Part shown: in pieces, positions 1-64,000 of the stretch | Layout of the letters: each line of letters begins with the position of its first letter | How positions within the stretch are numbered: position 1 is the stretch's first letter | Assembly: GCA_035249365.1 (NCBI GenBank) | Contig: DATFGP010000022.1 | Coordinates: 192,013 to 256,012, forward strand | From: Pyrinomonadaceae bacterium | Lineage (GTDB): Bacteria > Acidobacteriota > Blastocatellia > Pyrinomonadales > Pyrinomonadaceae | Direction of reading: 5' to 3' | DNA: 64,000 nt | Notes under the pieces: model-generated | What the model was told of the DNA's origin: nothing | Databases searched by the model: none | The model's input: only the letters and a program-made list of their open reading frames with translations | Program-made: the position numbers and the translations under genes

Positions 1-122
1 AACGCGGCCTTCTAATATTTGTGCCGGTGAGGGAACTATTAGAAACTTAATACTTACTGTTGAACTTTAGTCACTTGTGCGAAAACCGGAGCTTTCGAGT
101 TCTGTCGGGTCTTCTTCTTCCG

Positions 123-548
123 CTAACGACGAATGTTGCCGACCGATTGTTGCAAATCGCCGGTCTCTCTTTTCTTCTCCGTCCCGCTTTCGAGCAGCGC
201 GTTGCAGGTGGCGATCAAATCTTTCAGTCCGGTCGGCTTATTCAAAAACGCGTCCGCCCCCGCTGCTATAGCATCCTCCTGTCGCAGGCTGCCGGTGAAC
301 ATGATGACTGGTGTGCGCCGACGATGTGCTAATTGACGCGCCTGCTGCACCAACTCCAACCCCGACTCGCCCGGCAGTTGCGCATCCAGGATGATCAAAT
401 CGTAATGATCTTCACCTTCGAGTTTTTTCCGCGCCGCCGTGCCGTCGCGACAAATATCAACGCGCCAACCTTCGAGTTCCAATAATTGCTTGACCGTGAA
501 GAGGACTAAGTCGTAATCCTCAACATAAAGAATACGAATTTGCTGCAA
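123..548 (-). CDS. Stand-alone response regulator receiver (CheY-like) domain protein
   Basis: 141 aa. D-D...D...T...K receiver pattern (DYDLVL...IILDAQLPGESG...MFTG). Confidence 0.75.
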   Translation of the reverse strand: MQQIRILYVEDYDLVLFTVKQLLELEGWRVDICRDGTAARKKLEGEDHYDLIILDAQLPGESGLELVQQARQLAHRRRTPVIMFTGSLRQEDAIAAGADAFLNKPTGLKDLIATCNALLESGTEKKRETGDLQQSVGNIRR

Positions 549-976
549 GTTGAGACACCTTCCTTCGCCAAAGGTGAGGTTGCTAAGAAGAACATGAGCG
601 TGACACCTAAACGTCTATACACTCGTTCGGTGGACGGGTGGCAACTACTGTTCCCCAATTTCGCGGGCTTCCCTGCCAATCATCTCAAAGGTAGGCTAAC
701 TGGCGTTTATATAGGCAATATGCCCGATTTCGAACGACGACGGGGCTAATTCCTGGCTTGAAAAAGAGACCGGCGATTGGTTCTTTGTTGAAAGATTTAC
801 ACAGCTACACTTTTCCAGAATCGCTTAAGCAGCGAAAACAGAGAGATTAACTTTGCTAGCGAGTATACTTGCAAACATATTCACTTTTGCCACAATTGGG
901 CGAGCATCGGCCAAAATGCTATACATGTCAGGCGCTACTTGAAAATGTTCGGGGTAATTGTTGATAAAGTGCATTT

Positions 977-1900
977 ATGAGGAAGATTTCAGACGCAAAC
1001 GGGCGTGTGCGGTTGGCGATATTTCTGCTGCTCGTGGGAGCGGTCGTCGGCGGTTGTTCGCCGCCACCCGAACAGAATCGCGGGCAGCGTTACGAGTTGA
1101 AAGGAAAGATCGTCTCTTTCAACAAGGCGCAGCAACAGGTAGTCATCCAGCATGAAGCCGTGCCCGATTTCATGGAAGCGATGACGATGCCCTTCACGCT
1201 CAAAGAAGACTCCGCCTACGACGTGATGCGCGCGGGCGACCGGATACAGGCAACTCTCGTCGTGGACGAAGGGCGCACGCGTCTGGAAAACCCGATCATC
1301 ACGCAGGCAATTGAAGGCGCAGCGCCCGCCAAGCCGGACGACGACGCCGCTGTAGGGCCGACCGAACCCGGAATCGGCGCGAGCGTCCCCGACGCGACGC
1401 TCGTCAATCAGGACGGCAAGCGGATCAACCTGCGCCAGTATCAAGGGCACGCGCTCGTCGTCACGTTCATTTACACGCGCTGCCCCCTGCCGGATTACTG
1501 CACGCTGATGAGCAACAATTTCGCCGCCATCAAACGCGAGCTGGACAAATCACCCGAACTCAGCGCAACGGGCGTGCATCTCTTAAGCATCACGCTCGAT
1601 CCGGCCTACGACACGCCGAAGGTCTTGCGCAGCTACGGCGCAGCGCACACGGAAAACTACGAAAGCGAAAAATTCGACGACTGGGAATTTGCGACCGGCG
1701 ATCCGAAAGAGATTCGACGCGTGGCCGCGTTTTTCGGTTTGAGCTACAAACAGGAGGGCGAGCAGATCGTCCACTCGCTCAGAACCGCCGTCATCTCGCC
1801 CGACGGCAAACTCTACAAGATGTTTCGCGGCAACGAGTGGAAGCCAGAGGAAGTTATAAGCGCGCTCAAAGAAATGCAAAGCGAGAAGCCAGCCTCTTAA
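977..1900 (+). CDS. SCO1/SenC family copper chaperone with an N-terminal Cu-binding (CusF-like) domain
   Basis: Thioredoxin-like CPLPDYC motif in the LVVTFIYTRCP context. The N-terminal region has a signal peptide, a lipobox-like GGC, and a Met/His-rich beta domain. Confidence 0.75.
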   Translation: MRKISDANGRVRLAIFLLLVGAVVGGCSPPPEQNRGQRYELKGKIVSFNKAQQQVVIQHEAVPDFMEAMTMPFTLKEDSAYDVMRAGDRIQATLVVDEGRTRLENPIITQAIEGAAPAKPDDDAAVGPTEPGIGASVPDATLVNQDGKRINLRQYQGHALVVTFIYTRCPLPDYCTLMSNNFAAIKRELDKSPELSATGVHLLSITLDPAYDTPKVLRSYGAAHTENYESEKFDDWEFATGDPKEIRRVAAFFGLSYKQEGEQIVHSLRTAVISPDGKLYKMFRGNEWKPEEVISALKEMQSEKPAS

Positions 1901-1905
1901 AATCA

Positions 1906-1938
1906 AAGTGGCGGCGCATGATGAACGCGCCGCCACTT
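1906..1938. terminator. Bidirectional hairpin terminator between convergent SCO1 and etfA
   Basis: AAGTGGCGGCGC-atgatgaa-CGCGCCGCCACTT perfect stem, seen directly in sequence. Confidence 0.55.
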
Positions 1939-1963
1939 CAATCTTCACTGAAACGATTCGCAG

Positions 1964-2944
1964 TTATCCTTTCAGTTTTTTAATTTCCTCCGTCAACACC
2001 GGAATCACTTCAAAGAGATCACCGACGATGCCGTAGTCTGCGATGTCGAAGATGGGCGCTTCGGGGTCTTTGTTGACGGCGACGATGGTGCTCGCGTTCT
2101 TCATGCCGACGAGGTGCTGGATCGCGCCGGAGATGCCGAGCGCGATGTAGAGTTTCGGCGTGACGGTCTGGCCGGACGAACCGATCTGGCGATCAATCGG
2201 CAGCCAACCTGCGTCGCAGATCGGGCGCGAGGCCGCGATCTCGCCGCCGAGCGCTGCGGCCAACCCTTCGGCGAGCGCGATGTGCTCCTGCGCCTTGATG
2301 CCGCGCCCGATGGCGATGATGGTGTCGGCTTTCGTCAGATCAACCGCCTGCTTCACCTCCTGGAAAGGCTCTTCCGGCTGCATCCTCACTTCGCCCACTT
2401 CGACCTGCAAAGATTCGACCGCTGCCGCAGCGCTTCCCTTCTCCGCCTGATCCGCGCGGTACGCGCCCGACTGAAACGTCGCGAACACTGGCGGCTCGCC
2501 CGACGCCACAACATCTGCGTCAATCTTCCCCTGAAAAATGCGTCGCGAGAACACGACCGCGCCGTCCGTTACAGTCGCGCGCACGCAATCGCTGATCAAA
2601 TCTTTTCCGAAACGCGCGGCGAGTTTCGGCGCGTAGTCGCGCACAAGATACGTGTGCGGCATGATGACGAATTGCGGGTCGAGCGCACGCACCGCAGCCT
2701 CCATCGCGTCGGCGTAACCGTCCGGCGTGTAGTCTGCCAGTTTCGCGTTTTCGACCGAGACGACCTTGTCGAGTTTGTACGCGGCGACTTCCGAAGCCAA
2801 CGCCGCGTCCGTGCCGAGCACGACGGCTGTGACTGTCTGGCCGAGCGACGCGCCGAGTTGTTGCGCGGCGGCCACGGCCTCAAACGACGTTTTATTGAAC
2901 GCACCACCACGGTGCTCTGCGAAGACTAGGATTCCGTTAGGCAT
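1964..2944 (-). CDS. etfA: Electron transfer flavoprotein alpha subunit
   Basis: 326 aa with typical EtfA C-terminal FAD motif ([33 protein letters not shown]). Confidence 0.9.
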
Positions 2945-2954
2945 ATAATTTATC

Positions 2955-3030
2955 TATCGACCATCAGCCATCAGCTATCAGCAAACTCAACCTGTTTGAC
3001 TGACCGCTGATAGCTGGCGGCTGATGGCTT
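2955..3030. repeat. Foldback element, CCATCAG/CTGATGG heptamer type
   Basis: CCATCAGCCATCAGCTATCAGC ... GCTGATAGCTGGCGGCTGATGG inverted arms, in the etfB-etfA intercistronic gap. Confidence 0.7.
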
Positions 3031-3802
3031 AAAAAATTCTGGCTTCGGTTCGTAATTTTTCCGCGAGTTGGGCGGCTCCGGCTTTGGCGTCGCCGTCGCC
3101 AAGAAATTGCGTCTGTTTGGTCTTTTGCGGGAAGTAGACTTTCGTGACGCGCTGGTGCGCGGCAGCACTCGCGGCATCTGCGGCGGGCGCGACCTCTTTG
3201 ATCTCTTTCTTCTTCGCCGCCATGATGCCCTTCAAACTCGCGTAGCGAATCTGGCTGATGCCGGACTGAATCGTTAAGAGCGCAGGTCGCGTCATCGCGT
3301 ACCATTGATACCAGCCGCTCTCCAATTCGCGCTTCACACGCAACGCGTCGCCCGATGCGTCAACTTCGATCACGATGGTCGCGTGCGGCAATCCCAAAAG
3401 CTCTGCGAGAATGACGCCCGTTTGCGCGTAGCCGTTATCGTCCGACTGCAAACCCGTCAGGACGAGATCGGCCGCTTCGTCTTTGATTGCTTCTGAAAGA
3501 ACTTTCGCCGCAGCATACGGGCCGAGTTGCACTGTGTCGTCAGAGACGACGTGTATGGCGCGGTCAGCCCCGCGTGCGAGCGCATCTTTGATGACGCTCT
3601 TGACGCGTTGCGGCCCCATCGAACAGACGACGACTTCGCCGCCGTGCTTCTCTTTCAAACGCAGAGCCTCTTCGAGCGCGTAGCCGTCCGATTCGTTGAC
3701 CTCGTAGGAGAGATCGCTCTCCTCGATCCACGTCTCGCTTTTGTTTATGCGCAGGATCGCGTCCTTGTTGGCGACCTGCTTCATGAGCACAATTATCTTC
3801 AT
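3029..3802 (-). CDS. etfB: Electron transfer flavoprotein beta subunit
   Basis: 257 aa. MKIIVLMKQV... matches the EtfB/FixA family. Confidence 0.9.
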   Translation of the reverse strand: MKIIVLMKQVANKDAILRINKSETWIEESDLSYEVNESDGYALEEALRLKEKHGGEVVVCSMGPQRVKSVIKDALARGADRAIHVVSDDTVQLGPYAAAKVLSEAIKDEAADLVLTGLQSDDNGYAQTGVILAELLGLPHATIVIEVDASGDALRVKRELESGWYQWYAMTRPALLTIQSGISQIRYASLKGIMAAKKKEIKEVAPAADAASAAAHQRVTKVYFPQKTKQTQFLGDGDAKAGAAQLAEKLRTEARIF

Positions 3803-3922
3803 AGTCAGTTGTCAGTTGTCCGTAGTCAGTTGTTTTTTGTCCTTTGTCAGTTGCTCGATTCAATCTTTAGCAACTTGCTTGTCAGTCACATGCAACGGAC
3901 AACGGACTACTGACAACGGACA
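3803..3922. repeat. Foldback element, GTCCGTT/GTCAGTT heptamer type (R2), reverse orientation
   Basis: Arms TAGTCAGTTGTCAGTTGTCCGTAGTCAGTTG / CAACGGACAACGGACTACTGACAACGGAC. The loop shares the caagttgctaaagatt core with the other R2 copies. Confidence 0.8.
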
Positions 3923-3927
3923 GTTTT

Positions 3928-5184
3928 TCATTCCTCGAAACGTTTGAATAATAGCGCGGCGTTCGTGCCGCCGAAGCCGAAGCTGTTTGAGAGCGCGTAG
4001 TTGACGTGCGCCTCGCGCGGTTCGTTAGGCACGTAGTCGAGATCGCATTCTGGATCGGGGTTGACGTAGTTGATCGTCGGCGGGAGCATGCCGCGCGTGA
4101 TGGCGAGCACGGAGAAGACTGCTTCGATGCCGCCCGCCGCGCCGAGCAAGTGTCCTGTCATGGATTTGGTCGAACTGACCGCGATGCGGTCTGCGTGTGC
4201 GCCAAAAGTTTTGCGTATGGCGAGAGTTTCAAACTTGTCGTTGTAGGGCGTCGAAGTGCCGTGCGCGTTGATGTAGTCAACTTGTTCTGGCTGCGTCTGG
4301 CCGTCACGAAGCGCCATCTGCATGACGCGCACCGCGCCGGAAGCGGTCTCGTCGGGCATCGTGATGTGGAAGGCGTCGGCGGTCATGCCGTAGCCTGTGA
4401 GTTCGGCGTAAATCTTCGCGCCGCGCGCACGCGCAAACTCCAACTCTTCGAGGATCATGATCCCCGCGCCCTCGCCGATGATGAAGCCGTCGCGGTCGCG
4501 CTCGAACGGGCGAGAGGCATGCGCCGGATCGTCGTTGCGCGTCGAGAGCGCGCGCATCGCAGCGAATCCGGCCACGCTCATCGGCGTGATGGCCGACTCC
4601 GCGCCGCCGCAGATCATCACGTCTGCGTCGCCGCGCTGGATGATCTTGAGACTGTCGCCGATGGCATGTGCTCCGGCGGCGCAGGCTGTGGCCGTTGCGG
4701 AGTTTGGCCCTTTAGCGCCCGAACGTATGGAGACTTGTCCGGCGGCCAAATTGACGATTGCCGATGGAATGAAGAAGGGCGAGACGCGACCGGGGCCGTC
4801 GTCTAAAAGTTTCGAGTGCTCGCGTTCGATTGCCCAGAAGTCGCCGATGCCGCTGCTGATGTATGTGCCTACGCGCTCCGATACGTCGTCGGCAAACTTC
4901 TGCCCGCGCTCGATGAGTCCGCTGTCGTAGATCGCCTCGTCTCCGGCGGCGATGGCGTAGTGAATGAAAGCGCCCATCTTGCGCGCTTCTTTCTTCTCGA
5001 CGAACTTGAGCGGGTCGAAATCTTTGACCTCGGCGGCGATCTTGACCGAAAACTTCTCCGTGTCGAACTTCTTGATGTAGTCCACGCCGCTGCGGCCTTC
5101 CAACAAGGCCGCCCACGTAGATTCAACTGTCAAACCGACGGGAGTGACGAGGCCGAGTCCCGTAACCACGACGCGACGTTTCAA
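3928..5184 (-). CDS. fabF: Beta-ketoacyl-ACP synthase II
   Basis: 418 aa with an unambiguous KAS II sequence (VVVTGLGLVTP...CAAGAHAIGD...HGTSTPYND...). Confidence 0.95.
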   Translation of the reverse strand: MKRRVVVTGLGLVTPVGLTVESTWAALLEGRSGVDYIKKFDTEKFSVKIAAEVKDFDPLKFVEKKEARKMGAFIHYAIAAGDEAIYDSGLIERGQKFADDVSERVGTYISSGIGDFWAIEREHSKLLDDGPGRVSPFFIPSAIVNLAAGQVSIRSGAKGPNSATATACAAGAHAIGDSLKIIQRGDADVMICGGAESAITPMSVAGFAAMRALSTRNDDPAHASRPFERDRDGFIIGEGAGIMILEELEFARARGAKIYAELTGYGMTADAFHITMPDETASGAVRVMQMALRDGQTQPEQVDYINAHGTSTPYNDKFETLAIRKTFGAHADRIAVSSTKSMTGHLLGAAGGIEAVFSVLAITRGMLPPTINYVNPDPECDLDYVPNEPREAHVNYALSNSFGFGGTNAALLFKRFEE

Positions 5185-5358
5185 AATTCCTGCTCCTCCC
5201 TAAAGGGATTGCTCGTAACGGTTGCCGCCAACGCTTGCGCGCGAGCGTTCACATCTAGCGCGCACTATCCGGCAACAGCAAATTTCCGGCAAACTTAAAA
5301 CAGCTATAAGCGAGTCAACGAAGGTCTCGCGCATCCAGCGACCCGGCGCGCGGCTGCT

Positions 5359-5610
5359 TTACGCCTTGTTCAAGTGCTGCTCGATGTATTGATAGGCGTC
5401 GCGCACGCTCTGGATTTTCTCTGCGTCCTCGTCGGGAATCTCGATGCCGAACTCTTCTTCAAAACGCATGACGAGTTCGACAGTGTCGAGCGAGTCGGCT
5501 CCCAGATCGTCTATGAAGCGCGCGTTTGGCGTCACTTCATTTTCGTCCACGCCAAGTTCGTCCACAATGATCTGCTTCACTTTATTCTCGATCTCTGCTT
5601 GATCGGGCAT
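5359..5610 (-). CDS. acpP: Acyl carrier protein
   Basis: 83 aa with the DLGADSLD phosphopantetheine attachment motif. Confidence 0.95.
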
Positions 5611-5691
5611 CGTAGTTTGTGCTCCTTCGGTCGGTTAAAAAATAGAAAAACTTATCTTGGTGTTGTGCGCAAATTAAAACACGCTCAACGC

Positions 5692-6654
5692 TTAATTGCC
5701 ACCGCTCGCGGCATCCGTCGCGGAGAGCGCGTCGCGCGCAGCCTCAAGGCTCTGAGCGTCTCCGACGTTCAAACACCGCGCGTCGGGAATAATCTGTCGA
5801 ACCAAACCGGACAGAACCTTGCCGGGGCCGACCTCCACGAACGTCTCGACGCCCGCTTGAGCCAGCGCCTCCACAGATTCAAGCCAGCGCACCGGCGACG
5901 AAACCTGCCGCACGAGCGACGCGCGCGCCTCGTTCCCACTCCGAATCGCTACGGCGTCAACGTTCGTGACGAGCGGCACGCGCAAATCCGCAAATTCCGT
6001 CTTGTCCAAATCCGCGCTCAGGCGTTCCTGCGCGGGCTGCATCAAAGCGCAATGGAAGGGCGCGCTCACTGGCAATTTCAACGCGCGTTTCGCCCCGCGC
6101 GCCTTCAACAACTCCATCGCGCGTTCGACCGCCGCCGCGTTCCCCGCGATCACGATCTGCTTCGGCGAGTTGATATTTGCAGGGCTGCACACTTCGCCAT
6201 CCTCTGCGGCTTCGCGGCACGCGTCCTCAATCGTCTGCAAGTCCGCGCCGAGTATCGCGGCCATCGCGCCAACGCCGACGGGCACAGCTTCCTGCATGTA
6301 ACGCCCGCGCGCGCGCACCGTCCGCACCGCATCCTTGAGCGAAAGCGCGCCTGCCGCGACGAGCGCAGAGTATTCGCCGAGACTATGACCGGCGACGAAC
6401 GCGGGCGACGGCAACCCTTCGGACTCCATCGCGCGCAAGGCGGCGACGGAGACGGTCAGGATCGCTGGCTGCGTGTTCTCCGTCAACTGCAACTGATCGG
6501 CAGGCCCCTCAAAACAGAGTTCGGAGAGCGCGAAGCCGAGCGCGTCGTCGGCCTCCGCGAAAACTTCGCGCGCCGACGCGAACCCTTCGGCCAACTCGCG
6601 CCCCATCCCCGCAAACTGCGAGCCTTGCCCCGGAAAAATGTATGCGACAGTCAT
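5692..6654 (-). CDS. fabD: Malonyl CoA-ACP transacylase
   Basis: 320 aa containing FPGQGSQ...GHSLGEY. Confidence 0.95.
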   Translation of the reverse strand: MTVAYIFPGQGSQFAGMGRELAEGFASAREVFAEADDALGFALSELCFEGPADQLQLTENTQPAILTVSVAALRAMESEGLPSPAFVAGHSLGEYSALVAAGALSLKDAVRTVRARGRYMQEAVPVGVGAMAAILGADLQTIEDACREAAEDGEVCSPANINSPKQIVIAGNAAAVERAMELLKARGAKRALKLPVSAPFHCALMQPAQERLSADLDKTEFADLRVPLVTNVDAVAIRSGNEARASLVRQVSSPVRWLESVEALAQAGVETFVEVGPGKVLSGLVRQIIPDARCLNVGDAQSLEAARDALSATDAASGGN

Positions 6655-6667
6655 TTGAAATCTTGGG

Positions 6668-6745
6668 CAAAGGGAAAGGGGTAAGGGGAAAAGGAAGAAA
6701 GTTATTCTTCTCCTTTTACCTTTCCCCTTTACCCTTTGCCCCTTG
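6668..6745. repeat. Foldback element, GGGGTAA/GGGGAAA heptamer type (R3)
   Basis: AGGGAAAGGGGTAAGGGGAAAAGGAAG ... CTTTTACCTTTCCCCTTTACCCTTTGCCCC, between fabD and fabH. Confidence 0.75.
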
Positions 6746-6753
6746 TCTTAAAC

Positions 6754-7746
6754 TTACCAGCGCATCAACACCGCGCCCCACGTGACGCCGCCGCCGAAGG
6801 AGGCGAGCAGTACGAGGTCGCCTTCGCTGACGCGTCCCTGTTCGACGCACTCGTCCAACGCAATCGGGATCGAGGCCGAAGAGGTGTTGCCGTGCATGGC
6901 GATGTTTGAGTAGACGATCTGGCTGTCAACTTTCAAATTGTTCGCCACCGCGTCCGTGATGCGCTGGTTGGCCTGATGCGGGATGAACAAATTCACGTCG
7001 TCGGCCTTGTAGTTCGCCTCTTCCAAAACCTCGCGCGAGATTTCGGCCATCGAACGCACGGCCACCTTGAACAGTTCGTTGCCCTTCATACGAAAATAAT
7101 GCTGGCCGCTCTCGACGTTCGCGGCGCTGATGCCGAGACGCGTGCCGCCGCCCGGGGCGTAAAGTTGTTCTGCGAAGCGACCGTCGGAGCGTATGCGCGT
7201 GGCGAGTATGCCGCGCTCGTCGCCCTCGCTTGCGCCGACGAGAGCCGCGCCCGCGCCGTCGCCGAAGATGACGCAGGTTGAGCGATCCGTGTAATCAACG
7301 TAACGTGTCAGAACTTCCGCGCCGATGACGAGCGCGTAGCGCGCCTGCCCGCCGCGTATCATCTGGTTGGCGAGCGTCAGGCCGTAGAGAAAACCGGAGC
7401 AGGCGGCGGCCAAGTCGAATGCGGCGGCGCGATGTGCGCCGAGTTCGGCCTGAATCAAACAGCCTGTCGAAGGGAGCACTTGATCGGGCGTGACGGTGGC
7501 GCAGATGAGCAGATCAATCTCAGATGGATCAATGCGCGCGCGTTCGATGGCCTGCTGCGCGGCGCGTACGGCGAACATCGAAGTGTACTCGCCTTCACCG
7601 GCCTTGTGCCGCTCTTTTATCCCTGTGCGCGAAGTGATCCACTCGTCCGACGTTTCGACCATCCGTTCGAGGTCGGCGTTCGTCAACACGCCTTCGGGAT
7701 AGGCGCGTCCGGTGCTCAAAATGCGGGCGCTTACAGTGTTCGCCAT
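6754..7746 (-). CDS. fabH: Beta-ketoacyl-ACP synthase III
   Basis: 330 aa with KAS III motifs (AACSGF..., HQANQRI, GNTSSASIP). Confidence 0.95.
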   Translation of the reverse strand: MANTVSARILSTGRAYPEGVLTNADLERMVETSDEWITSRTGIKERHKAGEGEYTSMFAVRAAQQAIERARIDPSEIDLLICATVTPDQVLPSTGCLIQAELGAHRAAAFDLAAACSGFLYGLTLANQMIRGGQARYALVIGAEVLTRYVDYTDRSTCVIFGDGAGAALVGASEGDERGILATRIRSDGRFAEQLYAPGGGTRLGISAANVESGQHYFRMKGNELFKVAVRSMAEISREVLEEANYKADDVNLFIPHQANQRITDAVANNLKVDSQIVYSNIAMHGNTSSASIPIALDECVEQGRVSEGDLVLLASFGGGVTWGAVLMRW

Positions 7747-7748
7747 CT

Positions 7749-8834
7749 CTAATCTCCAGCCTGCGTCACCTGAAACTTCACGTCCGACAAGACCAGCTCG
7801 CGCGCGTGCGTCTCGGCTATTCCTTCCTCGATGCGGTCGCTCGCGCCGTGCTCGGAAAATTCCTTGACGATGCGCACGGCGTTGCGAAGCGCACGCGCGT
7901 TTGAACTGCCGTGCCCGATGACGACCAGACGCTGCACGCCTAAGAGCGGCGCGCCGCCGTATTCCGAGTAATCGAGTTTCTTCTTCAAACGCTGAAAGGC
8001 CGGACGCGCCAGCATCGCTCCGGCCTTCGTGATGGCCGATGCGCTCAGTTCGCGTTTGATGAGCGAGATAACGGCGTCCTGCAAGCCTTCGGAGAGTTTG
8101 AGCATCACGTTGCCGGTAAAACCGTCGGTGACTATAACGTCAACCGCGCCCGTGAACACGTCGCGTCCTTCGACGTTGCCGACGAAGTTCAAACTGCTCA
8201 ACTCTCGAAGGAGCGGGAACGCTTCTTTCGTCAACTCGTTCCCCTTCGCCTCTTCCTCGCCGATGCTCATCAGGCCGACGCACGGCCTCGTCGTCCCCAA
8301 AACCGAGCGCGCGTAAGCGTCGCCCATGATAGCAAACTGCGCCATCTGGTGCGGCTTGCAATCCGAGTTCGCGCCTACGTCCAGAAGAAGCACGGGCTTT
8401 CCGGCCTTCGTCGGAATCAAGGCCGCGAGCGCGGGACGATCCACGCCCGGCAGCATGCCTATGACCATCTTCGCCGTCGCCATCGCCGCGCCCGTATTGC
8501 CCGCCGAGACGAAGCCGTCGGCCAAACCTTCCGCGACGAGTTTCGCGCCGACGCGCAGAGAGCTTTTCTTCTTGCGACGCACGGCTGTAGCGACGGGTTC
8601 GTCCATGCCGACGACTTCCGCAGCCTCGACAAACTCGATGCCGTTGTCGCCGTCCCTTCGCCAGCCGCAGCGACGCAACTCCGGCACAACCTTTTCCGGT
8701 TGGCCGACGAGAATGACGCCGATCTTGAGATCGCGCGCCGCCGCCATCGCGCCGTCAATTTCGGGATGCGGAGCGCGGTCGCTGCCCATCGCATCCAACA
8801 CGACTTTACCCGTCAGTTGGCGTCCTTGCTTCAT
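7749..8834 (-). CDS. plsX: Phosphate acyltransferase PlsX
   Basis: 361 aa, PlsX family, placed between rpmF and fabH as is usual. Confidence 0.9.
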   Translation of the reverse strand: MKQGRQLTGKVVLDAMGSDRAPHPEIDGAMAAARDLKIGVILVGQPEKVVPELRRCGWRRDGDNGIEFVEAAEVVGMDEPVATAVRRKKKSSLRVGAKLVAEGLADGFVSAGNTGAAMATAKMVIGMLPGVDRPALAALIPTKAGKPVLLLDVGANSDCKPHQMAQFAIMGDAYARSVLGTTRPCVGLMSIGEEEAKGNELTKEAFPLLRELSSLNFVGNVEGRDVFTGAVDVIVTDGFTGNVMLKLSEGLQDAVISLIKRELSASAITKAGAMLARPAFQRLKKKLDYSEYGGAPLLGVQRLVVIGHGSSNARALRNAVRIVKEFSEHGASDRIEEGIAETHARELVLSDVKFQVTQAGD

Positions 8835-8879
8835 CTTGAGGCGCGCGTCGGAAGTAAACGCAAACCGCTCCGAAATCGC

Positions 8880-9065
8880 TTAGACTTCTGTGTTGACGCG
8901 AACCACTTCACGGCCTTTGTAATGGCCGCACTTTGGACAGACGCGATGTGGCATGCGCGGCTCCTGACAGTTCGGGCAAGTCTGTGTCTGCGGCGCACGC
9001 AGCGCATCGTGCGCGCGTCTCTTTCCCGTGCGCGCCTTGGAATGTCTTCGTTTTGGATTAGGCAT
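8880..9065 (-). CDS. rpmF: 50S ribosomal protein L32
   Basis: 61 aa. MPNPKRRHSKARTGKRRAH with a CPNC...CPKCG zinc ribbon. Confidence 0.95.
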   Translation of the reverse strand: MPNPKRRHSKARTGKRRAHDALRAPQTQTCPNCQEPRMPHRVCPKCGHYKGREVVRVNTEV

Positions 9066-9095
9066 AATTATTCCTTAATTAAGTGACTTTTTTTA

Positions 9096-9179
9096 AGTGA
9101 CGAGTGACAAGTGACGAGTGACGAGCTAAAACTAAAACTTGTCTTTAGCTTGTCACTTGTCACTCGTCACTTGTCACTG
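9096..9179. repeat. Foldback element, GTGACAA/GTGACGA heptamer type (R4)
   Basis: AAGTGACGAGTGACAAGTGACGAGTGACGAG ... CTTGTCACTTGTCACTCGTCACTTGTCACTG. Its terminal TCACTG supplies the stop codon of the yceD-like gene. Confidence 0.85.
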
Positions 9180-9695
9180 TTTTTTCAACGCTGCGAGCGC
9201 AGCCCAGCGCGGGTCAATTTCCTGCTGCTCGCAACCGCATGTTTGTGAATTCAAATCCGCGCCGCACGTCGGGCACAAGCCCTTGCAATCCTCGCGGCAC
9301 AGTTGGCGCAGAGGCAGAGCCAGTAAAAGCTGCTCGTGCGCCAGTTCGTCAATATCTATAGAATCGCCTTCGTAAGTAGCGAAAATCAGTTCGTCCGCCT
9401 GTAACTCGGTCGCTTCGCGCTCCGTCTCGTCCAACTCAGCCGGAATGTATGCGACATCGAAATCCGCGTTCACGGGGACGACGACGGGCGCTAGGCAGCG
9501 GTCGCAGCGAACTTCGACCGAAGCGTTGATCGTCCCTTCTAAACGAACCTGCTCACGCCTTTTGCTCGCGCGCCCTTCGACTTTGGCCTCAGACGTGAGG
9601 CGCGTCAGTTCGTCTTCGAGTTGCAGTTCATCGGGCGCGTAGCGTGCGGCGAACGGCGTGCCCGCCTCTTTCAGTTTATCTACCTCGATCCGCAT
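9174..9695 (-). CDS. YceD/DUF177 family protein (large-subunit rRNA/ribosome maturation associated)
   Basis: 173 aa with C-terminal CxxC...CxxC. Conserved position upstream of rpmF. The last codon plus stop (CAG TGA) come from the R4 repeat. Confidence 0.8.
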   Translation of the reverse strand: MRIEVDKLKEAGTPFAARYAPDELQLEDELTRLTSEAKVEGRASKRREQVRLEGTINASVEVRCDRCLAPVVVPVNADFDVAYIPAELDETEREATELQADELIFATYEGDSIDIDELAHEQLLLALPLRQLCREDCKGLCPTCGADLNSQTCGCEQQEIDPRWAALAALKKQ

Positions 9696-9763
9696 GACTC
9701 TTCCCCAATGAACGCCCTACAGCCGCGAACATGCGGCGCACGCAAAAGGAGCAATTATAGCGG

Positions 9764-11017
9764 TCAGCGCGCGGGTGTCAACGTGCCGAAGCCGACTTGC
9801 GCCAGCGCGTCCTCGCGCAGCGCGAGCGCCAGACGCTTATCGCCCGCCGTCAGCAGGCGTTTCTGTCGATGCCGCGACGCGCCGAAAAAAGCATGCAGCA
9901 ACATTTCATCCGAGACGCCGTCTTGCTGCTTCGTCGCCCCGCGTCTCGCACTGCTGCCGTCACCCAAACCGCGTGCGGTCGCAAACGCTTTTCGCGCAGA
10001 CTTTGCCTCGCCCAGTTGCTCCTGTATGAAGCCGAGCAACTGAAACGCGGCGGCGTAGTTTTCATCCGACTCGACGGCCTTGTTGATATGCTTGAGCGCG
10101 GTGCGCAGACGCCCCAATCGCGCGAGCGCGAAACTCGACACGTAATGCGCTTCGGCGCACGGTCGCGCGGCGAGCGCCTGCTTGAAATGCGCGAGCGCGC
10201 CCGCCCAGTCGTCCTCCGCCGCGAGAAAACGCCCGAGCGCGTAATGCGCCGCATAGGACGAACCGCGCTGCGCAATCGAGTCGCCGAGCAACTTCCTGGA
10301 CTGTTCGATTTCGCCGTCGTCGCCGCAAGCGATGCCGAGCAACAAGTAAACTTGCGTGCTGGCGGGCTGTGCGTCGTGCGCGCGTTGCAGGTAGGCGTGT
10401 GCTAGCGGCAATTTGCCTTCGCGGAAGAATTGCAGGCCGAGTATGAAATTGAGCGTCGGGTGTGCGGGCGCGAGCGCGGCGGCGCGTTCCAACTCGGCTT
10501 TGGCGCGTGCCGTCTTATCGTCGGCCAGATACTCCAAGCCGCGCCGGACGAACCCCTCGAAAACTTCTTTATCCTCGCCCTGATAATCGCCGACGATAGT
10601 GTCGCGCAAAAATTCGACCGAGTTCTGCTCCTTGCCCCCGGACTTCTCGCCCGCAAGCGCCGCGCGCCACATCGCGTCCAATTTTTTGCGATCAACTAAC
10701 CCCGTCTCGTCCAGCAGATTGATCAGAGTTTCCAGCAGCGCGTGATCCGACAGAGCGATCTGCGACTGTTTCAACAACAGTTCAAAACCCTTTTCGAGCC
10801 GCTCGGCGAAGCGCAGCAGATTGTTCTCCAACAGCGAAATGCGCTCGATGAGTTGCCCTTCGTGCTGCACGCCTGCCGCCGCCTCTTCCTCAAAGCGCAA
10901 GGTCGAAGGCTCGACCACCAGCATCAGGCGCGTCCCGCAACGCTCACACAACTCCTCGCCCAGCGGGTTCGCCGCGCCGCATCTCTGGCAACGTATCTCT
11001 TGAAAACTTCTTCGCAT
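9764..11017 (-). CDS. TPR-repeat protein with N-terminal zinc-ribbon
   Basis: N-terminal CQRCG...CERCG followed by multiple TPR-like helices. I place the start at the internal Met (MRRSFQEIRCQRCG), because the upstream MSLVTVLK residues lie inside the R4 repeat. Confidence 0.65.
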   Translation of the reverse strand: MRRSFQEIRCQRCGAANPLGEELCERCGTRLMLVVEPSTLRFEEEAAAGVQHEGQLIERISLLENNLLRFAERLEKGFELLLKQSQIALSDHALLETLINLLDETGLVDRKKLDAMWRAALAGEKSGGKEQNSVEFLRDTIVGDYQGEDKEVFEGFVRRGLEYLADDKTARAKAELERAAALAPAHPTLNFILGLQFFREGKLPLAHAYLQRAHDAQPASTQVYLLLGIACGDDGEIEQSRKLLGDSIAQRGSSYAAHYALGRFLAAEDDWAGALAHFKQALAARPCAEAHYVSSFALARLGRLRTALKHINKAVESDENYAAAFQLLGFIQEQLGEAKSARKAFATARGLGDGSSARRGATKQQDGVSDEMLLHAFFGASRHRQKRLLTAGDKRLALALREDALAQVGFGTLTPAR

Positions 11018-11027
11018 CTTCAAAACA

Positions 11028-11114
11028 GTAACAAGTGACAAGTGACGAGTGACAAGATAAACGACAAGTTTTTGATTTTAACTTGTCACTTACCACTCGT
11101 CACTTGTCACTGTA
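11028..11114. repeat. Foldback element R4 (GTGACAA type), reverse orientation
   Basis: ACAAGTGACAAGTGACGAGTGACAAG ... CTTGTCACTTACCACTCGTCACTTGTCACTG. It supplies the final S-D-K-stop of the hbd-like gene. Confidence 0.85.
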
Positions 11115-11954
11115 GTCATAAAATCCGCGTCCCGATTTGCGACCGAGCCATCCGGCGTCAACGTAGCGTTTGAGCAAAGGGCAGGGACGATATTTCGGAT
11201 CGCCGAGTTCTTCGTGCAGCACGTTGAGAATGGCGAGGCACACGTCCAGGCCGATGAAGTCTGCGAGCGTCAAAGGCCCCATCGGGTGATTCATGCCGAG
11301 TTTCATAATGCCGTCAATGCTCTCACGCGTGGCAACCGATTCGTGGAGCGCGAAGATCGCCTCGTTGATCATCGGCATCAAGACGCGGTTGGAGACGAAA
11401 CCGGGCGAGTCGTTGCATTCGAGCGGAATCTTGTCTAAACGCTCCGTTAAGGCGTGCGTGCGCGCGTAAGTCTCGTCGGAGGTGGCAATGCCGCGTATGA
11501 CTTCCACGAGTTTCATCACGGGCACAGGATTCATAAAATGCATGCCGATAACTTTTTCGGGTCGGCGCGTCGCCCCGCCGAGTTTCGTGATCGAGATGGA
11601 AGAGGTGTTCGAGGCGAGTATGGCGTCTGCTCCGGTAAGTTCGTCGAGCGCGCGAAAGATTTCAGCTTTGACGGCGAAGTTTTCCGTCACGGCTTCGACG
11701 ACGAACTGCGCATCTTTCAGCGCGTCCAACTCGGTCGTCGCGCTGATGCGTCCGATGATCGCGCGCTTCTCTTCTTCCGCGAGACGCGACTTGTCAACGT
11801 CGCGTTGCAGGCTGCGGTCAATGCTCCGCATACCGCGCTCCAAAAACTCGTCTTTCACGTCGCGCATGACGACCGTGTAGCCCGCGCGCGCCGCCACCTG
11901 TGCGATGCCGTTGCCCATCGTCCCTGCGCCTATCACCCCGATTGTCTCTGTCAC
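11100..11954 (-). CDS. 3-hydroxybutyryl-CoA / 3-hydroxyacyl-CoA dehydrogenase
   Basis: 284 aa with an NAD-binding [13 protein letters not shown]-terminus in the HBD family. The C-terminal SDK and stop codon are encoded by the R4 repeat. Confidence 0.9.
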
Positions 11955-11979
11955 AATATCTGTCTCCGTCCGAAAAAAG

Positions 11980-12513
11980 TTATTCGTTACGCCAGTCAGG
12001 CGGCTGTGCGGGCGGCGCGTATTCCTGCTCGCGCCCGAAATTCGTCTGCGCGTTCCAGTCGGACGCGGGCGGCGGCGCGTCGTGCAGCGCGAATGGACGC
12101 TGCTGTTGCTGCTGCGGTCGCGCTTTATTTTTCTCGTAGAACGCCTTGCCCGCGTCGCTGAACATGAACCAGAAGGAATAGACCGCGACGGCTGTTCCGA
12201 TGGGCACGCTCATCGTCTCCATCACAGACGCGACGATGCTCGCCGTCCGCGCCCACTCTTTACGTTTCAGCATCGCGTAGCCCGCGATGAACGAGGGCAA
12301 CGTGAAGATGAGCGAATAGACGAACATGAACAGGAAGAAGAAGGGCAGGATGACGAGGGGAAAGTTTTCATCGGGCGCGCCCGGACGCGTCGGGATTGCG
12401 CTGAACACCGCCCACATGAAGCCAAACATCGCGAGCATGATCAGCGTATAAAATCCGCCGTACGCGAGATGACAGATGCCCAGAGTCTTGTTGTGTTCTT
12501 CCGGCGTCATTAT
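11980..12513 (-). CDS. Hypothetical integral membrane protein, Pro/Gln-rich C-terminus
   Basis: About four predicted TM helices. I place the start at MTPEEHNK, whose ATG overlaps the thiolase stop (ATGA). Confidence 0.55.
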
Positions 12514-13700
12514 CGCTCCACCGCCATCGCCACAGCGTTGCCACCGCCGAGACAGAGCGCGCACAAACCGCGTCGCGCGCCGCGCCGTTGCATCTCGTAC
12601 AAAATCGTCGTCAAAAGACGCGACCCCGATTGACCGATGGCGTGGCCGAGCGCGACCGCGCCGCCGTTGACGTTCACGCGCGCCGGATCGAGTTCGAGTT
12701 CGCGTATGATTGCGACGGCCTGCACTGCGAACGCTTCGTTGAGTTCGATCAAATCAACTTCGTTGAGACTCCATCCGGCCTTCTTCAAAACTTTGCGAAT
12801 CGCCTCGACCGGAGCCATCATCACGAGTTCCGGCTGGATGCCCGAAGTCGCCTGCGCCGCGATGCGCGCCATAGGCTCTACGCCGAGTACACGCGCGCGT
12901 TCGAGCGACGTGACGACGACAGCCGATGCGCCGTCGTTGACGCCGGGCGCATTGCCAGCCGTCACCGTCCCGCCTTCTTTTTTGAACGCGGGTTTGAGTT
13001 TGGCGAGTGCTTCGAGCGACGTGTCTTCGCGCACGGTCTCGTCCGTGTCGAACACGGTGGGCGCGCCCTTCTTGTTCGGGATTTCGACGGCGATGATCTC
13101 GTCTTTGAACTTGCCCGCCTTGATCGCCGCCGCAGCCTTGCGATGTGAATTCAAGGCGTACTCGTCCTGCTCTGCGCGCGTCACGTTGTAGCGTTCGGCG
13201 ACGACCTCGCCCGTGTTGCCCATGTGATAATTCTCGAACGCGCACCACAGCCCGTCGTGAATCATCGCGTCAACGAGCGTGCCGTTGCCGAGCCTGTAGC
13301 CCTCGCGCGCCTTCGGCAAGAGATACGGCGCGTTCGTCATTGACTCCATGCCGCCCGCGACGACTATTTCCGCGTCGCCGAGTTTCACACCCTGCGCCGC
13401 CATCATCACGGACTTCAAACCCGAACCGCACACCTTGTTGATCGTCACCGCAGAGACGCCGAACGGGATGCCGCCCTTGAGCGCAGCCTGCCGCGCAGGA
13501 TTCTGCCCGACGCCCGCCTGCACGACGTTTCCCATGATCACTTCGTCAACGTCTTCGGGCGCGACGCCCGCGCGCCTGACGCTCTCGCGCACGACTATCG
13601 CGCCCAGATCAGTCGCCGAAAAATTCTTCAACGCCCCCTGAAACTTCCCCGTCGGCGTACGAGCCGCGCTGATGATGACCGCTTCCCTGTTGTCCGGCAT
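12510..13700 (-). CDS. Acetyl-CoA C-acetyltransferase (thiolase)
   Basis: 396 aa with thiolase signatures ([37 protein letters not shown]). Confidence 0.95.
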
Positions 13701-13718
13701 GATTGCTCCTTAAAAAAA

Positions 13719-13803
13719 ACAGTGACAAGTGACAGGTGACGAGTGACAAGTTAGAAGAACAAGTCGGTTTCAACTTGTCACTCGTCACTTATCACTTGTC
13801 ACT
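13719..13803. repeat. Foldback element R4 (GTGACAA type)
   Basis: CAGTGACAAGTGACAGGTGACGAGTGACAAG ... CTTGTCACTCGTCACTTATCACTTGTCACTG, immediately upstream of the thiolase start. Confidence 0.85.
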
Positions 13804-13945
13804 GTAGTTACGATTATACGTTGGCACTTTGGAGAGTCAAGCAAGGGCTAGTTGCGTGCGGGATCGTCAATTGGCAAGCAAGAGGCAGGAAGGCGGGAGT
13901 GATTCGAGTGTGAATCAGCACCCGTCTTGTCTATGTTAGAGGTGG

Positions 13946-14680
13946 TTATTGCTGATGTTGCTTTCGCTTCTCTTCTAACAGTTGTCGCATCGCTTCGGCA
14001 TTTTTGGGTGCTGTCTTCTTAACATCTTCAATCTTCTTCTCGTAATGGTCGTAGCTAATCGGCAGATTCGGAGGTGTGAAGGCGAGGGACGCACGCGCCT
14101 CAGCACCATACTTTACCTCTTTGGCTTCGACGACCGTTGTTCCAAATTCGTTATGATGCACCATTTTGAGTAATTCCCACTGTAAGTCTGGCGCAGCGTA
14201 AGTCTCCGTGTAGCTCGAATCGTCATGGTTCTGTCTCACGATGAAGACACGGAAGCCGAGCACTGTTCCCTCTCCGGCGAAATTCGGTTGGCTGCGAAAC
14301 TGCGCTTCGCTGATCGGCGCGTGGCGCGACCAACCCGATACAAAACTCAAAGTTTGAGTCTTCTCGTCCACGCTGAAAACTCCACGCTCGTTTTCGGAAA
14401 AGAGCGTTTTCGTCTTGATCTGTCCGTCCGGCTCTCTGAGCTTTTTGATGTCAACGTAAGAACCGTCGGCCTTTGCCAGACGCATGTAAGTACCTTCGCT
14501 AATAATTGTGCCGCCGGATGGTGTGAATGTTCGTTCGGAGAGGATAAATATGTCCTGCGGCTTGGGCGGGCGCAGCGAGTAAGCGATGACAACCGAGACT
14601 ACGCCCAACAGCAGCACGGCGAGCGATGCTGCTCTCATTTTGTTTGACGAGATAAAATTCATCTTCGTTCCTCCTCCCAC
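13946..14680 (-). CDS. Hypothetical secreted protein in an AT-rich islet
   Basis: N-terminal signal-like segment (MRAASLAVLLLGVVSVVIAYS). No recognisable family. Local GC is clearly below the window average. Confidence 0.5.
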   Translation of the reverse strand: MGGGTKMNFISSNKMRAASLAVLLLGVVSVVIAYSLRPPKPQDIFILSERTFTPSGGTIISEGTYMRLAKADGSYVDIKKLREPDGQIKTKTLFSENERGVFSVDEKTQTLSFVSGWSRHAPISEAQFRSQPNFAGEGTVLGFRVFIVRQNHDDSSYTETYAAPDLQWELLKMVHHNEFGTTVVEAKEVKYGAEARASLAFTPPNLPISYDHYEKKIEDVKKTAPKNAEAMRQLLEEKRKQHQQ

Positions 14681-14724
14681 TTAACCTGATGGTGGCTGAG
14701 TTATGTTTGAACCTCCGCGCATCT

Positions 14725-15015
14725 TTAAAAAGAATTACACGTTCCCCGGTAGCAAGATAGGAAAGTTACAGACCAAGGCTCAAACACGCACCGCCCGTAC
14801 TCATAGTAACAACACCTGCCATAGCCAGCATCACAAGGTCTACAGGCAACCAAACAATCTTGACCATACACATCCCAGATACAAGAAGGCGATGAGTTGC
14901 AAGCGGATGCCTCGGCAGGCTTTTCCGCGACTATTAAGGTGAGAGAGATGGCGAGTAGGCACAGGCCGAGAAACATTGACAGGCTGTTAAAGATAGCCCT
15001 CATATTCTTTTTCAT
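14725..15015 (-). CDS. Small secreted cysteine-rich peptide (12 Cys in a ~58-aa mature region)
   Basis: Signal peptide MKKNMRAIFNSLSMFLGLCLLAISLTLIVA, then CNSSPSCIWDVYGQDCLVACRPCDAGYGRCCYYEYGRCVFEPWSVTFLSCYRGTCNSF. Lies in the AT-rich islet. Confidence 0.5.
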   Translation of the reverse strand: MKKNMRAIFNSLSMFLGLCLLAISLTLIVAEKPAEASACNSSPSCIWDVYGQDCLVACRPCDAGYGRCCYYEYGRCVFEPWSVTFLSCYRGTCNSF

Positions 15016-15226
15016 GGGAAGCCTCGCTTTTTGACGTAAGGTTGAGGGTTAAAGTCAAAAACCGTTGAGGTGATAATCATATTCCTGTTATTGAATTTGT
15101 CAAGGGTATCGTTGAATTGTCAACGCGGGCGCGCGGGTGTTAGACTCCGCCTCGCATTTGCTTCGTCACATTTGCCTCGACAGGCGTAAGTTTTCTCATT
15201 TCCAGTTTTTATTTATCTAAACCAAC

Positions 15227-16276
15227 ATGCAGGCACTCATACTCGCAGGCGGCAAAGGCACACGACTCCGCCCGCTGACGGTCTTTACACCGAAACCCAT
15301 CGTCCCCATCTGCAACCGCTCGTTTCTGCTCTACCAGATCGACACGTTGCGCAACGCCGGAATCACGGACATCACGCTATCGCTCTCCTACCAGCCGCAC
15401 AAGATCGAACAACTCATCGGCGACGGCTCGGCGCACGGCGTCAAGATCAAGTACACGGTCGAGCCGCAACCGATGGGCACGGCGGGCGCGTACAAGTTCG
15501 CAGAAGAGTTGATACGCGAACCGACCGTCGTATTCAACGGCGACATCCTCACAGACCTCGATCTGGAACGCGTCATACGCGAACACAACGAACGCGGCGC
15601 GGCGGCGACGCTTGTGCTCGCGCCCGTCGAAAATCCGAGCGCCTACGGACTCGTCGAAACCGAACCGGACGGGCGCGTGCGTCGCTTCCTTGAGAAGCCG
15701 AAGGCGGATGAAATCTCCGTCAACACGATCAACGCGGGCACATACGTCTTAGAACCGCGCGTGCTCGACCTGATCCCGTCGGGCGAAAACTACTCTTTCG
15801 AGTATCAACTCTTCCCAGACCTGCTCCGGCGCGGCGAAGCCTTCTACGCGCACATCCCGGACAACGCTTACTGGATAGACATCGGCACGACCGAGCGCTA
15901 CCTGCAAGTTCATCACGATCTGCTCGCGGGTCGCGTGAGCCACATCAGCCTCGCGGGTGCGCGCGAGGGCGTCTACGAGTCGGCGACGGTGGCGGAAATT
16001 GACGAACGCTCGCTCATCGCCGACGGCTGCATGATCAAACCGGGCGCGCAGATCATCAACTCCGTGCTCGGCGAGGGTTGCTACATAGACGAGCGTGCGC
16101 GGATCGAAAACTCCGTCGTGTGGGCGCACACACGCGTCTCTGCGGGCGCGCAAATCACGAACGCCATCATCGGTCGCGGTTGCCACATCGGGCGCGAGGC
16201 GCGCGTCGGCGCAGGCGTAGTGCTCGGCGATAAAACTTCGCTCACAGACTACACGCAGACGGGCGGCGCGCTATGA
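15227..16276 (+). CDS. NDP-sugar pyrophosphorylase (mannose-1-phosphate guanylyltransferase-like) with C-terminal left-handed beta-helix
   Basis: LILAGGKGTRLRPLT nucleotidyltransferase motif. Start overlaps manB by 4 nt. Confidence 0.85.
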   Translation: MQALILAGGKGTRLRPLTVFTPKPIVPICNRSFLLYQIDTLRNAGITDITLSLSYQPHKIEQLIGDGSAHGVKIKYTVEPQPMGTAGAYKFAEELIREPTVVFNGDILTDLDLERVIREHNERGAAATLVLAPVENPSAYGLVETEPDGRVRRFLEKPKADEISVNTINAGTYVLEPRVLDLIPSGENYSFEYQLFPDLLRRGEAFYAHIPDNAYWIDIGTTERYLQVHHDLLAGRVSHISLAGAREGVYESATVAEIDERSLIADGCMIKPGAQIINSVLGEGCYIDERARIENSVVWAHTRVSAGAQITNAIIGRGCHIGREARVGAGVVLGDKTSLTDYTQTGGAL

Positions 16277-17745
16277 GCGGTCGCTTGATCCCCGAACGCA
16301 TCCCGCGCACGCCAATCCTCTTTGGCACGGACGGCTGGCGCGCTGTCATCGCGCACGAATTTACATTCGCCAACCTCGAACGAGTCGCGCAAGCCTACGC
16401 GGACTTTCTCAATCAACCACAAACGTCGGCGCAAGCGACCAGAGCAAACGACAAGGCTGAGACGCCGCACGTCGTCGTCGGCTACGACCGCCGTTTTCTG
16501 TCGGAGAAGTTTGCCGCGCGCGCGGCGGAAGTGTTGGTCGGCAACGGAATCAGGGTTGCGATGTTCGCGGGCGACGTGCCGACGCCGCTCGTCTCCTGGG
16601 CGGTGCGCGAGCGCGGCGCGGCGGGCGGCGTAGTGATCACGGCCTCGCACAATCCTGCGGAGTTCAACGGCTTCAAGATCAAAGCCCCTTGGGGCGGGAG
16701 CGCGACGCGTGAGACGACCGCCGCCGTCGAAGCTCTCGTTGACGCGCAGCCTCCGCGTCTGAGCGACTTGACGGCGGCAATGCGCGGCGGGCTGGACGAT
16801 TCAGTTGAAAGTTATCGCGCGCAGATCGCGTCCTACGTTGATCTGGAAAAATTGAAGGCGGCGGAGGCGCGCGTCGTCGTCGATCCGATGCACGGGTCGG
16901 GCGGTCGCTGGGTTGAGAGTTTTTTGCGTGGCGGCGCGCTCTCGGTCGAGACGATTCGCGCCGAACGCGACACGCAATTCGGCGGCGTCAATCCCGAACC
17001 AATTGACCGTAACCTCGCGCCTTTGCGTGTACGCGTGCGCGAGACGCAGGCGCTCGTAGGTCTTGCGACGGACGGCGACGCAGACCGCGTCGGCGCGGTC
17101 AACGAACTTGGCGAGACGATGACGATGCACGAAGTCGTCCCTGTCGTGCTCCTGCATCTCGCGCGGCGTCGCGGCATGACGGGCGGCGTCGTGCGCACCT
17201 TCTCGCAATCGGTGCTCACCAAACGCATCGCCGCCGCGCACAAACTGAAACTCCACGAGACGCCCATCGGCTTCAAGTACGTCGCAGACCTCATGCTGCG
17301 CGAAGACATTCTGCTCGGCGCGGAAGAATCGGGCGGCGTCGGCGTCAAAGGCCACATCCCCGAACGCGACGGCATACTCAACTCGCTCATCTTCCTCGAA
17401 GCCATCGTCGCGGCGGGCAAAACGCCTTCGGAGTTGGTCAAAGAGATGCACCGCGAGTTCGGCGAGTTCTACTTCGGGCGGCGCGACCTGCACATCGAAG
17501 TTGCGCGTGGACTGAACCTCGTAGAAACGCTTTCCGTCTCGCCACCCGCAGACGTGGCCGGTTACACCGTACACGGCTTCTCGCAACTCGACGGCATCAA
17601 GTTCACCTTCGGCGACGAATCATGGCTGCTCTTCCGGCAATCCGGCACAGAACCCGTCCTGCGCATCTACGCCGAAGCCACGTCCGTTGCGAAGATGAAC
17701 GAGTTGCTCGACGAAGGCAGCGCGATGGCGCAAACGGTCTCTTAA
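16273..17745 (+). CDS. Phosphomannomutase/phosphoglucomutase
   Basis: TASHNPAEFNGFKIK active-site loop and GDGDADR metal-binding loop. Confidence 0.9.
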   Translation: MSGRLIPERIPRTPILFGTDGWRAVIAHEFTFANLERVAQAYADFLNQPQTSAQATRANDKAETPHVVVGYDRRFLSEKFAARAAEVLVGNGIRVAMFAGDVPTPLVSWAVRERGAAGGVVITASHNPAEFNGFKIKAPWGGSATRETTAAVEALVDAQPPRLSDLTAAMRGGLDDSVESYRAQIASYVDLEKLKAAEARVVVDPMHGSGGRWVESFLRGGALSVETIRAERDTQFGGVNPEPIDRNLAPLRVRVRETQALVGLATDGDADRVGAVNELGETMTMHEVVPVVLLHLARRRGMTGGVVRTFSQSVLTKRIAAAHKLKLHETPIGFKYVADLMLREDILLGAEESGGVGVKGHIPERDGILNSLIFLEAIVAAGKTPSELVKEMHREFGEFYFGRRDLHIEVARGLNLVETLSVSPPADVAGYTVHGFSQLDGIKFTFGDESWLLFRQSGTEPVLRIYAEATSVAKMNELLDEGSAMAQTVS

Positions 17746-17793
17746 AGGTTAAGAAAATTCAACAACATGGATCACTCACATAGTGCCATGTCT

Positions 17794-18057
17794 TTACTGT
17801 TTTACATGTGATTTTAATAGCAACCAAAATTCATCACACGCTTCTGAAACATCAGGGTAACGGCGCTCGCGCTTTTCAAAAACAACATAATCGAAATTGC
17901 GAAACCGCACATCATCGCCTTCATTTATAGAGCTACTTTTATCAGAGACGGGCATATTGAATTTGAGCAATGGTATATAACCGTCTTCCGTCTTGCGCGT
18001 AACGCCTTCTGGTTGTCGCGCCTCACTTTCAGATAACTGTATTTGCTCTTTACTCAT
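17794..18057 (-). CDS. Hypothetical small protein in an AT-rich spacer
   Basis: 87 aa with no recognisable family. Sits in an AT-rich block between manB and mutM. Confidence 0.3.
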   Translation of the reverse strand: MSKEQIQLSESEARQPEGVTRKTEDGYIPLLKFNMPVSDKSSSINEGDDVRFRNFDYVVFEKRERRYPDVSEACDEFWLLLKSHVKQ

Positions 18058-18087
18058 TTAATTATCCTATCATGATTTTATTTCAAT

Positions 18088-18921
18088 ATGCCTGAACTTC
18101 CCGAAGTCGAACTCGTCGCGCGTGCGTTAGATGGTCTCGTCAGCTCGCGCCGCATCGTCGCCGCGAGACTTTTGCGCGCGGGGCTTGCGCCGGAGACGCC
18201 GCCCGCAGTCTTCGCGCGGCGTCTGCGCGGGCGTCGCATCGAGCGCGTCACGCGACGCGGCAAGCATGTGCTGTTCGAGTTGGATCGCGAGTTGATCTTG
18301 ATCGCGCACCTGCGCATGACGGGAAGGTTTTTGCTGTTGCCGCCCGAAGCCGCGCTGCCGAAGCACACACACGCCGTCTTTTATCTCGACGACGACCGCA
18401 GGCTCGTCTTCGCAGATCAACGCCACTTCGGGATGATGAAACTCTGCGGCACAGCGGAACTCGCACACGCGAAGGAACTGCGCCTGCTCGCCCCCGAACC
18501 GTTCTCCGATGACTTCACGCCGCACTACCTGCGCGCCGTCTTCGCACGCACGCGCCGGACTTTGAAGGAGACGCTGCTCGATCAAACGAAGGTCACGGGT
18601 CTCGGCAACATCTACGCCGCAGAGGTTTTGTTTCTAGCGCGCATCAATCCTTTTCGCGTCGCCGCAGAAGTTTCCACGCGCCGCCTGCCGCGCTTGCATC
18701 GCGCCATCCTCGACGTGTTCGACGAGGCAATCGCACACGGCTCGACAATGAATGTCGATCCAGAAAATATTGACGGCAGCTACTACGACGGCGGCGAGGG
18801 TGGTCGTTGGCGCGTCTACGGACGCGAAGGCGAACCGTGTTTGAGTTGCCGCGCACGAATCCGCCGTATTACACACGCCGGACGCTCGACGTATTTTTGC
18901 CCGCGATGCCAACGAGGATAA
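18088..18921 (+). CDS. mutM: Formamidopyrimidine-DNA glycosylase
   Basis: N-terminal MPELPEVE and a C-terminal zinc finger CxxC...CPRCQ. Confidence 0.9.
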   Translation: MPELPEVELVARALDGLVSSRRIVAARLLRAGLAPETPPAVFARRLRGRRIERVTRRGKHVLFELDRELILIAHLRMTGRFLLLPPEAALPKHTHAVFYLDDDRRLVFADQRHFGMMKLCGTAELAHAKELRLLAPEPFSDDFTPHYLRAVFARTRRTLKETLLDQTKVTGLGNIYAAEVLFLARINPFRVAAEVSTRRLPRLHRAILDVFDEAIAHGSTMNVDPENIDGSYYDGGEGGRWRVYGREGEPCLSCRARIRRITHAGRSTYFCPRCQRG

Positions 18922-18926
18922 AGACG

Positions 18927-19040
18927 GGGAAAAGGAAAAGGTAAGGGGGAAAGGTTGAAGACAAAAGCGGGACGCAGCAGTTGATCGCTGCGTCCCGCTT
19001 TACGTTTTTACCTTTCCCCTTTCCCCTTACCCTTTCCCCT
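18927..19040. repeat. Foldback element R3 (GGGGAAA/GGTAAGG type) with a nested GC hairpin, between convergent mutM and the S9 peptidase
   Basis: GGGGAAAAGGAAAAGGTAAGGGGGAAAGG ... CCTTTCCCCTTTCCCCTTACCCTTTCCCC, plus an inner GCGGGACGCAGCAG-ttgat-CGCTGCGTCCCGC stem. Probably terminator-competent. Confidence 0.75.
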
Positions 19041-19043
19041 GAT

Positions 19044-21260
19044 TTAGAGGTTTTGCAAGATGAAATCGGTCATCATCTGTCGCATGTGTTTGACGAGCAG
19101 TGGGTCTGTGACGCCGTGGCGCGACTTGGGATAGAGCATGAGTTGGAAGGGCTTGCCCGCCTTCTGTAGTTCGTAGGCAAACTGTATGGTGTTCTGGACG
19201 TGTACGTTGTCGTCCATCAGGCCATGTATGAGCAGGATTTTTCCGTTCAGGTCTTTGGCGCTGTAGAGTGGCGAAGCCTTGCGATAGCCTTCGGGGTTGT
19301 TCTGCGGCGTGCCCATGTAACGCTCTGTGTAGATGCTGTCGTAATCGCGCCAGTCGGCGACCGTGCCTCCGGCAATGCCGATCTTGAAGCTCTTGCTGTG
19401 CGTCAAGGCGTAAGAGGTCATGAAGCCGCCGTAGCTCCATCCCCAGATGCCTATGCGCGAGCCGTCAACGTAGGGCTGCGACTTCAACCACGCAACGCCG
19501 TCTTCCAGATCGCGCAGTTCCAACTCGCCGAAGTTGCGATAGACAGGCCAAGCCGACTCGACGCCCTTGTTGCTCGCCGTGCGATTGTCGCAGACCCAGA
19601 TGATGTAGCCCTTCTGCGCGAGCATCTGATGCCACATGTAAGCGCCGCCGCCCCACGCGTCGCGCACCTGCGCCGCCTGCGGCCCGCTGTAGGTGAACGA
19701 CATCACCGGATATTTTTTCGACGGGTCGAAGTCGGGCGGGCGAATCATCATCGCTTCCATCGTGAAGCCGTCGCGCGTTTTGACCTGCATTAGTTCGGCC
19801 TTGCCGAGTTTGTACTGCGAGAGCGCGGCGACTTTGTTTTCCGCAAGCACGCGCACGAGTTTGCCGTTCGCATCGAAGAGACGAACTTGCTGCGGCGTGT
19901 TCAGATCGCTCCAGTAATGTACGTAGTGCGTGAAGGTCGGGTTGAAATCAACTCGATGCGAACCGTTGAGTTGTGTGAGTCGCGTGCGCTCCGTGCCGTC
20001 GAGCTTGATGCGGTAAGCGTTCGAGGCGACGTTGCTGTGCTCGGTGCCAGTGAAATAGATGAAGCCTTTCGCTTCGTCAACGCCCTGCACGGCACGAATC
20101 TCCCAAGTGCCGTCCGTCACCTGCCGGATCAACTTGCCGTCCGCCGAGTAGTGATAGAGATGCTGCCTGCCGCTGCGGTCGCTGAGCCAGAGGAACGAGC
20201 CATCTTTCAGAAAGCGCGGGTTGTCGTCCTTCGCTTCGACCCAAGCCTTCGTCTCCTCGCGGAAGAGTGTAGAGGTCTTGCCGTCGGAAGCGTTGGCGAG
20301 ATTTAGGTCGAGATACTTCTGCTCGCGATCCTGCGCGCTGAAGATGACCTTGCGACTGTCTGGCGTCCAGCCGACGCGCGTGATCAAGAGGTCTTCGGGC
20401 ATGTACTTGCTGGTGTCAACCCAGCGCGTCGCGCCGCCCGATGCGTTGACGATGCCGAGTTTGACAATCGGGTTCGGGTCGCCCGCCTTCGGGTAAGGCG
20501 TGATCTCCAATTCCTGCCTGACCGGAATGTGATCCACGACCGTGAACTCATGCACAGGAGTTTCGTCCAGACGCAGGTAAACGATCATGTCCGAATCGGG
20601 ACTCCACCAGTAGCCCTCGAAGTTGCCGCGCCCGTAGAGTTCCTCTTGATAGACCCAGTCGAGCCGACCGTTCAAAATTTTGGGCGAGCCATCGCTTGTG
20701 AGCGCGCGTTCTTTTTGCGTGGCGAGGTCAACGATGTGGATGTTGTTGCCGCGCACGTAGGAGACCATGCGCCCGTCGGGGCTGAACGTCTCGCCGACCT
20801 CTTCGTCAGGGCTGTTGGTCAGACGCCACGCGCGATCCGAGCCGAACTCGTAATAGAAGAGATCGTTGGCGTGATTGAGAAGCGCGCCCGTCTGCGCAGG
20901 ATTCAACTGGTAGTTGGTGCGATTGGCGAGGCGGCGCGCGTCGTCCTTAGACATGCCGGGGAGCGCGGCGAGCGCCGCTTCCATCTTCGCCGCGTTGAAG
21001 AAGGCTGCCGACTCGCCCGTCAGCGCGTCAACGCGCAGGAGGCGCGGCGTGTTGGGCTTCGTCGGGTCGCCCGCGACGAGATAGCTTTTGCCGTCCTTGA
21101 GCCAGCGCGGGTTCGGCGTCGAGCCGCTGAAGTTGACGCGCTTGGCTGGCGACGGGTCAAAGAGTTCGTCAATGGTCAGCAATTTCTCCTGCGCGAGCGC
21201 GGCGGAGGAAAAGCTGAGCAGAACAAAAGCGAGTGTGAAAAGTTTCTGGCGCTTAAGCAC
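19044..21260 (-). CDS. S9 family peptidase, dipeptidyl-peptidase IV-like (beta-propeller + alpha/beta hydrolase)
   Basis: Signal peptide, and a GWSYGG nucleophile elbow in the C-terminal catalytic domain. Confidence 0.9.
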   Translation of the reverse strand: MLKRQKLFTLAFVLLSFSSAALAQEKLLTIDELFDPSPAKRVNFSGSTPNPRWLKDGKSYLVAGDPTKPNTPRLLRVDALTGESAAFFNAAKMEAALAALPGMSKDDARRLANRTNYQLNPAQTGALLNHANDLFYYEFGSDRAWRLTNSPDEEVGETFSPDGRMVSYVRGNNIHIVDLATQKERALTSDGSPKILNGRLDWVYQEELYGRGNFEGYWWSPDSDMIVYLRLDETPVHEFTVVDHIPVRQELEITPYPKAGDPNPIVKLGIVNASGGATRWVDTSKYMPEDLLITRVGWTPDSRKVIFSAQDREQKYLDLNLANASDGKTSTLFREETKAWVEAKDDNPRFLKDGSFLWLSDRSGRQHLYHYSADGKLIRQVTDGTWEIRAVQGVDEAKGFIYFTGTEHSNVASNAYRIKLDGTERTRLTQLNGSHRVDFNPTFTHYVHYWSDLNTPQQVRLFDANGKLVRVLAENKVAALSQYKLGKAELMQVKTRDGFTMEAMMIRPPDFDPSKKYPVMSFTYSGPQAAQVRDAWGGGAYMWHQMLAQKGYIIWVCDNRTASNKGVESAWPVYRNFGELELRDLEDGVAWLKSQPYVDGSRIGIWGWSYGGFMTSYALTHSKSFKIGIAGGTVADWRDYDSIYTERYMGTPQNNPEGYRKASPLYSAKDLNGKILLIHGLMDDNVHVQNTIQFAYELQKAGKPFQLMLYPKSRHGVTDPLLVKHMRQMMTDFILQNL

Positions 21261-21286
21261 TATGAGATTCTCCTGAGTTAGTTATT

Positions 21287-21345
21287 AGCTTTTTGTGTCG
21301 GCTAAGAGCTAACAGCTAATAGCCAACAGCTTATTAATCGGTATC
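21287..21345. repeat. Short foldback element, AGCTAAC/AGCTAAT heptamer type
   Basis: GTTATTAGCT ... GGCTAAGAGCTAACAGCTAATAGCC arms. Confidence 0.5.
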
Positions 21346-21488
21346 ACTGAATTTGTTTTGGACGCTCTCAGCATTCAGCCAAAATCAACCGCGTCTGTCA
21401 AGACGGTGCGGGTTGATACGCGGCGCAGGCACGGTGGGTTTCACGCCAAAACGCTGGCTTCCCCGCCCTCCGTCGTCGTTTGCCGCGC

Positions 21489-21517
21489 TTGACAGTCGCC
21501 GTCTGACGCGAGTATAA
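21489..21517 (+). promoter_or_regulatory. Putative sigma70-type promoter of the metH-like leader (TTGACA-N17-GTATAA)
   Basis: Exact TTGACA, a 17-nt spacer, and a TATAAT-like hexamer, about 240 nt upstream of the metH-like start. Confidence 0.45.
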
Positions 21518-21628
21518 GCGCGTTGAGCAAAGACGTGGTGAGTTAAGGCGACTTGCGGCCACGTAAAATAAACAGCTAAACAGCACGGCTCTCCAAGAGA
21601 GCATCTCCAACTTCAAGACGCTTTTTTG

Positions 21629-21662
21629 AAGTCCCGCGTTGTTTGGCGCGGGAGTTTTTTTT
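21629..21662 (+). terminator. Rho-independent terminator/attenuator in the metH-like leader
   Basis: TCCCGCG-ttgtttgg-CGCGGGA stem followed by T8. Confidence 0.7.
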
Positions 21663-21665
21663 AAG

Positions 21666-21751
21666 TGACAAGTGACGAGTGACAAGTGACAAGTTAAATC
21701 AAAAAACTTGTCTTCCATCTTGTCACTCGTCACTTGTCACTCGTCACTGAT
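21666..21751. repeat. Foldback element R4 (GTGACAA type), ending 5 nt before the metH-like ATG
   Basis: AAGTGACAAGTGACGAGTGACAAGTGACAAG ... CTTGTCACTCGTCACTTGTCACTCGTCACTG. Confidence 0.85.
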
Positions 21752-21756
21752 TTCTT

Positions 21757-23652
21757 ATGGAAAACTTTCGAGACCTTTTGGCGAGCGATCAGATCACGGT
21801 GTTTGACGGCGCGATGGGCACGATGCTCTACGCGAAGGGCGTCTACATCAATCGCTCCTACGACGAGTTGAATTTGACGAATCCCGATCTCGTGCGCGAG
21901 GTGCATCAGGAATACGTGCGCGCGGGCGCGGACGTGATCGAGACGAACACCTTCGGCGCGACCGCACACAACTTGCAGCAGTACGGGTTGGAAGCGAACC
22001 TGCGCAAGATCAACATCATCGCCGCGCAACTCGCACGCGAGGCCGCCTGCGAGCGTTGCCACGTCGCAGGCGCAATCGGCCCTCTCGGACTCCGCATAGA
22101 GCCTTACGGCCCCACCTCTTTCGACGAAGCGAAGGAGATGTTCAAGGAACAAGTCTCCGCGCTCCTCGAAGGCGGCGTTGATCTCTTCATACTCGAAACC
22201 TTCTCCGACATCTCAGAGATACGTCAGGCGCTCCGCGCCGTGCGCGAACTGTGCGACCTGCCCGTCGTCGCGCAGATGACTATACTGTCGGACGGCAACA
22301 CCTCTTACGGCACGACGCCCGAAGTCTTCACCACGCGCCTCGACGAATGGGGCGCGGACGTGATCGGCCTCAACTGCGGCGTCGGCCCTGCCGACGTGCT
22401 GACGGCCATCGAGAAGATGCGCGCCGTGACGGACAAGAAATTGTCCGCACAACCGAACGCAGGACTTCCGCGCGACGTTCAGGGGCGGCAGTTCTACATG
22501 TGCTCGCCCGAATACATGGCGAAGTACGCGAAGCGTCTCATACAGGCGGGCGTGAAAGTCATCGGCGGCTGCTGCGGCACGACGCCCGCGCACATCAAAC
22601 TCATTTCCGACGCCGTGCGCGCCGCCTCGCCGCGTAAGCAACGCGCCGTGATGAAACCGTCGCAGCCGGTGCGCATCGAAGAGTTGCAGCCTGCCGATAT
22701 TCAAGTCGTGCCGATGGAGGAGCGTTCCAACTGGGCGCGTCGCATCTCGCGCGGCGAGTTCGTCACGACCGTCGAAGTGCTGCCGCCGAAAGGTTGCGAC
22801 GCCGCGAAGACGCTCGATCAAATTCGCCTGCTCAAAACCGCTGGCGTCAACGCCGTCAACATCCCCGACGGCCCGCGCGCGCAGACGCGCATGAGCGCAC
22901 AGGCCACAGCCCTTTTAGTCGAACGCGAAATCGGACTCGAAGCCGTGCTTCACTATTGTTGCCGCGACCGCAATCTGCTCGGCATGATGTCCGATCTTTT
23001 GGGCGCGGCGGCGCTCGGCCTGCGCAATTTGCTGCTCATCACAGGCGACCCGCCGAAGATGGGGCCGTACCCCGATGCCACAGCCGTCTTCGACATCGAC
23101 TCCATCGGCCTGACCAACATGGTCAACAAACTCAATCACGGCCTCGACCTCGGCAACAACCCCATCGGTTGCCCGACATCGTTCTGCATCGGCGTCGGCG
23201 TCAACCCCGGCGCGATCAATCTGGAAGAAGAGATCAAACGTTTCGAGTACAAGGTCGAGGCGGGCGCGGAGTACGCCATCACGCAACCCGTCTTCGACGT
23301 GGGGCAACTGCGCGACTTCCTCAAACTCATCGAGCACGTACGCATCCCCGTCATCGCAGGAATCTGGCCGCTCGTCTCCTTCCGAAACGCGGAGTTCCTG
23401 CACAACGAAGTGCCGGGCGTGCGCGTCACGCCCTCGATCATGGAGCGCATGCGCCGTGCATCCGACATCGGCAAAGAGGCGGCGCGCGACGAGGGCTTGC
23501 AGATCGCGCGCGAATCCCTGCTCGAAGTGCGCGACCTGATTCAAGGCGTCCAAGTCTCCGCCCCGTTCAACAACGTGCGTTACGCGCTCGAAGTCTTCGA
23601 GGCTTTGCCCGAGTTCAGCGCACAACGCGAAGCAACAAGAGTCGCCGGTTAA
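21757..23652 (+). CDS. Bifunctional homocysteine S-methyltransferase / 5,10-methylenetetrahydrofolate reductase (YitJ-like)
   Basis: The N-terminal Hcy-binding domain (GAMGTML, NTFGAT, GLNCG, GGCCGTTP) is followed directly by an MTHFR-like TIM barrel. There are no pterin-binding or B12 domains. Confidence 0.85.
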   Translation: MENFRDLLASDQITVFDGAMGTMLYAKGVYINRSYDELNLTNPDLVREVHQEYVRAGADVIETNTFGATAHNLQQYGLEANLRKINIIAAQLAREAACERCHVAGAIGPLGLRIEPYGPTSFDEAKEMFKEQVSALLEGGVDLFILETFSDISEIRQALRAVRELCDLPVVAQMTILSDGNTSYGTTPEVFTTRLDEWGADVIGLNCGVGPADVLTAIEKMRAVTDKKLSAQPNAGLPRDVQGRQFYMCSPEYMAKYAKRLIQAGVKVIGGCCGTTPAHIKLISDAVRAASPRKQRAVMKPSQPVRIEELQPADIQVVPMEERSNWARRISRGEFVTTVEVLPPKGCDAAKTLDQIRLLKTAGVNAVNIPDGPRAQTRMSAQATALLVEREIGLEAVLHYCCRDRNLLGMMSDLLGAAALGLRNLLLITGDPPKMGPYPDATAVFDIDSIGLTNMVNKLNHGLDLGNNPIGCPTSFCIGVGVNPGAINLEEEIKRFEYKVEAGAEYAITQPVFDVGQLRDFLKLIEHVRIPVIAGIWPLVSFRNAEFLHNEVPGVRVTPSIMERMRRASDIGKEAARDEGLQIARESLLEVRDLIQGVQVSAPFNNVRYALEVFEALPEFSAQREATRVAG

Positions 23653-23712
23653 CCGACGGCACGCGCGACTGTGATTGAACGCGGCAAGGCAATCGAAGAC
23701 TCACCGCAGAGA

Positions 23713-23800
23713 CGCAGAGGACGCAGATGGGGCGCAGAGAAAGACATTAATCTTCTCTCTGCGCCCCATCTGCGTCCTCTGCGTCTCTGCGGTGAATGTT
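23713..23800. repeat. Foldback element, CGCAGAG/ACGCAGA heptamer type, downstream of the metH-like gene
   Basis: CGCAGAGACGCAGAGGACGCAGATGGGGCGCAGAGAA ... TTCTCTCTGCGCCCCATCTGCGTCCTCTGCGTCTCTGCG. Probably terminator-competent. Confidence 0.7.
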
Positions 23801-24038
23801 TTTAACTCCCCTCCACTAACTCGCGTTCTCAACGCGCAAACTTTTCCTTGTATTTTTTACGCTTAGTTGTAGAATGCGCCGGTCAAACCCACGCTGGCGC
23901 GCTAAGGATGCGTTTCCCAATTCGCACCTGTTAATTTCAACGCGCGCACATGGCGACATCGCACACCTCAACGCGCTGTCCGCTCACACACTCGACAACA
24001 AACCCACGCGTCTCCGGTAAACATATCTTTTTATCGGC

Positions 24039-27000
24039 GTGCCTGCGCTCCGCCTGCACGCCGACAGGAGCACCTGCTTGAACTCTCACACAAGGCAGCT
24101 TGCCGCGTCTCTCTGCGCTTCGCTCGCGCTCGGTCTGTGGGTCGTCGTCGGCGTACGCTCGCAGAACGATGCGGTGCGCCGCATCACCAACACGCCCGAA
24201 CGCACACTTAACCTCAACCCCACAATCAGCGGCGACGGCCAACACATCGCTTTTGAATCAAACGCAAATTTGACGACCACGAGCGTCGCGGGCTTTCACA
24301 CTCTACGCGCCGACCTGACGGGCAACAGTGCAGCGTTCACGCAGATAGCCGCATCGCGCGCCCCCGCTCCGGCCATCTCGCGCGACGGCTCGCGTCTCGC
24401 ATTCGCCAGCCGCGAAAACCTCACGGGCGAAAATCCCGACGGCAACTCCGAGATATTTTTATTCGCCGACGGGAAGTTGCGACAAGTGACAAATACATCG
24501 CCGCATGATGCAACGCTTCGCATCGCCGACGGAAACTTTCAGCCTTCAATCTCCAACGACGGCCAGCTTGTCGCATTCGCTTCCAACCGCGATCTCACGG
24601 GCGCGAACGCGGATGCCAACCTGGAAGTGTTCATCTATGATTCGACTACTCGCATCACGACGCAGATCACCGACACGACAAACATCATCGGTTCAAGCGA
24701 CGCCAAACTTAGCGGCGACGGAGCGCGCGTCGCCTTCATACGCGACGACGGCGCGGCGGGCGACGACGTTTCAAACGCGCGCGACCTGATGTTGTTTGAG
24801 CGCGCCGCTAATTCGATGCTCACGATCGCAAAAGACGTTGACGGCCTCGCCCTTACCTATGGCCGCGCGACGAGCGACGACGGCCAGCGCGTCGTCTACG
24901 CTGCACAGACGGCGGCGCGTACGACGCAAGTATTCCTCTACGACGGGCGCAACGCTCAAACGCGCAGAATCACTTCGCTCGGCTCGCGCGCCGCAGACGT
25001 GCCGCTTCACCCGACCATCAGCGGCGACGGCTCGCGCATAGCCTTCGCCACGCGCCGCAACGTCACGGGCGGCAACTCCGACGCGAGCGTCGAGCTTTAC
25101 GTTTACGATTTGCCGTCCGACAAAATCACACGCGTCACGGGTGCGCCCGCCGCTGCAACCGCCGAAGTCGTCTCCTCGCTCAACGAAGACGGCTCGCTCG
25201 TCGCTTTCAACTTCCCGCGCGTACACGACGAAACAGTCTCCGACAGCGAGTTCGCCAACAACTCCGAAATTTATCTCGCGCGTCTCGAAGCGCGCGCCCC
25301 CTTCTCCACCAATCTGCAAATTATCAACGGCGCGTCGTTCGGCAAAGAGCCTGCAAATCCAAAATCCATCGCGCGCGGTCAAATCGCCGTTGCGACGGGC
25401 ATCAATCTCGCGCTCGGCGCGACGCGCGCAGCGCGCCTGCCCGACGGCACGTTTCCACGCAAACTCGGCGGCGCGACGCTTCAAGTCAACGGGCGCGACG
25501 CACAACTCTTTTATGCTTCGCCGACGCAGATCAATTTCGTCGTTCCGGACGAAACCGAGACGGGCACGGCGCAAGTCGTCTTGCGAAATCACGACGGACA
25601 GGAGTCGCGCGCTTCCGTCGCGGTCGTGAACGCTGCGCCCGGTGTCTTCACTGAGAAAGGCGACGGCAGCGGCGTTTGCATCGCGCTCGATGCCGATACT
25701 CTTTTGCGCAGCCCTTTCGATCCGGTTGACGCCGCGAACGGGTTGCGACGCCTCACGATTTTTTCAACCGGCGTCAGGCACGCGAAAGACGTAACGGTCA
25801 ACGTCGGGGGGCGCGAGTTGACGGTCGAAAGCGTCTTGCCATCGCCAGATTTGCCCGGCTTAGACGAGATTCACGTTTTGCTCACGCGTTCACTCGCGGG
25901 CGCGGGCGTCGTCCCGCTCGTCGTCCGCGCGGACGGGCGCGCGAGCAACCAGACGACGATCACTTTCACGGGCACGCGCCGCGCCGCGCGTCTCTCGCTT
26001 GAGCCTTCGGCGGCTTCGATTGGCGTCGGCAGGTCTCTGCGTTTCGTGGCAACCGTGCGAGACGAGGATGGTGTCGAGATCACAAACGCGCCCGTTAGTT
26101 TCGCTTCAAGTGATGAAAGCGTCGCGCCGGTTGACACGGACGGGTTGGCGCGCGGTCTGCGTGCCGGAACGGCGACGATCAAGGCCACGTCGGGCGCTGT
26201 GTCGGCGACGGCGCAACTCACAGTCTTTCCGCTCTCGCTCGTCATCAACGAGATACTGGCCGACCCGCCCGACGGCGCGGCGGGCGACGCCAATCACGAC
26301 GGCGCGCGCAGTTCGACGCAGGACGAGTTCATAGAGATCGTCAACGCCTCGACCGTCGATCTCGACATCGGCGGCTATCAACTCACCGTTCGCGCCTCCA
26401 GCGGCGCGGACACCGTGCGCCACATCTTCGCGGCACACACCATCGTCGCACCCGGAACGGCAATCGTCGTCTTCGGCGGCGCACAAGCCGCGACGTTCGA
26501 TTCAGCAAATCCCGCCTTCGCGGGCGCGTTAGTCGTGATGGCTTCGACGGGCGGTTTATCTCTCACAAATGGCGGCAGCACCGTCAAGCTGCTCGACCCG
26601 TCGGGCGCAGTTATCGAACAACTAACTTACGGCGGCGCAACTGACGCCGATGGCGACCGCAATCAATCGCTGACACGCGCGCCCGACATCACGGGCGACT
26701 TCGCCTTGCACCAAACTGCGCCTCAAAGCGGCGGGCGCGTTTTCTCTCCCGGCACGCGCATTGACGGCGCACCCTTTAGTCTCACGGTTCCCATCGCACG
26801 CATCGAAGTCGCGCCCGCGTCGGCGAGCATCGAACGCGGCGCGCGGCAACAGTTCACGGCGCGCGCTTTCGATGCGAACGAAAACGAAATTCACGGAATC
26901 ATCTTCCGCTGGCAATCAAGCGACGCGTTGGTTGCAACGATTGACGACAACGGGCTGGCGCAATCAATCGCAACAGGCGACACGCAGATCACAGCCCACG

Positions 27001-28985
27001 CGCGCGGCATGCGATCCGCGCCCGCGATGCTCCGCGTGCTACAGCCTCAACCGAAAGTTGCGCGCGTGGAGGTTACGCCCGCCGCAGCCTCTATCAATCG
27101 CGGCGGCACGATTCAATTCAACGCGCAAGCCTTCGACTTCAATAATCAACCTGTGAGCGATGCGAGTTTCACCTGGTCTTCGAGCAACGCTTCGATTGCG
27201 ACTGTTGACGCCGCAGGATTAGCGCGCGGCACGGGCATCGGCGCGGCCACGATCACGGCCACGACGAGCGACGGTGCGGGCGGCGTGGTTGCGAATGGGG
27301 CGTCGCTTGAAATACGCGTCCCCCTCGTCATCAACGAAATTTTCGCAGACGTGCCGCCCGATGATTCTTCAACCGTCGCCGTCGAAGGCGATGCGAACCG
27401 CGACGGCGCACGTAGTTCCGACGATGATGAATTTGTAGAGTTGGTGAACTACTCGCGTGCGACGGTGGACATTTCCGGCATGACCGTCTCGGACGCAACC
27501 TCCAAACGGTTCACCTTCCCCGCAGGCACGCTCCTCGCAGCGGGTCGCGCTGTCGTCATCTTCGGAGGCGGCGCGCCTCCCCGCGACGATCCGGCCTTCG
27601 GCGGCGCACAAATCTTCAACGCCGCGTCGCTCGGCCTAAATGACGCGGGCGACACCGTGACGCTCAAACTTCCGGTCGGCGACGTGGAAATCGCGTTTGC
27701 CTCGCAAAGCTATGGCACGGGCGCGGCGAGCGCGCCTCCCGCGCCAAGCGATCAATCTTTGACGCGCTCGCCCGACGCCGGTCTGGATTCGACGGGCGGC
27801 GACTTCACAGCCCACACACAGGCGACGAACGCGGCGACACGCGCTTTCTCGCCCGGCACACGCGCCGACGGTACGCCGTTCGCTTCGCCACCCATCTCGC
27901 GCATTTCGATCCTTCCAACGTCCGCCGCAATTGAGATCGGCGCGTCTCAAAGTTTCGACGCGCGTGCGTATGCGTTGCTCGACGGAGTTGAGTTTGAAGT
28001 GCCGAACGTGTCGTTCATCTGGGATTCGAGCGACGCGGGCAAAGCGTCCGTCGCGCCGACGACCGGAGCAAGTACGACAGCCCGCGCCGCATCGGCAGGC
28101 AGCACGCAGATTCGCGCACGTGCGGGAGGCAGAGATGCTACGGCGACGCTCACAGTAAATCCTCCACCGCCGCCGCCCGTCGCGCGCATCGAAGTCGCGC
28201 CGCCGTCCGCGACTATCGGCGTTGGCGCGTCGCAGCAATTCACCGCGAAGGCTTTCGACGCCAACGGACAGGAGCTATCGGGCGTCACTTTCACTTGGAC
28301 GACGAGCAACGCGAATGTCGCGGCCATTGACGCTAACGGACTGGCGACGGGCAAGGCGGCGGGGACTTGTGAAGTGCGGGCAACGTCCGCGAACACGACG
28401 AGCGCGCCCGCGATGTTGACCGTCACGCCGCCGCGCGCGCCTTCTGCGGGCGAGGTCATAATCAACGAAGCCCTCGTCGCCTTCGCATCTTCGACGACGC
28501 AAACGCGCAGAGACTTCGTAGAGCTTTTCAACACGACCAATCAAACGCTCGACATCACCGGCCTCGTCCTCACGTTCCGCCCGTCAGGCTCTGCCAACGC
28601 TCCGCAGTCCGTGATGATCGCAAACGCGTCGGGCACGAGATTCCTGATTCAGCCGCGCGGCTATTTTCTCATCGCGAACGGCGCGGACACCTTCGGCGTT
28701 CAGGCTGACTTCGACGCTGGCGATTTTGATCTTAACAACACGACGGGCGGGATCAAGATCGAGTTGAGCGGCGCGAAATTAGACGGGCTGGCATATCAGG
28801 GAGGCAGCGCGCCGCCCGCCGCACCGTTCAACGCGTTCGGCGAAGGCGCGATACTCGTCTTCACTTCTGGGACGACGAACGATCTCATACGTAGCCCGAA
28901 CGCCGTTGACACAAACAACAACGCGACCGATTTTCGTCGCAACGGCACAATCTCAAGCGTCAGCCCGAAAGCGGCAAATCCTTAA
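24039..28985 (+). CDS. Very large secreted/surface protein with WD40-like beta-propeller repeats, Big_2 Ig-like domains and three lamin-tail (LTD) domains
   Basis: 1648 aa. TolB-like repeats recur (PTISGDGxxIAF...N(L/V)TG). The LTD signature INE(I/A)LADPP...DEF(I/V)E(I/L)(V/F)N appears three times. The exact start is uncertain. Confidence 0.8.
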   Translation: MPALRLHADRSTCLNSHTRQLAASLCASLALGLWVVVGVRSQNDAVRRITNTPERTLNLNPTISGDGQHIAFESNANLTTTSVAGFHTLRADLTGNSAAFTQIAASRAPAPAISRDGSRLAFASRENLTGENPDGNSEIFLFADGKLRQVTNTSPHDATLRIADGNFQPSISNDGQLVAFASNRDLTGANADANLEVFIYDSTTRITTQITDTTNIIGSSDAKLSGDGARVAFIRDDGAAGDDVSNARDLMLFERAANSMLTIAKDVDGLALTYGRATSDDGQRVVYAAQTAARTTQVFLYDGRNAQTRRITSLGSRAADVPLHPTISGDGSRIAFATRRNVTGGNSDASVELYVYDLPSDKITRVTGAPAAATAEVVSSLNEDGSLVAFNFPRVHDETVSDSEFANNSEIYLARLEARAPFSTNLQIINGASFGKEPANPKSIARGQIAVATGINLALGATRAARLPDGTFPRKLGGATLQVNGRDAQLFYASPTQINFVVPDETETGTAQVVLRNHDGQESRASVAVVNAAPGVFTEKGDGSGVCIALDADTLLRSPFDPVDAANGLRRLTIFSTGVRHAKDVTVNVGGRELTVESVLPSPDLPGLDEIHVLLTRSLAGAGVVPLVVRADGRASNQTTITFTGTRRAARLSLEPSAASIGVGRSLRFVATVRDEDGVEITNAPVSFASSDESVAPVDTDGLARGLRAGTATIKATSGAVSATAQLTVFPLSLVINEILADPPDGAAGDANHDGARSSTQDEFIEIVNASTVDLDIGGYQLTVRASSGADTVRHIFAAHTIVAPGTAIVVFGGAQAATFDSANPAFAGALVVMASTGGLSLTNGGSTVKLLDPSGAVIEQLTYGGATDADGDRNQSLTRAPDITGDFALHQTAPQSGGRVFSPGTRIDGAPFSLTVPIARIEVAPASASIERGARQQFTARAFDANENEIHGIIFRWQSSDALVATIDDNGLAQSIATGDTQITAHARGMRSAPAMLRVLQPQPKVARVEVTPAAASINRGGTIQFNAQAFDFNNQPVSDASFTWSSSNASIATVDAAGLARGTGIGAATITATTSDGAGGVVANGASLEIRVPLVINEIFADVPPDDSSTVAVEGDANRDGARSSDDDEFVELVNYSRATVDISGMTVSDATSKRFTFPAGTLLAAGRAVVIFGGGAPPRDDPAFGGAQIFNAASLGLNDAGDTVTLKLPVGDVEIAFASQSYGTGAASAPPAPSDQSLTRSPDAGLDSTGGDFTAHTQATNAATRAFSPGTRADGTPFASPPISRISILPTSAAIEIGASQSFDARAYALLDGVEFEVPNVSFIWDSSDAGKASVAPTTGASTTARAASAGSTQIRARAGGRDATATLTVNPPPPPPVARIEVAPPSATIGVGASQQFTAKAFDANGQELSGVTFTWTTSNANVAAIDANGLATGKAAGTCEVRATSANTTSAPAMLTVTPPRAPSAGEVIINEALVAFASSTTQTRRDFVELFNTTNQTLDITGLVLTFRPSGSANAPQSVMIANASGTRFLIQPRGYFLIANGADTFGVQADFDAGDFDLNNTTGGIKIELSGAKLDGLAYQGGSAPPAAPFNAFGEGAILVFTSGTTNDLIRSPNAVDTNNNATDFRRNGTISSVSPKAANP

Positions 28986-28987
28986 GA

Positions 28988-29020
28988 ACAGTGACGAGTG
29001 ACAAGTGACAAGTGACGAGA
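28988..29020. repeat. Left arm of an R4 foldback element whose loop carries a protein gene
   Basis: CAGTGACGAGTGACAAGTGACAAGTGACGAG. Pairs with the right arm at 29384-29426. Confidence 0.8.
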
Positions 29021-29382
29021 TAAAAACAAGCGGTTATAAAGATTTGCTTGTGTGGCAAAAGGGCATTGCTTTAGTAAAGCAGGTTTATCGAATCACTGAC
29101 GTGTTTCCCTCGGAGGAAAAGTTCGGCCTTGTTTCACAAATGCGCAGAGCCGCAGTTTCAATACCTTCGAACATAGCAGAGGGACAGGCGCGCCATACCA
29201 AAGGAGAATTCGTACAATTCATTTCTCACGCGGAAGGCTCAGTTGCAGAGTTAGACACACAACTAATAATCGCTGTTCAACTGACTTATTGCACGCAAGC
29301 GCAAGCCGACAGCGCATTTGAACTTATAACGGAGTTGCGGAGAATGCTTAATGCCCTACGCAGAAAGCTCACAAGCACTTAG
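29005..29382 (+). CDS. Four-helix-bundle protein (23S rRNA intervening-sequence protein family, TIGR02436-like)
   Basis: KDLLVWQKGIALVKQVYRIT...FPSEEKFGLVSQMRRAAVSIPSNIAEG are family hallmarks. Probably starts with a GTG inside the repeat arm. Confidence 0.8.
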   Translation: MTSDEIKTSGYKDLLVWQKGIALVKQVYRITDVFPSEEKFGLVSQMRRAAVSIPSNIAEGQARHTKGEFVQFISHAEGSVAELDTQLIIAVQLTYCTQAQADSAFELITELRRMLNALRRKLTST

Positions 29383-29383
29383 T

Positions 29384-29426
29384 TCCTATGGCTTTCACTT
29401 GTCACCTGTCACTTGTCACTCGTCAT
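29384..29426. repeat. Right arm of the same R4 element
   Basis: GGCTTTCACTTGTCACCTGTCACTTGTCACTCGTCATCG. Its complement provides the D-E-stop of the zapA-like gene. Confidence 0.8.
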
Positions 29427-29940
29427 CGTCTTCAATGGTGAAGGAAGTTTCTTGCTTGGGCGGCTGGCGTAGGCTTTGGAGTTTGGCGGAGACTTTGCTG
29501 CTGAGGCGTTCGCTACGGTTTCGGGCGATGTCGGAGTCAGGCGCGTCGAAAATATCTTCAAACCAAGACCCGCGCTCTTCTGTCTTCGGCGGCTCTACGG
29601 GCGTGTTCTCTTCGATGCGCTCCGGCTCTCCCGTTTGCTCGTTTTCTTCCCCGTCATTCGTTGAAGCGTTGGCGAGTAGTTTTTGAAACTCGCGCTCGTA
29701 GTGCTCGCGCGTGTCGCTCAACTCGTCGGCGAGATTGAGCGCGGCGAAGATGGCGATCTTGGCGAGGTCGTGCGCGGTCGCGTGCGCCGAGATGAGGCGC
29801 ATGCGTTCGTCCACGAGTCCCGCGATGCGCTCGATGTGCTGTGTGTCGCGGTTCGTGCGCAGGCTGTAGACCTGGTTGAAGATTTTGACTTCAACCGATT
29901 TCAGGGATGGCTTGGGAGCGTCGCTACTCATAAGTGTCAA
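29416..29940 (-). CDS. zapA: ZapA-like cell division protein with acidic C-terminal extension
   Basis: VKIFNQVYSLR...IAGLVDERM...IAIFAALNLADEL matches the ZapA fold pattern. The stop codon lies within the R4 arm. Confidence 0.6.
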   Translation of the reverse strand: MTLMSSDAPKPSLKSVEVKIFNQVYSLRTNRDTQHIERIAGLVDERMRLISAHATAHDLAKIAIFAALNLADELSDTREHYEREFQKLLANASTNDGEENEQTGEPERIEENTPVEPPKTEERGSWFEDIFDAPDSDIARNRSERLSSKVSAKLQSLRQPPKQETSFTIEDDDE

Positions 29941-29966
29941 TCGTCAACTGACCGGCGGATGGCTGT

Positions 29967-30773
29967 TCACCTGACCACGCCCGCGAGCGGGCTGGACGCG
30001 CTGGCGTAGAGGCGTTTGGGCATGCGCCCCGCGAGATATGCGAGGCGTCCGGCGCGTATGGCGAGGCGCATGGCATCGGCCATTTGCGCTGCGTCGCGCG
30101 CTTCGGCAATCGCTGTGTTCATCAGAACTGCGTCCGCGCCGAGTTCCATCGCAATCGCCGCGTCGCTCGCCGTGCCGACGCCCGCATCGACGATGATGGT
30201 CGCATCCGGCAACTGCTCGCGCATGATCAAGAGGTTCGCGGGGTTCTGCACACCGAGCCCTGAACCGATGGGCGCGGCGAGCGGCATCACTGCGGCGCAG
30301 CCCGCGTCCAACAACTTCTTCGCCATGATCAAATCGTCGCTGAAATACGGGAGCACCGTAAAGCCTTCGCGTACGAGCACGCGCGCGGCTTCTAACGTCT
30401 GCTCGTTGTCCGGAAAGAGCGTCGTCTGGTCGCCGATGACTTCGAGTTTAACGAGATCGGTGTTCAGGGCTTCGCGCGCGAGGCGTGCGGTGCGTATGGC
30501 CTCTTCCGCCGTGTAGCATCCGGCGGTGTTCGGCAGGATTGCGAGCGCGGGGTCGAGATGATCCAGGAATGACTCGCTGCTGCGGTCGAGCGGCACGCGG
30601 CGCACGGCCACCGTCACCATCTCCGCGCCCGACGCGCGATGCGCCGCCTTCATCTCCTCGAAGCTGCGATACTTGCCCGTCCCGATAATCAAGCGCGACG
30701 TAAAAGTGCGCCCGCCGATCTCGAATGTTTCCGATTGTGTAGTTAAGGTTGTTGACATATTTAAGAGTGACAA
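29967..30773 (-). CDS. thiG: Thiazole synthase
   Basis: [19 protein letters not shown]...LPNTAGC...[10 protein letters not shown] are ThiG signatures. Confidence 0.9.
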
Positions 30774-30831
30774 ATCATCTCCGCCATGTTCGAGCGGGGA
30801 TTATAGCAACTAATCCGCTACGAACGGCAAA

Positions 30832-30862
30832 GGGAGCGGCGCACATTTAATGCGCCGCTCCC
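30832..30862. terminator. Hairpin terminator between the flotillin gene and thiG
   Basis: GGAGCGGCGCAC-atttaat-GCGCCGCTCC stem followed by a T-rich tract. Confidence 0.5.
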
Positions 30863-30886
30863 TTTGGTTTGAAAGTTGTCGAGATT

Positions 30887-33115
30887 TTATCCTTTCAACT
30901 TCGATCCGTTTTCGCCGCTCGTCAGTTTCCCGCCGTTCTCGCCGCCGCCCGCAGGCAAACGGTCGCGGAAGAGGTTGAGCAAGAGTAGCGTGCCGAGGCC
31001 GCCGCCTGCGCCGCCGTCCCCGCCTCCGCCCGTTGCCATCACGTCGGGCGTGATGCGGACGCCCTTCTCGCCGATGACTCGCAAAGTTTCGACGAGCGCG
31101 ACGCCCTGTGCGCCGAGCGCGTTGACCTGTTCGTGATAAGCGACGCCCTGCGCCTCGCCCATCAAGCGAACCTTCTCGGCTTCGGCCTTGCCGGTTGCGA
31201 GAATGTAGTGCGCCTCGCCGTCGGCTTCGGCCTTGCGTTGCTCGGAGCGTTTGCCCGCGATGTCCACGCCGACGGTCGCGGCCATCAGGTCTTTCTGGTT
31301 GTCGGCCTGCGCGCTGATGCGCTCAAGTTGAATGCGCTTCTCTTCGGCTTCGCGTTGCGCGTCGTACATGTTCTGCCGCTGCTCTGCGAGAATCTTCTCG
31401 GTCTGCGTCTTCATCAACTCGGCGGGCAGGTGTATGTGGCAGATCAAGACGTTGACGACATCCACGTGATACTTCAACAGGTGCGCGCGAACTCTGGCTT
31501 CGGCGCGTTCCTGTTCTTCGTGGCGATTCTGCAAGTAGGCCATCGCAGACGACTCTGACGCCTGATTGCGGAAGATCGAGTCAATCAGCGGGTGCATCAC
31601 GTTCTGAATCAACTTATCAATCGAACCGATCTTGGCGACCATGAAGGGCGCGTCTTCCGGTTTGACGCGGAACACGACGCGCACTTCGAGTTGCATCGTG
31701 AAGCCGTCCTTCGAGATCACCTCGAACGGGTTGAACGATTGATTGACTTCGCCCGCCGTCCACTCGACCGTCTGGTTCGTCGTCGGGATCACGATAGGCG
31801 TGATGGCGAGTGTATTGACGTAGTAGCGACCGGGGCCGACGACGGTTTCCTGTATGCCGCGATAGCCTTCGGGCACGACGTAGGCTTCGTGCGCGCCTTC
31901 ATCCAGACGCCGTTCGGCGGGATCGCCGGAGAGCAGGTCTTCCTGTATCTCCGCCACGTTGCGTTGCTCGTCCACGAGTTTGTCGAGACGCGCGGCGGCC
32001 TGTTCGACGTGCTCCTGCTCCTCGCGCTCCATACGCTCGCGCACTTTCGCAGCCATCAGACGCCGGATTTCCTCGCCCGGGTCTTTGCCGATGTTCGAGA
32101 CGATCACGGCGACCTCGCCCGGCTTCACTTCCTTCGCCGACTCTGGGATCACTTTGAAGACGAGCGGGTTGATGTAGTAAGTGCCGGGCAGCAGGATGTC
32201 CTTCTGCGGGCCGCGCTGGCCGCCGCCTGTGATGAACTCGTTGCAGTCCTGAAAATTGTCGTGGCCTTCGACGGGCGTGGCGACATAATCGCGCGGGTCG
32301 AGCGGCGCGCCGTCCAGAGCTTCGACGAGTCCGATCTGATTCTCGTTGATGATCGTCGCGTCGTAGTGGCGCACGAAGAAGAGGCCGTGCTTGGTCTCCG
32401 TGCCGTTCTCGATCGAGATGGACTGCGTGAGTATCCTGTAAGTTCCCGGCGTCAGAATCTCGACCTGCGGGCCTTTCTGCCCGCCGCTCGCGATGAACTG
32501 CTCCGCGTCCTGATAGTTGCGATGCCCCTGTATGGCCTTGCCGTGCAGACGCCCCGCGTCGAGTTGGTCGCCGTCGGCTGCCGTGACGACGCCGACCTTG
32601 CCCGGCGGGATGACGGTCGCCTTCGCCACCGAGACGCGGAAGAGATACGGGTGAATCGGCCACAAGCCGGGCGGGAGCGTGCGCAGTTGGATGCCTTTCA
32701 CGCCGCCGCGTTTGATGAACGCGATGGGGTCTTGGAAATTGTTGTGCGCGTTCTCGGCGCGGTCGGGCGCGAAGATGCGTCCCGGCGGCATCGGTTCGCC
32801 GTCAACCGCCTCGATGATGCCGAGTTCCTCCGCGCCGACTTCGATGAGCGGCACTTTGCGCACGACGTTCTCGAACGGCCACTTGATGAGGTGCAGGCCG
32901 GGCTTCAAAACGTCGGCCTGTATGCCGACTTCGCCTTCGGTGGCGACGACGCGCCCCGGCGGCATCTTCGCGCCCAGATAGCGACGCTCCTTAATGGCGA
33001 TTTCGCGCCCGCCAACGTTGACGAACATCTTGCTCAACAGTATGAGCACGATGAGCGCCACGATTCCCAGAAAAATCAGGAGTGGCATATTTGAAAAAAG
33101 ATCGTTGATGTCCAT
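30887..33115 (-). CDS. Flotillin-like SPFH/Band-7 protein with three internal tandem repeats and Gly-rich C-terminus
   Basis: N-terminal TM, then F(I/K)xxGG(Q/V)(K/R)G(P/I)Q...L(T/L)PG(T/L)(Y/W) repeated three times, then a flotillin coiled-coil tail. I place the start at MDINDL, preceded by AAGGAAG. Confidence 0.8.
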   Translation of the reverse strand: MDINDLFSNMPLLIFLGIVALIVLILLSKMFVNVGGREIAIKERRYLGAKMPPGRVVATEGEVGIQADVLKPGLHLIKWPFENVVRKVPLIEVGAEELGIIEAVDGEPMPPGRIFAPDRAENAHNNFQDPIAFIKRGGVKGIQLRTLPPGLWPIHPYLFRVSVAKATVIPPGKVGVVTAADGDQLDAGRLHGKAIQGHRNYQDAEQFIASGGQKGPQVEILTPGTYRILTQSISIENGTETKHGLFFVRHYDATIINENQIGLVEALDGAPLDPRDYVATPVEGHDNFQDCNEFITGGGQRGPQKDILLPGTYYINPLVFKVIPESAKEVKPGEVAVIVSNIGKDPGEEIRRLMAAKVRERMEREEQEHVEQAAARLDKLVDEQRNVAEIQEDLLSGDPAERRLDEGAHEAYVVPEGYRGIQETVVGPGRYYVNTLAITPIVIPTTNQTVEWTAGEVNQSFNPFEVISKDGFTMQLEVRVVFRVKPEDAPFMVAKIGSIDKLIQNVMHPLIDSIFRNQASESSAMAYLQNRHEEQERAEARVRAHLLKYHVDVVNVLICHIHLPAELMKTQTEKILAEQRQNMYDAQREAEEKRIQLERISAQADNQKDLMAATVGVDIAGKRSEQRKAEADGEAHYILATGKAEAEKVRLMGEAQGVAYHEQVNALGAQGVALVETLRVIGEKGVRITPDVMATGGGGDGGAGGGLGTLLLLNLFRDRLPAGGGENGGKLTSGENGSKLKG

Positions 33116-33229
33116 GTCGCTTCCTTTGTTGCGATGCAACGGTTGAAGTAATTGAATCCGGCGTGTGCGCATTAAACGCGCAACGTCACGCGAAACTGAC
33201 AGCCTTAGTCTCCTGGCTTGCTAATCTTT

Positions 33230-33937
33230 TTACATTCGAGTCTCCGTTTTTTTGACCTGCGCCAGTTCCTCTCGGAAAGCCGTCAACTTTTCTTTCAACA
33301 CGAAGCCCGCGCCCGCGCGCCGCGCTTCGGAACTCAAGACCCAGTATTCGCTCTCGATCAAAGTTGATAACTCTTCGGGGTTGATCCCTTCGAGACGACC
33401 GGCACGTAAAGCGTTCGACGCCGCTTCGACCGTTCGCTCGAACGTCTGCGCGTCGTCCGAGAGCGCGGCGAGATGCAGGAGTTGCGCGGTCGTCTGCCGG
33501 TCGGGCTGCTGCTGCCAGAGTTTCGTGTAAGCGGTGGCGAGGTCGGCGTTGCCGCGCAAGTCTGTATCGTTAGCGATGAACGAAGCGAGCGAGCGCAAGT
33601 CAGCTTCTGACGCTTCAGCCCAGTTCAAGAGGTTGTGCAAAACGCGCCCGTAGAGCGCGGAATCGTTTGCGCGGTGAGCTTCGGCGAGAGCCGTCAAGTC
33701 GCCTGTCGAAGCGCGCGCGAGTAGCGAAGCGTTTTTCTCCGCAGCCTCTTTGACGGCTTGCGCCGCGAGCAGACGCTGAGTTTCAGCGTGTGCATCTTTG
33801 TGGTCGAACAGGCTGCGCGGCGATACGGGTTGCGATTGAAGTTCCGCGCGGTAGTCAGGTGACGTGTGCAGCCTGCGATAAAATGTGTAAGCGGTTGCAG
33901 CGAGCAGGATGAATGCGATGATGAAAAGGGCGATCAC
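33230..33937 (-). CDS. Hypothetical membrane-anchored helical protein upstream of the flotillin gene
   Basis: Single N-terminal TM segment, then an Ala/Leu-rich helical domain. No family recognised. Confidence 0.55.
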   Translation of the reverse strand: MIALFIIAFILLAATAYTFYRRLHTSPDYRAELQSQPVSPRSLFDHKDAHAETQRLLAAQAVKEAAEKNASLLARASTGDLTALAEAHRANDSALYGRVLHNLLNWAEASEADLRSLASFIANDTDLRGNADLATAYTKLWQQQPDRQTTAQLLHLAALSDDAQTFERTVEAASNALRAGRLEGINPEELSTLIESEYWVLSSEARRAGAGFVLKEKLTAFREELAQVKKTETRM

Positions 33938-34136
33938 GTTTGACGCCTGAGCGACTCGTTTTCAAGCGACGACCACTTCGGTCGCCGCGCCGTCTACGAG
34001 CGCCAGCCAAAGTTATTATACGACAACCGGCGTGGAAGGTTCTAAAAACCGTCAGGGCGCAAAAAAATCGTCAGCGTGCAAATTTTACCCGGCGTTTTAT
34101 TCAAGGGTGCAGCTTTTGAGTTTCGACTTGCGCGCC

Positions 34137-34334
34137 TCAGACGCTTCCGCCGCCGACGAAATGCACGATTTCCACTTGATCGCCCTCGCGTACCTGCGTC
34201 TCCGGCCAGACGGCGCGGCGCACGACTTCGCGGTTGAGTTCGATGGCGACGCGTTCGGGCGCGAGCGAGAGTTGGCTGACGAGTTGGCCGAGCGTGAGCT
34301 CGTCGGGCACTTCGCGGATTTCCCCGTTGACTTG
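34137..34334 (-). CDS. thiS: Sulfur-carrier protein ThiS
   Basis: About 65 aa ending in VGGG(SV). Ubiquitin-like ThiS pattern (VNGE...L..LV..L). Confidence 0.65.
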   Translation of the reverse strand, partial: QVNGEIREVPDELTLGQLVSQLSLAPERVAIELNREVVRRAVWPETQVREGDQVEIVHFVGGGSV

Positions 34335-34354
34335 AACGCGCAAAATTTCCCTCT

Positions 34355-35239
34355 TCAAGGCTGGTGTATGACGCGGCGCAGTTCGGCTGTGAAGCCGTCG
34401 GCGGCGGCGCGCATGAGCACTGCGGCGCGTCCCTTCGTGAAGCGCGGCAGCCAAGCGTGAATCGTTGCCACGCCGTCGCGGTCGGAGCGCGTGGTCAAGA
34501 TCAGCGGGCGAAACTCCGTGCCGAGAATTTTGACCGTCACGGGCACGTCAACCGCCGCGACGCGCGTGTCGCCCGCGCCGCGACTGACGCGCACGCGAAT
34601 AGTCACCACTTCGCCCGCGTGAAAATCTCTCTCTTCGAGCAAACTCAAATGCAGCGCGTCTTCCGCCTCGACCTGTATGAACTCGTCGTTCTGTTTCCCG
34701 ATGAGCCGGACGGGTTCAGCGGGTTGTTCCGCACGCTGCGGCTCGCTCCTCGTCGGCGCAGTCGGTACAACTTCTGCCGGAACGTCGTCGAGCGCGAGTA
34801 TGTCCGCGCCATCGTCAATCGGTGGCGCTTTGGTTTGCGGCGCTTTGGTTTTCGCTGTAACGGCTGGCTGAACGTCGGGCGCTTTCGTCGGCGGAACTTT
34901 CGCGCTGACCGTTGACGGGGGCGCGGACTTGGGCGTGGACTTGGGCGCGGCTGGTTGTTCGGCGGGTTCACGCTGCGTCAGGCGTTTGAGGTCGTCAATG
35001 CGTCCGGCCTTGACGGCGGCGCAGATGAGCGTGTGCTGGCGTTGGAGTCGCTCGCCGAGCACGAGCGGGTCGAAGCCCGTCTTGATGAGATCGTTGTAGG
35101 GCGAACGCTTGCTCGCCAAAATCGCGCCGCCGACATAGACGAGCGTTAAGATCAGAGGCGTGTCGAGTCCCTTATCTTCCGTCTGCACGTGGTACACGAC
35201 GCCGTCAAACTCTATGTCTGTGTTGAAGCCGGTTATCAC
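34355..35239 (-). CDS. Hypothetical protein with Pro/Ala/Lys-rich linker
   Basis: 294 aa. Conserved-looking N-terminal domain, a long PAxKxP low-complexity linker, and a C-terminal beta-rich domain. No family recognised. Confidence 0.55.
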   Translation of the reverse strand: MITGFNTDIEFDGVVYHVQTEDKGLDTPLILTLVYVGGAILASKRSPYNDLIKTGFDPLVLGERLQRQHTLICAAVKAGRIDDLKRLTQREPAEQPAAPKSTPKSAPPSTVSAKVPPTKAPDVQPAVTAKTKAPQTKAPPIDDGADILALDDVPAEVVPTAPTRSEPQRAEQPAEPVRLIGKQNDEFIQVEAEDALHLSLLEERDFHAGEVVTIRVRVSRGAGDTRVAAVDVPVTVKILGTEFRPLILTTRSDRDGVATIHAWLPRFTKGRAAVLMRAAADGFTAELRRVIHQP

Positions 35240-35387
35240 GACCGTTTACGGGAAAGCGCCGGGCGCATTGGAGGTAAAATGTTGTTCAAGAGTTGTCGGC
35301 GGCAGTGCCGCTTGAAACAGTAACATAGCCCTCGAATGAGGGTCAATCTCCTTGTAAACGCGGCTTTTGCGCCGCACCGCGTCTCCC

Positions 35388-35416
35388 TTGACACCCTTTA
35401 GACCTTGCACTACCAT
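35388..35416 (+). promoter_or_regulatory. Putative sigma70-type promoter of the nuo operon (TTGACA-N17-TACCAT)
   Basis: Exact -35 hexamer, 17-nt spacer, and a TAnnAT -10, about 80 nt upstream of nuoA. Confidence 0.45.
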
Positions 35417-35493
35417 GACTTTGTGCCATCATTCTCAATCTAAGTTTAGAGCAGCTTTACGCTCTTTTCAGCAGAAGCTGACGGGAGGCCGGT

Positions 35494-35973
35494 GTGCGTA
35501 ATTTCGACCTGAAAGATTACTTGCCGATCCTGCTCATGTTCCTCGTCGCAGGGGGATTTGCGGGCGGCAACATACTGCTCTCTCAACTCGTCGGGCAGCG
35601 TAAGCAGACGCGCACGAAGTTGATGCCCTACGAGTGTGGCAAAGACCCTGTGGGTTCTGCGCGCGAACGCTTCTCGGTTAAGTTCTACTTGATCGCGATG
35701 ATCTTCATACTCTTCGACATCGAGTTGATCTTCCTGATGCCATGGGCGGTGGTCTTCAAATCGCTCGCGGCGCAAGGCGCGGCGATGCGCAATTTGATCT
35801 TCGTAGAGATGATGCTGTTCGTCGTGCTGCTGCTCGTGGGCTACGTCTACGTGTTGAAGAAGGGTCTGTTTGATTGGAACGAGCGGGCGCGGACTGAGGC
35901 GATAGGCGAAGCGCACGCGCTGGCTTTGAAGGAAGCGCGCAGGGCTGACGTGGAGCATCGCGCCGCAGCCTGA
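35494..35973 (+). CDS. nuoA: NADH-quinone oxidoreductase subunit A (extended C-terminus)
   Basis: Three TM helices and the conserved YECG motif. Has about 40 extra C-terminal residues. Confidence 0.9.
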   Translation: MRNFDLKDYLPILLMFLVAGGFAGGNILLSQLVGQRKQTRTKLMPYECGKDPVGSARERFSVKFYLIAMIFILFDIELIFLMPWAVVFKSLAAQGAAMRNLIFVEMMLFVVLLLVGYVYVLKKGLFDWNERARTEAIGEAHALALKEARRADVEHRAAA

Positions 35974-36005
35974 CCAATGTCTAAGCCCACGCGGGAGTTT
36001 TAATT

Positions 36006-36656
36006 ATGGGTCTCGAAAATAAGATCGCGGAAGCACTGCCGGAAGTGTTGACGACGACGCTCGACTCAATCGTCAACTGGGCGCGCAAGTCCAGCCTGTG
36101 GCCTGCGACTTTCGGCCTCGCCTGCTGCGCCATCGAAATGATGAACGCGACGAGCGCACGAAACGATCTGGCGCGCTTCGGCTCGGAAGTGTTTCGTGCA
36201 AGCCCGCGTCAGGCCGACGTGATGATCGTCTCAGGCCGCGTCTCGCGCAAGATGGCTCCCGTGCTGCGTCGCATCTACGACCAGATGCCCGAACCGAAGT
36301 GGGTTATCTCTATGGGCGCGTGCGCGACGTCGGGAGGCGTGTTCGACAACTACGCCATCGTGCAGGGCGTGGACAAGATCGTGCCGGTTGACGTGTACAT
36401 TCCGGGCTGCCCGCCGCGCCCTGAAATGCTCATCAACGCCGTGATGATGTTGCAGGACAAGGTGATGAAAGAATCTCTGCGCGACCGCCGCGACATTCCC
36501 GCCGCAGATGCGCGCGAAGCCGTCCCGCCGGGCACGCTGCCGGGCTCCGGCGTCTCCGCGCTCAACGAAGCGGCGGCGCAAAACGCAGACGAGAAGGCAA
36601 ACGTCTCGCGTCCATACACGATTCCCTCGCGGCACGAACGCCGAAGGTCTTCATAA
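36006..36656 (+). CDS. nuoB: NADH-quinone oxidoreductase subunit B
   Basis: CCAIEMM ... GCPPRPE N2-cluster motifs. Confidence 0.95.
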
Positions 36657-36660
36657 AAGC

Positions 36661-36760
36661 TGTCCGTTGTCAGTGGTCAGTTGTCCGTTGTTTATGTGAA
36701 ACGAGCAAGTGACTAAAGATTAGAGCGAACAACTGACAACGGACGACGGACAACGGACAA
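36661..36760. repeat. Foldback element R2 (GTCCGTT/GTCAGTT type), ending at the nuoC ATG
   Basis: TGTCCGTTGTCAGTGGTCAGTTGTCCGTTG ... CAACTGACAACGGACGACGGACAACGGACAA, immediately followed by ATG. Confidence 0.85.
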
Positions 36761-37306
36761 ATGAGCAAAGATATTGAGCGCGAACAGGCGATAGCCGAGC
36801 AAGCGGCGGGTGAGCCGTTGAAGGATCAGGCGGGCGCGGGGTTGATCGCCGCGCTGCAAGGGTCGCACGCAGACGCTGTTGTTGAGGTGATTCAGGCGTT
36901 CGGCGAGATCACGATTGTTGTGCCGCGCGAGCGCATCGTCGAGTTGTGCGAGTATTTGAAGACGACGCCGGAGTTCGAGTTCAACATGCTGGCAGACATC
37001 TGCGGCGTGGATCGTGGGCCGGAGGAAGACCCGCGATTTGAAGTCAACTATCATCTTTTTTCTACGACCAAATTCCATCGCTTACGACTCAAAGTTGTCG
37101 TCAGCGAAGAAGACGCGCGCGTGCCGACCGTGACGGGCGTGTGGCGCACGGCCAACTGGCACGAGCGCGAAACTTTCGATCTATTCGGCGTGCGTTTCGA
37201 CGGCCATCCCGATTTGCGTCGCATACTCCTGCCCGACGATTGGCAGGGGCACGCGCTCCGCAAAGACTTCCCGCTGCGCGGCTACGAGCCGTACAGCCTT
37301 AGCTAA
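36761..37306 (+). CDS. nuoC: NADH-quinone oxidoreductase subunit C
   Basis: 30-kDa subunit family. Separate from nuoD. Confidence 0.9.
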   Translation: MSKDIEREQAIAEQAAGEPLKDQAGAGLIAALQGSHADAVVEVIQAFGEITIVVPRERIVELCEYLKTTPEFEFNMLADICGVDRGPEEDPRFEVNYHLFSTTKFHRLRLKVVVSEEDARVPTVTGVWRTANWHERETFDLFGVRFDGHPDLRRILLPDDWQGHALRKDFPLRGYEPYSLS

Positions 37307-37415
37307 GTGACAAGTGACAAGTGACGAGTGACAAGTTAAAGACAAAAACAGTCTTCGCTCGCCACATGTCTTTATCTTATCTTGTCTCGTCACTTGTCAC
37401 CTATCACTCGTCACT
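37306..37415. repeat. Foldback element R4 (GTGACAA type) between nuoC and nuoD
   Basis: AAGTGACAAGTGACAAGTGACGAGTGACAAG ... CTTGTCTCGTCACTTGTCACCTATCACTCGTCACTG. Confidence 0.85.
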
Positions 37416-37423
37416 GATTACTT

Positions 37424-38635
37424 ATGGTCGCAAATCTTCCGCCGCAGTTCGAGGTTGTTGACCAACCGCTCGACACGCAGATGACGATCTCGATGGGGCC
37501 GCAGCACCCTTCGACGCACGGCGTCCTGCGTCTCGAACTCGTCCTCGACGGCGAGATGGTCATCAAATGCACGCCCGACATCGGCTATCTCCACACGGGG
37601 ATGGAGAAGCTGTTCGAGTACAAGAAATACCAGCAAGGCATCGTCATCACAGACCGTATGGATTACCTGAATCCGCTCGGCAACAATCTTTGTTATGTGA
37701 TGGCGGTGGAGAAATTGCTCGGCCTCGAAATACCGGAACGCGCGCAGGTGATTCGCGTCTTGATGTGCGAGTTGCAGCGCATCGCCTCGCACATGGTCTG
37801 GTTGGGGACGCACGCGCTCGACATCGGCGCAATGAGCGTTTTCTTCTACGCCTTCCGCGAGCGCGAGAAGATTTTGAACTTGATCGAAGCCGCGTCGGGC
37901 GGTCGCCTGACGCCGTCCTACTTCCGCATCGGCGGTTTGATGATGGACTTGCCTGCGGGTTTCGAGAGTCGCGTCAAGCAGTTCATAGACAAGTTTCCGA
38001 AGGCGGTTGACGAGTTCGAGACGCTGCTTTCGGGCAACCGGATTTTCCAGTCGCGCACGAAGGGCATCGGCATCATCACTGCCGAAGACGCGATTGACAT
38101 GGGCGTCACGGGGCCGTGCCTGCGCGGGAGCGGCGTCGCCGTTGACGTGCGGCGTACGAATCCTTACACGGGCTACGAGACTTACGATTTCGACGTTCCG
38201 GTCGAACAGAGTTGCGATGTGTGGGGGCGCTACCTTGTACGTATGCGCGAACTGCGCGAGTCTCTGAAGATCGCGCGGCAGGCTCTCGGTCGTTTGAAGC
38301 CGGGGCCGGTCAAGGCCGACGCGCCGAAAGTTGTCTTGCCGGATCGCGAGGCGATGAAGACGCACATGGATGCGCTCATACACCACTTTTTGATCGTGGC
38401 CGAAGGCTTCAACGTTCCGGCGGGCGAAATTTATCACCCGATTGAAGGCTCGAAGGGCGAACTCGGCTGCTACGTGAAATCGGACGGCGGCCCGAAGCCC
38501 GCGCGCGTACACTTTCGCGGCCCCTCGTTCGTCAACCTCTCCGCCCTGCCGCACATGTCGGAAGGCGAGATGGTCGCAGACGTGGTCGCCATCATCGGCT
38601 CACTCGACATCGTGCTCGGCGAAATAGACAGGTAA
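37424..38635 (+). CDS. nuoD: NADH-quinone oxidoreductase subunit D
   Basis: 49-kDa subunit (GPQHPSTHGVLRL...). Confidence 0.95.
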   Translation: MVANLPPQFEVVDQPLDTQMTISMGPQHPSTHGVLRLELVLDGEMVIKCTPDIGYLHTGMEKLFEYKKYQQGIVITDRMDYLNPLGNNLCYVMAVEKLLGLEIPERAQVIRVLMCELQRIASHMVWLGTHALDIGAMSVFFYAFREREKILNLIEAASGGRLTPSYFRIGGLMMDLPAGFESRVKQFIDKFPKAVDEFETLLSGNRIFQSRTKGIGIITAEDAIDMGVTGPCLRGSGVAVDVRRTNPYTGYETYDFDVPVEQSCDVWGRYLVRMRELRESLKIARQALGRLKPGPVKADAPKVVLPDREAMKTHMDALIHHFLIVAEGFNVPAGEIYHPIEGSKGELGCYVKSDGGPKPARVHFRGPSFVNLSALPHMSEGEMVADVVAIIGSLDIVLGEIDR

Positions 38636-38640
38636 AACGT

Positions 38641-38732
38641 CCGTTGTCAGTAGTCAGTCGTCCGTTGCATGTGACAACCGCACAAGTTGCTAAAGATTTG
38701 GATTGAACAACTGACAATGGACTACGGACAGT
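38641..38732. repeat. Foldback element R2 between nuoD and nuoE
   Basis: GTCCGTTGTCAGTAGTCAGTCGTCCGTTG ... CAACTGACAATGGACTACGGACAG. Confidence 0.85.
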
Positions 38733-38738
38733 TTCTTT

Positions 38739-39299
38739 ATGAGTAAACAGTTCACGCCCAACAATCCTTTGCCGCAGGAAGCGCCCGTGCCTGATGAGGT
38801 CGCGAAGTTTTCGGCGGCGGTCGAGGCGGAGATTGACGCGCATCTAGCGAAGTATCCGGTGAAGCGTTCGGCGATCTTGCCGATCATGTTCGTCGTGCAG
38901 CGCGAGCGCGGCGGCTATCTGGACAAGCCGGGTGTGGCATATCTCGCGGATCGTCTGGGCGTGCGCGTCACGGACATCTGGGAAGTGGCGACCTTCTACT
39001 CGATGATCAACACAGAGCCGGTCGGCAAGTATCACTTGCAAGTTTGCCGCACGCTCTCGTGCAAGATTTTAGGCGCGGACAAGATCACAGAGCAGTGCGC
39101 GAGCCGTCTCGGCATCAAGCCGGGCGAGACGAGCGCGGACGGGCAGTTCTCGCTCTCCGAAGTGGAGTGCCTCGGCTCTTGCGGCACAGCCCCTATGTTG
39201 CAGATCGGTTTCGACTACTACGAAAACCTGACGCCGGAGAAGGTTGACGAACTCATAGAGAAGTGTCGCAACAATCAACTCCCGAACGGCGTCCGCTGA
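38739..39299 (+). CDS. nuoE: NADH-quinone oxidoreductase subunit E
   Basis: 24-kDa subunit with Cx4C...CxxxC 2Fe-2S motifs. Confidence 0.9.
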   Translation: MSKQFTPNNPLPQEAPVPDEVAKFSAAVEAEIDAHLAKYPVKRSAILPIMFVVQRERGGYLDKPGVAYLADRLGVRVTDIWEVATFYSMINTEPVGKYHLQVCRTLSCKILGADKITEQCASRLGIKPGETSADGQFSLSEVECLGSCGTAPMLQIGFDYYENLTPEKVDELIEKCRNNQLPNGVR

Positions 39300-39371
39300 A
39301 ATTTACAGAAGTTTTGCCGGTCGCAAGTTACGGAGTTTAACTAGATCAAGTTTTCGTCTCCTGTAAAGAAT

Positions 39372-40697
39372 ATGTTTATCGGTGCAATCGGTTGCGAACC
39401 GCTACAACTCGCCCGCGTCAGTTTAGAGCGTTCGCAGTCGCTCGAAACTTATCAGCGGCACGGTGGCTACGAGGCGCTGCGCAAAGTGCTGAATGGTATG
39501 TCGCCTGACGATGTGATCGCGGAGATGAAGAAGTCTGCGTTGCGCGGTCGCGGCGGCGCGGGTTTTCCGACGGGCATGAAGTGGAGTTTCGTGCCGAAGC
39601 TGAAGCAGGGCGAGACGCGGGAATCGCACCCGCGTTACGTCGTCTGCAACGCAGACGAGTCTGAGCCGGGCACTTTTAAGGATCGCTACATCATGGAGCG
39701 CGATCCGCACATGCTCATCGAAGGCATGTTGATTGCCGCCTACGCGCTCGACTCGAAGGCCACTTACATCTACACGCGCGGCGAGTATCGCTACCTGATC
39801 GAGATCATGGATCGCGCGATCGAAGAAGCACGCGCCGCCGGTTTGGTCGGCGATAAGATTTTGAAAACAGACTTCTCGTGCGAGGTCTACACGCACACGG
39901 GCGCGGGCGCGTACATCTGCGGCGAAGAGACGGCGCTCCTTAATTCACTCGAAGGCTTGCGCGGACACCCGCGCATGAAGCCGCCCTTCCCCGCAGTCGC
40001 AGGTCTCTATGGTTGCCCGACGGTCGTGAACAACGTCGAGACGCTGACCGCCGTGCCCGACATCATCAAGATGGGCGGCGAGGCTTACCAGAAGTTGGGG
40101 ACGGAAAAAAGCGGCGGCACGAAACTCTGGTCTGTCTCAGGCCACGTGAACCGACCCGGCGTGTACGAACTCCCGATGGGCTACTCCGACATGGAAAAGT
40201 TCATCATGGAAGACTGTCAGGGCATCTCGAACGGGCGCAAGCTCAAGGCCGTGATTCCGGGCGGGTCGAGCGTCTACATCATGCCCGCGTCCGACATCGA
40301 AGGCAAGAAAGTTACGATGGATTACGAGGGTCTGGTCGCCGCCGGTTCGTCGGTCGGCTCGGGCGGCTTCATCGTGATGGACGACACGGTTGACATCTTC
40401 GAATCGACGAAGAACCTGACGGAGTTTTACAAGCACGAATCCTGCGGCTGGTGTACGCCCTGCCGCGAAGGCACGGACTGGCTCGTCAAAGTTTTCAAAC
40501 GCATCGCGCGCGGCGAAGGCAAAGCCGACGACGCGCAACTTCTACTGGACTTGTGCGACAACATCGAGGGCAAATCCTTTTGCCCGCTCGGCGACGCCGC
40601 CTCCTGGCCGATCCAGTCGGCCATCAAGAAGTTTCCCGAAGACTTCAAGAAGCACCTTTCGTCACTGATACAAGTGAAGGGGGCACCGGGGAGTTGA
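39372..40697 (+). CDS. nuoF: NADH-quinone oxidoreductase subunit F
   Basis: 51-kDa subunit. GRGGAGFPTG FMN site, CGESEPG..., and a C-terminal 4Fe-4S motif. Confidence 0.95.
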   Translation: MFIGAIGCEPLQLARVSLERSQSLETYQRHGGYEALRKVLNGMSPDDVIAEMKKSALRGRGGAGFPTGMKWSFVPKLKQGETRESHPRYVVCNADESEPGTFKDRYIMERDPHMLIEGMLIAAYALDSKATYIYTRGEYRYLIEIMDRAIEEARAAGLVGDKILKTDFSCEVYTHTGAGAYICGEETALLNSLEGLRGHPRMKPPFPAVAGLYGCPTVVNNVETLTAVPDIIKMGGEAYQKLGTEKSGGTKLWSVSGHVNRPGVYELPMGYSDMEKFIMEDCQGISNGRKLKAVIPGGSSVYIMPASDIEGKKVTMDYEGLVAAGSSVGSGGFIVMDDTVDIFESTKNLTEFYKHESCGWCTPCREGTDWLVKVFKRIARGEGKADDAQLLLDLCDNIEGKSFCPLGDAASWPIQSAIKKFPEDFKKHLSSLIQVKGAPGS

Positions 40698-40722
40698 ACT
40701 TCATAAGCGAGGTAGTCTTATT

Positions 40723-41253
40723 GTGAGAACCATAAGTGAAGAGATCATCCATGAAGGAAAACATTTCAAGGTGATTCACGAGACTGTTGAGATTGAAGGG
40801 AAAATTAGGGTATGGGAATATGTTAAACGCAAAGACGGGACGCGGACAATAGCAATTGATCAAAACAATAATATTCTTTTAACAAGAGAATACCGGCATG
40901 AGTTGCGAGCTGAAGATTGGCGCTTGCCCGGCGGCAGATTGGATGATGAGAGTGAGCCGATAGCAGAAGCTGCTAAAAGGGAGTTTCGAGAAGAAACCGG
41001 CTTTATCGCCGACAAGTGGGAATATCTATGGTCAACCACGCCGGAATCAACGGTTAGATATTTCAGGCATTTTTTTTTGGCGACCGAACTTAAGCAAGGA
41101 CAGAGCGAACCTGAAGAGGGGACAAAGATCACTGTTCACTGGATACCACTTCCTCAAGCATATGAGATGGCACTGCGCGGCGATATTAAAGAAGAGATTG
41201 CCGCGCTTGCGATTATCAGGTTCTTTCATAAAGCTGAAATGAGAGGAAGGTAA
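40723..41253 (+). CDS. NUDIX hydrolase (ADP-ribose pyrophosphatase-like) in AT-rich island
   Basis: Nudix box GGRLDDESEPIAEAAKREFREETG. Local GC is much lower than in the flanking nuo genes. Confidence 0.8.
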   Translation: MRTISEEIIHEGKHFKVIHETVEIEGKIRVWEYVKRKDGTRTIAIDQNNNILLTREYRHELRAEDWRLPGGRLDDESEPIAEAAKREFREETGFIADKWEYLWSTTPESTVRYFRHFFLATELKQGQSEPEEGTKITVHWIPLPQAYEMALRGDIKEEIAALAIIRFFHKAEMRGR

Positions 41254-41369
41254 TATCTGAATTCTTCAACTTTGATAAAGTATGTTGAGTCTGAAAGTTT
41301 TTTGGTAAACGCATTGGATTTTGGCTAAGGCGCCGCGATCTAATAATTTATATTTTTGGCCTTTGCCTG

Positions 41370-42386
41370 TTGCAATCGTTCTTCTTCACATGTCAAGGAC
41401 ACATAGCGATGCAACCACCGTCGAACTTGAATAACAATAAGCCGGGTAAAGATAATGAATCGTTATTAAAGAAAGTCCTCAGATTACTCGGCATTCTAGG
41501 CTTGGGCGTTTTAGGTAGTTGGCTGGCTGGTAAAATTCCAACCTCAGACCACTTGCCTAATTTGCAGCGGTTTCAGATGGCTATTCCTTGGATATTGGCT
41601 ATCTTTTTCTTTATAACAACGTCGCTCTTGTATTTGAAATCGCGCGGGCATAAAGAGCTGGAAGGCAGAAAGAACGCACTGGAAAGCAGAAAAACCGAAT
41701 TAGATGCGGAATGCAAACGCTTACAAGAAGATTACTCGTCATTAGAGATCGAAGTCAAAAGATTACAGGAGGAGAACTTAAAGCTTCAAATCGAACTGCC
41801 ACGGGAGTGGGTAGGCATTCAGGAGCGGACTGGACTTCAAGGTTACGATCCTGACTTGAGTGATAGCCCGTTTCATCCTGAAAGGTGCTTGCCGACAATC
41901 GGTAAGAGTTTAAGTTTTATGGGTCACGGCGCAAGCAAATGGACGGCGCATGTCCCACCGCTGGAAGATATGCTTGAAAGAATCCGGGGTGAAAGAAACA
42001 AGAATAACTCAAAGGCAGTAGTAAAATTTCTTATTCTTAATCCGGCTCACGAAAAGAATACAAAACAACAGCGCCGCAGAATTGCAGTCAGTTTGATGAA
42101 TCTCAAATTTTTGCAGAATGAATTTCCGGAAGTGTTAATGATAAGGGTTTTCAATCACCTCCCACAGTTCAGATTAATTTTTATTGATGGTAAAAAACTC
42201 GTTGTTGGACATTACGGGGGCGAACAAAGAAAAGAGAGCGACAATACTCCTTTGCATGTTTATAGTATCGAAGGTGAATGGAGTTTCTTTCATCCTTTCG
42301 AGGAACATTTCAATACTGAATGGGCTGCCGCCAAGGTTCCAGAGTGGACGGAAATCGACACCATTGCAAACCAACCGGTCAACTGA
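41370..42386 (+). CDS. Hypothetical membrane protein with coiled-coil and an uncharacterised C-terminal domain (AT-rich island)
   Basis: Two TM segments, then a heptad-rich region (ELEGRKNALESRKTELDAECKRLQEDYSSLEIEVKRLQEENLKLQ), then an about 170-aa C-terminal domain. No family recognised. Confidence 0.55.
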   Translation: MQSFFFTCQGHIAMQPPSNLNNNKPGKDNESLLKKVLRLLGILGLGVLGSWLAGKIPTSDHLPNLQRFQMAIPWILAIFFFITTSLLYLKSRGHKELEGRKNALESRKTELDAECKRLQEDYSSLEIEVKRLQEENLKLQIELPREWVGIQERTGLQGYDPDLSDSPFHPERCLPTIGKSLSFMGHGASKWTAHVPPLEDMLERIRGERNKNNSKAVVKFLILNPAHEKNTKQQRRRIAVSLMNLKFLQNEFPEVLMIRVFNHLPQFRLIFIDGKKLVVGHYGGEQRKESDNTPLHVYSIEGEWSFFHPFEEHFNTEWAAAKVPEWTEIDTIANQPVN

Positions 42387-42409
42387 CAAGAAGACAGTGA
42401 GAAATCATT

Positions 42410-43465
42410 ATGAGTTCCAAGACAAGATTTCTTGATCTAGCCATGCACGGCGGATGCTCGAAGAAGGTTGGCGGCAAGGATTTACAAAGACTGCTTTCCA
42501 ATTTAGCTGACTCCGAAACGGATCACCAATTTTCTGAAATTAAAGGCTGGCTGGATTTTGGCCTTTATGAGCGTAAAGATGAGGCTCTAATAAGTAATGT
42601 TGATATTGTTCTGCCGATGGTTCCTAATCCTGCCGACTTCGGGGAAATTGTTGTTGCACATGTCTTGAGCGACATTTACACATCTGGAGCAAAGCCGCTT
42701 TTCGGGCTTAACATCCTCGGCGTTCAACAAACCATTGATTTAAGCAGTAACGGCAATGACATAAAGTTAATGCTGGCATCTGCTGCTAAAAAGCTACACA
42801 GCGCAGGAGCGCAACTCGTCGGCGGGCACTCGATTGGAAATCAATCTGACCTTTATTACGGTCTAGCAGTGTTCGGGATAATTAACAAAGATTCGTTAGT
42901 AACGAACAAAGGGGCCAAAACAGGTGATGCTTTAGTCCTAACAAAACCGCTTGGAACCAGCATCGCCTCAAAACTATGGAAGAGTAATCATCACCTTGAG
43001 AACGATTTCCAAGATGTGTTAACAGGTATGAAGCAACTCAATGACATAGCAGCAGAAGAAATGCTTAAAGGCCAAGCTCACGCTTGTACTGACATCACAG
43101 GTTTTGGCTTGCTCGGCCATACACATAATCTGCTTCGTGCGAGTGAGGCAGCTTGCGTCATCAACGTCGAGAACTTGCCCATTTATGATTCGGTGCAAGA
43201 CTTCGGCGGAGCTGAGTATCAAACGATGATTTTCGATAAGAATAAAGAATACGTCGTTGACTACGTAAATGACGATGATGTAGAGCTAACTTCATTGCTT
43301 GATGTTGTTATTTATGATGCTCAGGTTTCCGGCGGTCTACTCGTAAGTCTTACTCATGAGGAAGCTGGCAAATATGTCGAACGATTGAGAGACAGAGGAG
43401 TTACAGCATCTATTATTGGCGAGGTAGTAGAAGGTCAAGCGGGGTATATAACGCTTTTGCCATAA
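42410..43465 (+). CDS. selD: Selenide, water dikinase (selenophosphate synthetase), Cys-type, in AT-rich island
   Basis: Collinear with E. coli SelD throughout. N-terminal HGGCSKK loop corresponds to the catalytic Cys/Lys. Also PMVPNPADFGEI, GGHSIG, DITGFGLLGH. Confidence 0.8.
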   Translation: MSSKTRFLDLAMHGGCSKKVGGKDLQRLLSNLADSETDHQFSEIKGWLDFGLYERKDEALISNVDIVLPMVPNPADFGEIVVAHVLSDIYTSGAKPLFGLNILGVQQTIDLSSNGNDIKLMLASAAKKLHSAGAQLVGGHSIGNQSDLYYGLAVFGIINKDSLVTNKGAKTGDALVLTKPLGTSIASKLWKSNHHLENDFQDVLTGMKQLNDIAAEEMLKGQAHACTDITGFGLLGHTHNLLRASEAACVINVENLPIYDSVQDFGGAEYQTMIFDKNKEYVVDYVNDDDVELTSLLDVVIYDAQVSGGLLVSLTHEEAGKYVERLRDRGVTASIIGEVVEGQAGYITLLP

Positions 43466-43477
43466 ACGGATTTATAA

Positions 43478-45787
43478 ATGACTACAGAACTAATCAAAGT
43501 TACGATCAATGGCAACCTCTACGAAGTGGAGAAGGGTGCGCGCCTCATTGATGTGTGCCGCGAGCGTGGGCACGCCGTTCCCTCTTTCTGTTATTACGCA
43601 GACCTCGCGCTGCAAGCCTCTTGCCGTATGTGCCTTGTGCGCATCGAGAAGATGCCGAAGCTGCAAACGTCCTGCACGATCACCTGCACGGACGGCATGA
43701 GCGTCACGACGGAAAGCGAAGAGATCGAGAAGGCGCAGCGCGGGATGGTCGAATTTTTGCTCGCCAACCATCCGCTCGATTGTCCCGTCTGTGATCGCGG
43801 CGGCGAGTGCGAGTTGCAGGAGATGGTCTTCGACTGGGGCGGCCTCGAAGAACGCTTTCGGGAGAAGAAGAACTACTACCCCGAAAAATTCCTGTCGCCT
43901 ATCGTCGCTAACGATCCGCAGCGTTGCATTTTGTGTAAACGCTGCACGCGCGTCTGCGATGAGTGGATGGGCGAGGACGCTATCGAAGCGGGTGGGCGCG
44001 GCGCGAACACAGTCATCGGCACGTTTGACGGCTGGCTCAATTGCTCACAGTGCGGCAACTGCATCGAAGTCTGCCCGACGGGCACGCTGCTAGATGCTAC
44101 ATACCGACATCAAGCGCGGCCTTGGGAACTCTCGCAGACGATCACGACATGCAATTTTTGCTCGGACGGCTGCCAGATGTCGCTCGGTTCGCGCGCCGGA
44201 GAAGTAATGCGTTCCGTCGCGCGCGACCGTTACGTCAACGGCATCAACGGCGAGTTTCTATGCATCAAAGGCCGCTTCGCGCACCCCTTTATCAATCACG
44301 ACGAGCGCATCAAGACGCCGCTCATACGCTACAAAAAGGGCGGCAAGCTAATTCCGGCGACGTGGGACGAAGCCATACGCCACACCGCCGCGAAACTGCA
44401 AGAGATCAAAACGGCACACGGCGGCGACTCGATCGGCGTCGTCGGCAGCCCGCGCATCACGAACGAGGCAAACTACGCGCTCTTGAAGTTCGCGCGCGAA
44501 GTCGTCGGCACAGAGAACTACACCGCGACGGACGCCTTCTCGCTCGTGCCCTTCTTCGCGAATTTGAGCGCGCCGCTGGCGACGCATCGAGACATTCGCC
44601 ATGCCAAGACGATCATACTCATCGGCGGCGAGCCGGAAGAGTTGCAGCCGCTCACGGGTCGGCAGATCAGGCAGGCCGTCCGAAACGGCGGCGCAAAACT
44701 CGTCGTCGTGGGCAGCGTGCCGATTCGTTTGAAACAAGCGGCGACGCAGTTCATACACATCAATCCGGGCGCGGAAGATGCCGCCGTGCTCGCTTTCGCT
44801 GGCAGCGAATACGCGACTGCCGCGCACAAGTCGGGCGTAGAAGCGCGTGAGTTTGAAGATGCGCGGCGCATCGTAGAAGAGACGACGGGCGATGTCGTCG
44901 TCATGTTCGGCGAGTTGAGCGCGGCGGCGCAAACGGCGCTCGCAAACATTCCTTCAAATTACGGCGAGCAAACCGGCCGACGCTTTTTGTTTCACCCGCT
45001 CCCGCTCTACAACAACAGCGTCGGTGTACACGATCTCGGCTTGATGGGGGGCGCGCTCGACGCCGCAGGCATGCTCGATGCGGCGGGCACGAGGCTTCGC
45101 GCGCTTTACGTCGCGGGTAGTTTCTTGCCACGGCATCTCGCGGGGCGCGAGGACGCGCTCTCGAAGCTGGACTTCCTCGTCGTGCAGGAAATGTTCGAGA
45201 CGGAGACGACCGCGCACGCCGACGTGATCTTTCCCGCCGCGTCCTACGCGGAGACGGACGGGACGTTTACGAACAACGACGGGTTAGTGCAGCGCGTGCG
45301 CCAGTCAATTCCGCCCGTTCATCAATCGAGACCGGACTGGATGATCACTGACGCGCTCGCGCAGGGGCTAGGCGCAAACTTCGACTTCCAGTGGTCGGCC
45401 GGAAAAGTCTTCCTCGAGCTTGCGCGCAGCACGGCGGCATATGCGGGCATGAAGTTCGCGCTTTTGAAAGACGAGACGCAGCCTGTTCAAGCGAGGCACG
45501 CGGTTGCAGGTAGCGGCGCGAGCGATGCCGTGTCAGGTGCGCTGGCAAGTTTACGCGAGACGGTCGAGGCGTTGAGCTATACGGGCGAGAAGATCACGGA
45601 GACGCCGCCCGTCGGGCATGAACTGTTTAAGCCGGGGACGCTGACGGGCAAGACGCCGCAGTTCCCTCTGCTCGACGCCGGAAACCCGAAACCGCCCACA
45701 GTGCTCGTGTCGCCGCTTTATCAAATTTCCGTTGACCCCGCGCTGCGCCGCGCGACTGTGAACGCCGCAGCCGCCGCAGGAGACTAG
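43478..45787 (+). CDS. nuoG: NADH-quinone oxidoreductase subunit G
   Basis: 75-kDa subunit. N-terminal 2Fe-2S ferredoxin, and CPxC.../CxxCxxxCP clusters. Confidence 0.95.
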   Translation: MTTELIKVTINGNLYEVEKGARLIDVCRERGHAVPSFCYYADLALQASCRMCLVRIEKMPKLQTSCTITCTDGMSVTTESEEIEKAQRGMVEFLLANHPLDCPVCDRGGECELQEMVFDWGGLEERFREKKNYYPEKFLSPIVANDPQRCILCKRCTRVCDEWMGEDAIEAGGRGANTVIGTFDGWLNCSQCGNCIEVCPTGTLLDATYRHQARPWELSQTITTCNFCSDGCQMSLGSRAGEVMRSVARDRYVNGINGEFLCIKGRFAHPFINHDERIKTPLIRYKKGGKLIPATWDEAIRHTAAKLQEIKTAHGGDSIGVVGSPRITNEANYALLKFAREVVGTENYTATDAFSLVPFFANLSAPLATHRDIRHAKTIILIGGEPEELQPLTGRQIRQAVRNGGAKLVVVGSVPIRLKQAATQFIHINPGAEDAAVLAFAGSEYATAAHKSGVEAREFEDARRIVEETTGDVVVMFGELSAAAQTALANIPSNYGEQTGRRFLFHPLPLYNNSVGVHDLGLMGGALDAAGMLDAAGTRLRALYVAGSFLPRHLAGREDALSKLDFLVVQEMFETETTAHADVIFPAASYAETDGTFTNNDGLVQRVRQSIPPVHQSRPDWMITDALAQGLGANFDFQWSAGKVFLELARSTAAYAGMKFALLKDETQPVQARHAVAGSGASDAVSGALASLRETVEALSYTGEKITETPPVGHELFKPGTLTGKTPQFPLLDAGNPKPPTVLVSPLYQISVDPALRRATVNAAAAAGD

Positions 45788-45789
45788 AA

Positions 45790-45882
45790 GGAGGGATGAG
45801 GGCGGAGGGATGAGGGATGAATAAGAGATGTTCTTAAGCTCTTAGTTATTCCTGTTCATCCCTCATCCCTTATCCTTCATCT
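45790..45882. repeat. Foldback element, GGGATGA heptamer type, between nuoG and nuoH
   Basis: GGAGGGATGAGGGCGGAGGGATGAGGGATGA ... TCATCCCTCATCCCTTATCCTTCATCTC. Confidence 0.8.
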
Positions 45883-45892
45883 CTTGATCGTT

Positions 45893-46975
45893 ATGGACTG
45901 GAACACAATCACATACGTCGGCTTGAAAATGCTGGGCATCAACATCGCCTTCGTGGTGGTCTTGATGATCGTGGCCTATACGGTGCTGGCGGAGCGGCGC
46001 ATTCTCGCGCTGATTCAGGGGCGCTTGGGGCCAAACCGCGTCGGGCCGGGCGGGCTTCTGCAACCGTTCGCAGACCTTTTGAAGTTTATCTTCAAAGAAG
46101 AGATCGTGCCCGATAAGGCGACGAAGTTCGTCTATTTTCTCGCACCCTTCATCGCCATCGTCGGCGCGCTGATGACGATCATAGTCTACCCGTTCGGGCC
46201 GGAAGTGAACCTTCCGTTCCTCGGCACGATCAAACTCGTCGTCGCGCAGTTCGATGTAGGACTCCTGTATGTGTTGGCGATCACTTCCATAGGCGTCTAC
46301 GGTATCGCGCTTGCCGGTTGGTCTTCCAACAACAAGTACAGTCTGATGGGCGGCCTGCGCGCGGCGGCTCAACTCATCTCTTATGAGCTTTCGCTGGGGC
46401 TGGGGCTGGTCGGCGTCGTGTTGTTGTCGGGCACGCTTGACCTCTACCAGATCGTCGAGCATCAATCCGGCTATTGGTGGGTGGCGGGCGTCGTGCCAAT
46501 TCCGCGCTGGAATATTTTCCCGCAATTCATAGGCTTCGTCGTCTACCTGATCTCCGCGATTGCAGAGACGAACCGCGTGCCGTTCGACTTGCCGGAGGCG
46601 GAGACGGAACTCGTCGCGGGCTTCCACACGGAATACAGTGCCTTGAAGTTCGCGCTCTTCTTCATGGCCGAGTACGTCAACATGTTCACGGTCTCGATGC
46701 TGGCGGCCACGCTCTTCTTCGGCGGCTGGAATTTCCCCTGGCTCGATCTCCTCGTCGCACGCGGCGGGTTTCTGTTCGGGCTGTTGAGCCTCGTCGCGTT
46801 TCTCTTGAAAGTTTTGTTCTTTCTCTTTTTGTATATCTGGCTGCGCGGGACGCTGCCGCGTTTTCGCTTCGACCAGTTGATGAACTTCGGTTGGAAATTT
46901 TTGCTGCCGGTGGCGATCCTGAACGTCGTTTTGACGGCGACGGTCGTGTTCGTCTTGATGAGTTTACGACCCTAG
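45893..46975 (+). CDS. nuoH: NADH-quinone oxidoreductase subunit H
   Basis: ND1 family (LAERRILALIQGRLGPNRVGP...). Confidence 0.95.
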   Translation: MDWNTITYVGLKMLGINIAFVVVLMIVAYTVLAERRILALIQGRLGPNRVGPGGLLQPFADLLKFIFKEEIVPDKATKFVYFLAPFIAIVGALMTIIVYPFGPEVNLPFLGTIKLVVAQFDVGLLYVLAITSIGVYGIALAGWSSNNKYSLMGGLRAAAQLISYELSLGLGLVGVVLLSGTLDLYQIVEHQSGYWWVAGVVPIPRWNIFPQFIGFVVYLISAIAETNRVPFDLPEAETELVAGFHTEYSALKFALFFMAEYVNMFTVSMLAATLFFGGWNFPWLDLLVARGGFLFGLLSLVAFLLKVLFFLFLYIWLRGTLPRFRFDQLMNFGWKFLLPVAILNVVLTATVVFVLMSLRP

Positions 46976-47055
46976 CGCGCGGGGCGTGGACGCAGGCAGG
47001 CATCTTTGTAAACATCGCCTGCTGCGGTCGGCTTTCGCTCGATAGTTTTTCACTT

Positions 47056-47730
47056 ATGACGACTTTTCTCTTCGTGCTGTTGGCTGGTCTCGCGGTCGGT
47101 TCTGCCGTCGCGATGGTAGTGCAGCGCAATCCGCTCTACAGCGCGATCTCTCTGATCGGCGTCTTCATCGCGCTCGCAGGGTTGTACCTGACGCTCGCCG
47201 CGCCCTTCCTCGCTGCCATACAGATCATCGTCTACGCGGGCGCGATCATGGTGCTCGTCGTCTTCGTCATCATGCTGTTGAACGTCGAAGAAGAGGAGCG
47301 CAAACCCGTGCGGCTCGGTTATCTGACCGCCGCCGCCATCCTGCTCGCGGCGATTCTCTTCGGCGAGGCCGGATTCATACTCTATTTCATGGGGCAGTCG
47401 AGCCTCGAACCGCTCGACCCGAACGCCATCGGCGACCCCTCGAACGTCGGCCTGACCACATCCATCGGGACGGGACTTTTCACGAACTACCTGCTGCCCT
47501 TCGAGATCACGTCCGTGCTGCTCTTGATGGCGATTGTCGGCGCGTTGACGCTCGCGCGTCGCGTCGGGTTGCGACCGACCGATCTAGTGATCCCCGGCGC
47601 GCAGGTGCTGACGCGACAGACGCTCGACCCGAAAGCGATTGGCGACGCAACAGAAGTTGTGACTTCGACGACCGCAGAGGCCGAACGCGTGCTCGGACTC
47701 GAAGGCGCGCGGCACAGGCGCGAACAGTAG
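47056..47730 (+). CDS. nuoJ: NADH-quinone oxidoreductase subunit J (extended C-terminus)
   Basis: ND6 family N-terminus MTTFLFVLLAGLAVGSAVAMVV. Follows nuoH directly, with no nuoI between them. Confidence 0.85.
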   Translation: MTTFLFVLLAGLAVGSAVAMVVQRNPLYSAISLIGVFIALAGLYLTLAAPFLAAIQIIVYAGAIMVLVVFVIMLLNVEEEERKPVRLGYLTAAAILLAAILFGEAGFILYFMGQSSLEPLDPNAIGDPSNVGLTTSIGTGLFTNYLLPFEITSVLLLMAIVGALTLARRVGLRPTDLVIPGAQVLTRQTLDPKAIGDATEVVTSTTAEAERVLGLEGARHRREQ

Positions 47731-47745
47731 AGGGGAAAAGTGTCT

Positions 47746-48054
47746 ATGCCCGGTGTATCTCTTTCATGGTATCTCGCGCTCTCGGCGGTGTTGTTCACCA
47801 TCGGCGTGGCGGGCGTCATCATCAAGCGCAACGCCATCGCCATGTTCATGTGCATCGAGTTGATGTTGAACGCCGTCAATTTAACCTTCGTCGCCTTCTC
47901 AAGTTACTTCCGAGATGCTAGCGGCCAACTCTTCGTCTTCATCGTGATGACGGTGGCGGCGGCTGAAGCGGCGGTCGGACTCGGCATCATCCTCGCCGTC
48001 TTTCGCAACCGCGAATCGCTCGACGTGGACGATTCCAGCGTGTTGAGGAACTGA
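47746..48054 (+). CDS. nuoK: NADH-quinone oxidoreductase subunit K
   Basis: ND4L family. Confidence 0.9.
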
Positions 48055-48058
48055 AGAT

Positions 48059-48179
48059 TGTCCGTTGTCAGTAGTCAGTTGTCCGTTGCTTGTGGTTACG
48101 ACACAAGTTGCTGAAGATTGAGTAGATCAACTGACAATGAACAAAGAACAACTGACAACGGACTACTGACAACGGACAG
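48059..48179. repeat. Foldback element R2 between nuoK and nuoL
   Basis: TGTCCGTTGTCAGTAGTCAGTTGTCCGTTG ... CAACTGACAACGGACTACTGACAACGGACAG, with 5 nt to the nuoL ATG. Confidence 0.85.
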
Positions 48180-48184
48180 CCCTT

Positions 48185-50599
<2,415 letters not shown>

Positions 50600-50606
50600 A
50601 CAACTT

Positions 50607-52175
50607 ATGTCGCGTCACCTGTTAACCATCCTGATTCTGTTGCCCGTCGCGGGCGCGCTCACAGCCGTCGTCTACGGCATGGCCGCGCGCCACAGCGAGA
50701 CGGCATCCAAGTGGATCGCGCTCGCCTTCTCGACGGCGACCTTCGTGCTCTCGCTACTGCTTTTGACTGGCGGCGGCTACGCCGACTCGGCGGCGTTTCG
50801 TTTTGAAATTAATGAAGCGTGGATCGGGGCTATCGGCGCGCGTTATCACGTCGGCGTTGACGGCATTAGCCTGTGGCTCGTCATACTCACGACGCTGCTC
50901 GTGCCCATCTCTATCATCTCAAGTTGGCATGCTGTAGAGCGTCGCCCGCTCGCTTTCTACACCTTCATCCTGCTCCTTGAGAGCGCGATGCTCGGCGTCT
51001 TCGTCTCGCTCGATCTGCTCGTCTTCTACCTCTTCTTCGAGGCGTCGCTCGTGCCGATGTTTTTCCTCATCGGCGTGTGGGGAGGCGAGCGGCGTATTTA
51101 CGCGGCGGCGAAATTTTTCATCTTCACGGCGATCGGCAGTCTCCTGATGCTCGTCGGCATCATCGCGCTTTACTACATACATGCCAATCCGGATCAGGCG
51201 GGCTTCGGAACATTCGACTACGTGACCCTGCTCGAATCGCTTCGCAACGGTAAGTTGAAGCTCGGCGAGGACGCGCAGTTCTGGCTCTTCCTCGCCTTCG
51301 CCATCGCCTTCGCGATCAAAGTGCCGCTCTTCCCGTTTCACACTTGGCTACCCGACGCGCACACGGAAGCGCCGACCGCAGGCTCAGTCATTCTCGCGGG
51401 CGTGCTCTTGAAGATGGGCACTTACGGATTGATGCGCTTCAACCTCGTGCTCTTCCCCGATGCCTCGCGCAAGTTCGCATGGCTGATGATCACGCTCGCC
51501 GTCATCGGCATCATCTACGGCGCGCTCGTCGCGATGGTGCAACCGGACGTGAAACGGCTCGTCGCCTACTCGTCGGTCAGCCACATGGGATTCGTCATGC
51601 TCGGCCTGTTCTCTTTCACCGAACAGGGCATGCAAGGTTCGCTCTACCAGATGCTCAATCACGGCGTCTCGACGGGCGCGCTCTTTCTGCTCGTCGGCAT
51701 GATCTACGAGCGACGGCACACGCGCATGATCTCCGAGTTCGGGGGCTTGGCGAAACCGATGCCCTGGTTTGCGACGCTTTTTGTTTTCGCATCGTTGTCA
51801 TCTGTCGGCTTGCCGATTTTGAACGGCTTCGTGGGCGAGTTTTTGATCATGCTCGGCATGTGGACTTCGCCTGCGCTCTCGCAGACGTGGTCGCGCGTGG
51901 TGACGATGCTCGCGGCAACGGGCGTCATCTGGGCGGCGGTCTACATGCTCTGGATGTTGCAGCGCGTACTCTTCGGGCGCGTGAAAAACGAGAAGAACAA
52001 ACGCTTGACTGACCTCAACTGGCGCGAACTCGGCTTGCTCCTGCCGCTGCTCTTGTTGATGATCTACATGGGCGTCTACCCGCGCCCGTTCCTGAATCGC
52101 TCGCGCGCCGCAGTCGAACTCGTACGCTCGCGCGTCGTGGCAACGGAGAGCGGCGGCGTGATCGCCGAAAAGTAG
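50607..52175 (+). CDS. nuoM: NADH-quinone oxidoreductase subunit M
   Basis: ND4 family. Confidence 0.95.
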   Translation: MSRHLLTILILLPVAGALTAVVYGMAARHSETASKWIALAFSTATFVLSLLLLTGGGYADSAAFRFEINEAWIGAIGARYHVGVDGISLWLVILTTLLVPISIISSWHAVERRPLAFYTFILLLESAMLGVFVSLDLLVFYLFFEASLVPMFFLIGVWGGERRIYAAAKFFIFTAIGSLLMLVGIIALYYIHANPDQAGFGTFDYVTLLESLRNGKLKLGEDAQFWLFLAFAIAFAIKVPLFPFHTWLPDAHTEAPTAGSVILAGVLLKMGTYGLMRFNLVLFPDASRKFAWLMITLAVIGIIYGALVAMVQPDVKRLVAYSSVSHMGFVMLGLFSFTEQGMQGSLYQMLNHGVSTGALFLLVGMIYERRHTRMISEFGGLAKPMPWFATLFVFASLSSVGLPILNGFVGEFLIMLGMWTSPALSQTWSRVVTMLAATGVIWAAVYMLWMLQRVLFGRVKNEKNKRLTDLNWRELGLLLPLLLLMIYMGVYPRPFLNRSRAAVELVRSRVVATESGGVIAEK

Positions 52176-52222
52176 TAAGCGCATATTTCAACTTTGAAAG
52201 CGGCAGATTTGATAGTGGAATT

Positions 52223-52825
52223 TTGAAGTTGGTCGGATTTGAAGTAAGTATGTTGAAACTAAGCAAGAGGTTTTATCTCGCTACGGCGTTGCTGCTCGCT
52301 TTGCTCTGCGGCGCATTGCCGCTCGCGGGGTCGCCGCACGCTAATTCAAACGAACGCGTTAGTATTAAGCTCAAGGGCGTTGACGGGAAGACTTACGATG
52401 TGGCCGCGATGCGCGGCGAAGTGGTGCTCGTCTCTTTCGGCGCGACGTGGTGCAAGCCGTGCGCGTGGGAGTTGGAAGCCCTCGAAGAGTTGAAGCGTGA
52501 GTATGCGGGGCGCGGCGTCAAGTTTTTGTGGGTGAGCATTGAGAATGACGATCAAACTTCAAACGAGTTGCTGCGCGATTACGCGAAGTCTCTGAAGATG
52601 ACGATTCCCGTCCTGCGCGATCCTGAAAAGACCGCCTTCGCGCAGTTCAGCGAGCGCGTGCGTCTGCCGATGGTCGTCTTCTTCGACCGCGAAGGGAATT
52701 TCATCCCGCCCAAGCACACGGGCATGACTTCGCAAGCAGAGGATTACAAGAAACTGATCCGCAGCCGTCTCGACCAGATACTCCGCGCCGAAGAGGATGC
52801 GGGCGGCGCGCCCCCGCTGCCGTAA
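52223..52825 (+). CDS. TlpA/ResA-like thiol-disulfide oxidoreductase (thioredoxin fold, WCKPC) inserted between nuoM and nuoN
   Basis: Signal/lipoprotein-like N-terminus, and SFGATWCKPC in a TlpA-like context. Confidence 0.8.
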   Translation: MKLVGFEVSMLKLSKRFYLATALLLALLCGALPLAGSPHANSNERVSIKLKGVDGKTYDVAAMRGEVVLVSFGATWCKPCAWELEALEELKREYAGRGVKFLWVSIENDDQTSNELLRDYAKSLKMTIPVLRDPEKTAFAQFSERVRLPMVVFFDREGNFIPPKHTGMTSQAEDYKKLIRSRLDQILRAEEDAGGAPPLP

Positions 52826-52886
52826 TCATTGTTGCTGTCACCGCTCGCCGTTTGAATTTGACGGCTGTTAGTGCTGAGTTAAAAAG

Positions 52887-54464
52887 ATGAACTTGTGTCT
52901 CGCATTTCAAATTGCTCAGGCCGCGTCGCCTGACATCAATTTCATGCTCATCCTGCCGGAGACGATCATCTCCGTCGTGGGCGTGCTGGTCATGCTCGTC
53001 GATGCGTTCACGCGCCGCTCGAGCCAGCGCTGGGTGACGGGACTGCTCTCGCTCGCGGGACTCGTCGCCGCCGCAGCCGTCTGCATCCTCATGTGGAACG
53101 ATCAGACGACAGCGCGCGAAGCCTTCAACGGAATGATCGTGCTCGATCGCATGCGGCTCTCCTTCACGCTCGTCTTCCTCGTCGTCTCAGCACTCACGGT
53201 GCTCATCTCGATGATCTGGGTCGAATGGGAACACTTGCCTGCGGGCGAGTTTCATTCGCTCCTGATGTTCGCCACCGTCGGCATGACGCTGATGGCTTCG
53301 GGCGGCGACCTCGTGATCATCTTTCTCGGTCTCGAACTACTCTCCATCGCCACCTACGTCATGGCCGGATTCCGACGCACGGATGTGCGCTCGAACGAGT
53401 CCTCGATGAAGTATTTCATACTGGGCGCGTTCTCGTCTGCGTTCCTGCTCTACGGCATCGCGCTCGTCTACGGCGGCACGTCACTCGCAAACGGCGGCGC
53501 GGGCACGACCAACATTAAAGAACTCGCGCTCAGAGTCGGTGCGGAGAACGCTCTGGCCTACCCCGCGCTCCTTTACGCGGGCGCGGCGTTGATGCTCGTC
53601 GGCTTCGGATTCAAGATCGCGACCGCGCCGTTCCACGTCTGGACGCCCGACGTGTACGAGGGCGCGCCTACGCCCGTCACGGCTTTCATGGCCGCCGGGC
53701 CGAAGGCTTCCGGCTTCGCAGCCTTCATGCGCGTCTTCCTCTTCGGCTTCCCCTTCATCGCTGCAACGACGAACGCCGCGCAACTCCATTCCGCATGGAT
53801 GAACGCCCTCTGGCTGCTCGCGATCCTAACGATGTCGGTCGGCAACCTCGCTGCGCTCGTGCAGACGAACGTCAAACGCATGCTCGCCTATTCGTCCATC
53901 GCGCACGCGGGCTACGCGCTAGTCGGCTTCGTCGCGGCGGGACAGGCGCGCGATGAGGCGTTGCAAAATGAAGCCATCGCCGCCGTCGCCTTCTACCTTC
54001 TGGCCTACGCGGTGATGAACCTCGGCGCGTTCGCCGTCGTCACGCTCATCGCGCGCAGCGGCGACCGACGCACGGAGATCGAAGACTACAACGGCATCGG
54101 ATTTACCGCGCCCGCGCTCTCCTTCGCGCTCACGCTTTTTCTACTGAGTTTGCTCGGTATCCCTCTCACCGCAGGATTCATGGGCAAGGTGATGGTCTTC
54201 CGCGCCGCGCTCGATCAAGGCTTCGTCGCGCTCGTCGTCATCGGCGTTCTCAACACTGCGATTTCGGTATACTATTATTTGCGGCTCGTCGTCGTGATGT
54301 TCTTCCGCGAACGCTCGACCGCTTGGAGCGCACCCGCCGTGCCCGTCAGCGTCGCGCTGGCGATCATCATCACGGCGCTCGGCGTGTTTTATCTGGGAAT
54401 TTTTCCGGGTCATGTGTTGGACGCCTTCCGCGACTCGCAACAAGCTGTCAGCCAATTGAAGTGA
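52887..54464 (+). CDS. nuoN: NADH-quinone oxidoreductase subunit N
   Basis: ND2 family. Its TGA stop is the first TGA of the following R4 element. Confidence 0.9.
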   Translation: MNLCLAFQIAQAASPDINFMLILPETIISVVGVLVMLVDAFTRRSSQRWVTGLLSLAGLVAAAAVCILMWNDQTTAREAFNGMIVLDRMRLSFTLVFLVVSALTVLISMIWVEWEHLPAGEFHSLLMFATVGMTLMASGGDLVIIFLGLELLSIATYVMAGFRRTDVRSNESSMKYFILGAFSSAFLLYGIALVYGGTSLANGGAGTTNIKELALRVGAENALAYPALLYAGAALMLVGFGFKIATAPFHVWTPDVYEGAPTPVTAFMAAGPKASGFAAFMRVFLFGFPFIAATTNAAQLHSAWMNALWLLAILTMSVGNLAALVQTNVKRMLAYSSIAHAGYALVGFVAAGQARDEALQNEAIAAVAFYLLAYAVMNLGAFAVVTLIARSGDRRTEIEDYNGIGFTAPALSFALTLFLLSLLGIPLTAGFMGKVMVFRAALDQGFVALVVIGVLNTAISVYYYLRLVVVMFFRERSTAWSAPAVPVSVALAIIITALGVFYLGIFPGHVLDAFRDSQQAVSQLK

Positions 54465-54550
54465 CGAGTGACAGGTGACAAGTGACAAGTTAAAGCAAAA
54501 AACTTGTTTTGTTCTTGCTTGTCACTCGTCACTCGTCACTCGTCACTTCT
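54463..54550. repeat. Foldback element R4 following nuoN
   Basis: AGTGACGAGTGACAGGTGACAAGTGACAAG ... CTTGTCACTCGTCACTCGTCACTCGTCAC. Confidence 0.85.
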
Positions 54551-54551
54551 T

Positions 54552-55124
54552 ATGTCGTCTGCGACGAAGAGAGTTGATCAGTCGAGCGCACCCGTACAGG
54601 CGGGGGCTGCGGAGACGACTCGCGCGGCCAATTCCCTCGAAGCGTTGGCCGCGCAGATTAAAGAGATGCTTGGCGAATCATGGCTGCCGCGTTATTATCG
54701 TGAACGGATTTTGACTCTGCGCACGCGTGCTCACCAATTGCAAGCCGCATCAACGAAACCCGAACAAGTCAACGTGCAGCACACGCTGCTCGGCGTCGAA
54801 TTAAAGATCGGACGCCGCCGCATCAGTTGCCCCGATCTGGCGACCGCCCGTTACCTCGCGACATTCGCACGAGCGGGCTGCACGGGCGTGGCCGTCCCCT
54901 ACGACATCTCACGGATTTCCCTGCTCGCAGACGAACTCGAATCCGGTTGGCAACGCATGTTGTTGCTCGTAGAACATCTGGCGGGCGGGCGCAGCAAGGC
55001 TTACCGCACGCGCCTGCGCAACGCTCTCATCGCGCAGGCGCGCCGCGAAATTGCGGAGGCCGGAATTGGCACACTTATTCCACAATTCAACCAGAATACG
55101 AAACAACGACGGCGCGGCGTTTGA
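54552..55124 (+). CDS. Hypothetical protein
   Basis: Start MSSATKRV sits directly after the R4 element (…TCACTTCTTATG). No family recognised. Confidence 0.5.
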   Translation: MSSATKRVDQSSAPVQAGAAETTRAANSLEALAAQIKEMLGESWLPRYYRERILTLRTRAHQLQAASTKPEQVNVQHTLLGVELKIGRRRISCPDLATARYLATFARAGCTGVAVPYDISRISLLADELESGWQRMLLLVEHLAGGRSKAYRTRLRNALIAQARREIAEAGIGTLIPQFNQNTKQRRRGV

Positions 55125-55154
55125 ACATCTAATCCCGAACTGGTAAATTATTTT

Positions 55155-56087
55155 TTGATGATGCAAGAAGTTAAAGAGAAAATCACGCCCATTGATCAAG
55201 AGGAACCGCTCCCCTTCCCTTTCAACCAACGCAGCTTTTGCCGCTTCGAGTCGATTGAAAAGCGCATCGAGGCGATTCGCGTGCTCGTCATAGATGATCT
55301 GCTGCGCGACGAAAGCGATCTCTCCGAACTGGCGGTGCGCGAGTGGGGGCGGCGCGCCAAGTCGCACCTGCAACGCGAGCGTCAGATCGCGGATCTCGCC
55401 GTCTCGAACATTCGCAACAACATTTCGCGTCTCGTGCGCGAGCCGGAAACGCGCGTTGCGCACGTCTCGGAAATTGCCGAGGTGGCCGACGAGTTCGAGC
55501 CGCAGGCGATAGTTTTGAGCGGTACGCTGCGCGACTTCGACTACTATCACCCGCGCGTCATCGAAAACTTCGGCCAGTTCATACGCACTACGAAGATTCC
55601 CGTGCTCGGCATTTGCGGTGGGCATCAACTCGTGGGACTCGGCTTCGGTGCGCGCGTCGTCACGCTCGACAACCGCGAGCAGCACGAGCGCCGCGACGGG
55701 CGACCCTTCGAGTACCAGTATCGCTTCATACGCATCACCGACCCCGAAGACCCGATCTTCGAGGGCGTGAGCGACCGCGAATCAGGCATCTGGCAGGACT
55801 ACACTATCGAAGCCTGCATCCTGCGCGTCTGGCAGAATCACGGCCTCCAACTCGATCACGTCCCGGAAGGTTTCAAACTCCTCGCCACCGCCTACTTCTG
55901 TCGCAATCAGATGATGGTCAAACGCAATGAGGGGCAACTCATCTATACCGTGCAATTCCACCTCGAAAAATCTTTCGAGGACTGGGACAAGACGCGCGCC
56001 ACGCGCTGGGAACACCCGAACGAGTCGCGCGACGGGCGCATCATCTTCGAGAACTTCCTGCGTGAATCGCTCAAACACGCGGCGTAA
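55155..56087 (+). CDS. Class I glutamine amidotransferase-like protein
   Basis: GICGGHQLVG nucleophile-elbow context and a distal His region. Has an N-terminal extension. Confidence 0.75.
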   Translation: MMMQEVKEKITPIDQEEPLPFPFNQRSFCRFESIEKRIEAIRVLVIDDLLRDESDLSELAVREWGRRAKSHLQRERQIADLAVSNIRNNISRLVREPETRVAHVSEIAEVADEFEPQAIVLSGTLRDFDYYHPRVIENFGQFIRTTKIPVLGICGGHQLVGLGFGARVVTLDNREQHERRDGRPFEYQYRFIRITDPEDPIFEGVSDRESGIWQDYTIEACILRVWQNHGLQLDHVPEGFKLLATAYFCRNQMMVKRNEGQLIYTVQFHLEKSFEDWDKTRATRWEHPNESRDGRIIFENFLRESLKHAA

Positions 56088-56110
56088 ACATTTCGAGTTA
56101 GCGAGAGACG

Positions 56111-56148
56111 CAAAAAAGCCTCCGGCGCGATTGCCGGAGGCTTTTTTG
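56111..56148. terminator. Bidirectional rho-independent terminator
   Basis: A6-GCCTCCGGC-gcgatt-GCCGGAGGC-T6. Confidence 0.8.
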
Positions 56149-56180
56149 CGTTTCTGGAAATTCAGGAGACGCGCCCTCGG

Positions 56181-57290
56181 TCAGATGGTGGGAACGTTTT
56201 CCATTGTGAGTTGGATGAGGCGATCAACCACGTCTTTGAGATCGCCCGTCTCGGCGAACACACGCAGTTGCTCATCGGCTGACGTGCCGCGTTCGAGGAT
56301 TGTGTGGATGTGTTCGACCTCCTTGCGCGAGCCGAGATCGTCGAGCACCTCGTCAACGAAGTCGAGCAGTTCGAGTATGAGATCGCGTACGGGCACTTCC
56401 TTCTGCTTGCCGAAGTCGATCATCTTGCCCTCCAAGCCCCAGCGCACCGCGCGCCACTTGTTTTCTTGAATCAATGCGCGGCGATAGAGGCGGAAGCCGA
56501 GATTTTTCTCGATCAATCTATCGAGCCGGGCGACGATGGCTTGGAAGAGCGCGGCGATGGCAATCGTGTCGTCAACACGCGTCGGGATGTCGCAGACGCG
56601 AAACTCAAGCGTCTCAAAATATGGATGCGGGCGCACGTCCCACCAGATTTTTTTCGGGTTGCTGATGCAGTTCGTGTCGAGCAGGAGTTTGATGTAACGC
56701 TGAAACGAAGCGTAGGAATCGAAATGGTCTGGAATATCCGTGCGCGGAAACTTCTTGAAGACTTCGGAGCGGTAAGACTTCAATCCCGTGTTGATGCCGA
56801 GCCAGAAGGGCGACGAAGTGGTCAGCGCCAACACGTGCGGCAGGAAATAGCGCGCGGCGTTCATAATGTGAATCTGCCGCTCGCGGTCTGTGATGCCGAC
56901 GTGGACGTGCAGGCCGAAGATGAGAAGCGAGCGTGCGACCATCTGTAGTTCTTCGATGAGGAGCGTGTAGTGCGGGTCGTCGTAAATCTTTTGCTCGCGC
57001 CACTGCGAGATCGGGTGGGTCGAGGCAGCGACGACTTCGAGGCCGTTTTTGCGCGCAAGCGAAGAGACGATGGCGCGCAAATTTGTGATATCGGTGCGCG
57101 CCTCCTGAATGTTGTGACAGATGCCCGTGCCGACTTCGATCATTGACTGGATCATCTCCGGCTTGATCTTCTCGCCGAGCAGCATCTTCCCTTCCTCAAG
57201 CATTTCCGAGACGTGCGAACGCAACTCGCGCGTCTGCGGGTCAACGATCTGGAATTCTTCTTCGATGCCAAGTGTGTATTGCTCGAACAT
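56181..57290 (-). CDS. YbdK-type carboxylate-amine ligase (glutamate-cysteine ligase family 2)
   Basis: LGIEEEFQIVD ... FGLHVHVGI ... WWDVRPHPYFETLEFRVCD matches GCS2/YbdK. Confidence 0.85.
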   Translation of the reverse strand: MFEQYTLGIEEEFQIVDPQTRELRSHVSEMLEEGKMLLGEKIKPEMIQSMIEVGTGICHNIQEARTDITNLRAIVSSLARKNGLEVVAASTHPISQWREQKIYDDPHYTLLIEELQMVARSLLIFGLHVHVGITDRERQIHIMNAARYFLPHVLALTTSSPFWLGINTGLKSYRSEVFKKFPRTDIPDHFDSYASFQRYIKLLLDTNCISNPKKIWWDVRPHPYFETLEFRVCDIPTRVDDTIAIAALFQAIVARLDRLIEKNLGFRLYRRALIQENKWRAVRWGLEGKMIDFGKQKEVPVRDLILELLDFVDEVLDDLGSRKEVEHIHTILERGTSADEQLRVFAETGDLKDVVDRLIQLTMENVPTI

Positions 57291-57403
57291 ATGTTTACGC
57301 TCTCCTTGCAAGACCCGACATGAGTTGAGCTATTGGGGGAAGAAACGGAAAACTTCAAACGCAGCCTGCCGCTAACGGCGTCGCCCCGCCCGCATGGGTG
57401 GCT

Positions 57404-57934
57404 CTAAGCGAGCGTCGCCTTGATCGCGCGCCAGTCCGGCGTCTCGCCGCGCACCATCTCACGCCACAAATGGCGGAGCGCGCTGAGCGGGCTGGCGAGG
57501 GGCGAGTACACATCGAAATGAACCCCCCAGAGCGGAGCGACAGTTCGCATCTTCAAAAAATGCAGCACGGCGCGCGAGCGGCCAGTCTCGTAAAAGCCTT
57601 CTGCGGTATTGCGGTGCGCGGCGAAGCGCGAAGTAAAGTTGCGACTTTTAGCCAACGTCGCGGTAAGGTTACCGCGCGCGCGAAAATCCATGCCGACGCC
57701 GCCGAGACCGTACACGTTCCCGATGCTTTCGATCTCGCGCCACAGATTCAACTCTTTCAGGCGACGGACGAAGAGCAACAACGCTTGTTGCTTGTCCACG
57801 TCGAGCACGTCGAACGCGTCGCGGGCATCCGCGTGCCCGTACAAGCCTGCGACCTTTTGAGCCAAATCGTCGCGCAAGTCTTCGGGCAATTCGTCCCAGC
57901 GCAGCTTCGCGTCGTCAATCGCCTCGCCCATCAA
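57404..57934 (-). CDS. Hypothetical protein co-transcribed with PilZ and YbdK-like genes
   Basis: 176 aa. Its start overlaps the PilZ stop. No family recognised. Confidence 0.5.
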   Translation of the reverse strand: MMGEAIDDAKLRWDELPEDLRDDLAQKVAGLYGHADARDAFDVLDVDKQQALLLFVRRLKELNLWREIESIGNVYGLGGVGMDFRARGNLTATLAKSRNFTSRFAAHRNTAEGFYETGRSRAVLHFLKMRTVAPLWGVHFDVYSPLASPLSALRHLWREMVRGETPDWRAIKATLA

Positions 57935-58269
57935 CTTTGGCGCTGTAGAGCGCGCATCATCGTCGCGCGATCCTTCTCCGACAGTCCTTGAAAACGCACA
58001 CCCACGCCGAGGCCGGGATTGCTGTAAACCACTTCGGCGTTAACGATCACGTCGCCTTCCGCAAACGGGAGGCGAAGCGTGAGCAAGCCGCCTTCGGGCA
58101 ACTCGGTCTGCGTGTTCATGTAGAGGCCACCGGGGCTGATGTCTTTGGTGCTGGCGATGGCCGTGCCGTCAGCGCCGTCGAAGAACACGTCAACGATCAG
58201 GCGCGAGCGGTCGTACTGGCGTCGCTCGTCCGCTGGCAAATTCGACTCCGCATCAAACTCTTCGCTCAT
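57931..58269 (-). CDS. PilZ domain protein (c-di-GMP binding)
   Basis: RRQYDRSR ... DISPGGLYM matches the RxxxR / D-x-S-x-x-G PilZ motifs. Confidence 0.75.
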   Translation of the reverse strand: MSEEFDAESNLPADERRQYDRSRLIVDVFFDGADGTAIASTKDISPGGLYMNTQTELPEGGLLTLRLPFAEGDVIVNAEVVYSNPGLGVGVRFQGLSEKDRATMMRALQRQS

Positions 58270-58408
58270 GCTCTCACTCTCCGTGCCGGATGAGTCTAAA
58301 GGTGAAGAACATCTGTATCTTACTCAAAGCCGAACAAAAGCGCGTCGCCCATTTTTCCTCATCGAAACAAAGCAAGCCGAATGTTAGACAATGTGTCAGA
58401 CGATGGCC

Positions 58409-59764
58409 TCACGTCTTCTCGCTGATGATGAACGTCGGAACCATGCCGCCGCCCGACGAGACGTTGGCGAGTTCTGTAAACGAAAGACGCGTGAAGGCCG
58501 AGCCGACCTTGCCGAAGAACAAAAGCGGGTCGAGGTCAACGAGTTGCTCCGCAAACTCAAACGTGCCGTCCGGCTGCAAGGCCGGAAACGCTTCGCGCGC
58601 AGTGCTCACGCGTTCCTGCAACAAGTAGTCGCCGTTGGAGAGCGCGTGGCGCAGTGCTGTGTCCCAACCGATCTCGTCTGTGTTCCAACCGATGTAGATG
58701 CCATGCCCGCCGTAGTCGTCGTTGGGTTTGAGGACGAGCCGGTCGCGCGAGTTGGCGGCAAATTCGAGCAGGTCTATTTGTTCGCCGTAGTGGTCTGTGC
58801 GTTCGGCGCGCACCTTGCGCGTCCAGGGGACGTGCGCGCGAATGGCAGCACGCTCCTCTTCGCTGAAGAGATGCGCGTAGCGTTCGTTCGTAAGCACGGC
58901 GAAGAGTGCTTTCTTGTGAATCAACTTGGAGCGGAAACTGTTGACCATGCAGATCGCGCCCGCGCGGTAAGCGTCGAGGAGCGCGGGAAACTCCGCCATG
59001 ATCGGGATGTACTCGTTGACGAGAAGACGCTTGTAGACGATGTCGATTTCATCCGCGCCGCAACGCAGGCGACCACCGCTAAACTCCAACTCCTGCGGCG
59101 AGCAGACGATTGACCTGTAGCCTTCCGACTCGAAATACTCCTGAAATAACTCGAACTCTTTTTGCGTCGGCAGGTCTTTCAAATCAATGATGGCGATGAG
59201 CGGTTTGCGTTCCGGCTCGCGCCCCAGATATTCCGTGTAGGCGCGCAGCAACACTTCGAGCATGAGATGGCGTCCGTAGAGCGGGCGCACGTTATAACGC
59301 TCGCCGAAGCGTTTCATCACGGGCAACTCGGAGAAGATCGAGAAGGCTGCATCGACGTAAGCGATGCCTGCGGGGCTTTCGCCGTTGAGTTCGACGAAGC
59401 TGTAGGCGTCGTCGGTCAGGAACGAATCGAGGCGCGCGGTCGGCGAGACGGCATCGTAGCCGGGGTCAATGCTGACGAGATCGCGCTCTAGTTCGGTGAT
59501 ACCGAGTTCATCCAACAATTCGTCGTTGCCGACCGCCGCGTCCTTCACCTTCTGGATCGCGCCCCAGACCACCTCGCAGACGCGCTCGATGCGCGCGAAG
59601 TCGGTTTCGGTGACGAAGTGCGGGCGCAGGTAGGGCGACAGACGACGACCGCCGAAGATCAGTTTAGCGCGCTCCAAACCCTCGTCGAGCATCTTGCGCG
59701 ACGCCTCGGCCAGATCATTATCCGCCAACAACTGGTGATAGTGCTCAACAGCTTCGTGTAGCAT
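58409..59764 (-). CDS. Circularly permuted ATP-grasp family protein (COG2308-like amidoligase)
   Basis: 451 aa. LKPNDDYGGHGIYIGW and surrounding conservation are typical of the circularly permuted type-2 ATP-grasp family. Confidence 0.7.
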   Translation of the reverse strand: MLHEAVEHYHQLLADNDLAEASRKMLDEGLERAKLIFGGRRLSPYLRPHFVTETDFARIERVCEVVWGAIQKVKDAAVGNDELLDELGITELERDLVSIDPGYDAVSPTARLDSFLTDDAYSFVELNGESPAGIAYVDAAFSIFSELPVMKRFGERYNVRPLYGRHLMLEVLLRAYTEYLGREPERKPLIAIIDLKDLPTQKEFELFQEYFESEGYRSIVCSPQELEFSGGRLRCGADEIDIVYKRLLVNEYIPIMAEFPALLDAYRAGAICMVNSFRSKLIHKKALFAVLTNERYAHLFSEEERAAIRAHVPWTRKVRAERTDHYGEQIDLLEFAANSRDRLVLKPNDDYGGHGIYIGWNTDEIGWDTALRHALSNGDYLLQERVSTAREAFPALQPDGTFEFAEQLVDLDPLLFFGKVGSAFTRLSFTELANVSSGGGMVPTFIISEKT

Positions 59765-59950
59765 GCCGCTCCCGTAGGAAACTTTTGCGAAAGCGATTTG
59801 TAAATCAAGAGCAAGTGTGCCGCTAGAGTATCACAATCGGGAAGGCAAAGGTAAAAAGGAACGAAAGAAAGGGTGGCGATTTGGTTTGAATTCAAGTGAA
59901 ACCGTCATATAAACTTCGGAGCGTTGAGGATGTGGCACACCTAAGATAAA

Positions 59951-60520
59951 ATGCTCAACATAATGACGCTTGACATATGGCTAAAGATTATCTCGACGTT
60001 CTTCACCGCCGTCATAGGTGTAGCAGCTTGGCTTATAGCTTATCAACAACTCAGGCTTAACAAAACGCTTTCTTCACAACAAATCAGACTTGCTTCCGAG
60101 CAACTCAGACTTAGCGAGGCTAAGTTAAAGTTTGACTTGTACGAACGGCGTCTAAAACTATTTGAGATAGTTAAAGAATTCAATGGTGGCTTCGCTATGA
60201 GTGGGAAAGCCGACACAGGCAAGTTTTATCACGATACAATTGAACGGCACTTTTTGTTTGATGACGATGTATCCGCTTATATTGGTGAGGTGTATCAAAG
60301 GGCGCTTAAGGCAAAGCGTACTATACTAAAACTCGACAGCCCAAATCTCACCGAAGCTGATAGAGAAACACTTAATGCACAACATGTAGCACAGATGCAG
60401 TGGTTCTACGATCAGGCGGAAAATGCACCTAAGGTCTTTTCTAAAGATTTATCTATCAATACTCTTAAACAGTCTGGTTTGTTGCCTGTGAAATCCTCAT
60501 ACCCTCAGCTTTCAAACTGA
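59951..60520 (+). CDS. Hypothetical protein with N-terminal TM helix, in an AT-rich islet
   Basis: 189 aa with low GC. No family recognised. Confidence 0.45.
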   Translation: MLNIMTLDIWLKIISTFFTAVIGVAAWLIAYQQLRLNKTLSSQQIRLASEQLRLSEAKLKFDLYERRLKLFEIVKEFNGGFAMSGKADTGKFYHDTIERHFLFDDDVSAYIGEVYQRALKAKRTILKLDSPNLTEADRETLNAQHVAQMQWFYDQAENAPKVFSKDLSINTLKQSGLLPVKSSYPQLSN

Positions 60521-60597
60521 ATCACTACCAAAGAAAGCGGATGCCGATCAGCCTCCCGTCATCTCTTTCGCCTTTCAGCGTATTAAGTTCGCAGATG

Positions 60598-62577
60598 CTA
60601 CTGCGGGAGGTTCTGGCGTGATAAGTTGAACGAGAATTTTTCGCCCGCGCGGAGCACGCCGAGCGAGAGGTCTGTGTCGAAATCGGCTGGGAGATTCCAA
60701 CTCGTGTCGGAAAAGAGTTGGCCGTTGATTGATTCGATGATGTCGCCCGGCTGGATTTTGTTTCGCGCCGCCGCGCTCCCCGGGCGCACGGACATGACGA
60801 GCAAGCCGTTCTTCTGATTTGCTCCCAACAAATGTGTCGCCGCAGGTGAAATTCGCACGGCTTCCAGCCCGAAAGTCAGGAGCGGCTTGACGGCCAAACC
60901 GTTGTAAGCCTCGCTCGCCGCGCGATAACGCGCTTCGGCTTCGGCCACACGCGCGCGCATGAGTTCGTAGTCGGCGGAAAGTTTTTGCGCTTGCTCCGAC
61001 GCCTCTCTGTGCTGCGCCCGCACGCGCTTCAACTCTTCCTCTAGCTTCATCAGCTTGGCCTGCGGCTCGCTGTCCTGTAGTCGCTTGCTTTCAGTTTCAA
61101 ACTGGCGTAAGGCCGTCTCGAAGCGGCGCACATTTTCCTCAGTCGTGCGGAGGCTAAACTGTTTCGTGCGTAAATCCGACTGCGCGGCGCGAAGCTCGGC
61201 GCGCGCCGTGTCCAGCCCCGGACTCGGCGATTCGCTGAGACGCACGGACAAGTTGAGCGGCGCGCTCTGCGCGCGGAGCACTGTGAAGTTAGCGAGCGAG
61301 TTGCCGCCGAGTTCTTTGATCATCGAAGACATATCTTCGATGCTGCGCACGTCGTGTCGCCCGATGCGCGAGACGACATCGCCCGGGCGCAGGCCAGCGC
61401 TTGCGGCGGGCGTGCCGGGCGCAACCGAAGTCAAGAGCACGCCGCGCTGTTGACTCATCAGCAGGCGCGCTTGTTCGAGCGGCCAGCCGCGCGCGAGCAA
61501 CTGTTCGAGCGGCGCACGTGCGAGCGCGTCGCCGCGCGCACCGAGCCAGGGCTGCGGCACGCTCGCGCGTCGCGCCCTCACACGACGAGCCGCGCCGCGC
61601 ACAGTCTCAGCGGACATCAGACGCGCCCCTTCCGCGTCCGATTCTTCGACGATGCCGACGAGCGTTCCCGTCTCGCTCAAAGCGACGCCGCCCGCCCATT
61701 CCGGCGAGACGCCGTCAACTTTCACCGTCACCTCCAAAGCCCTGCCGGACGGCGAACGCTTCACCTCGCGCAGATGCCCCGCCTCTTCGTCCATGTTCAT
61801 GTAGATGAAGCCTGTCTCTCCGACGGGCGCATCATCCGGTCGCGCTGGCGTGGCCGCAGGTGTCGGCGCAGGTGGAGTTGGTGCGGGTGGCGTCGTCGCC
61901 GCAGCGACAGGAGTTGCCGCACGCACGGGCGCGATCACGCGCACGCGCTGGCCGACGACGGGCTGGACGTTTGCGGCTTCCGCGAAGGGCGCGAACAGAG
62001 GCTTGTCCGATTCGAGGAGCGAGAGGCCGGTGCTGGCGTCGAGTCCGATGAAGCGCGCGCCGAACTGCGCGCCGTCGGGACGCACGAGCAGCAACTCTGT
62101 GGCGTCGCCGTTCGTGGCGAGCAATTTGGGATTGCGGAAGGCGGTCGAGAGGTTCAACATCTCGGCTTCGGCCTGCGGCAGGCGCGCGATGACCGAGCGA
62201 CCGTCGGGCATGATGAAGCCTGCGACGATGTTGGTGCGTACGAAATTCTCGTCGAAGGCGGACGCGGCGGGCGCGTCTGCGGGCATGAGCAGCGTGCGCA
62301 GTTTCCATCCGCTCATCCGATGGACGACGGCGATCACTGGCAGCGCGTCCGTTTGAACTTTAGCCTGCGCACGTGCGATAGGCTTCGCCGGAGTCGCGGC
62401 GACGGGAACTTGCGGGCGATGCGGCGGCCTCGTCTCTTGCGCGCGAACAACAGCGGCGGCATGCGCGCCGAACGTGCAGAGCGCGAACAAGGCGACGGCG
62501 GGCACGCGTCCCGTCCTGCCGTGCGCGGCAAAAATTTCACCACCTTGTTGTCTCAAAAGTTTCAGCACAACTACCAC
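60598..62577 (-). CDS. Periplasmic PDZ-domain protein with coiled-coil and Pro-rich linker (sigma-E regulon partner)
   Basis: Two PDZ-like segments (GLRPGDVVSRIG..., IQPGDIIESING), a long coiled coil, and a TTPPAPTPPAPTPAATP linker. Its start overlaps the anti-sigma gene. Confidence 0.7.
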   Translation of the reverse strand: MVVVLKLLRQQGGEIFAAHGRTGRVPAVALFALCTFGAHAAAVVRAQETRPPHRPQVPVAATPAKPIARAQAKVQTDALPVIAVVHRMSGWKLRTLLMPADAPAASAFDENFVRTNIVAGFIMPDGRSVIARLPQAEAEMLNLSTAFRNPKLLATNGDATELLLVRPDGAQFGARFIGLDASTGLSLLESDKPLFAPFAEAANVQPVVGQRVRVIAPVRAATPVAAATTPPAPTPPAPTPAATPARPDDAPVGETGFIYMNMDEEAGHLREVKRSPSGRALEVTVKVDGVSPEWAGGVALSETGTLVGIVEESDAEGARLMSAETVRGAARRVRARRASVPQPWLGARGDALARAPLEQLLARGWPLEQARLLMSQQRGVLLTSVAPGTPAASAGLRPGDVVSRIGRHDVRSIEDMSSMIKELGGNSLANFTVLRAQSAPLNLSVRLSESPSPGLDTARAELRAAQSDLRTKQFSLRTTEENVRRFETALRQFETESKRLQDSEPQAKLMKLEEELKRVRAQHREASEQAQKLSADYELMRARVAEAEARYRAASEAYNGLAVKPLLTFGLEAVRISPAATHLLGANQKNGLLVMSVRPGSAAARNKIQPGDIIESINGQLFSDTSWNLPADFDTDLSLGVLRAGEKFSFNLSRQNLPQ

Positions 62578-63446
62578 ACACCTTGATTCGACGAAAGCGA
62601 CGCTTTGGCGAATGACGCGGGGCGTCCGATGACATCGCGCGAGCCGAAGGAGACCGAGTCAACCGAGATGGTGCGCGCCTCGCCGCTCCTGTCGCGGAGC
62701 ACAACGTTCAACGGTCGCTCCGACGCGCCGAGTTGCACGGGGATGAGCGCGCCCTCGCCCCGCCGCGCGTTGGTCGCGTCGAATCTCACGGTCGAACCCA
62801 TCAAGCCCGCAGAACTGGAATCCTCAACTCGCGTCCCTGCCGTCTCAAGCGTCGCCTCGCGCACAGCGGCTGCGACTGCGCGCTCAGGCAAAACGCGCCG
62901 ACGCTGTGCGGTCTGATTCTTCGAATGCGTCGCGGCGTCGTCCTGCCCTGTGTTGACGACAACTTTCGCTTCCTCTCTCGCTTGATCACCTGCTACCTCA
63001 CCCACTTGATCGCTCGTTTGAGCATTCGCTTGCTCATTGATAGCAGTCGCTTCTGCTACGCGAGACAGTGGCGAGGCGTTGCTCGCGTGTTCAGACAGCG
63101 TGGCATCCGGCTGCTGTTGTTGAAAGTAGAGCGCGGCGGAGACGACGAGCGCGAGGCAGGCGGCGAGCGGCCAGGAGAGCGCGGCGGGCGCGAAATTAAA
63201 CAGGCGCGTGCGCGGCGCGCGTCGTGCGGCGAGCTCTGCGGCCATGCGTGCTCGCACGCGGAAGTCGAAATCTGCGGGGGCGGAAACTTTTTCCAGCCCG
63301 CTGATCAACTGACGCAGCGCGAGACGTTCTTCACCGAACGCGCGGCAACTCGCGCACGCCGCCAGATGCGCCTCTGCTGCGCCGCTCAGATGCTCGCGTC
63401 GTAAGTCCTGCTCCTCGATCTCGTTTTTGCACTTCTGACAATTCAT
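62571..63446 (-). CDS. Anti-sigma factor with zf-HC2 putative zinc finger
   Basis: N-terminal H...C...CxxC pattern (HLSGAAEAHLAACASC), then a TM segment and a periplasmic domain. Confidence 0.7.
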   Translation of the reverse strand: MNCQKCKNEIEEQDLRREHLSGAAEAHLAACASCRAFGEERLALRQLISGLEKVSAPADFDFRVRARMAAELAARRAPRTRLFNFAPAALSWPLAACLALVVSAALYFQQQQPDATLSEHASNASPLSRVAEATAINEQANAQTSDQVGEVAGDQAREEAKVVVNTGQDDAATHSKNQTAQRRRVLPERAVAAAVREATLETAGTRVEDSSSAGLMGSTVRFDATNARRGEGALIPVQLGASERPLNVVLRDRSGEARTISVDSVSFGSRDVIGRPASFAKASLSSNQGVW

Positions 63447-63485
63447 TTTTTTTTACACCACCAAATGTCGCCTTCTAAAACGCGA

Positions 63486-64000
63486 CTATAAATAGTCCTG
63501 CAACTTGTCGCGCAAAAATGTGCGTGCGCGGCTGATGCGCGATTTCACAGTGCCCTCACTCATCTCAAGGATGCGCCCGATCTCTTCGTAGCTGCGTTCT
63601 TCTATGTCGCGCAGGACGAGCGGCGCGCGATACTTCTCCGGCAGCGTCGCAATAGCGCGTGCCACCGCCGCGCGGCGTTCGTCTGCAACGAGCGCGGCGT
63701 CCTGCAAAGGCCGCCTGTCCGCAGGGTCTAACTCTGTCGGCTCGCCCGACCCGTCTTTCGTCTGGAAGAAGCCCGTCAGCGAGACGAGACGGCGACGCTT
63801 GCGCTGTCGAAGCTCGCTGATCGCGAGGTTGGTCGCGATGCGGTAGATGTAGGTCGAGAAAGCGTAGGTCGCCTGATAGCGATCCGCCGCGCGAAAGACG
63901 CGCATGAAAGTCTCCTGCGCCAGATCAACCGCCGACTCGTAATCGTTCGTCAGGCGATAGACGTAGTTCGTGATCTGGTTGCGATAGCGCCTGACGAGTT
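63486..64000 (-). CDS. ECF (sigma-24 type) RNA polymerase sigma factor, N-terminus beyond window edge
   Basis: Region-2 (YIYRIATNLAISELRQRKRR) and region-4 HTH (RSYEEIGRILEMSEGTVKSRISRAR). Partial gene. Confidence 0.8.
   Translation of the reverse strand, partial: LVRRYRNQITNYVYRLTNDYESAVDLAQETFMRVFRAADRYQATYAFSTYIYRIATNLAISELRQRKRRRLVSLTGFFQTKDGSGEPTELDPADRRPLQDAALVADERRAAVARAIATLPEKYRAPLVLRDIEERSYEEIGRILEMSEGTVKSRISRARTFLRDKLQDYL

Follow-up and report, generated by a model that had tools for sequence, protein, structure and literature searches.

PF05635, the 23S-rRNA intervening-sequence (IVS) protein, is also known as S23p or "four-helix-bundle protein". In Coxiella, the 23S IVS forms a 28-bp stem that is cut by RNase III and carries the S23p ORF in its loop, and 3-4 tandem GACAGAT heptamers, variable in number, lie upstream of this ORF (PMC4990558). 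The IVSs of Coxiella, Leptospira, Brucella and Haemophilus (PMC4990558) share with the class of elements analysed here a long inverted-repeat stem around a PF05635 ORF, the existence of ORF-less forms, a hairpin-tip location and transcription within a longer RNA; the Coxiella IVS also shares the variable tandem heptamers just 5' of the ORF, GACAGAT being AGATGAC in the AG register. Unlike the IVSs, the elements of the 64,000-nt stretch of DNA that we analysed (the window) lie in intergenic or intercistronic gaps of mRNA and not in rRNA helices, mostly lack an ORF, consist wholly of heptamers in both arms and fall into many families per genome. Excision by RNase III has been shown for the IVS, and by analogy we predict that the stems of the window hairpins are probably processed by this enzyme as well.

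Cyanobacteria carry heptanucleotide repeats, the STRR sequences, reportedly described by Mazel et al. in 1990. Intergenic TAACTGA heptamer repeats are found in Beggiatoaceae, cyanobacteria and Bacteroidetes (PMC4679880), in a paper that makes no mention of S23p or the IVS. Like the window elements, both kinds of repeat are built from tandem 7-nt units, comprise several families, are almost always intergenic and often beside start codons, and are patchily distributed over the phylogeny, which suggests horizontal spread. They have been described mainly as direct arrays, with one inverted set in the TAACTGA study (PMC4679880), whereas the window elements are hairpins. The latter also differ in having family-specific loops and in occurring in Acidobacteriota. 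REP, BIME and REPIN sequences are likewise dispersed extragenic palindromes inside operons, and their proposed roles include mRNA stabilisation and termination. The Correia (NEMIS) elements of Neisseria are short inverted-repeat elements that are co-transcribed with neighbouring genes and form hairpins processed by RNase III; their terminal inverted repeats are defined, a TA is duplicated at the target, and they are not known to have heptamer periodicity or a link to S23p. We take them as a working analogue for the possible role of the window hairpins on mRNA.

Heptamer hairpins of the window

The first-pass annotation of the window had described foldback elements with inverted arms of tandem 7-mers, and both the repeat runs and the folds confirm them where it had placed them. 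The window contains 22 period-7 runs; 50 first-order Markov simulations gave 0.06 on average and never more than 1. The arms pair: each of the 15 elements that were folded greatly exceeds its dinucleotide shuffles in stability (z -3.1 to -18), with 0-1 of 200 shuffles per element folding as well. The dense set is therefore real, at a count of 17 elements instead of the claimed 19 or so, and 16 of the 17 have arms of tandem 7-mers. The elements are as follows (strand in brackets).

2955..3030 (none assigned): CCATCAG/AGCYATC-family heptamer hairpin between an etfA-like gene (1964-2944, minus) and an etfB-like gene (3029-3802, minus); dG -44, z -7.8
3802..3922 (none assigned): R2 (GTCMGTT/AACKGAC) hairpin between a ketoacyl-synthase gene (3928-5184, minus) and the etfB-like gene; dG -45.3, z -6.5
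6665..6741 (none assigned): R3 (GGGGTAA/GGGGAAA) hairpin between convergent genes; z -5.4
9095..9178 (none assigned): R4 (GTGACRA/TYGTCAC) solo hairpin adjoining a yceD-like gene (9174-9695, minus); z -9.5
11025..11113 (none assigned): R4 solo hairpin with a TPR gene on one side and a 3-hydroxyacyl-CoA dehydrogenase gene on the other; z -8.4
13719..13805 (none assigned): R4 solo hairpin upstream of a thiolase gene; z -11.7
18919..19046 (none assigned): R3-like heptamer arms around an inner GC-rich hairpin, between convergent fpg and DPP-IV; dG -75, z -10.7
21277..21331 (none assigned): short AGCTAAC/AGCTAAT-family hairpin with extra direct units, of the family that occupies the nuo junctions in relative L203
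21653..21766 (plus): R4 solo hairpin between a SAM_alpha riboswitch match (21525-21600) and an ATG (21757); z -9.4
23696..23800 (plus): CGCAGAG hairpin, a 45-bp near-perfect stem with units 8-11 nt apart; dG -97.8, z -18
28985..29427 (plus): full-length R4 cassette with PF05635 gene (E 1.9e-39; PDB 2gsc; orthologs present; dN/dS 0.04-0.07)
36661..36759 (plus): R2 hairpin that takes up the nuoB-nuoC gap, 4 nt after the stop codon and one A before the ATG; z -5.9
37304..37424 (plus): R4 hairpin filling the nuoC-nuoD gap; z -6.0
38639..38732 (plus): R2 hairpin in the nuoD-nuoE gap; z -3.1
45792..45884 (plus): GGGATGA hairpin in the nuoG-nuoH gap; z -5.8
48059..48178 (plus): R2 hairpin in the nuoK-nuoL gap; z -7.0
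54458..54549 (plus): R4 solo hairpin that begins in the last codons of nuoN and ends at ...CTTATG; dG -58.4, z -12.1

Family R4, whose elements end in CAGTGAC/GTCACTG, occupies seven sites (9095, 11025, 13719, 21653, 28985/29427 with its arms split by a gene, 37304 and 54458) and R2 four (3802, 36661, 38639 and 48059), not the eight and five copies first reported; the R2 copy at 38639 was missed in our first repeat scans and was detected on reading the nuoD-nuoE gap. Both reported copies of R3 (GGGGWAA) were found, at 6665 and 18919. The single-copy families CCATCAG (2955), AGCTAAC (21277) and GGGATGA (45792) are heptamer singletons as proposed, but CGCAGAG (23696), given its unit spacing, is no true heptamer array. 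The R2 copies indeed have the common loop GCAAGTTGCTAAAGATTG, which has the same orientation with respect to transcription at 3802 and in the nuo copies. The common R4 loop holds in part: the solo loops begin GWTAAA.ACAA, as do those of the ORF-bearing cassettes of this clade. The idea that every arm contains stop codons in all three frames is half right for R4 and R2, in which TGA occurs in one arm per strand and the complementary arms (TYGTCAC, GTCMGTT) have no stop codon; among 50 unique units linked to S23p genes, the 5' arm contains a stop codon in 54% and the 3' arm in 26%.

Every copy falls between called ORFs, in agreement with the annotation. Five junctions of the co-directional nuoA-N operon each carry a hairpin and a sixth lies just 3' of nuoN, in place of the seven copies said to be inside the operon. 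Hairpins in the intercistronic gaps of operons must be co-transcribed, and positions such as the five nuo junctions thus support the proposal that the elements are carried on polycistronic mRNA. The fit to neighbouring genes can be close: the stop codon of the yceD-like gene falls within the last repeat unit of the 9095 hairpin, and the outer stem of the 21653 hairpin covers the start codon (21757) of a homocysteine S-methyltransferase/MTHFR gene. Most intercistronic hairpins have no U-tract 3' of the stem.

S23p genes and heptamer arms

The R4 element at 28985-29427, alone among the 17, carries a gene: an intact PF05635 gene is enclosed by a 5' arm of (GTGACRA)x4 at 28990-29016 and a 3' arm of (TYGTCAC)x4 at 29395-29425. 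This gene is the key to the identity of the hairpins, and its dN/dS values show that S23p is under purifying selection. The [GTGACRA]n-ORF-[TYGTCAC]n layout recurs at the orthologous site in L115 and L116 and at other sites in L117-L120 and L043, and a Gemmataceae MAG (L112) has the same GTGACRA cassette layout with an S23p protein 63% identical. In the DNA examined, no S23p gene was found with R2, R3, GGGATGA or other window units.

The literature consulted describes PF05635 as uncharacterised, and neither a nuclease or recombinase activity nor a specificity for nucleic-acid sequence is known for it. Avd, of diversity-generating retroelements, is a nucleic-acid-binding, RT-binding pentamer. 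The window S23p resembles Avd in matching the bAvd-like PF22296 (E 7.5e-8) and NF033474 (E 1.8e-8; score 34.6 against a cut-off of 80), both under the cut-offs, and its solved relatives 2gsc and 2rld were deposited with five chains each; unlike Avd genes, the window S23p gene has no reverse transcriptase, template or variable repeat nearby. The first-pass annotation had missed the gene inside this element.

The association is general. We assembled 81 PF05635 loci with usable flanks: the cassette of the window, six cassettes related to it and 74 diverse loci recovered by scanning metagenomes with a diverse alignment of the protein. At 71 of the 81, at least one flank has an array with a period of 7 or 8, compared with 6 of 72 control positions. 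The arrays on the two sides of the gene are reverse complements at most loci; complementary arms occur at 63 loci, with 1736 of 1989 stem positions Watson-Crick. The arms have a sharp length mode at 4-5 units. The flanking-array pattern was replicated at 28 of 44 viral PF05635 loci from IMG/VR and is also seen on plasmids, where the PF05635 matches, mostly in Nostoc, Calothrix and Anabaena, are flanked by heptamer repeats. Finished plasmids place cassettes between nrdB and nrdA in Nostoc edaphicum, as (AGTAGGG)x8...(CCCTACT)x5, between cas6 and cas4 in Anabaena sp. 90, and between cas10 and cmr3 in Picosynechococcus. The 7-mer diverges with the protein: at protein distances below 25% the mean distance between units is 0.67, at 25-40% it is 1.74 and at greater ones about 3.2 (Mantel p = 0.0005). 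Of the 50 unique 5'-arm units, 42 contain AG and 10 contain CT, the shuffled expectation being 58%; some families, such as GCGGATT and GRTTCAT, lack AG. The link to heptamer hairpins gives a large uncharacterised protein family a testable partner.

Turnover and conservation in related genomes

A search of GTDB species genomes for (GTGACRA)x3+GTGAC shows that the element is repeated, with more than 113 loci among the matches listed, mostly in Pyrinomonadaceae, Blastocatellia and other Acidobacteriota. The GTGACRA hairpin form also occurs in MAGs of Gemmataceae, Thermomicrobiales, Clostridia and Latescibacterota, and other Pyrinomonadaceae genomes have the same families, alike in arms and loops. 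The repertoire is thus dispersed and multi-family, as the annotation had it, but not species-specific. Family-specific loops are common to non-orthologous sites: CCATCAG, single-copy in the window, fills nuo junctions of relative L202 with the identical loop ACAGGTTGAGTTTGCTGA (minus-strand reading of the 2955 hairpin).

In five syntenic nuo operons, hairpins stand at identical junctions and the families differ. Among six genomes compared, five have a hairpin at nearly every nuo junction. L204 has none at nuoB/C or nuoK/L and retains a 2-unit remnant. The fpg/DPP-IV site (18919) is filled in L056 and empty in L025, where the gap is about 8 nt. The one filled/empty pair compared has no visible target-site duplication, and hence no footprint of known transposition chemistry. 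In L111, the gap orthologous to the 6665 site holds a hairpin of another family (GGACCTG). A series of states is seen at the Big2/ZapA site: the window, L115 and L116 have S23p with R4, L203 has R4 arms around a non-coding loop, L201 has an R4 that has decayed and contains a nested hairpin, and L202 has nothing; hairpins are nested in loops also at L202 nuoG/H and in L034, L037 and L084.

Arms are conserved over loops, with orthologous hairpins 91% identical in arms and 47% in loops, and arm cores are unchanged at a divergence at which synonymous sites are near saturation (dS about 0.9). The 48059 hairpin arms are identical at 50 of 50 aligned positions in the close relative L201, the 13719 hairpin has conserved arms and diverged loops at the same site in L056 and L025, and the L056 ortholog of the 11025 hairpin has a triplicated 3' arm. 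The GGGATGA family is kept at nuoG-nuoH in L202, L203 and L205 (arms 88-92%, loops 24-41% identical), across genomes with NuoC proteins 73% identical. On the transcribed strand, G.U mismatches in the stems are no more frequent than A.C mismatches (81 versus 82 in cassette arms, 50 versus 56 in solos), and the stems therefore bear no sequence signature of selection on an RNA fold.

Origin and possible role of the hairpins

On balance, we favour the reading that the hairpins are ORF-less members of a widespread copy-and-paste palindromic class that is related to the rRNA IVS elements and has PF05635 in its full form. Elements of this class have arms of 4-5 tandem 7-mers, usually AGK plus 4 nt in the 5' arm and the reverse complement in the 3' arm, and, when full-length, a loop encoding S23p, a relative of Avd and the protein of the classical 23S-rRNA IVS loop. 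Each family, with its own 7-mer and its own loop, would be copied into new intergenic sites, preferably between a stop and a start codon or into the loop of an existing hairpin. We infer copying as the mode of spread, and that S23p may recognise its own 7-mer array. Elements would later lose their cargo, be invaded by another family, decay or be deleted, so that one operon junction would come to hold different families in related genomes. Those in operons would be transcribed with the flanking genes and fold into 20-45-bp stems, which may be cut by RNase III or simply tolerated, as IVS stems are, and could for that reason occupy essential operons such as nuo. The causal direction might also be the opposite, with S23p genes as cargo that landed in pre-existing heptamer hairpins.

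It is rather unlikely, in our view, that the hairpins are host-beneficial RNA elements (intercistronic stabilisers, attenuators, terminators or joiners of stop and start codons) that selection keeps in operons, that diversify by slippage and gene conversion and that S23p occasionally rides as a passenger. The exact filling of stop-to-start gaps would fit such a role, most strikingly at nuoC/D, where the stem base is the nuoC TAA stop and the TTA directly before the nuoD ATG, as would the occupation of nearly all nuo junctions in five of six genomes, the GGGATGA copies kept in distant relatives with arms conserved over loops, and the terminator-like copies at 13719 and 23696. Yet L204 and L025 do without hairpins at the junctions named above, the sense strand lacks a G.U bias, the same families stand between convergent genes and inside other hairpins, and the class-wide PF05635 link is left unexplained; that families replace one another at the same junction argues against a sequence-specific host function. 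A purely local origin, in which slippage and template switching during the replication of simple-sequence repeats would leave hairpins without mobility or function, would account for unit numbers that differ between orthologs (the triplicated arm in L056, the remnant in L204) and among Coxiella strains, and the G.U/A.C symmetry fits an origin at the DNA level. We regard this as very improbable, since non-repetitive family-specific loops of 17-20 nt common to unrelated sites and different genomes make local slippage insufficient as a source; the same cassette, with the same 7-mer, also occurs in two phyla, and arm cores persist near synonymous saturation.

Equally hard to credit is a REP/REPIN origin in which a RAYT (IS200/IS605-like Y1 transposase) from another part of the genome would mobilise the hairpins in trans, despite the likeness of dispersed, high-copy extragenic palindromes, some doubled or nested, in several families per genome. 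None of the window ORFs scanned matches RAYT or Y1_Tnp, and the 64,000 nt hold no RAYT or transposase gene; the ORF between the inverted arms encodes a four-helix-bundle PF05635 protein, and the arms are 28-35-nt tandem 7-mer arrays ending in CAGTGAC/GTCACTG. REP palindromes, by contrast, measure 20-40 bp and bear a GTAG or CGTC tag (PMC3733652). Of the suggested MITE/REP-like nature, a MITE-like relation to a longer ORF-bearing form is supported, but membership of REP is not. Membership of the classic MITEs is likewise unsupported, because the ORF-bearing relative encodes PF05635, which is no known transposase, and the one pair compared has no target-site duplication.

Several observations count against the preferred reading of a copy-and-paste class: a single one of the 17 elements carries the gene, the stems lack a G.U excess, the one filled/empty pair has no target-site duplication and some families lack AG. 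The strong conservation of some copies, such as GGGATGA at nuoG/H, also counts against it, as it could reflect host function instead of selfish persistence. The 13719 hairpin is followed 3' on the minus strand by U8 and then by AAGGAG and a start codon, and the CGCAGAG hairpin at 23696, with a U-rich run directly 3' of it, is probably the terminator of the preceding gene.

Heptamer hairpins and the S23p cassette of the window

Seventeen foldback elements were found in the window when inverted- and tandem-repeat scans were combined with a period-7 scan of our own and each intergenic gap was read through. The R4 family, with GTGACRA units in one arm and TYGTCAC units in the other, occupies seven sites, R2 (GTCMGTT/AACKGAC) four and R3 (GGGGWAA) two; hairpins built from CCATCAG, AGCTAAC, GGGATGA and CGCAGAG occur once each, the units of the last being spaced at 8-11 nt, not 7. 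All 17 elements form long inverted-repeat stems, TRF reported period 7 with 3-7 copies in 16 of them, and 22 period-7 runs were counted in the window against a mean of 0.06 in 50 first-order Markov simulations. The elements are 75-130 nt long, with the termini CAGTGAC...GTCACTG in R4 and TGTCCGT...ACGGACA in R2, and 15 of them, folded as RNA, gave energies of -34 to -98 kcal/mol (z = -3.1 to -18 versus dinucleotide shuffles). The arms thus pair and the folds beat their shuffles, which bears out the claim of the first-pass annotation that foldback elements with tandem-heptamer arms are dense here; its architecture and families also stand, but its total of about 19 was slightly off.

Every element lies between protein-coding ORFs, as had been claimed, and the flanking genes have housekeeping functions (etfBA, fabF, fabH/plsX, yceD, thiolase, hydroxyacyl-CoA dehydrogenase, fpg, metH-like and nuoA-N). 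The nuo operon is indeed dense in copies, but the seven placed inside it earlier come down to five, at the junctions B/C, C/D, D/E, G/H and K/L, plus one directly past nuoN. The window has a G+C content of about 59%, and its proteins are most similar to those of Pyrinomonadaceae MAGs (Acidobacteriota). It holds no tRNA genes and no rRNA, so no element sits in a 23S or 16S rRNA helix. No Rfam family matched any window hairpin at gathering thresholds, the sole match in the window being a SAM_alpha riboswitch (RF00521; 21525-21600, plus strand; 41.2 bits against a gathering threshold of 36); the genome itself seems to be acidobacterial. The gene downstream of this riboswitch is a homocysteine S-methyltransferase/MTHFR fusion (ORF 21757-23652), and an R4 hairpin of about 110 nt (21653-21766) stands between the aptamer and the start codon, its outer stem covering the ATG.

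One R4 copy, at 28985-29427, has arms 370 nt apart that enclose an intact 125-aa ORF for S23p, the 23S-rRNA intervening-sequence (IVS) protein:

29005-29382: S23p ORF, PF05635 (E 1.9e-39), also TIGR02436 ('four helix bundle protein')

The arms of this cassette form Watson-Crick pairs at 31 of 38 positions. Weaker matches of the protein to Avd models fell below threshold, and its solved relatives 2gsc and 2rld were each deposited with five chains. The gene is kept at the same site, between the genes for a Big_2 protein and ZapA, in two relatives (L115 and L116), and its dN/dS of 0.04-0.07 at dS of about 0.9 against these relatives indicates purifying selection. When every ORF of the window was searched by HMM, no other S23p gene turned up, leaving 16 of the 17 elements without an ORF; ORF-less IVS elements are also known.

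Homologues of about 78% identity occur elsewhere in Pyrinomonadaceae, in an ECF sigma factor/Ser/Thr kinase gap and an OmpA/HisKA gap, and a MAG of the Gemmataceae (Planctomycetota) has one of 63% identity; in each case (GTGACRA)n precedes the gene and (TYGTCAC)n follows it. At two related cassettes (L119 and L120), a complete solo hairpin follows the ORF, so that the locus reads 5' arm, ORF, 5' arm, loop, 3' arm. When the matches listed, at least 113 GTGACRA loci, and the nuo loci of five relatives (L201-L205) were searched by HMM, further S23p genes were found only in L043, a related cassette, and L112, the Gemmataceae MAG; solo hairpins therefore vastly outnumber cassettes. The loops of solo R4 hairpins open with GWTAAA.ACAA, as do the ORF-bearing cassettes of this clade, where the motif encodes the N-terminus, and this fits an origin of the solo R4 hairpins as deletion derivatives of cassettes.

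The called N-termini of many PF05635 proteins (VTSDE..., MTSDEQ..., GGRREAGGGRREA...) are translated upstream repeat units, as in P0121, P0126, P0138, P0139, P0270 and the window protein (29005-29034), so that annotated PF05635 start codons are often doubtful. The sole upstream start of the window gene is a GTG within the last repeat unit. For genome annotation, ORF ends abutting such arrays are often artefacts.

Heptamer arrays around PF05635 genes in other genomes

PF05635 comprises 21,891 clusters at 50% identity (E<=1e-3). An alignment of 68 diverse members (A1) was used to scan JGI metagenomes and returned 80 loci, 46-72% identical to the window protein; 74 of these 80, the window and six related cassettes had usable flanks and made up a set of 81 loci. 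In 71 of the 81, at least one flank has an array of period 7 or 8, versus 6 of 72 control positions taken from those loci; among the well-scoring arrays, period 7 fitted best in 42 of 49 upstream and 50 of 62 downstream. Complementary arms, scored by an ungapped stem count, were found in 63 loci, with 1736 of 1989 stem positions Watson-Crick paired; RNA.duplexfold energies of the long flanks were discarded as evidence because those of the controls were as low. Each locus has its own unit, such as AGTGGCT, AGGGGTC, AGTTTCG, AGTACCC, AGGGACT, AGGCAGT or AGGTAAC.

The pattern also flanks 28 of 44 PF05635 loci on IMG/VR viral contigs. The plasmid matches come mostly from Nostocales, organisms known for heptamer repeats of the STRR type. 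On a finished plasmid of Nostoc edaphicum, S23p lies between nrdB and nrdA with the arms (AGTAGGG)x8 and (CCCTACT)x5, and S23p cassettes with heptamer arms occupy the cas6-cas4 gap of Anabaena sp. 90 pANA02 and the cas10-cmr3 gap of a Picosynechococcus PCC 7003 plasmid. A survey of cas neighbourhoods reportedly mentions the 23S_rRNA_IVP domain, and insertions such as the latter two might explain its appearance there. The presence of elements at orthologous sites in independent assemblies and on finished isolate plasmids rules out an assembly artefact.

Several regularities hold across the arms. AG occurs in 42 of 50 unique 5'-arm units (AGT in 36 loci, AGG in 13) and CT in 10 of 50, while AG is expected in 58% of letter-shuffled units; since the elements are palindromic, this bias sets the 5' arms apart from the 3' arms and does not distinguish the strands. 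Arm length has a sharp mode at 4-5 units (120 of 167 arms). The distance between units tracks that between proteins (Mantel p = 0.0005), mean unit distance being 0.67, 1.74 and 3.2 at protein distances of <0.25, 0.25-0.4 and >0.4, respectively, which implies that arms and ORF travel together.

The earlier claim of a stop codon in all three frames of each arm fails for R4, in which TGA occurs in every frame of the GTGACRA arm and no stop occurs in the TYGTCAC arm; in R2, the stop-bearing arm is reversed relative to R4. Over the full set of units, a stop is present in 54% of the 5' arms and in 26% of the 3' arms, where about 42% would be expected, so this is a tendency, not a rule. The AG preference is not a by-product of stop-codon selection either, as 17 of the 42 AG-containing units lack a stop.

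Turnover at orthologous junctions

We compared the window site by site with the syntenic relatives L025, L056, L111, L115 and L116 and with five nuo loci, L201-L205 (NuoC 96-73% identical to the window protein). The window and L201 share R2 at nuoB/C; L202 has AGCYRTC there, L203 AGCTRTT and L205 AGGAGTC, and the 17-nt gap of L204 has no element. At nuoC/D, the six genomes (the window and L201-L205) carry R4, GCGGATT, AGTTTCA, AGTCTCA, GCGGATT and AGTTCAA. Three etf/fab gaps are filled by CCATCAG, R2 and R3 elements in the window, and by an octamer array, an R4-like hairpin and a GGACCTG hairpin in L111. One and the same site thus holds different families in different genomes.

The arms and 18-nt loop ACAGGTTGAGTTTGCTGA of the CCATCAG element in the window recur in L202, at nuoB/C and nuoD/E, and in L203, at nuoK/L, and all six R2 copies compared have GCAAGTTGCTAAAGATTG in common, as expected from the loop conservation noted in the first-pass annotation. 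Local slippage cannot account for non-repetitive loops common to different sites; whole elements are therefore copied, and pure slippage as an explanation is contradicted. At 18919-19046, the window and L056 have a 128-nt R3-like element where L025 has about 8 nt, and no target-site duplication is visible in this one filled/empty pair.

Other sites record decay and nesting. A remnant of two AAGCTGA units is left in the nuoK/L gap of L204, a GRTTCAT hairpin lies inside the loop of a GGGATGA hairpin at nuoG/H of L202, and hairpins within hairpins were also seen in L034, L037 and L084. The Big2/ZapA site forms a series: R4 with S23p in the window, L115 and L116; in L203, R4 arms enclosing a non-coding stretch of 190 nt, in which blastn, tblastn and six-frame reading found no S23p remnant; decayed R4 arms with a nested CGTGAAT-type hairpin in L201; and nothing in L202. 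In L056 (about 6300-6560, orthologous to 11025-11113), the R4 3' arm is present three times in tandem as arm, spacer, arm, spacer and partial arm, which shows duplication at the level of the arm, beyond changes in unit number.

Between orthologous hairpins, arms are 91% identical and loops 47%. In the one orthologous pair measured, the S23p genes of the window and L115/L116, synonymous sites are close to saturation (dS about 0.9). Either the 7-mer sequence is constrained or the copies are homogenised against each other. Selection on an RNA fold predicts more G.U than A.C mismatches on the transcribed strand; the counts were 81 and 82 in cassette arms and 50 and 56 in 38 solo hairpins of known transcription direction, without asymmetry in either set, and a sequence signature of such selection was therefore dropped. 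This strand-symmetric complementarity points to copying or homogenising at the DNA level, or to young copies; it is no argument against RNA folding, of which the elements are clearly capable.

Relation to known systems and proposed explanation

Like the cyanobacterial STRR, the elements consist of tandem 7-nt units, fall into several families and are intergenic, but they occur in a Pyrinomonadaceae-like acidobacterium, and the canonical STRR1-3 units CCCCAGT, TTGGTCA and CAACAGT are not among the units of the window. rRNA IVSs sit at helix tips. All 17 elements share the stem of the classical IVS, one of the 17 carries the S23p ORF and none lies in an rRNA helix. The Coxiella IVS has a 28-bp stem cut by RNase III with S23p in its loop and, in this one IVS, a variable number (3-4) of GACAGAT heptamers upstream of the ORF (PMC4990558).

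The earlier classification as REP-like does not hold. As defined in PMC3733652, a REP is a 20-40-bp palindrome whose end bears a conserved tag, GTAG or CGTC, while the present elements measure 75-130 nt, the R4 and R2 ends lack either tag, and no window ORF matched Y1_Tnp (RAYT) or any transposase; REP/REPIN-RAYT was accordingly rejected. The proposed MITE-like character survives in part, as there is a longer ORF-bearing relative whose arm and loop start are common with the solos, but the missing target-site duplication at the one filled/empty pair speaks against a classic MITE. We know of no transposase activity in PF05635. Intrinsic terminators do not describe the class, as most stems have no following U-tract: on reading the sequence, nuo-junction copies run directly into ...ATG without one, a U-rich stretch follows the nuoD/E copy, and a U-run past the stem exists only at 13719 (U8, minus strand) and 23696. 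Plain GC-rich, terminator-like hairpins without heptamer periodicity occur at 1906-1938, 30828-30870 and 56104-56155; at the counterpart of the first, L111 has an R4 heptamer hairpin, so one gap can be taken by either a plain terminator or a heptamer hairpin.

We conclude that the PF05635 cassette is the full form of an element class, that the hairpins belong to this class but lack the ORF, and that the classical 23S rRNA IVS is the same kind of cassette within an rRNA helix. The elements would spread by copying, with stop-start gaps and hairpin loops as preferred targets, and turn over through cargo loss, nested invasion, decay and deletion; they may be tolerated in essential operons because the stems fold out of the way on the transcript. 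By analogy with the IVS, RNase III may cut the stems, which would be harmless between cistrons and is compatible with a stem length of 20-45 bp. The purifying selection on S23p, its co-divergence with the 7-mer, and arms of 4-5 units beside the five-chain depositions 2gsc and 2rld suggest that S23p recognises its own array. A bolder joint reading, which we offer tentatively and consider doubtful as a whole, makes PF05635 proteins pentameric, sequence-specific binders of their own flanking arrays, with about one unit per subunit to match the arm peak, that drive or guide cassette copying into hairpin loops; STRR, rRNA IVS and acidobacterial operon hairpins would then be one unrecognised mobile class that continually overwrites intercistronic junctions of essential operons. 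The main alternative, unlikely but compatible with our main reading, is that the host uses the hairpins as sites for processing, stabilisation or coupling, with S23p genes as passengers; the strongly conserved GGGATGA element at nuoG/H is the best case for such a function.

Heptamer repeats (STRR; TAACTGA, PMC4679880), rRNA IVS elements and extragenic palindromes are already known. In the searchable literature, which omits most subscription-journal papers, we found no earlier description of a general S23p-heptamer link, with PF05635 genes enclosed by inverted heptamer arrays as a rule, of abundant ORF-less heptamer hairpin families in Acidobacteriota operons, or of their turnover at fixed junctions. 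Three separately described things, rRNA IVS with orphan S23p, STRR-like heptamers known from cyanobacteria and several other lineages, and dispersed operon hairpins, appear to be facets of one class, and a very large protein family gains a testable partner in the adjoining 7-mer array. This may explain S23p genes among cas, nrd and nuo genes without a role in those pathways. For operon biology, nearly every complex I junction can hold a 30-bp stem that is exchanged between species, which raises the question of how translation and mRNA processing cope with the swapped stems.

The nuo operon also seems to serve as a landing site for unrelated cargo. Between nuoF and nuoG, the window has a low-GC island (40700-43470; 47-49% versus about 59%) with a NUDIX gene, a 338-aa ORF without a family and an AIR-synthase-related gene; at this position L201 has nothing, L202 and L203 a 137-aa ORF, and L204 a HicB/HicA pair. 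A SIMPL gene lies between nuoE and nuoF in L205, and a redoxin/AhpC-TSA/thioredoxin-like gene (52223-52825) between nuoM and nuoN in the window. nuoI, for the 4Fe-4S ferredoxin subunit, is absent between nuoH and nuoJ in the window (45884-47730) and L201-L205, where the nuoH-nuoJ gap is 37-124 nt long and GC-rich, with no heptamer hairpin. Outside the operon, two lower-GC ORFs (13946-15015; 244 and 96 aa) have no Pfam match and no counterpart in the syntenic L056 and L025, which have about 85-100 nt at this place. The 339-nt gap from plsX to the hairpin at 9095 probably holds a small unannotated gene on the minus strand (8835-9090), for which rpmF, presumably to be expected between yceD and plsX, is a candidate.

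Follow-up and report, generated by a model that had tools for sequence, protein, structure and literature searches.

The 64,000-nucleotide stretch of DNA analysed here, hereafter the window, comes from the genome of a soil acidobacterium of the family Pyrinomonadaceae and carries the nuo operon for respiratory complex I, many of whose intergenic junctions are filled by palindromic hairpins of 85-120 nt. Each arm of these elements consists of about four tandem heptamers. The heptamer arrays were detected with TRF together with an inverted-repeat finder; TRF recovers period-7 arrays of about four copies in every arm, and every array in the window pairs with its inverted partner as a hairpin. Across 110 hairpins the arm has a median length of 28 nt and the loop of 31 nt, and 45 heptamer types are represented. 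Hairpins from related loci were taken from contigs among the matches listed, and the counts apply to these loci; genes there were called with a home-made codon-usage scorer, the first ATG being taken as the start. Sixteen of the 17 hairpins mapped in the window, the focal element included, have no ORF. An Rfam scan of the window matched none of the hairpins to a known RNA family, its single hit being a SAM-II riboswitch, and literature searches for such elements in Acidobacteria found no description. Neutral outward growth by slippage until coding sequence is reached was considered and rejected, as arm length is tightly centred on four units.

The focal hairpin occupies the nuoC/nuoD junction (37305..37415, plus strand) and is of the AGTGACR type (family A), with arms at 37305-37336 (AAGTGAC x4.6) and 37386-37415; the nuoC stop codon TAA (37304-37306) overlaps its first heptamer. 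Its right foot is followed on the same strand (37416..37426) by a U-rich spacer of 8 nt, GATTACTT (37416-37423), and the nuoD start codon ATG (37424-37426), with no Shine-Dalgarno (SD) motif between them. The nuoD gene is identified by a NuoD Pfam match, and its N-terminal LPPQFEV is kept in the related locus L122. The segment 37290-37460 is predicted to fold at -53.7 kcal/mol (z = -4.8). The remaining nuo elements also lie on the plus strand. Between nuoB and nuoC, a hairpin of the ACKGACW type (family B; 36661..36760) ends in ...ACGGACAA and is directly joined by the nuoC ATG at 36761. Two further family B copies end in ACGGACAG: that between nuoD and nuoE (38639..38731) is followed by TTTCTTT and the nuoE ATG at 38739, and that between nuoK and nuoL (48058..48178) by (G)CCCTT and the nuoL ATG at 48185. 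The nuoG/nuoH element (45790..45885) is of the GAGGGAT type, with an SD-like left arm and an anti-SD-like right arm (CATCCCTCATCCC); its last heptamer ends at about 45884, 9 nt before the ATG at 45893. Finally, a family A hairpin follows nuoN (54459..54547), the nuoN stop codon TGA (54462-54464) lying inside its first heptamer, and is separated by TCTT from an ATG at 54552, whose ORF is weakly supported as coding (score 20.6, no Pfam match).

Outside the operon, a family A hairpin (21663..21748, plus strand) sits in the 5' untranslated region of a homocysteine S-methyltransferase/MTHFR (metH-like) gene, with the gap GATTTCTT before the ATG at 21757. It has no ORF upstream; instead, the SAM-II riboswitch lies before it (21525-21600), as does a hairpin that resembles a terminator and has a U8 run (about 21625-21662). 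On the minus strand, a family B copy (3802..3922) fills the fabF/etfB-like junction, the fabF stop lying at 3928 and the etfB-like ATG at 3802 adjoining the element with no gap; this copy is inverted relative to those in nuo, and its flanking genes are inverted likewise. A CCATCAG-type hairpin (2961..3027, minus strand) lies between the etfB stop (3029) and, after 16 nt, the ATG of the following gene (2944), and a GGGAAAG-type hairpin precedes fabD (6665..6744, minus strand), the preceding gene ending at 6754 and the fabD ATG at 6654 following a 17-nt gap. Between a 3-hydroxyacyl-CoA dehydrogenase gene and a TPR gene, a family A element (11025..11113, minus strand) holds the dehydrogenase stop (11100) within its arm and is separated by GTTTTGAAG (9 nt) from the TPR ATG at 11017. 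Certain copies stand further off, with gaps of 17-25 nt and a normal SD: for example, the family A hairpin 13719..13805 (minus strand), which is kept in the relative L044, stands 20 nt from the ATG at 13700, and this gap holds a U8 run and a canonical AAGGAG. Similarly, the family A hairpin after yceD (9095..9178, minus strand), with the yceD stop TGA (9174-9176) inside its arm, is followed by an SD-like AAGGA and a start about 30 nt away. A long U run, GTGAATGTTTTT, follows the hairpin at 23701-23795.

A preliminary description of this DNA, made from the sequence alone, had proposed that the elements end 0-12 nt before downstream start codons, leaving no room for a canonical SD, and that the recurring spacing might make the element terminus itself a ribosome-binding site. 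Its placement of the elements at the metH-like gene, nuoD, the 54552 gene, nuoC (gap 0) and nuoL (5) agrees with the coordinates above; the nuoE gap is 7 nt (TTTCTTT) rather than 9, and at nuoH the element does stand just before the ATG, at 9 nt rather than 10. The minus-strand flush or near starts at 3802 (0), 6654 (17), 11017 (9) and 2944 (16 nt) had been absent from it. In all, 11 elements of the window end 0-20 nt 5' of a start codon, nine of them within 0-9 nt. The pattern is general: among the Acidobacteriota loci, 60 of 98 hairpins (61%) have within 0-12 nt an ATG that opens at least 100 codons, as against 2.5% per end for the same criterion at shifted control positions, a 12-fold enrichment. 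Comparing the spacing across copies, as had been proposed, reveals a preferred distance, with 62 of the 75 hairpin-to-start gaps measured falling in -3..12 nt and a mode of 5-8.

The lack of an SD at these genes is likewise upheld. A GGAG/GAGG motif occurs in 2% of the flush genes versus 26% of the hairpin-free ones, and none of 54 gaps of at most 8 nt contains an SD motif. Nor do the element termini offer a substitute: the anti-SD complementarity that had been suggested as a check proved absent, the mean duplex energy with the anti-SD CACCUCCUUU being -1.05 kcal/mol for flush genes versus -3.8 kcal/mol for hairpin-free genes. The notion of the terminus as ribosome-binding site is further disfavoured by terminal heptamers that differ wholly between species at one and the same junction, by the 45 heptamer types among 110 hairpins and by the anti-SD-like CATCCCTCATCCC before nuoH; hence, of the preliminary interpretation, the absence of the SD stands and the role given to the terminus does not. 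The flush gaps are U-rich. Hairpin-free junctions with an SD (nuoA/B and nuoJ/K) read GGAG, TTTTAnTT and ATG, and the gap that follows the hairpins matches this usual SD-to-ATG spacer of the clade. With neither room for an SD nor any trace of one, initiation at the flush genes must therefore be SD-independent, and the predicted folds place it right at the base of a highly stable RNA helix. In these folds the AUG is mostly unpaired, and positions -12 to -1 are paired.

Could the proximity be merely apparent, with starts mis-assigned and the true ones lying further downstream? Alternative TTG/GTG starts inside the arms do appear in long-ORF lists, and the public annotation of nuoD in L122 puts its start 60 nt downstream. 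Yet conservation in eight orthologous nuo operons begins exactly at the flush ATGs, NuoC homologues of 96-70% identity keep, with few exceptions, a length of 175-184 aa (181 in most of them), translation from the flush ATG of L122 yields the conserved N-terminus MSASTLPPQFEV, and mis-assignment does not account for the 12-fold enrichment over shifted controls. We consider the chance of such an artefact negligible; on this comparative evidence the flush start codons are real, and the TTG starts within arms and the L122 nuoD annotation are cases of gene callers misplacing starts at these junctions.

The elements lie just as near the stop codon before them as the start codon after them, a side of their placement that the preliminary description had missed. 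Ninety-three of the 110 hairpins lie within 30 nt 3' of a stop codon, and in many copies the stop codon is inside the left arm. Their neighbours are co-directional genes in 63 of 110 cases, convergent genes in 7 and divergent genes in none, and 30 of the 110 lie at convergent gene ends or after stops without a following gene. The residual spacer of a junction with a hairpin has a median of 7 nt, versus 78 nt for hairpin-free co-directional junctions; the elements thus fill the whole stop-to-start junction. Nine flush starts have no upstream ORF, one of them behind the riboswitch. As the last of these shows a hairpin in a 5' untranslated region with no ORF before it, coupling to an upstream cistron is not the general mechanism.

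The promoter search gave a single good match, 5' of nuoA, and the nuo junctions gave none. With this sole promoter 5' of nuoA, and with one hairpin downstream of a riboswitch, the elements are evidently transcribed. Promoters inside the hairpins were sought and none found, the idea of a TTGTCA-based -35 element being dropped because no -10 box follows; leaderless transcripts started by a gap promoter were likewise discarded, as positions -12 to -7 hold no -10 box. Minimum free energies were compared between the sense and antisense folds, in place of G·U versus A·C asymmetry because the pairing register is ambiguous in repeats; neither strand is significantly the more stable (52 vs 40, p = 0.18), and there is therefore no sign of selection on the coding-strand RNA. 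An intrinsic-terminator scan did not flag the junction hairpins, the in-operon gaps holding only 2-4 U; U8 runs are present after a few inter-operon copies.

The same junctions in related genomes point to turnover. The orthologous nuo junctions of eight relatives nearly all carry a hairpin, but one built of different heptamers. L122 has empty sites at nuoB/C and nuoK/L, with SD-less spacers of 17-18 nt instead. Nested hairpins, in which a new element lies inside the loop of an old one, were found at nuoG/H of L119 and in L118, L067, L070 and L073. No target-site duplications were seen in the hairpin flanks, and no transposase or other mobility machinery was identified, 30 selected window ORFs giving no Pfam transposase match.

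The one window element with an ORF suggests where the others may come from. At 28990..29425 (plus strand), family A arms (28990-29016 and 29395-29425) enclose a loop with an ORF (29005-29382) that matches PF05635, the '23S rRNA intervening sequence protein' (E = 1.9e-39); this copy represents the element in its complete form, gene included. L093 likewise has a PF05635 ORF in a hairpin loop, and a strong inverted repeat flanks 28 of 64 PF05635 loci from metagenomes, in 25 of the 28 as a heptamer array. PF05635 is known neither as an enzyme nor as a transposase. The 23S rRNA intervening sequences (IVS) of Coxiella burnetii and Leptospira resemble the window elements in their heptamer-built terminal inverted repeats and stem of about 28 bp, in the PF05635 ORF that one window copy (28990..29425) has in its loop and in insertion at the tip of an existing helix; that of Coxiella contains an S23p ORF and a 28-bp stem with GACAGAT heptamers, in the middle of which both the Coxiella and the E. 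coli RNase III cut (PMC4990558). They differ in that the window elements stand in mRNA junctions and untranslated regions rather than in rRNA helices, Rfam finding no rRNA in the window, and in that 16 of the 17 mapped elements have no ORF; RNase III excision, demonstrated for the IVS, would extend to the window elements by analogy only. The hairpins thus look like gene-less relatives of the mobile IVS inserts in ribosomal RNA.

Other repeat systems share part of this picture. The TAACTGA repeats of marine Beggiatoaceae, Cyanobacteria and Bacteroidetes are tandem 7-nt intergenic units that end a few nt before the start codon (1 nt upstream in the largest Beggiatoa class), SD motifs are mostly absent there too, and some arrays extend into the tail of the preceding ORF (MacGregor 2015, PMC4679880); the cyanobacterial STRR/heptamer repeats group with them as a close system (bioRxiv 10.1101/2022.06.06.494920). 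The family B units CAACTGA/CAACGGA are a single base away from TAACTGA and occupy the same forward position directly before the ATG. However, the TAACTGA repeats are direct repeats of one dominant heptamer, with inverted sets in only 1 of 170 (BOGUAY; PMC4679880), whereas each window array is paired with its reverse complement in a hairpin of about 28 bp, the heptamer types number in the dozens and the elements take up the stop-to-start junctions of operons. REP/BIME elements are likewise high-copy intergenic palindromes found mostly 3' of genes and between co-directional operon genes, but the REPs (those of E. coli and the GTAG/CGTC-tagged ones) are 20-40 bp long with a conserved tetranucleotide head and are tied to RAYT transposases (PMC3733652), whereas the window elements are heptamer arrays with arms of about 28 bp and no common head, the window showed no RAYT, and REPs are not characteristically set right against start codons. 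Inverted-repeat-like arms, gene-less copies and a gene-carrying relative speak for a likeness to MITEs; the flanks, which show no evident target-site duplication, do not. REPs are also known as insertion targets for other elements.

Ribosomes are known to shunt, or to terminate and reinitiate, across hairpins, as in the CaMV 35S leader, and bacterial genes can be coupled by the unmasking of a structured start. The window junctions resemble these cases in having the stop just 5' of a stable stem and the start just 3' of it; they differ in the copies without an upstream ORF, and the likeness is geometric only.

We think it probable that the hairpins are mobile, gene-less, IVS-like elements that have colonised tight operon junctions, the downstream genes initiating SD-independently from a short U-rich spacer. 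The elements share the architecture of the IVS stem, and the gene-less copies would be MITE-like versions of the PF05635/S23p form. Such mobile or turnover-prone DNA would enter very short stop-to-start spacers and the loops of existing hairpins, and the colonisation of short spacers would leave the elements set against both stop and AUG, in the usual place of the SD. Translation would then start at an AUG after no more than a short U-rich spacer, which is the usual one in a lineage where only about a quarter of the genes have an SD. By analogy with the IVS, the near-perfect 28-bp stems in the mRNA would be RNase III substrates, the operon transcript being cut between cistrons; a ribosome that terminates at the 5' arm or within it would melt the lower stem and briefly free the 3' arm by the next AUG, favouring initiation. 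Positional conservation across species could instead reflect selection for the function of the hairpin. A stronger version, which we advance tentatively and hold to be unlikely, is that this undescribed class of gene-less IVS-type hairpins serves as intercistronic RNA modules in Pyrinomonadaceae operons. Either opening of the stem, by RNase III or by a terminating ribosome, would make initiation structure-driven, as a bacterial counterpart of shunting or re-initiation across a hairpin, and selection would then act on the hairpin and not its sequence, explaining why the position is kept while the heptamers are replaced.

Many essential genes, those at most complex I junctions included, start 0-12 nt after a stem of about -50 kcal/mol without an SD, and these junctions therefore provide a natural test system for SD-less initiation in a cultivable clade. 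The data further connect three repeat phenomena, namely the heptamer repeats at start codons, the REP-like palindromes of operons and the PF05635-carrying intervening sequences of rRNA, and suggest that a single element type targeting hairpin loops lies behind them. Loop targeting would also offer a mechanism by which an intergenic structure stays while its sequence gets replaced.

Against colonisation by mobile elements as the source of this arrangement, it may be held that the hairpin itself is an initiation device, either bringing stop and AUG to within about 7 nt of each other for shunt-like re-initiation, or docking its base helix on the 30S platform as a mimic of the SD helix or a standby site. 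This would account for the stop and start on either side of the stem base and their median residual spacer of 7 nt, for gaps that cluster at the usual SD-to-AUG spacing of 5-8 nt, for the unpaired AUG behind paired positions -12 to -1 and for the persistence of hairpins at the same junctions across species despite sequence change. It would also accommodate the family B loops, whose orientation with respect to transcription is the same at 8 of 8 independent sites, a regularity that hints at a strand-specific constraint beyond selfish DNA alone. However, L122 manages with plain SD-less spacers of 17-18 nt at nuoB/C and nuoK/L, the nine flush starts without an upstream ORF mean that re-initiation cannot be general, the gap varies over 0-12 nt instead of being fixed, stability shows no strand asymmetry, and 30 of the 110 hairpins lie at convergent ends or after stops with no gene following; we give such a device a minor chance of being correct. 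We regard it as improbable that the hairpins serve to terminate or attenuate transcription, or to stabilise the 3' end of the preceding cistron in a REP-like manner, with the proximity to starts incidental. The 93 hairpins within 30 nt after a stop, the U-rich gaps and the long U runs after 13719-13805, 9095-9178 and 23701-23795 would fit this, but the U tracts in the nuo operon are of only 2-4 nt with no promoter-like sites after them, such that efficient termination would silence essential downstream subunits; moreover, the terminator scan leaves the junctions unflagged, and the tightness on the start side relative to hairpin-free junctions is left unexplained. Quite improbable, too, is the proposal made for the TAACTGA repeats of Beggiatoaceae, by which a regulator would recognise the heptamer arrays by their sequence, in RNA or in DNA, and either recruit ribosomes or block them. 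The near-identity of the family B units to TAACTGA, in the same forward position before the ATG, and the implication of heptamer repeats near starts in regulation in Nostoc speak for it; against it are the 45 heptamers among 110 hairpins, with unrelated heptamers at the same junction in sister species, and arrays that always form paired inverted repeats and would hence be double-stranded in RNA.

Within the nuoA-N operon (35494-54464, plus strand) of the 64-kb window, the focal hairpin (37305-37415, plus strand) separates nuoC, whose TAA stop codon is at 37304-37306, from nuoD, whose ATG is at 37424; as to the affiliation of the source, NuoC homologues of up to 96% identity carry a Pyrinomonadaceae annotation. 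The hairpin is built of 4.6 copies of AAGTGAC, a 49-nt loop and a reverse-complement array, and the RNA of 37290-37460 folds at -53.7 kcal/mol (z = -4.8 against shuffles). Seventeen such heptamer-array elements were mapped in the window, fifteen of them paired by repeat finders and two (21301-21331 and 38639-38731) by eye: seven copies of family A (repeat unit AGTGACR), four of family B (ACKGACW), two GGGAAAG-like copies, and one each of GAGGGAT, CGCAGAG, CCATCAG and a decayed GCTAACA. At 23701-23795, 3' of a methyltransferase gene and followed by GTGAATGTTTTT, CGCAGAG-like units of 8-9 nt form a perfect 40-bp inverted repeat, a terminator-like, non-heptamer variant of the hairpin theme.

The preliminary description had these elements ending 0-12 nt before downstream start codons, and the spacings that it quoted were all reproduced save that of nuoE, where the gap is 7 rather than 9 nt; additional minus-strand gaps measure 0 nt (etfB), 17 nt (fabD), 9 nt (a TPR gene) and 16 nt (the gene starting at 2944). 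These start codons can be trusted, since nearly every NuoC homologue has a length of 175-184 aa (most commonly 181) and since conservation across eight orthologous nuo operons from relatives (L118-L125) starts exactly at the ATG after the variable hairpin; for nuoD of L122 the public start call is 60 nt too short, and the flush ATG, i.e., that right after the hairpin, encodes the conserved MSASTLPPQFEV. A wider sample, seeded with family A, combined the eight nuo loci with 117 eight-kb blocks among the matches listed for a family A pattern scan; from it at least 110 period-7 hairpins from Acidobacteriota were gathered with an inverted-repeat finder and TRF, and genes in the related loci were called by our own codon-usage ORF scorer trained on the window genes. 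By this scorer, the hairpin-to-ATG gap is -3 to 12 nt in 62 of 75 sampled Acidobacteriota hairpins, with a mode of 5-8 nt, and a model-free test places an ATG opening at least 100 codons within 0-12 nt of 60/98 hairpins, against 2.5% per end in shifted controls. Thus, a preferred distance to the downstream ATG is present across the copies compared, and the original observation is confirmed and generalised; hairpins from other phyla show a weaker proximity effect (4/18).

What had been missed is that closeness to the upstream stop codon equals closeness to the downstream start. In 93 of the 110 sampled Acidobacteriota hairpins a stop codon lies no more than 30 nt upstream, in about a quarter of cases inside the left arm itself, and an AGTGAC arm presents TGA in all three frames. 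By placement, 63 of the 110 fill co-directional junctions, 7 lie between convergent genes, and none between divergent ones. Subtraction of the hairpin leaves a median stop-to-start spacer of 7 nt (76% at most 20 nt), far shorter than the 78 nt (22%) of hairpin-free co-directional junctions from the same loci; hence, the elements are markers of tight operon junctions, whose whole length they take up.

That flush elements leave no room for a canonical Shine-Dalgarno (SD) sequence was upheld: an SD motif precedes 2% of flush genes as against 26% of hairpin-free genes, and SD use in the clade is low overall. Two classes can be told apart, one with U-rich gaps of 0-12 nt lacking an SD (0/54 at gaps of 8 nt or less), and another with gaps of 17-25 nt and a canonical SD in 5/7, e.g., before the gene starting at 13700. 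At the hairpin-free nuoA/B and nuoJ/K junctions, GGAG, TTTTAnTT and the ATG follow one another in all species compared; the post-hairpin gap (GCTTCTTT, GATTACTT, GCCCTT and the like) is the clade's usual spacer, with the stem base occupying the SD position. In folding, the AUG is largely unpaired (P = 0.5-0.8) and the stretch from -12 to -1 largely paired. Of the interpretation first offered, SD-less initiation beside a structure stands, whereas the element terminus as a ribosome-binding site by base pairing falls, as the computed anti-SD complementarity gives flush termini essentially no affinity. At the nuoH/nuoJ junction of L118-L123, GC-rich GCGCGC…GCGCGC structures, likewise without an SD, replace the heptamer hairpins and are a second kind of intercistronic structure within the operon.

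Across 35.2-55 kb a single strong promoter-like site was detected, at 35388-35416 ahead of nuoA; the nuo junctions of this range have none, and the hairpins of these junctions were not scored as terminators in a terminator scan. A family A hairpin at 21663-21748 (plus strand) ends 8 nt before the ATG of a fused homocysteine S-methyltransferase/MTHFR gene. Its position, behind a SAM-II riboswitch (SAM_alpha, RF00521; 21525-21600, plus strand; 41.2 bits, gathering score 36) and a GC-rich terminator-like stem with a U8 run (~21625-21662), places it in a 5'UTR that no cistron precedes. Nine hairpins, one of them behind a riboswitch, sit within 30 nt of a start codon and have no upstream ORF, which rules out re-initiation as a general mechanism. 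SAM-II riboswitches usually act by SD sequestration; here the terminator and the heptamer hairpin lie between the riboswitch and the ATG, which are 157 nt apart.

A clue to the nature of the elements comes from 28990-29016 and 29395-29425, a pair of family A arms that encloses an ORF of PF05635, the "23S rRNA intervening sequence protein" family (E = 1.9e-39), with codon usage foreign to the window (score -13). This copy lies between two convergent protein genes and not in rRNA; at the orthologous junction of relatives the arms are either gene-less or enclose another hairpin, and the comparison locus L093 repeats the window's arrangement. In an Ignavibacteria locus a PF05635 gene adjoins AGTGAY arrays. 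Among metagenomic loci with PF05635 homologues from many environments (L126-L205), 28/64 have a strong flanking inverted repeat, which is a heptamer array in 25 of the 28; the units vary widely (e.g., AGTTCCC, AGGTAAC, AGTGGCT, GAGTTGT), many starting with AGT or AGG, and we found no description in the literature of such flanks as a family-wide trait. Coxiella burnetii's intervening sequence (IVS) is described as having a 28-bp terminal stem that contains GACAGAT heptamers, with an S23p ORF inside, and RNase III of both Coxiella and E. coli cleaves it in mid-stem (PMC4990558); the median arm of the sampled period-7 hairpins is likewise 28 nt. On these likenesses of sequence and architecture, the junction hairpins are probably best regarded as elements of the IVS type that lack the gene, and their ~28 bp of near-perfect double-stranded RNA would be an expected RNase III substrate. 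Exact AGTGACR x3 arrays occur, among the matches listed, in many phyla (e.g., L005 Ignavibacteria, L006/L105 Chloroflexaceae, L002 a cyanobacterium, L014 Saprospiraceae), some as 21-nt-periodic coding repeats (Shewanella L021, Alcanivorax L020) and others as intergenic arrays; these arrays may have spread horizontally together with PF05635 genes.

Across the nuo operons, hairpin position is conserved while the sequence is replaced. The nuoB/C, C/D, D/E, G/H and K/L junctions bear a heptamer hairpin in nearly all eight relatives (NuoC identity 96-72%), with differing heptamers: at nuoC/D these are AGTGACA in the window, TTGCGGA in L118 and L122, AGTTTCA in L119 and L120, AGTCTCA in L121, AGTTCAA in L123, GAGTGAT in L124 and GTGACRG in L125. 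L118, with a 96% identical NuoC, has the family B hairpins of B/C and of K/L in common with the window, but its C/D and G/H hairpins belong to a single GCGGAWT family and share a loop sequence, and its D/E too has GCGGAWT arms. In L122, B/C and K/L are empty sites of 17 and 18 nt, the latter still holding two heptamers. Intermediates, with a new hairpin nested within an older one's loop, occur at G/H of L119, at the large-protein/zapA junction of L118, and in L067, L070 and L073. Insertion into existing loops, followed by outer-arm decay, would be the simplest explanation for fixed position with replaced sequence; the alternative is selection for keeping a hairpin at these junctions. Sense and antisense folds do not differ in stability (52 vs 40, Wilcoxon p = 0.18), and hence give no sign of selection on the coding-strand RNA. 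Family B loops (…CAAGTKRCTAAAGATTGA…) have one orientation relative to transcription at 8/8 independent sites, one of them a minus-strand copy in the window (two-sided p ~0.008). Taken together, we lean towards IVS-type, mostly gene-less heptamer hairpins colonising tight junctions, with downstream genes initiating independently of the SD like most genes of the clade; RNase III processing of the stems and their melting by terminating ribosomes would follow. That the hairpin has a real structural role in initiation strikes us as rather unlikely. The family B loops at 3802-3922, 36661-36760, 38639-38731 and 48058-48178 have a common inner stem and an asymmetric single-stranded stretch (…CAAGTTGCTAAAGATTGA…), always on the 3' side with respect to transcription.

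The closest published description is that of TAACTGA direct repeats from Beggiatoaceae, Cyanobacteria and Bacteroidetes, which stop a few nt ahead of start codons that lack an SD (MacGregor 2015; PMC4679880); related heptamer-repeat observations were reported for Nostoc. Family B units are one base from TAACTGA. Unlike those direct repeats, the present elements pair inversely into 28-bp hairpins of many heptamer types, fill junctions within operons, combine positional conservation with turnover, and are connected to PF05635 and the IVS. We found no published account of such elements in Acidobacteria.

The nuo operon has further peculiarities of content. The gene for NuoI, the 4Fe-4S ferredoxin subunit, must be encoded elsewhere or missing, as it is absent between nuoH and nuoJ both in the window (46975-47740) and in all eight relatives. 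Between nuoF and nuoG, a low-GC (0.47-0.49) block at 40700-43470 holds three genes with foreign codon usage, encoding a NUDIX protein, an unknown 338-aa protein and an AIR-synthase-like protein; this insert has no counterpart in L118, and the same junction holds a 137-148-aa ORF in L119-L121 and L124 and HicAB in L122. L123 has a SIMPL gene between nuoE and nuoF. Finally, nuoM and nuoN are separated by a gene (52223-52825) of native codon usage for a thioredoxin-fold, redoxin/AhpC-TSA-like protein.

Follow-up and report, generated by a model that had tools for sequence, protein, structure and literature searches.

We detected a three-gene island of low GC content within the nuo operon of a Pyrinomonadaceae MAG, encoding a NUDIX hydrolase, a membrane protein (X) and a SelD-family selenide, water dikinase. 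Our preferred reading, held at a probability of about 0.6 and built on gene content and predicted structure, is that the island is a horizontally acquired, not previously described module of the abortive-infection type, composed of a dikinase, a PLD-fold receptor-effector and a hydrolase. In the proposed scheme, the SelD-family ATP-dependent dikinase would produce a small phosphorylated molecule, which the chemistry of the family suggests to be selenophosphate, thiophosphate or a compound derived from them, and the non-catalytic PLD-fold C-domain of X would read this product. Through the coiled coil, the C-domain would switch the two-helix membrane part of X, leading to membrane damage and arrest of the infected cell, and the ADP-ribose-pyrophosphatase-like NUDIX would turn over the signal or a nucleotide by-product and so set the threshold. 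Infection would be the trigger, the ligand would turn X on, and the outcome may be protection against phage. The features detected in the window, the whole 64-kb stretch of DNA that was analysed, are collected in Table 1.

Table 1. Features of the nuoF-nuoG region (positions counted from the first nucleotide of the window)
Feature	Position	Strand	Description	Basis
nuoF	39372-40697	+	Upstream flank, left border of the slot	Pfam Complex1_51K and NADH_4Fe-4S
NUDIX hydrolase	40723-41253	+	176 aa, GTG start; ADP-ribose/ADP-sugar pyrophosphatase-like	Pfam NUDIX 4.4e-16
Spacer, NUDIX to X	41254-41408	.	AT-rich, 155 bp	Read from sequence
Protein X	41409-42386	+	325 aa; putative membrane effector with receptor domain	Same gene call in public records P0001, L001
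X, predicted TM helices	41475-41627	+	Residues 23-41 and 55-73; putative effector part	Kyte-Doolittle windows >=1.6
X, coiled-coil-like linker	41649-41798	+	Residues ~81-130; inferred	Heptad-rich; weak HALZ leucine-zipper match, 0.0069
X, C-terminal domain	41799-42383	+	195 aa, non-catalytic PLD-fold, distantly DUF5919-like; putative ligand receptor	
SelD	42410-43465	+	SelD-family selenide, water dikinase, 351 aa, 'HGGCS[KR]K' subfamily	TIGR00476 240.8 bits, cut-off 125
nuoG	43478-45787	+	Downstream flank, right border of the slot	Pfam Fer2_4, NADH-G_4Fe-4S_3, Molybdopterin

The island (40723-43465) has a GC content of 0.434, and the remaining 2.7-kb windows of the 64 kb have a mean of 0.594 (sd 0.020, minimum 0.538), corresponding to z = -8.1 for the island. 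The change is abrupt at both ends, confined to about 100 bp next to the stop codon of nuoF and the start codon of nuoG, and GC3 is 0.43, 0.45 and 0.41 in NUDIX, X and SelD, compared with 0.73-0.80 across nuoA-H. These values bear out the original prediction of an AT-rich island of about 2.8 kb between nuoF and nuoG, as do the three co-directional genes, all on the strand of nuoF and nuoG with gaps of 25, 155, 23 and 12 bp (nuoF/NUDIX/X/SelD/nuoG). Both flanking genes are intact: nuoF aligns with 80 relatives over residues 1-439 of 441 (GC 0.594, GC3 0.776) and nuoG with its relatives over residues 1-769 (GC 0.612). The cassette is probably co-transcribed with the nuo operon. Neither an autonomous mobile element nor an insulated transcription unit is supported, because promoter-like and terminator-like sites at the spacer region are not in excess over shuffled sequence, and flanking repeats or att-like sites were not found at the island (only 12-18 nt repeats, at chance level). 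The island contains no integrase ORF, and the 64-kb window no tRNA.

Foreign origin and mobility of the island, proposed earlier from composition and location, are supported by comparison with other genomes. None of the 80 related Pyrinomonadaceae/Blastocatellia loci, with NuoF at 82-93% identity, contains NUDIX, X or SelD, and the cassette recurs in unrelated contexts, where it is AT-richer than the host. One metagenomic relative (L084) carries the same three genes in the same nuoF/nuoG slot at a GC of 0.46-0.51 vs 0.57-0.58 in the flanks, so the shared position is not accompanied by native composition. In the closest relatives the slot is occupied by HicAB, DUF2442/DUF4160 and other small accessory genes, which shows that in Pyrinomonadaceae a site between genes of the essential complex I operon can take up accessory and toxin-antitoxin genes.

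The NUDIX-X-SelD order is kept in five other contexts (L002/3, L084, L085/86, L087-89 and L092), with flanks that differ among them except for the slot shared with L084. In the complete contigs (L084, L085, L087 and L092) none of the three ORFs is disrupted. These contigs are also long enough to compare composition, and each shows a cassette with a higher AT content than its host; the genes are closely spaced or overlapping. Across contexts, NUDIX and SelD are 51-79% identical (NUDIX 51-75%) and X is 37-40% identical. Between the window and L084 the values are 75% for NUDIX, 79% for SelD and only 40% for X. NUDIX-X-SelD is a conserved, mobile and recurrent unit.

X has no Pfam, NCBIfam or PADLOC family. 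A housekeeping role for this middle gene was rejected, because no housekeeping or other family matches it and it is missing in the 80 relatives. A word-indexed homologue search with X gave one relative, repeating it with the family profile contributed few more, and a metagenome scan with a narrower alignment gave a single locus; exhaustive profile search (E<=1e-3) detected 389 cluster representatives. The two-TM N-terminus is shared by most of the 150 best matches, and the C-domain is always C-terminal, following either the two TM helices or another N-domain. The coiled coil proposed originally corresponds to a heptad-rich stretch at residues ~81-130, with the leucine-zipper match being weak, and this putative linker is missing from one homologue (P0002). 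The predicted C-terminal domain is likewise there, at 195 aa and not the ~170 aa first estimated.

The N-domains fused to the X C-domain include PRTase (P0019), TIR (P0020), PNP (P0042), patatin (P0062), DUF4062 (P0092), metallophosphoesterase (P0112, P0143) and SIR2 (P0126). They match curated defence effectors, namely CBASS phospholipase (1.3e-70), CBASS endonuclease (9e-27), CBASS PN-superfamily (5e-14), retron III-A PRTase (2e-15), LmuA/ThsA SIR2 (2e-12) and ThsB TIR (1.6e-9). Judged from these architectures, the C-domain appears to behave as a receptor module with interchangeable effector domains. Effector swapping on the conserved X domain, patchy distribution and horizontal transfer are generic features of anti-phage systems, and all three are found here. 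Of the two functional guesses in the original prediction, the defence-type cassette is strongly favored by the fusion of the C-domain to CBASS-, Thoeris- and retron-type effector domains, and the selenium-utilisation module has lost ground.

The companions of X were counted over 13 independent X-family loci. SelD is the neighbour in nine of them (the window, L002, L084, L085, L087, L092, L090, L091 and L094), and a PEP-synthase-like 'water dikinase' in three (L093, L095 and L096); in the thirteenth (L099) the contig ends after an NMNAT-like gene, which accompanies the dikinase in L093 and L096. SelD and PEP synthase have a common reaction scheme, ATP being converted to AMP, Pi and a phospho-product. 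A pyrophosphohydrolase is the usual companion: NUDIX in six loci and a family-II-pyrophosphatase-like DHH protein in L090 and L093. The operon in L090 is of the TIR-X/SelD/DHH type, and L094 consists of SIR2-X and SelD with no adjoining hydrolase.

The cassette resembles CBASS (with 2-TM, patatin (CapV), endonuclease or TIR effector types) in combining within one operon a small-molecule enzyme and an effector with a putative ligand-sensing domain, and in the interchangeable killing domains, since patatin, metallophosphoesterase, PNP and TIR of the X family match PADLOC CBASS effector models. It differs in that X loci are without the CD-NTase (SMODS) or its fold and without SAVED, STING or another known receptor; in their place stand a putative receptor with the PLD fold and, as enzyme, SelD or the PEP-synthase-like dikinase. 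Pfam, NCBIfam and PADLOC models detected no CD-NTase (SMODS) in any cassette gene. Thoeris (ThsB TIR with ThsA SIR2-SLOG, or 2TM-Macro in type II) and Pycsar (cyclase with TM/TIR effector) are likewise small abortive-infection modules of two to three genes, in which a domain that binds a small molecule controls an effector that spans the membrane or acts as an NADase. The window cassette differs from them in having neither a TIR signal generator nor a cyclase; TIR and SIR2 hold the effector position in the X family, and SLOG, Macro and cNMP-binding domains are absent. Without TIR, SLOG or Macro domains in its genes, the window cassette falls outside the definition of Thoeris. PADLOC gave a single weak generic NUDIX match on the cassette (PDC-S07, 8.4e-07), and no PADLOC model matches X, SelD, DHH, the dikinase or the NMNAT-like protein. 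Full-text literature searches gave no description of the cassette, in agreement with the earlier remark that the combination is not a recognised operon. For the immune reading, it counts against it that the non-effector parts are unsupported by PADLOC or literature.

The solved structures nearest to the NUDIX protein are ADP-ribose pyrophosphatases (1mk1, 1.8e-19, followed by 1v8i and NudF), and this resemblance, a point of contact with Thoeris and Pycsar, hints at ADPR-like chemistry. The Nudix box is complete (G-x6-E-x7-REfREEtGf, i.e. GGRLDDESEPIAEAAKREFREETGF) and aligned to the box of 1mk1 (consensus GX5-6EX7REUXEEXGU). The protein differs from characterised ADP-ribose pyrophosphatases such as NudF and the Mycobacterium tuberculosis ADPRase in scoring below every NCBIfam equivalog cut-off, the best match being NudE (52.4 bits vs 169). 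An NMNAT-type adenylyltransferase is fused to such a NUDIX domain in NadM-Nudix proteins, and the dikinase-type X loci have an NMNAT-like adenylyltransferase as well. An ADP-ribose-type NUDIX has no obvious action on selenophosphate, which counts against the immune reading.

Control in the opposite direction, i.e. a toxin with a small-molecule antitoxin, is an unlikely account of the same genes. Here a labile ligand, produced constitutively by SelD, would keep X closed, NUDIX or DHH would continuously destroy it, and its disappearance when transcription or ATP supply fails, on phage shut-off or on loss of the cassette, would allow X to kill. The presence of a hydrolase in the operon of most loci, as counted above, is expected if fast turnover matters, the slot in the relatives holds the toxin-antitoxin pairs HicAB and DUF2442/DUF4160, and the cassette is placed for constitutive expression with nuo. 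No trigger-sensing component was identified in the cassette, which fits this account too and counts against the immune reading. It is opposed by L094, where an adjoining hydrolase is missing, and by the behavior of known sensor-domain effectors: those of CBASS, Thoeris, Pycsar and type III CRISPR are turned on, not off, by the ligand.

SelD belongs to the PurM fold by its Pfam domains (AIRS 2e-14, AIRS_C 2e-19), and its closest solved relative is the Aquifex SelD (2yye, 2.4e-42); the stricter NF002098 model is not reached (182 vs 299). Conservation of C16, K19, D49, D65, D88 and D228 reaches at least 95% among cassette-type and among canonical SelD proteins alike, in agreement with the 2yye alignment. 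The cassette SelD retains all residues for ordinary selenophosphate synthesis, and this activity is predicted. It belongs to a dedicated clade, 'RFIDLAxHGGCS[KR]K', of at least 54 cluster representatives, separate from the canonical 'GGCGCKI' SelD and with fixed differences, for instance His in place of the canonical Asn at residue 84 of the window protein. Every 'HGGCS[KR]K' SelD for which the context was read lies inside a cassette. The SelD of L090 is fully canonical (437 bits). The full residue set and the canonical SelD in L090 mean that SelD could be a housekeeping enzyme that simply adjoins X, and both count against the immune reading.

A selenium or sulfur utilisation module, with SelD giving selenophosphate, X serving as membrane-anchored acceptor, carrier or transfer protein and NUDIX handling a nucleotide co-substrate, would fit the retained Cys/Lys pair and Asp ligands of a SelD over the curated cut-off, and an X-family gene adjoining the canonical SelD of L090. 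The literature recognises as an open problem that some SelD genes are orphans, with no known trait attached (PMC5029168, PMC5322559), and such a module would be a trait of this kind. The established pathways of SelD (selenocysteine, 2-selenouridine, Se-molybdenum cofactor and SenC of selenoneine biosynthesis) share with the cassette the family and the catalytic Cys/Lys and Asp residues; the cassette differs by the HGGCS[KR]K motif and by the NUDIX and X neighbours. No selA/B, selU, yqeBC or sen-type genes were detected among the ten large window ORFs scanned, a tRNA being absent from the window as well, and in the five other cassette contexts the neighbours of SelD are NUDIX and X, not selA/B, selU, yqeBC or senAB. 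A biosynthetic role does not readily account for the fusion of the X domain to TIR, SIR2, patatin, PNP, metallophosphoesterase and PRTase. The lack of a catalytic PLD motif in X also counts against the utilisation module, which we regard as improbable. Since a PEP-synthase-like dikinase takes the place of SelD in three loci, selenium cannot be essential to the X family.

The fold of the X C-domain was obtained by structure prediction. A first AlphaFold model, from 2 sequences (pLDDT 70, weak Foldseek matches to PLD), was replaced by a confident model from 33 sequences, which has the PLD alpha/beta fold without the HKD catalytic motif; Pfam gave no match. Among known structures, the model comes closest to FAM83, a pseudo-enzyme, and to the TrmB sugar-binding domain. 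The X profile matched nothing significant among PDB sequences, and the BFVD fold search returned only generic viral PLD proteins. DUF5919 (PF19319) does not match X of the window; it matches 18 of 64 X homologues, with a best value of 1.8e-07 and some barely above the cut-off (27.6 vs 23.5). X differs from the known non-catalytic PLD-fold domains (TrmB sugar-binding, FAM83 DUF1669 and Pfam DUF5919) by lacking sequence similarity to solved structures and by having TM or enzymatic killing domains as outputs, not a DNA-binding domain. Ligand binding by the PLD-fold domain of X is putative and is suggested by the fold and by the domain architectures.

That X is a membrane-anchored lipid or phosphodiester enzyme of PLD type (cf. 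cardiolipin/phosphatidylserine synthase or a Nuc-like dimer) in a small operon for envelope or phospholipid modification is a reading that we consider very improbable. Catalytic HxK(x)4D is absent from all 33 aligned X-family members, and the His before K47 varies (H/N/I/V/T), with G42, K47, W48, R125, Y139 and W175 conserved (C-domain numbering). A catalytic PLD enzyme was rejected for want of the HKD motif; the PLD folds that match best are non-catalytic ones, and in many members of the family the TM helices are replaced by soluble TIR, SIR2 or patatin domains. Chance juxtaposition of three unrelated recent transfers with no joint function, possibly decaying, agrees with the lack of an integrase, flanking repeats and dedicated promoter or terminator signals, but it is contradicted by the conserved gene order, identities, intact ORFs and tight spacing in further contexts and can practically be set aside.

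Within the abortive-infection reading, the more specific version is unlikely: the messenger made by SelD would be inorganic or nearly so (selenophosphate, thiophosphate or a simple adduct), and it would be read by a PLD-fold receptor that switches 2-TM, TIR, SIR2, patatin, PNP, PRTase and metallophosphoesterase effectors, with a parallel branch using the PEP-synthase-like dikinase. Immune signalling of this new class would do without nucleotide cyclases, and at least some 'orphan SelD' genes would gain a role outside selenium metabolism. Selenium is a trace element, and it is an odd basis for a signal, which counts against the immune reading.

If the abortive-infection reading is correct, the X family of ~390 clusters would be an undescribed branch of signal-based bacterial immunity, in which SelD or a PEP-synthase-like dikinase is paired with a new PLD-fold receptor on the killing domains of CBASS, Thoeris and retrons. 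An enzyme class and a receptor fold would both be new to immune signalling. It would also give a testable answer to the 'orphan SelD' question, and the three genes would provide a compact system for experiments.

X relatives were found neither on plasmids (tblastn) nor in the set of viral contigs scanned, and most cassette contexts are not classical defence islands, both of which count against the immune reading. L085 and L087 are surrounded by ordinary metabolic genes. The surroundings of L090 comprise an integrase, an IS1595 transposase, an HTH-M78 protein and a TIR-pentapeptide gene.

We detected an AT-rich island of three genes between nuoF and nuoG, co-directional with the nuo operon and encoding a NUDIX hydrolase, a membrane protein (X) and a SelD (selenide, water dikinase) family protein, with spacers of 25, 155, 23 and 12 bp in order from nuoF to nuoG. 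The island GC is 0.434 versus a mean of 0.594 (sd 0.020, z = -8.1) for all other 2.7-kb stretches of the window, the shift is abrupt at both borders, and GC3 is 0.41-0.45 in the island genes versus 0.73-0.80 in the nuo genes. Because of this GC drop, the sharp borders, the GC3 contrast and the three co-directional ORFs, the island description in the original prediction is correct.

Features of the window and of the compared loci (L numbers)
Sequence	Feature	Positions	Strand	Remarks
Window	nuoA-F	35494-40697	+	left of island
Window	NUDIX gene	40723-41253	+	
Window	gene X	41409-42386	+	325 aa; identical start in public records P0001 and L001
Window	SelD gene	42410-43465	+	
Window	SelD residue 84	42659-42661		
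Window	nuoG onward	43478-	+	right of island
Window	nuoH/nuoJ, nuoI missing	46975-48185		
L084	nuoH/nuoJ, nuoI missing	11472-13549		
Window	SAM_alpha riboswitch match	21525-21600	+	
Window	homocysteine S-methyltransferase/MTHFR ORF	21757-23652		fused gene
Window	second low-GC patch	59951-60520	+	
L090	X locus			TIR-X, canonical SelD (437 bits), family-II-pyrophosphatase-like DHH; next to integrase, IS1595, HTH-M78, TIR-pentapeptide gene
L091	X locus			PRTase-X, SelD, truncated by contig end
L094	X locus			SIR2-X, SelD
L093	dikinase branch	1880-5212		patatin-X, DHH, NMNAT-like adenylyltransferase, PEP-synthase-like dikinase
L095	dikinase branch	1897-3789		PNP-X, PEP-synthase-like dikinase
L096	dikinase branch	1677-5851		NMNAT-like, PEP-synthase-like dikinase, 430-aa protein (matches no family), metallophosphoesterase-X
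L099	dikinase branch	1512-1592		DUF4062-X, start of NMNAT-like gene as in L093/L096; locus incomplete
L087	UvrA-like paralogue	3608-6529	-	~970 aa
L096	UvrA-like paralogue	10215-13121	+	~970 aa

The NuoF-based scan of 80 Pyrinomonadaceae and Blastocatellia loci (one genome per species, NuoF 82-93% identical) detected NUDIX, X or SelD in none of them, which supports horizontal acquisition. The nuoF-nuoG distance varies from -2 to 1644 bp, and, of the 78 loci with both genes, 30 have a gap of more than 400 bp. The insertions include HicA, HicB, DUF2442, DUF4160, an aspartyl-protease-like protein, CarboxypepD_reg proteins and a secreted 137-aa protein; the HicB/HicA pair directly follows nuoF in L026 and in L004, the locus with the top NuoF identity (93%). 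Since the gap length varies and differing accessory genes are inserted, the junction is a site where small accessory genes insert repeatedly, and the window cassette is one such cargo. Coiled-coil ORFs of ~100 aa also occur at this junction among the relatives (L004-L083), in others of which nuoF and nuoG nearly abut. No flanking repeats, integrase or tRNA were found with the cassette in the island and the window, and no excess of promoter or terminator motifs was detected at the cassette, which fits a scenario in which the cassette would have been swapped by recombination via the conserved nuoF and nuoG sequences on either side and would be transcribed by read-through. In the same operon and in L084, nuoJ comes straight after nuoH without an intervening nuoI, so the NuoI subunit must be encoded elsewhere or absent.

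Only one close relative of X came up in the indexed database, P0002 (45% identity); it lies between the C-terminal end of a NUDIX and the N-terminal end of a SelD, and NUDIX-X-SelD was found in all three SelD-subfamily members looked up for context. The cassette lies between nuoF and nuoG in a different Pyrinomonadaceae-like contig (L084, NuoF 85% identical), between a Na/Ca exchanger gene and urocanase (L085/86), and adjoining a uvrA-like gene (L087-89); L092 is a further instance. In the four loci with enough flank, cassette GC versus surroundings is 0.49 vs 0.57 (L084), 0.354 vs 0.485 (L085), 0.435 vs 0.512 (L087) and 0.405 vs 0.506 (L092); L084 shares the window's slot yet is without native GC, and the predicted horizontal acquisition withstands this comparison. 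Identity between the window and L084 is 75% for NUDIX and 79% for SelD, but only 40% for X; X was either swapped or is evolving much faster in this pair.

Near its N-terminus, X has two hydrophobic helices (residues 23-41 and 55-73), followed by a linker rich in heptads (~81-130). Its C-terminal domain, a predicted non-catalytic PLD fold, has no match in Pfam, NCBIfam or PADLOC (defence-system models) and, unassigned in the original prediction too, measures ~195 aa rather than ~170 aa. The domain profile detected 389 proteins at E<=1e-3 among 1.84 billion cluster representatives, with the domain C-terminal in nearly all matches listed and a two-TM N-terminus in most of the best 150 of the 389. 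The other N-terminal domains are PRTase (P0019), TIR (P0020), PNP (P0042), patatin (P0062), DUF4062 (P0092), metallophosphoesterase (P0112, P0143) and SIR2 (P0126), and these domains match curated PADLOC effectors: CBASS phospholipase (1.3e-70), CBASS endonuclease (9e-27), retron III-A PRTase (2e-15), CBASS PN-superfamily (5e-14), LmuA/ThsA SIR2 (2e-12) and ThsB/TIR (1.6e-9). Such an arrangement, with exchangeable killing domains in front of a conserved domain that is non-catalytic and of putative ligand-binding type, is that of the receptor-effectors in CBASS, Thoeris, Pycsar and type III CRISPR systems. The HxK(x)4D motif is absent from the family; G42, W48, R125, Y139, P151 and W175 are invariant and K47 near-invariant, a set that would suit anionic-ligand binding. 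The Pfam DUF5919 threshold is reached by some members, but not by the window X.

The cassette SelD scored 240.8 against TIGR00476 (cut-off 125), aligned to Aquifex SelD (2.4e-42) and, compared with 18 canonical SelDs, keeps C16, K19, D49, D65, D88 and D228, as do 50 close relatives. It belongs to a distinct subfamily of at least 54 cluster representatives (38-100% identity) with N-terminal RFIDLAxHGGCS[KR]K instead of the canonical GGCGCKI. Six differences from canonical SelD are fixed (F7, L68, M70, H84, T183, N240, window numbering); H84, Asn in canonical SelD, lies beside the conserved metal-binding Asp88 and may point to an altered substrate or regulation. The NUDIX protein (Pfam NUDIX, 4e-16) has an intact Nudix box and is closest to solved ADP-ribose pyrophosphatases (1mk1 first, 1.8e-19), scoring below every NCBIfam equivalog cut-off.

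For 13 independent X loci, seven chosen by N-terminal domain alone, with neighbours not known beforehand, and six NUDIX-X-SelD contexts, the neighbour is SelD in nine and a PEP-synthase (pyruvate, water dikinase)-type enzyme in three, the 13th being incomplete. The second-branch dikinase is PEP-synthase/rifampin-phosphotransferase-like (~600-630 aa) and usually accompanied by archaeal-type NMNAT-like adenylyltransferase and family-II-pyrophosphatase-like DHH. SelD and PEP synthase follow one overall scheme, ATP + acceptor + H2O -> AMP + Pi + phospho-acceptor, and the replacement of one by the other suggests that what these loci share is a need for a phosphorylated product made at the expense of ATP rather than for selenium itself. 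Most of them, though not all, also encode a pyrophosphohydrolase, either NUDIX or DHH (L094 is without one). The UvrA-like paralogue near X in two otherwise unrelated loci may be a coincidence.

The best-supported reading, from sequence comparison and fold prediction, is that the cassette works as a conflict module with three parts: a small molecule would be made by the dikinase and sensed by the PLD-fold domain of X, the membrane part of X (TIR, SIR2, patatin or similar domain in relatives) would cause growth arrest or death, and NUDIX or DHH would break down the signal or a nucleotide by-product. Speculatively, the signal could be of selenophosphate or thiophosphate type, because the SelD Cys/Lys pair is kept, or an adenylylated derivative, hinted at by the ADPR-pyrophosphatase-like NUDIX and NMNAT-like enzymes. 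The ligand might activate X or might restrain it, toxin-antitoxin-like; the latter polarity is compatible with the hydrolase built into the cassette and the nuoF/nuoG slot rich in TA genes. The main non-conflict rival, a metabolic selenium trait, is weakened by the fusion of the X C-domain to killing-type effector domains and by the replacement of SelD in some X loci. No trigger-sensing component was evident, and no carriage of X was found in searches of plasmids and viral contigs.

Pairing a signal enzyme with a receptor-effector has precedent; what is new is the use of this enzyme class and this receptor fold in the proposed roles. No PADLOC (2023) model matches X, SelD, DHH, the dikinase or the NMNAT-like protein, and full-text literature searches gave no report that connects SelD, DUF5919 or these dikinases with conflict or defence systems. 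'Orphan SelD' genes are listed as unexplained in the selenium literature (PMC5029168, PMC5322559).

Elsewhere in the window, the second low-GC patch (0.42 vs 0.59) contains an ORF of 189 aa whose product has a single hydrophobic helix at the N-terminus and a segment resembling a coiled coil. The Rfam SAM_alpha match (41.2 bits, gathering score 36), of a family named for Alphaproteobacteria and found here in an acidobacterial window, lies ~150 bp upstream of the fused homocysteine S-methyltransferase/MTHFR gene.
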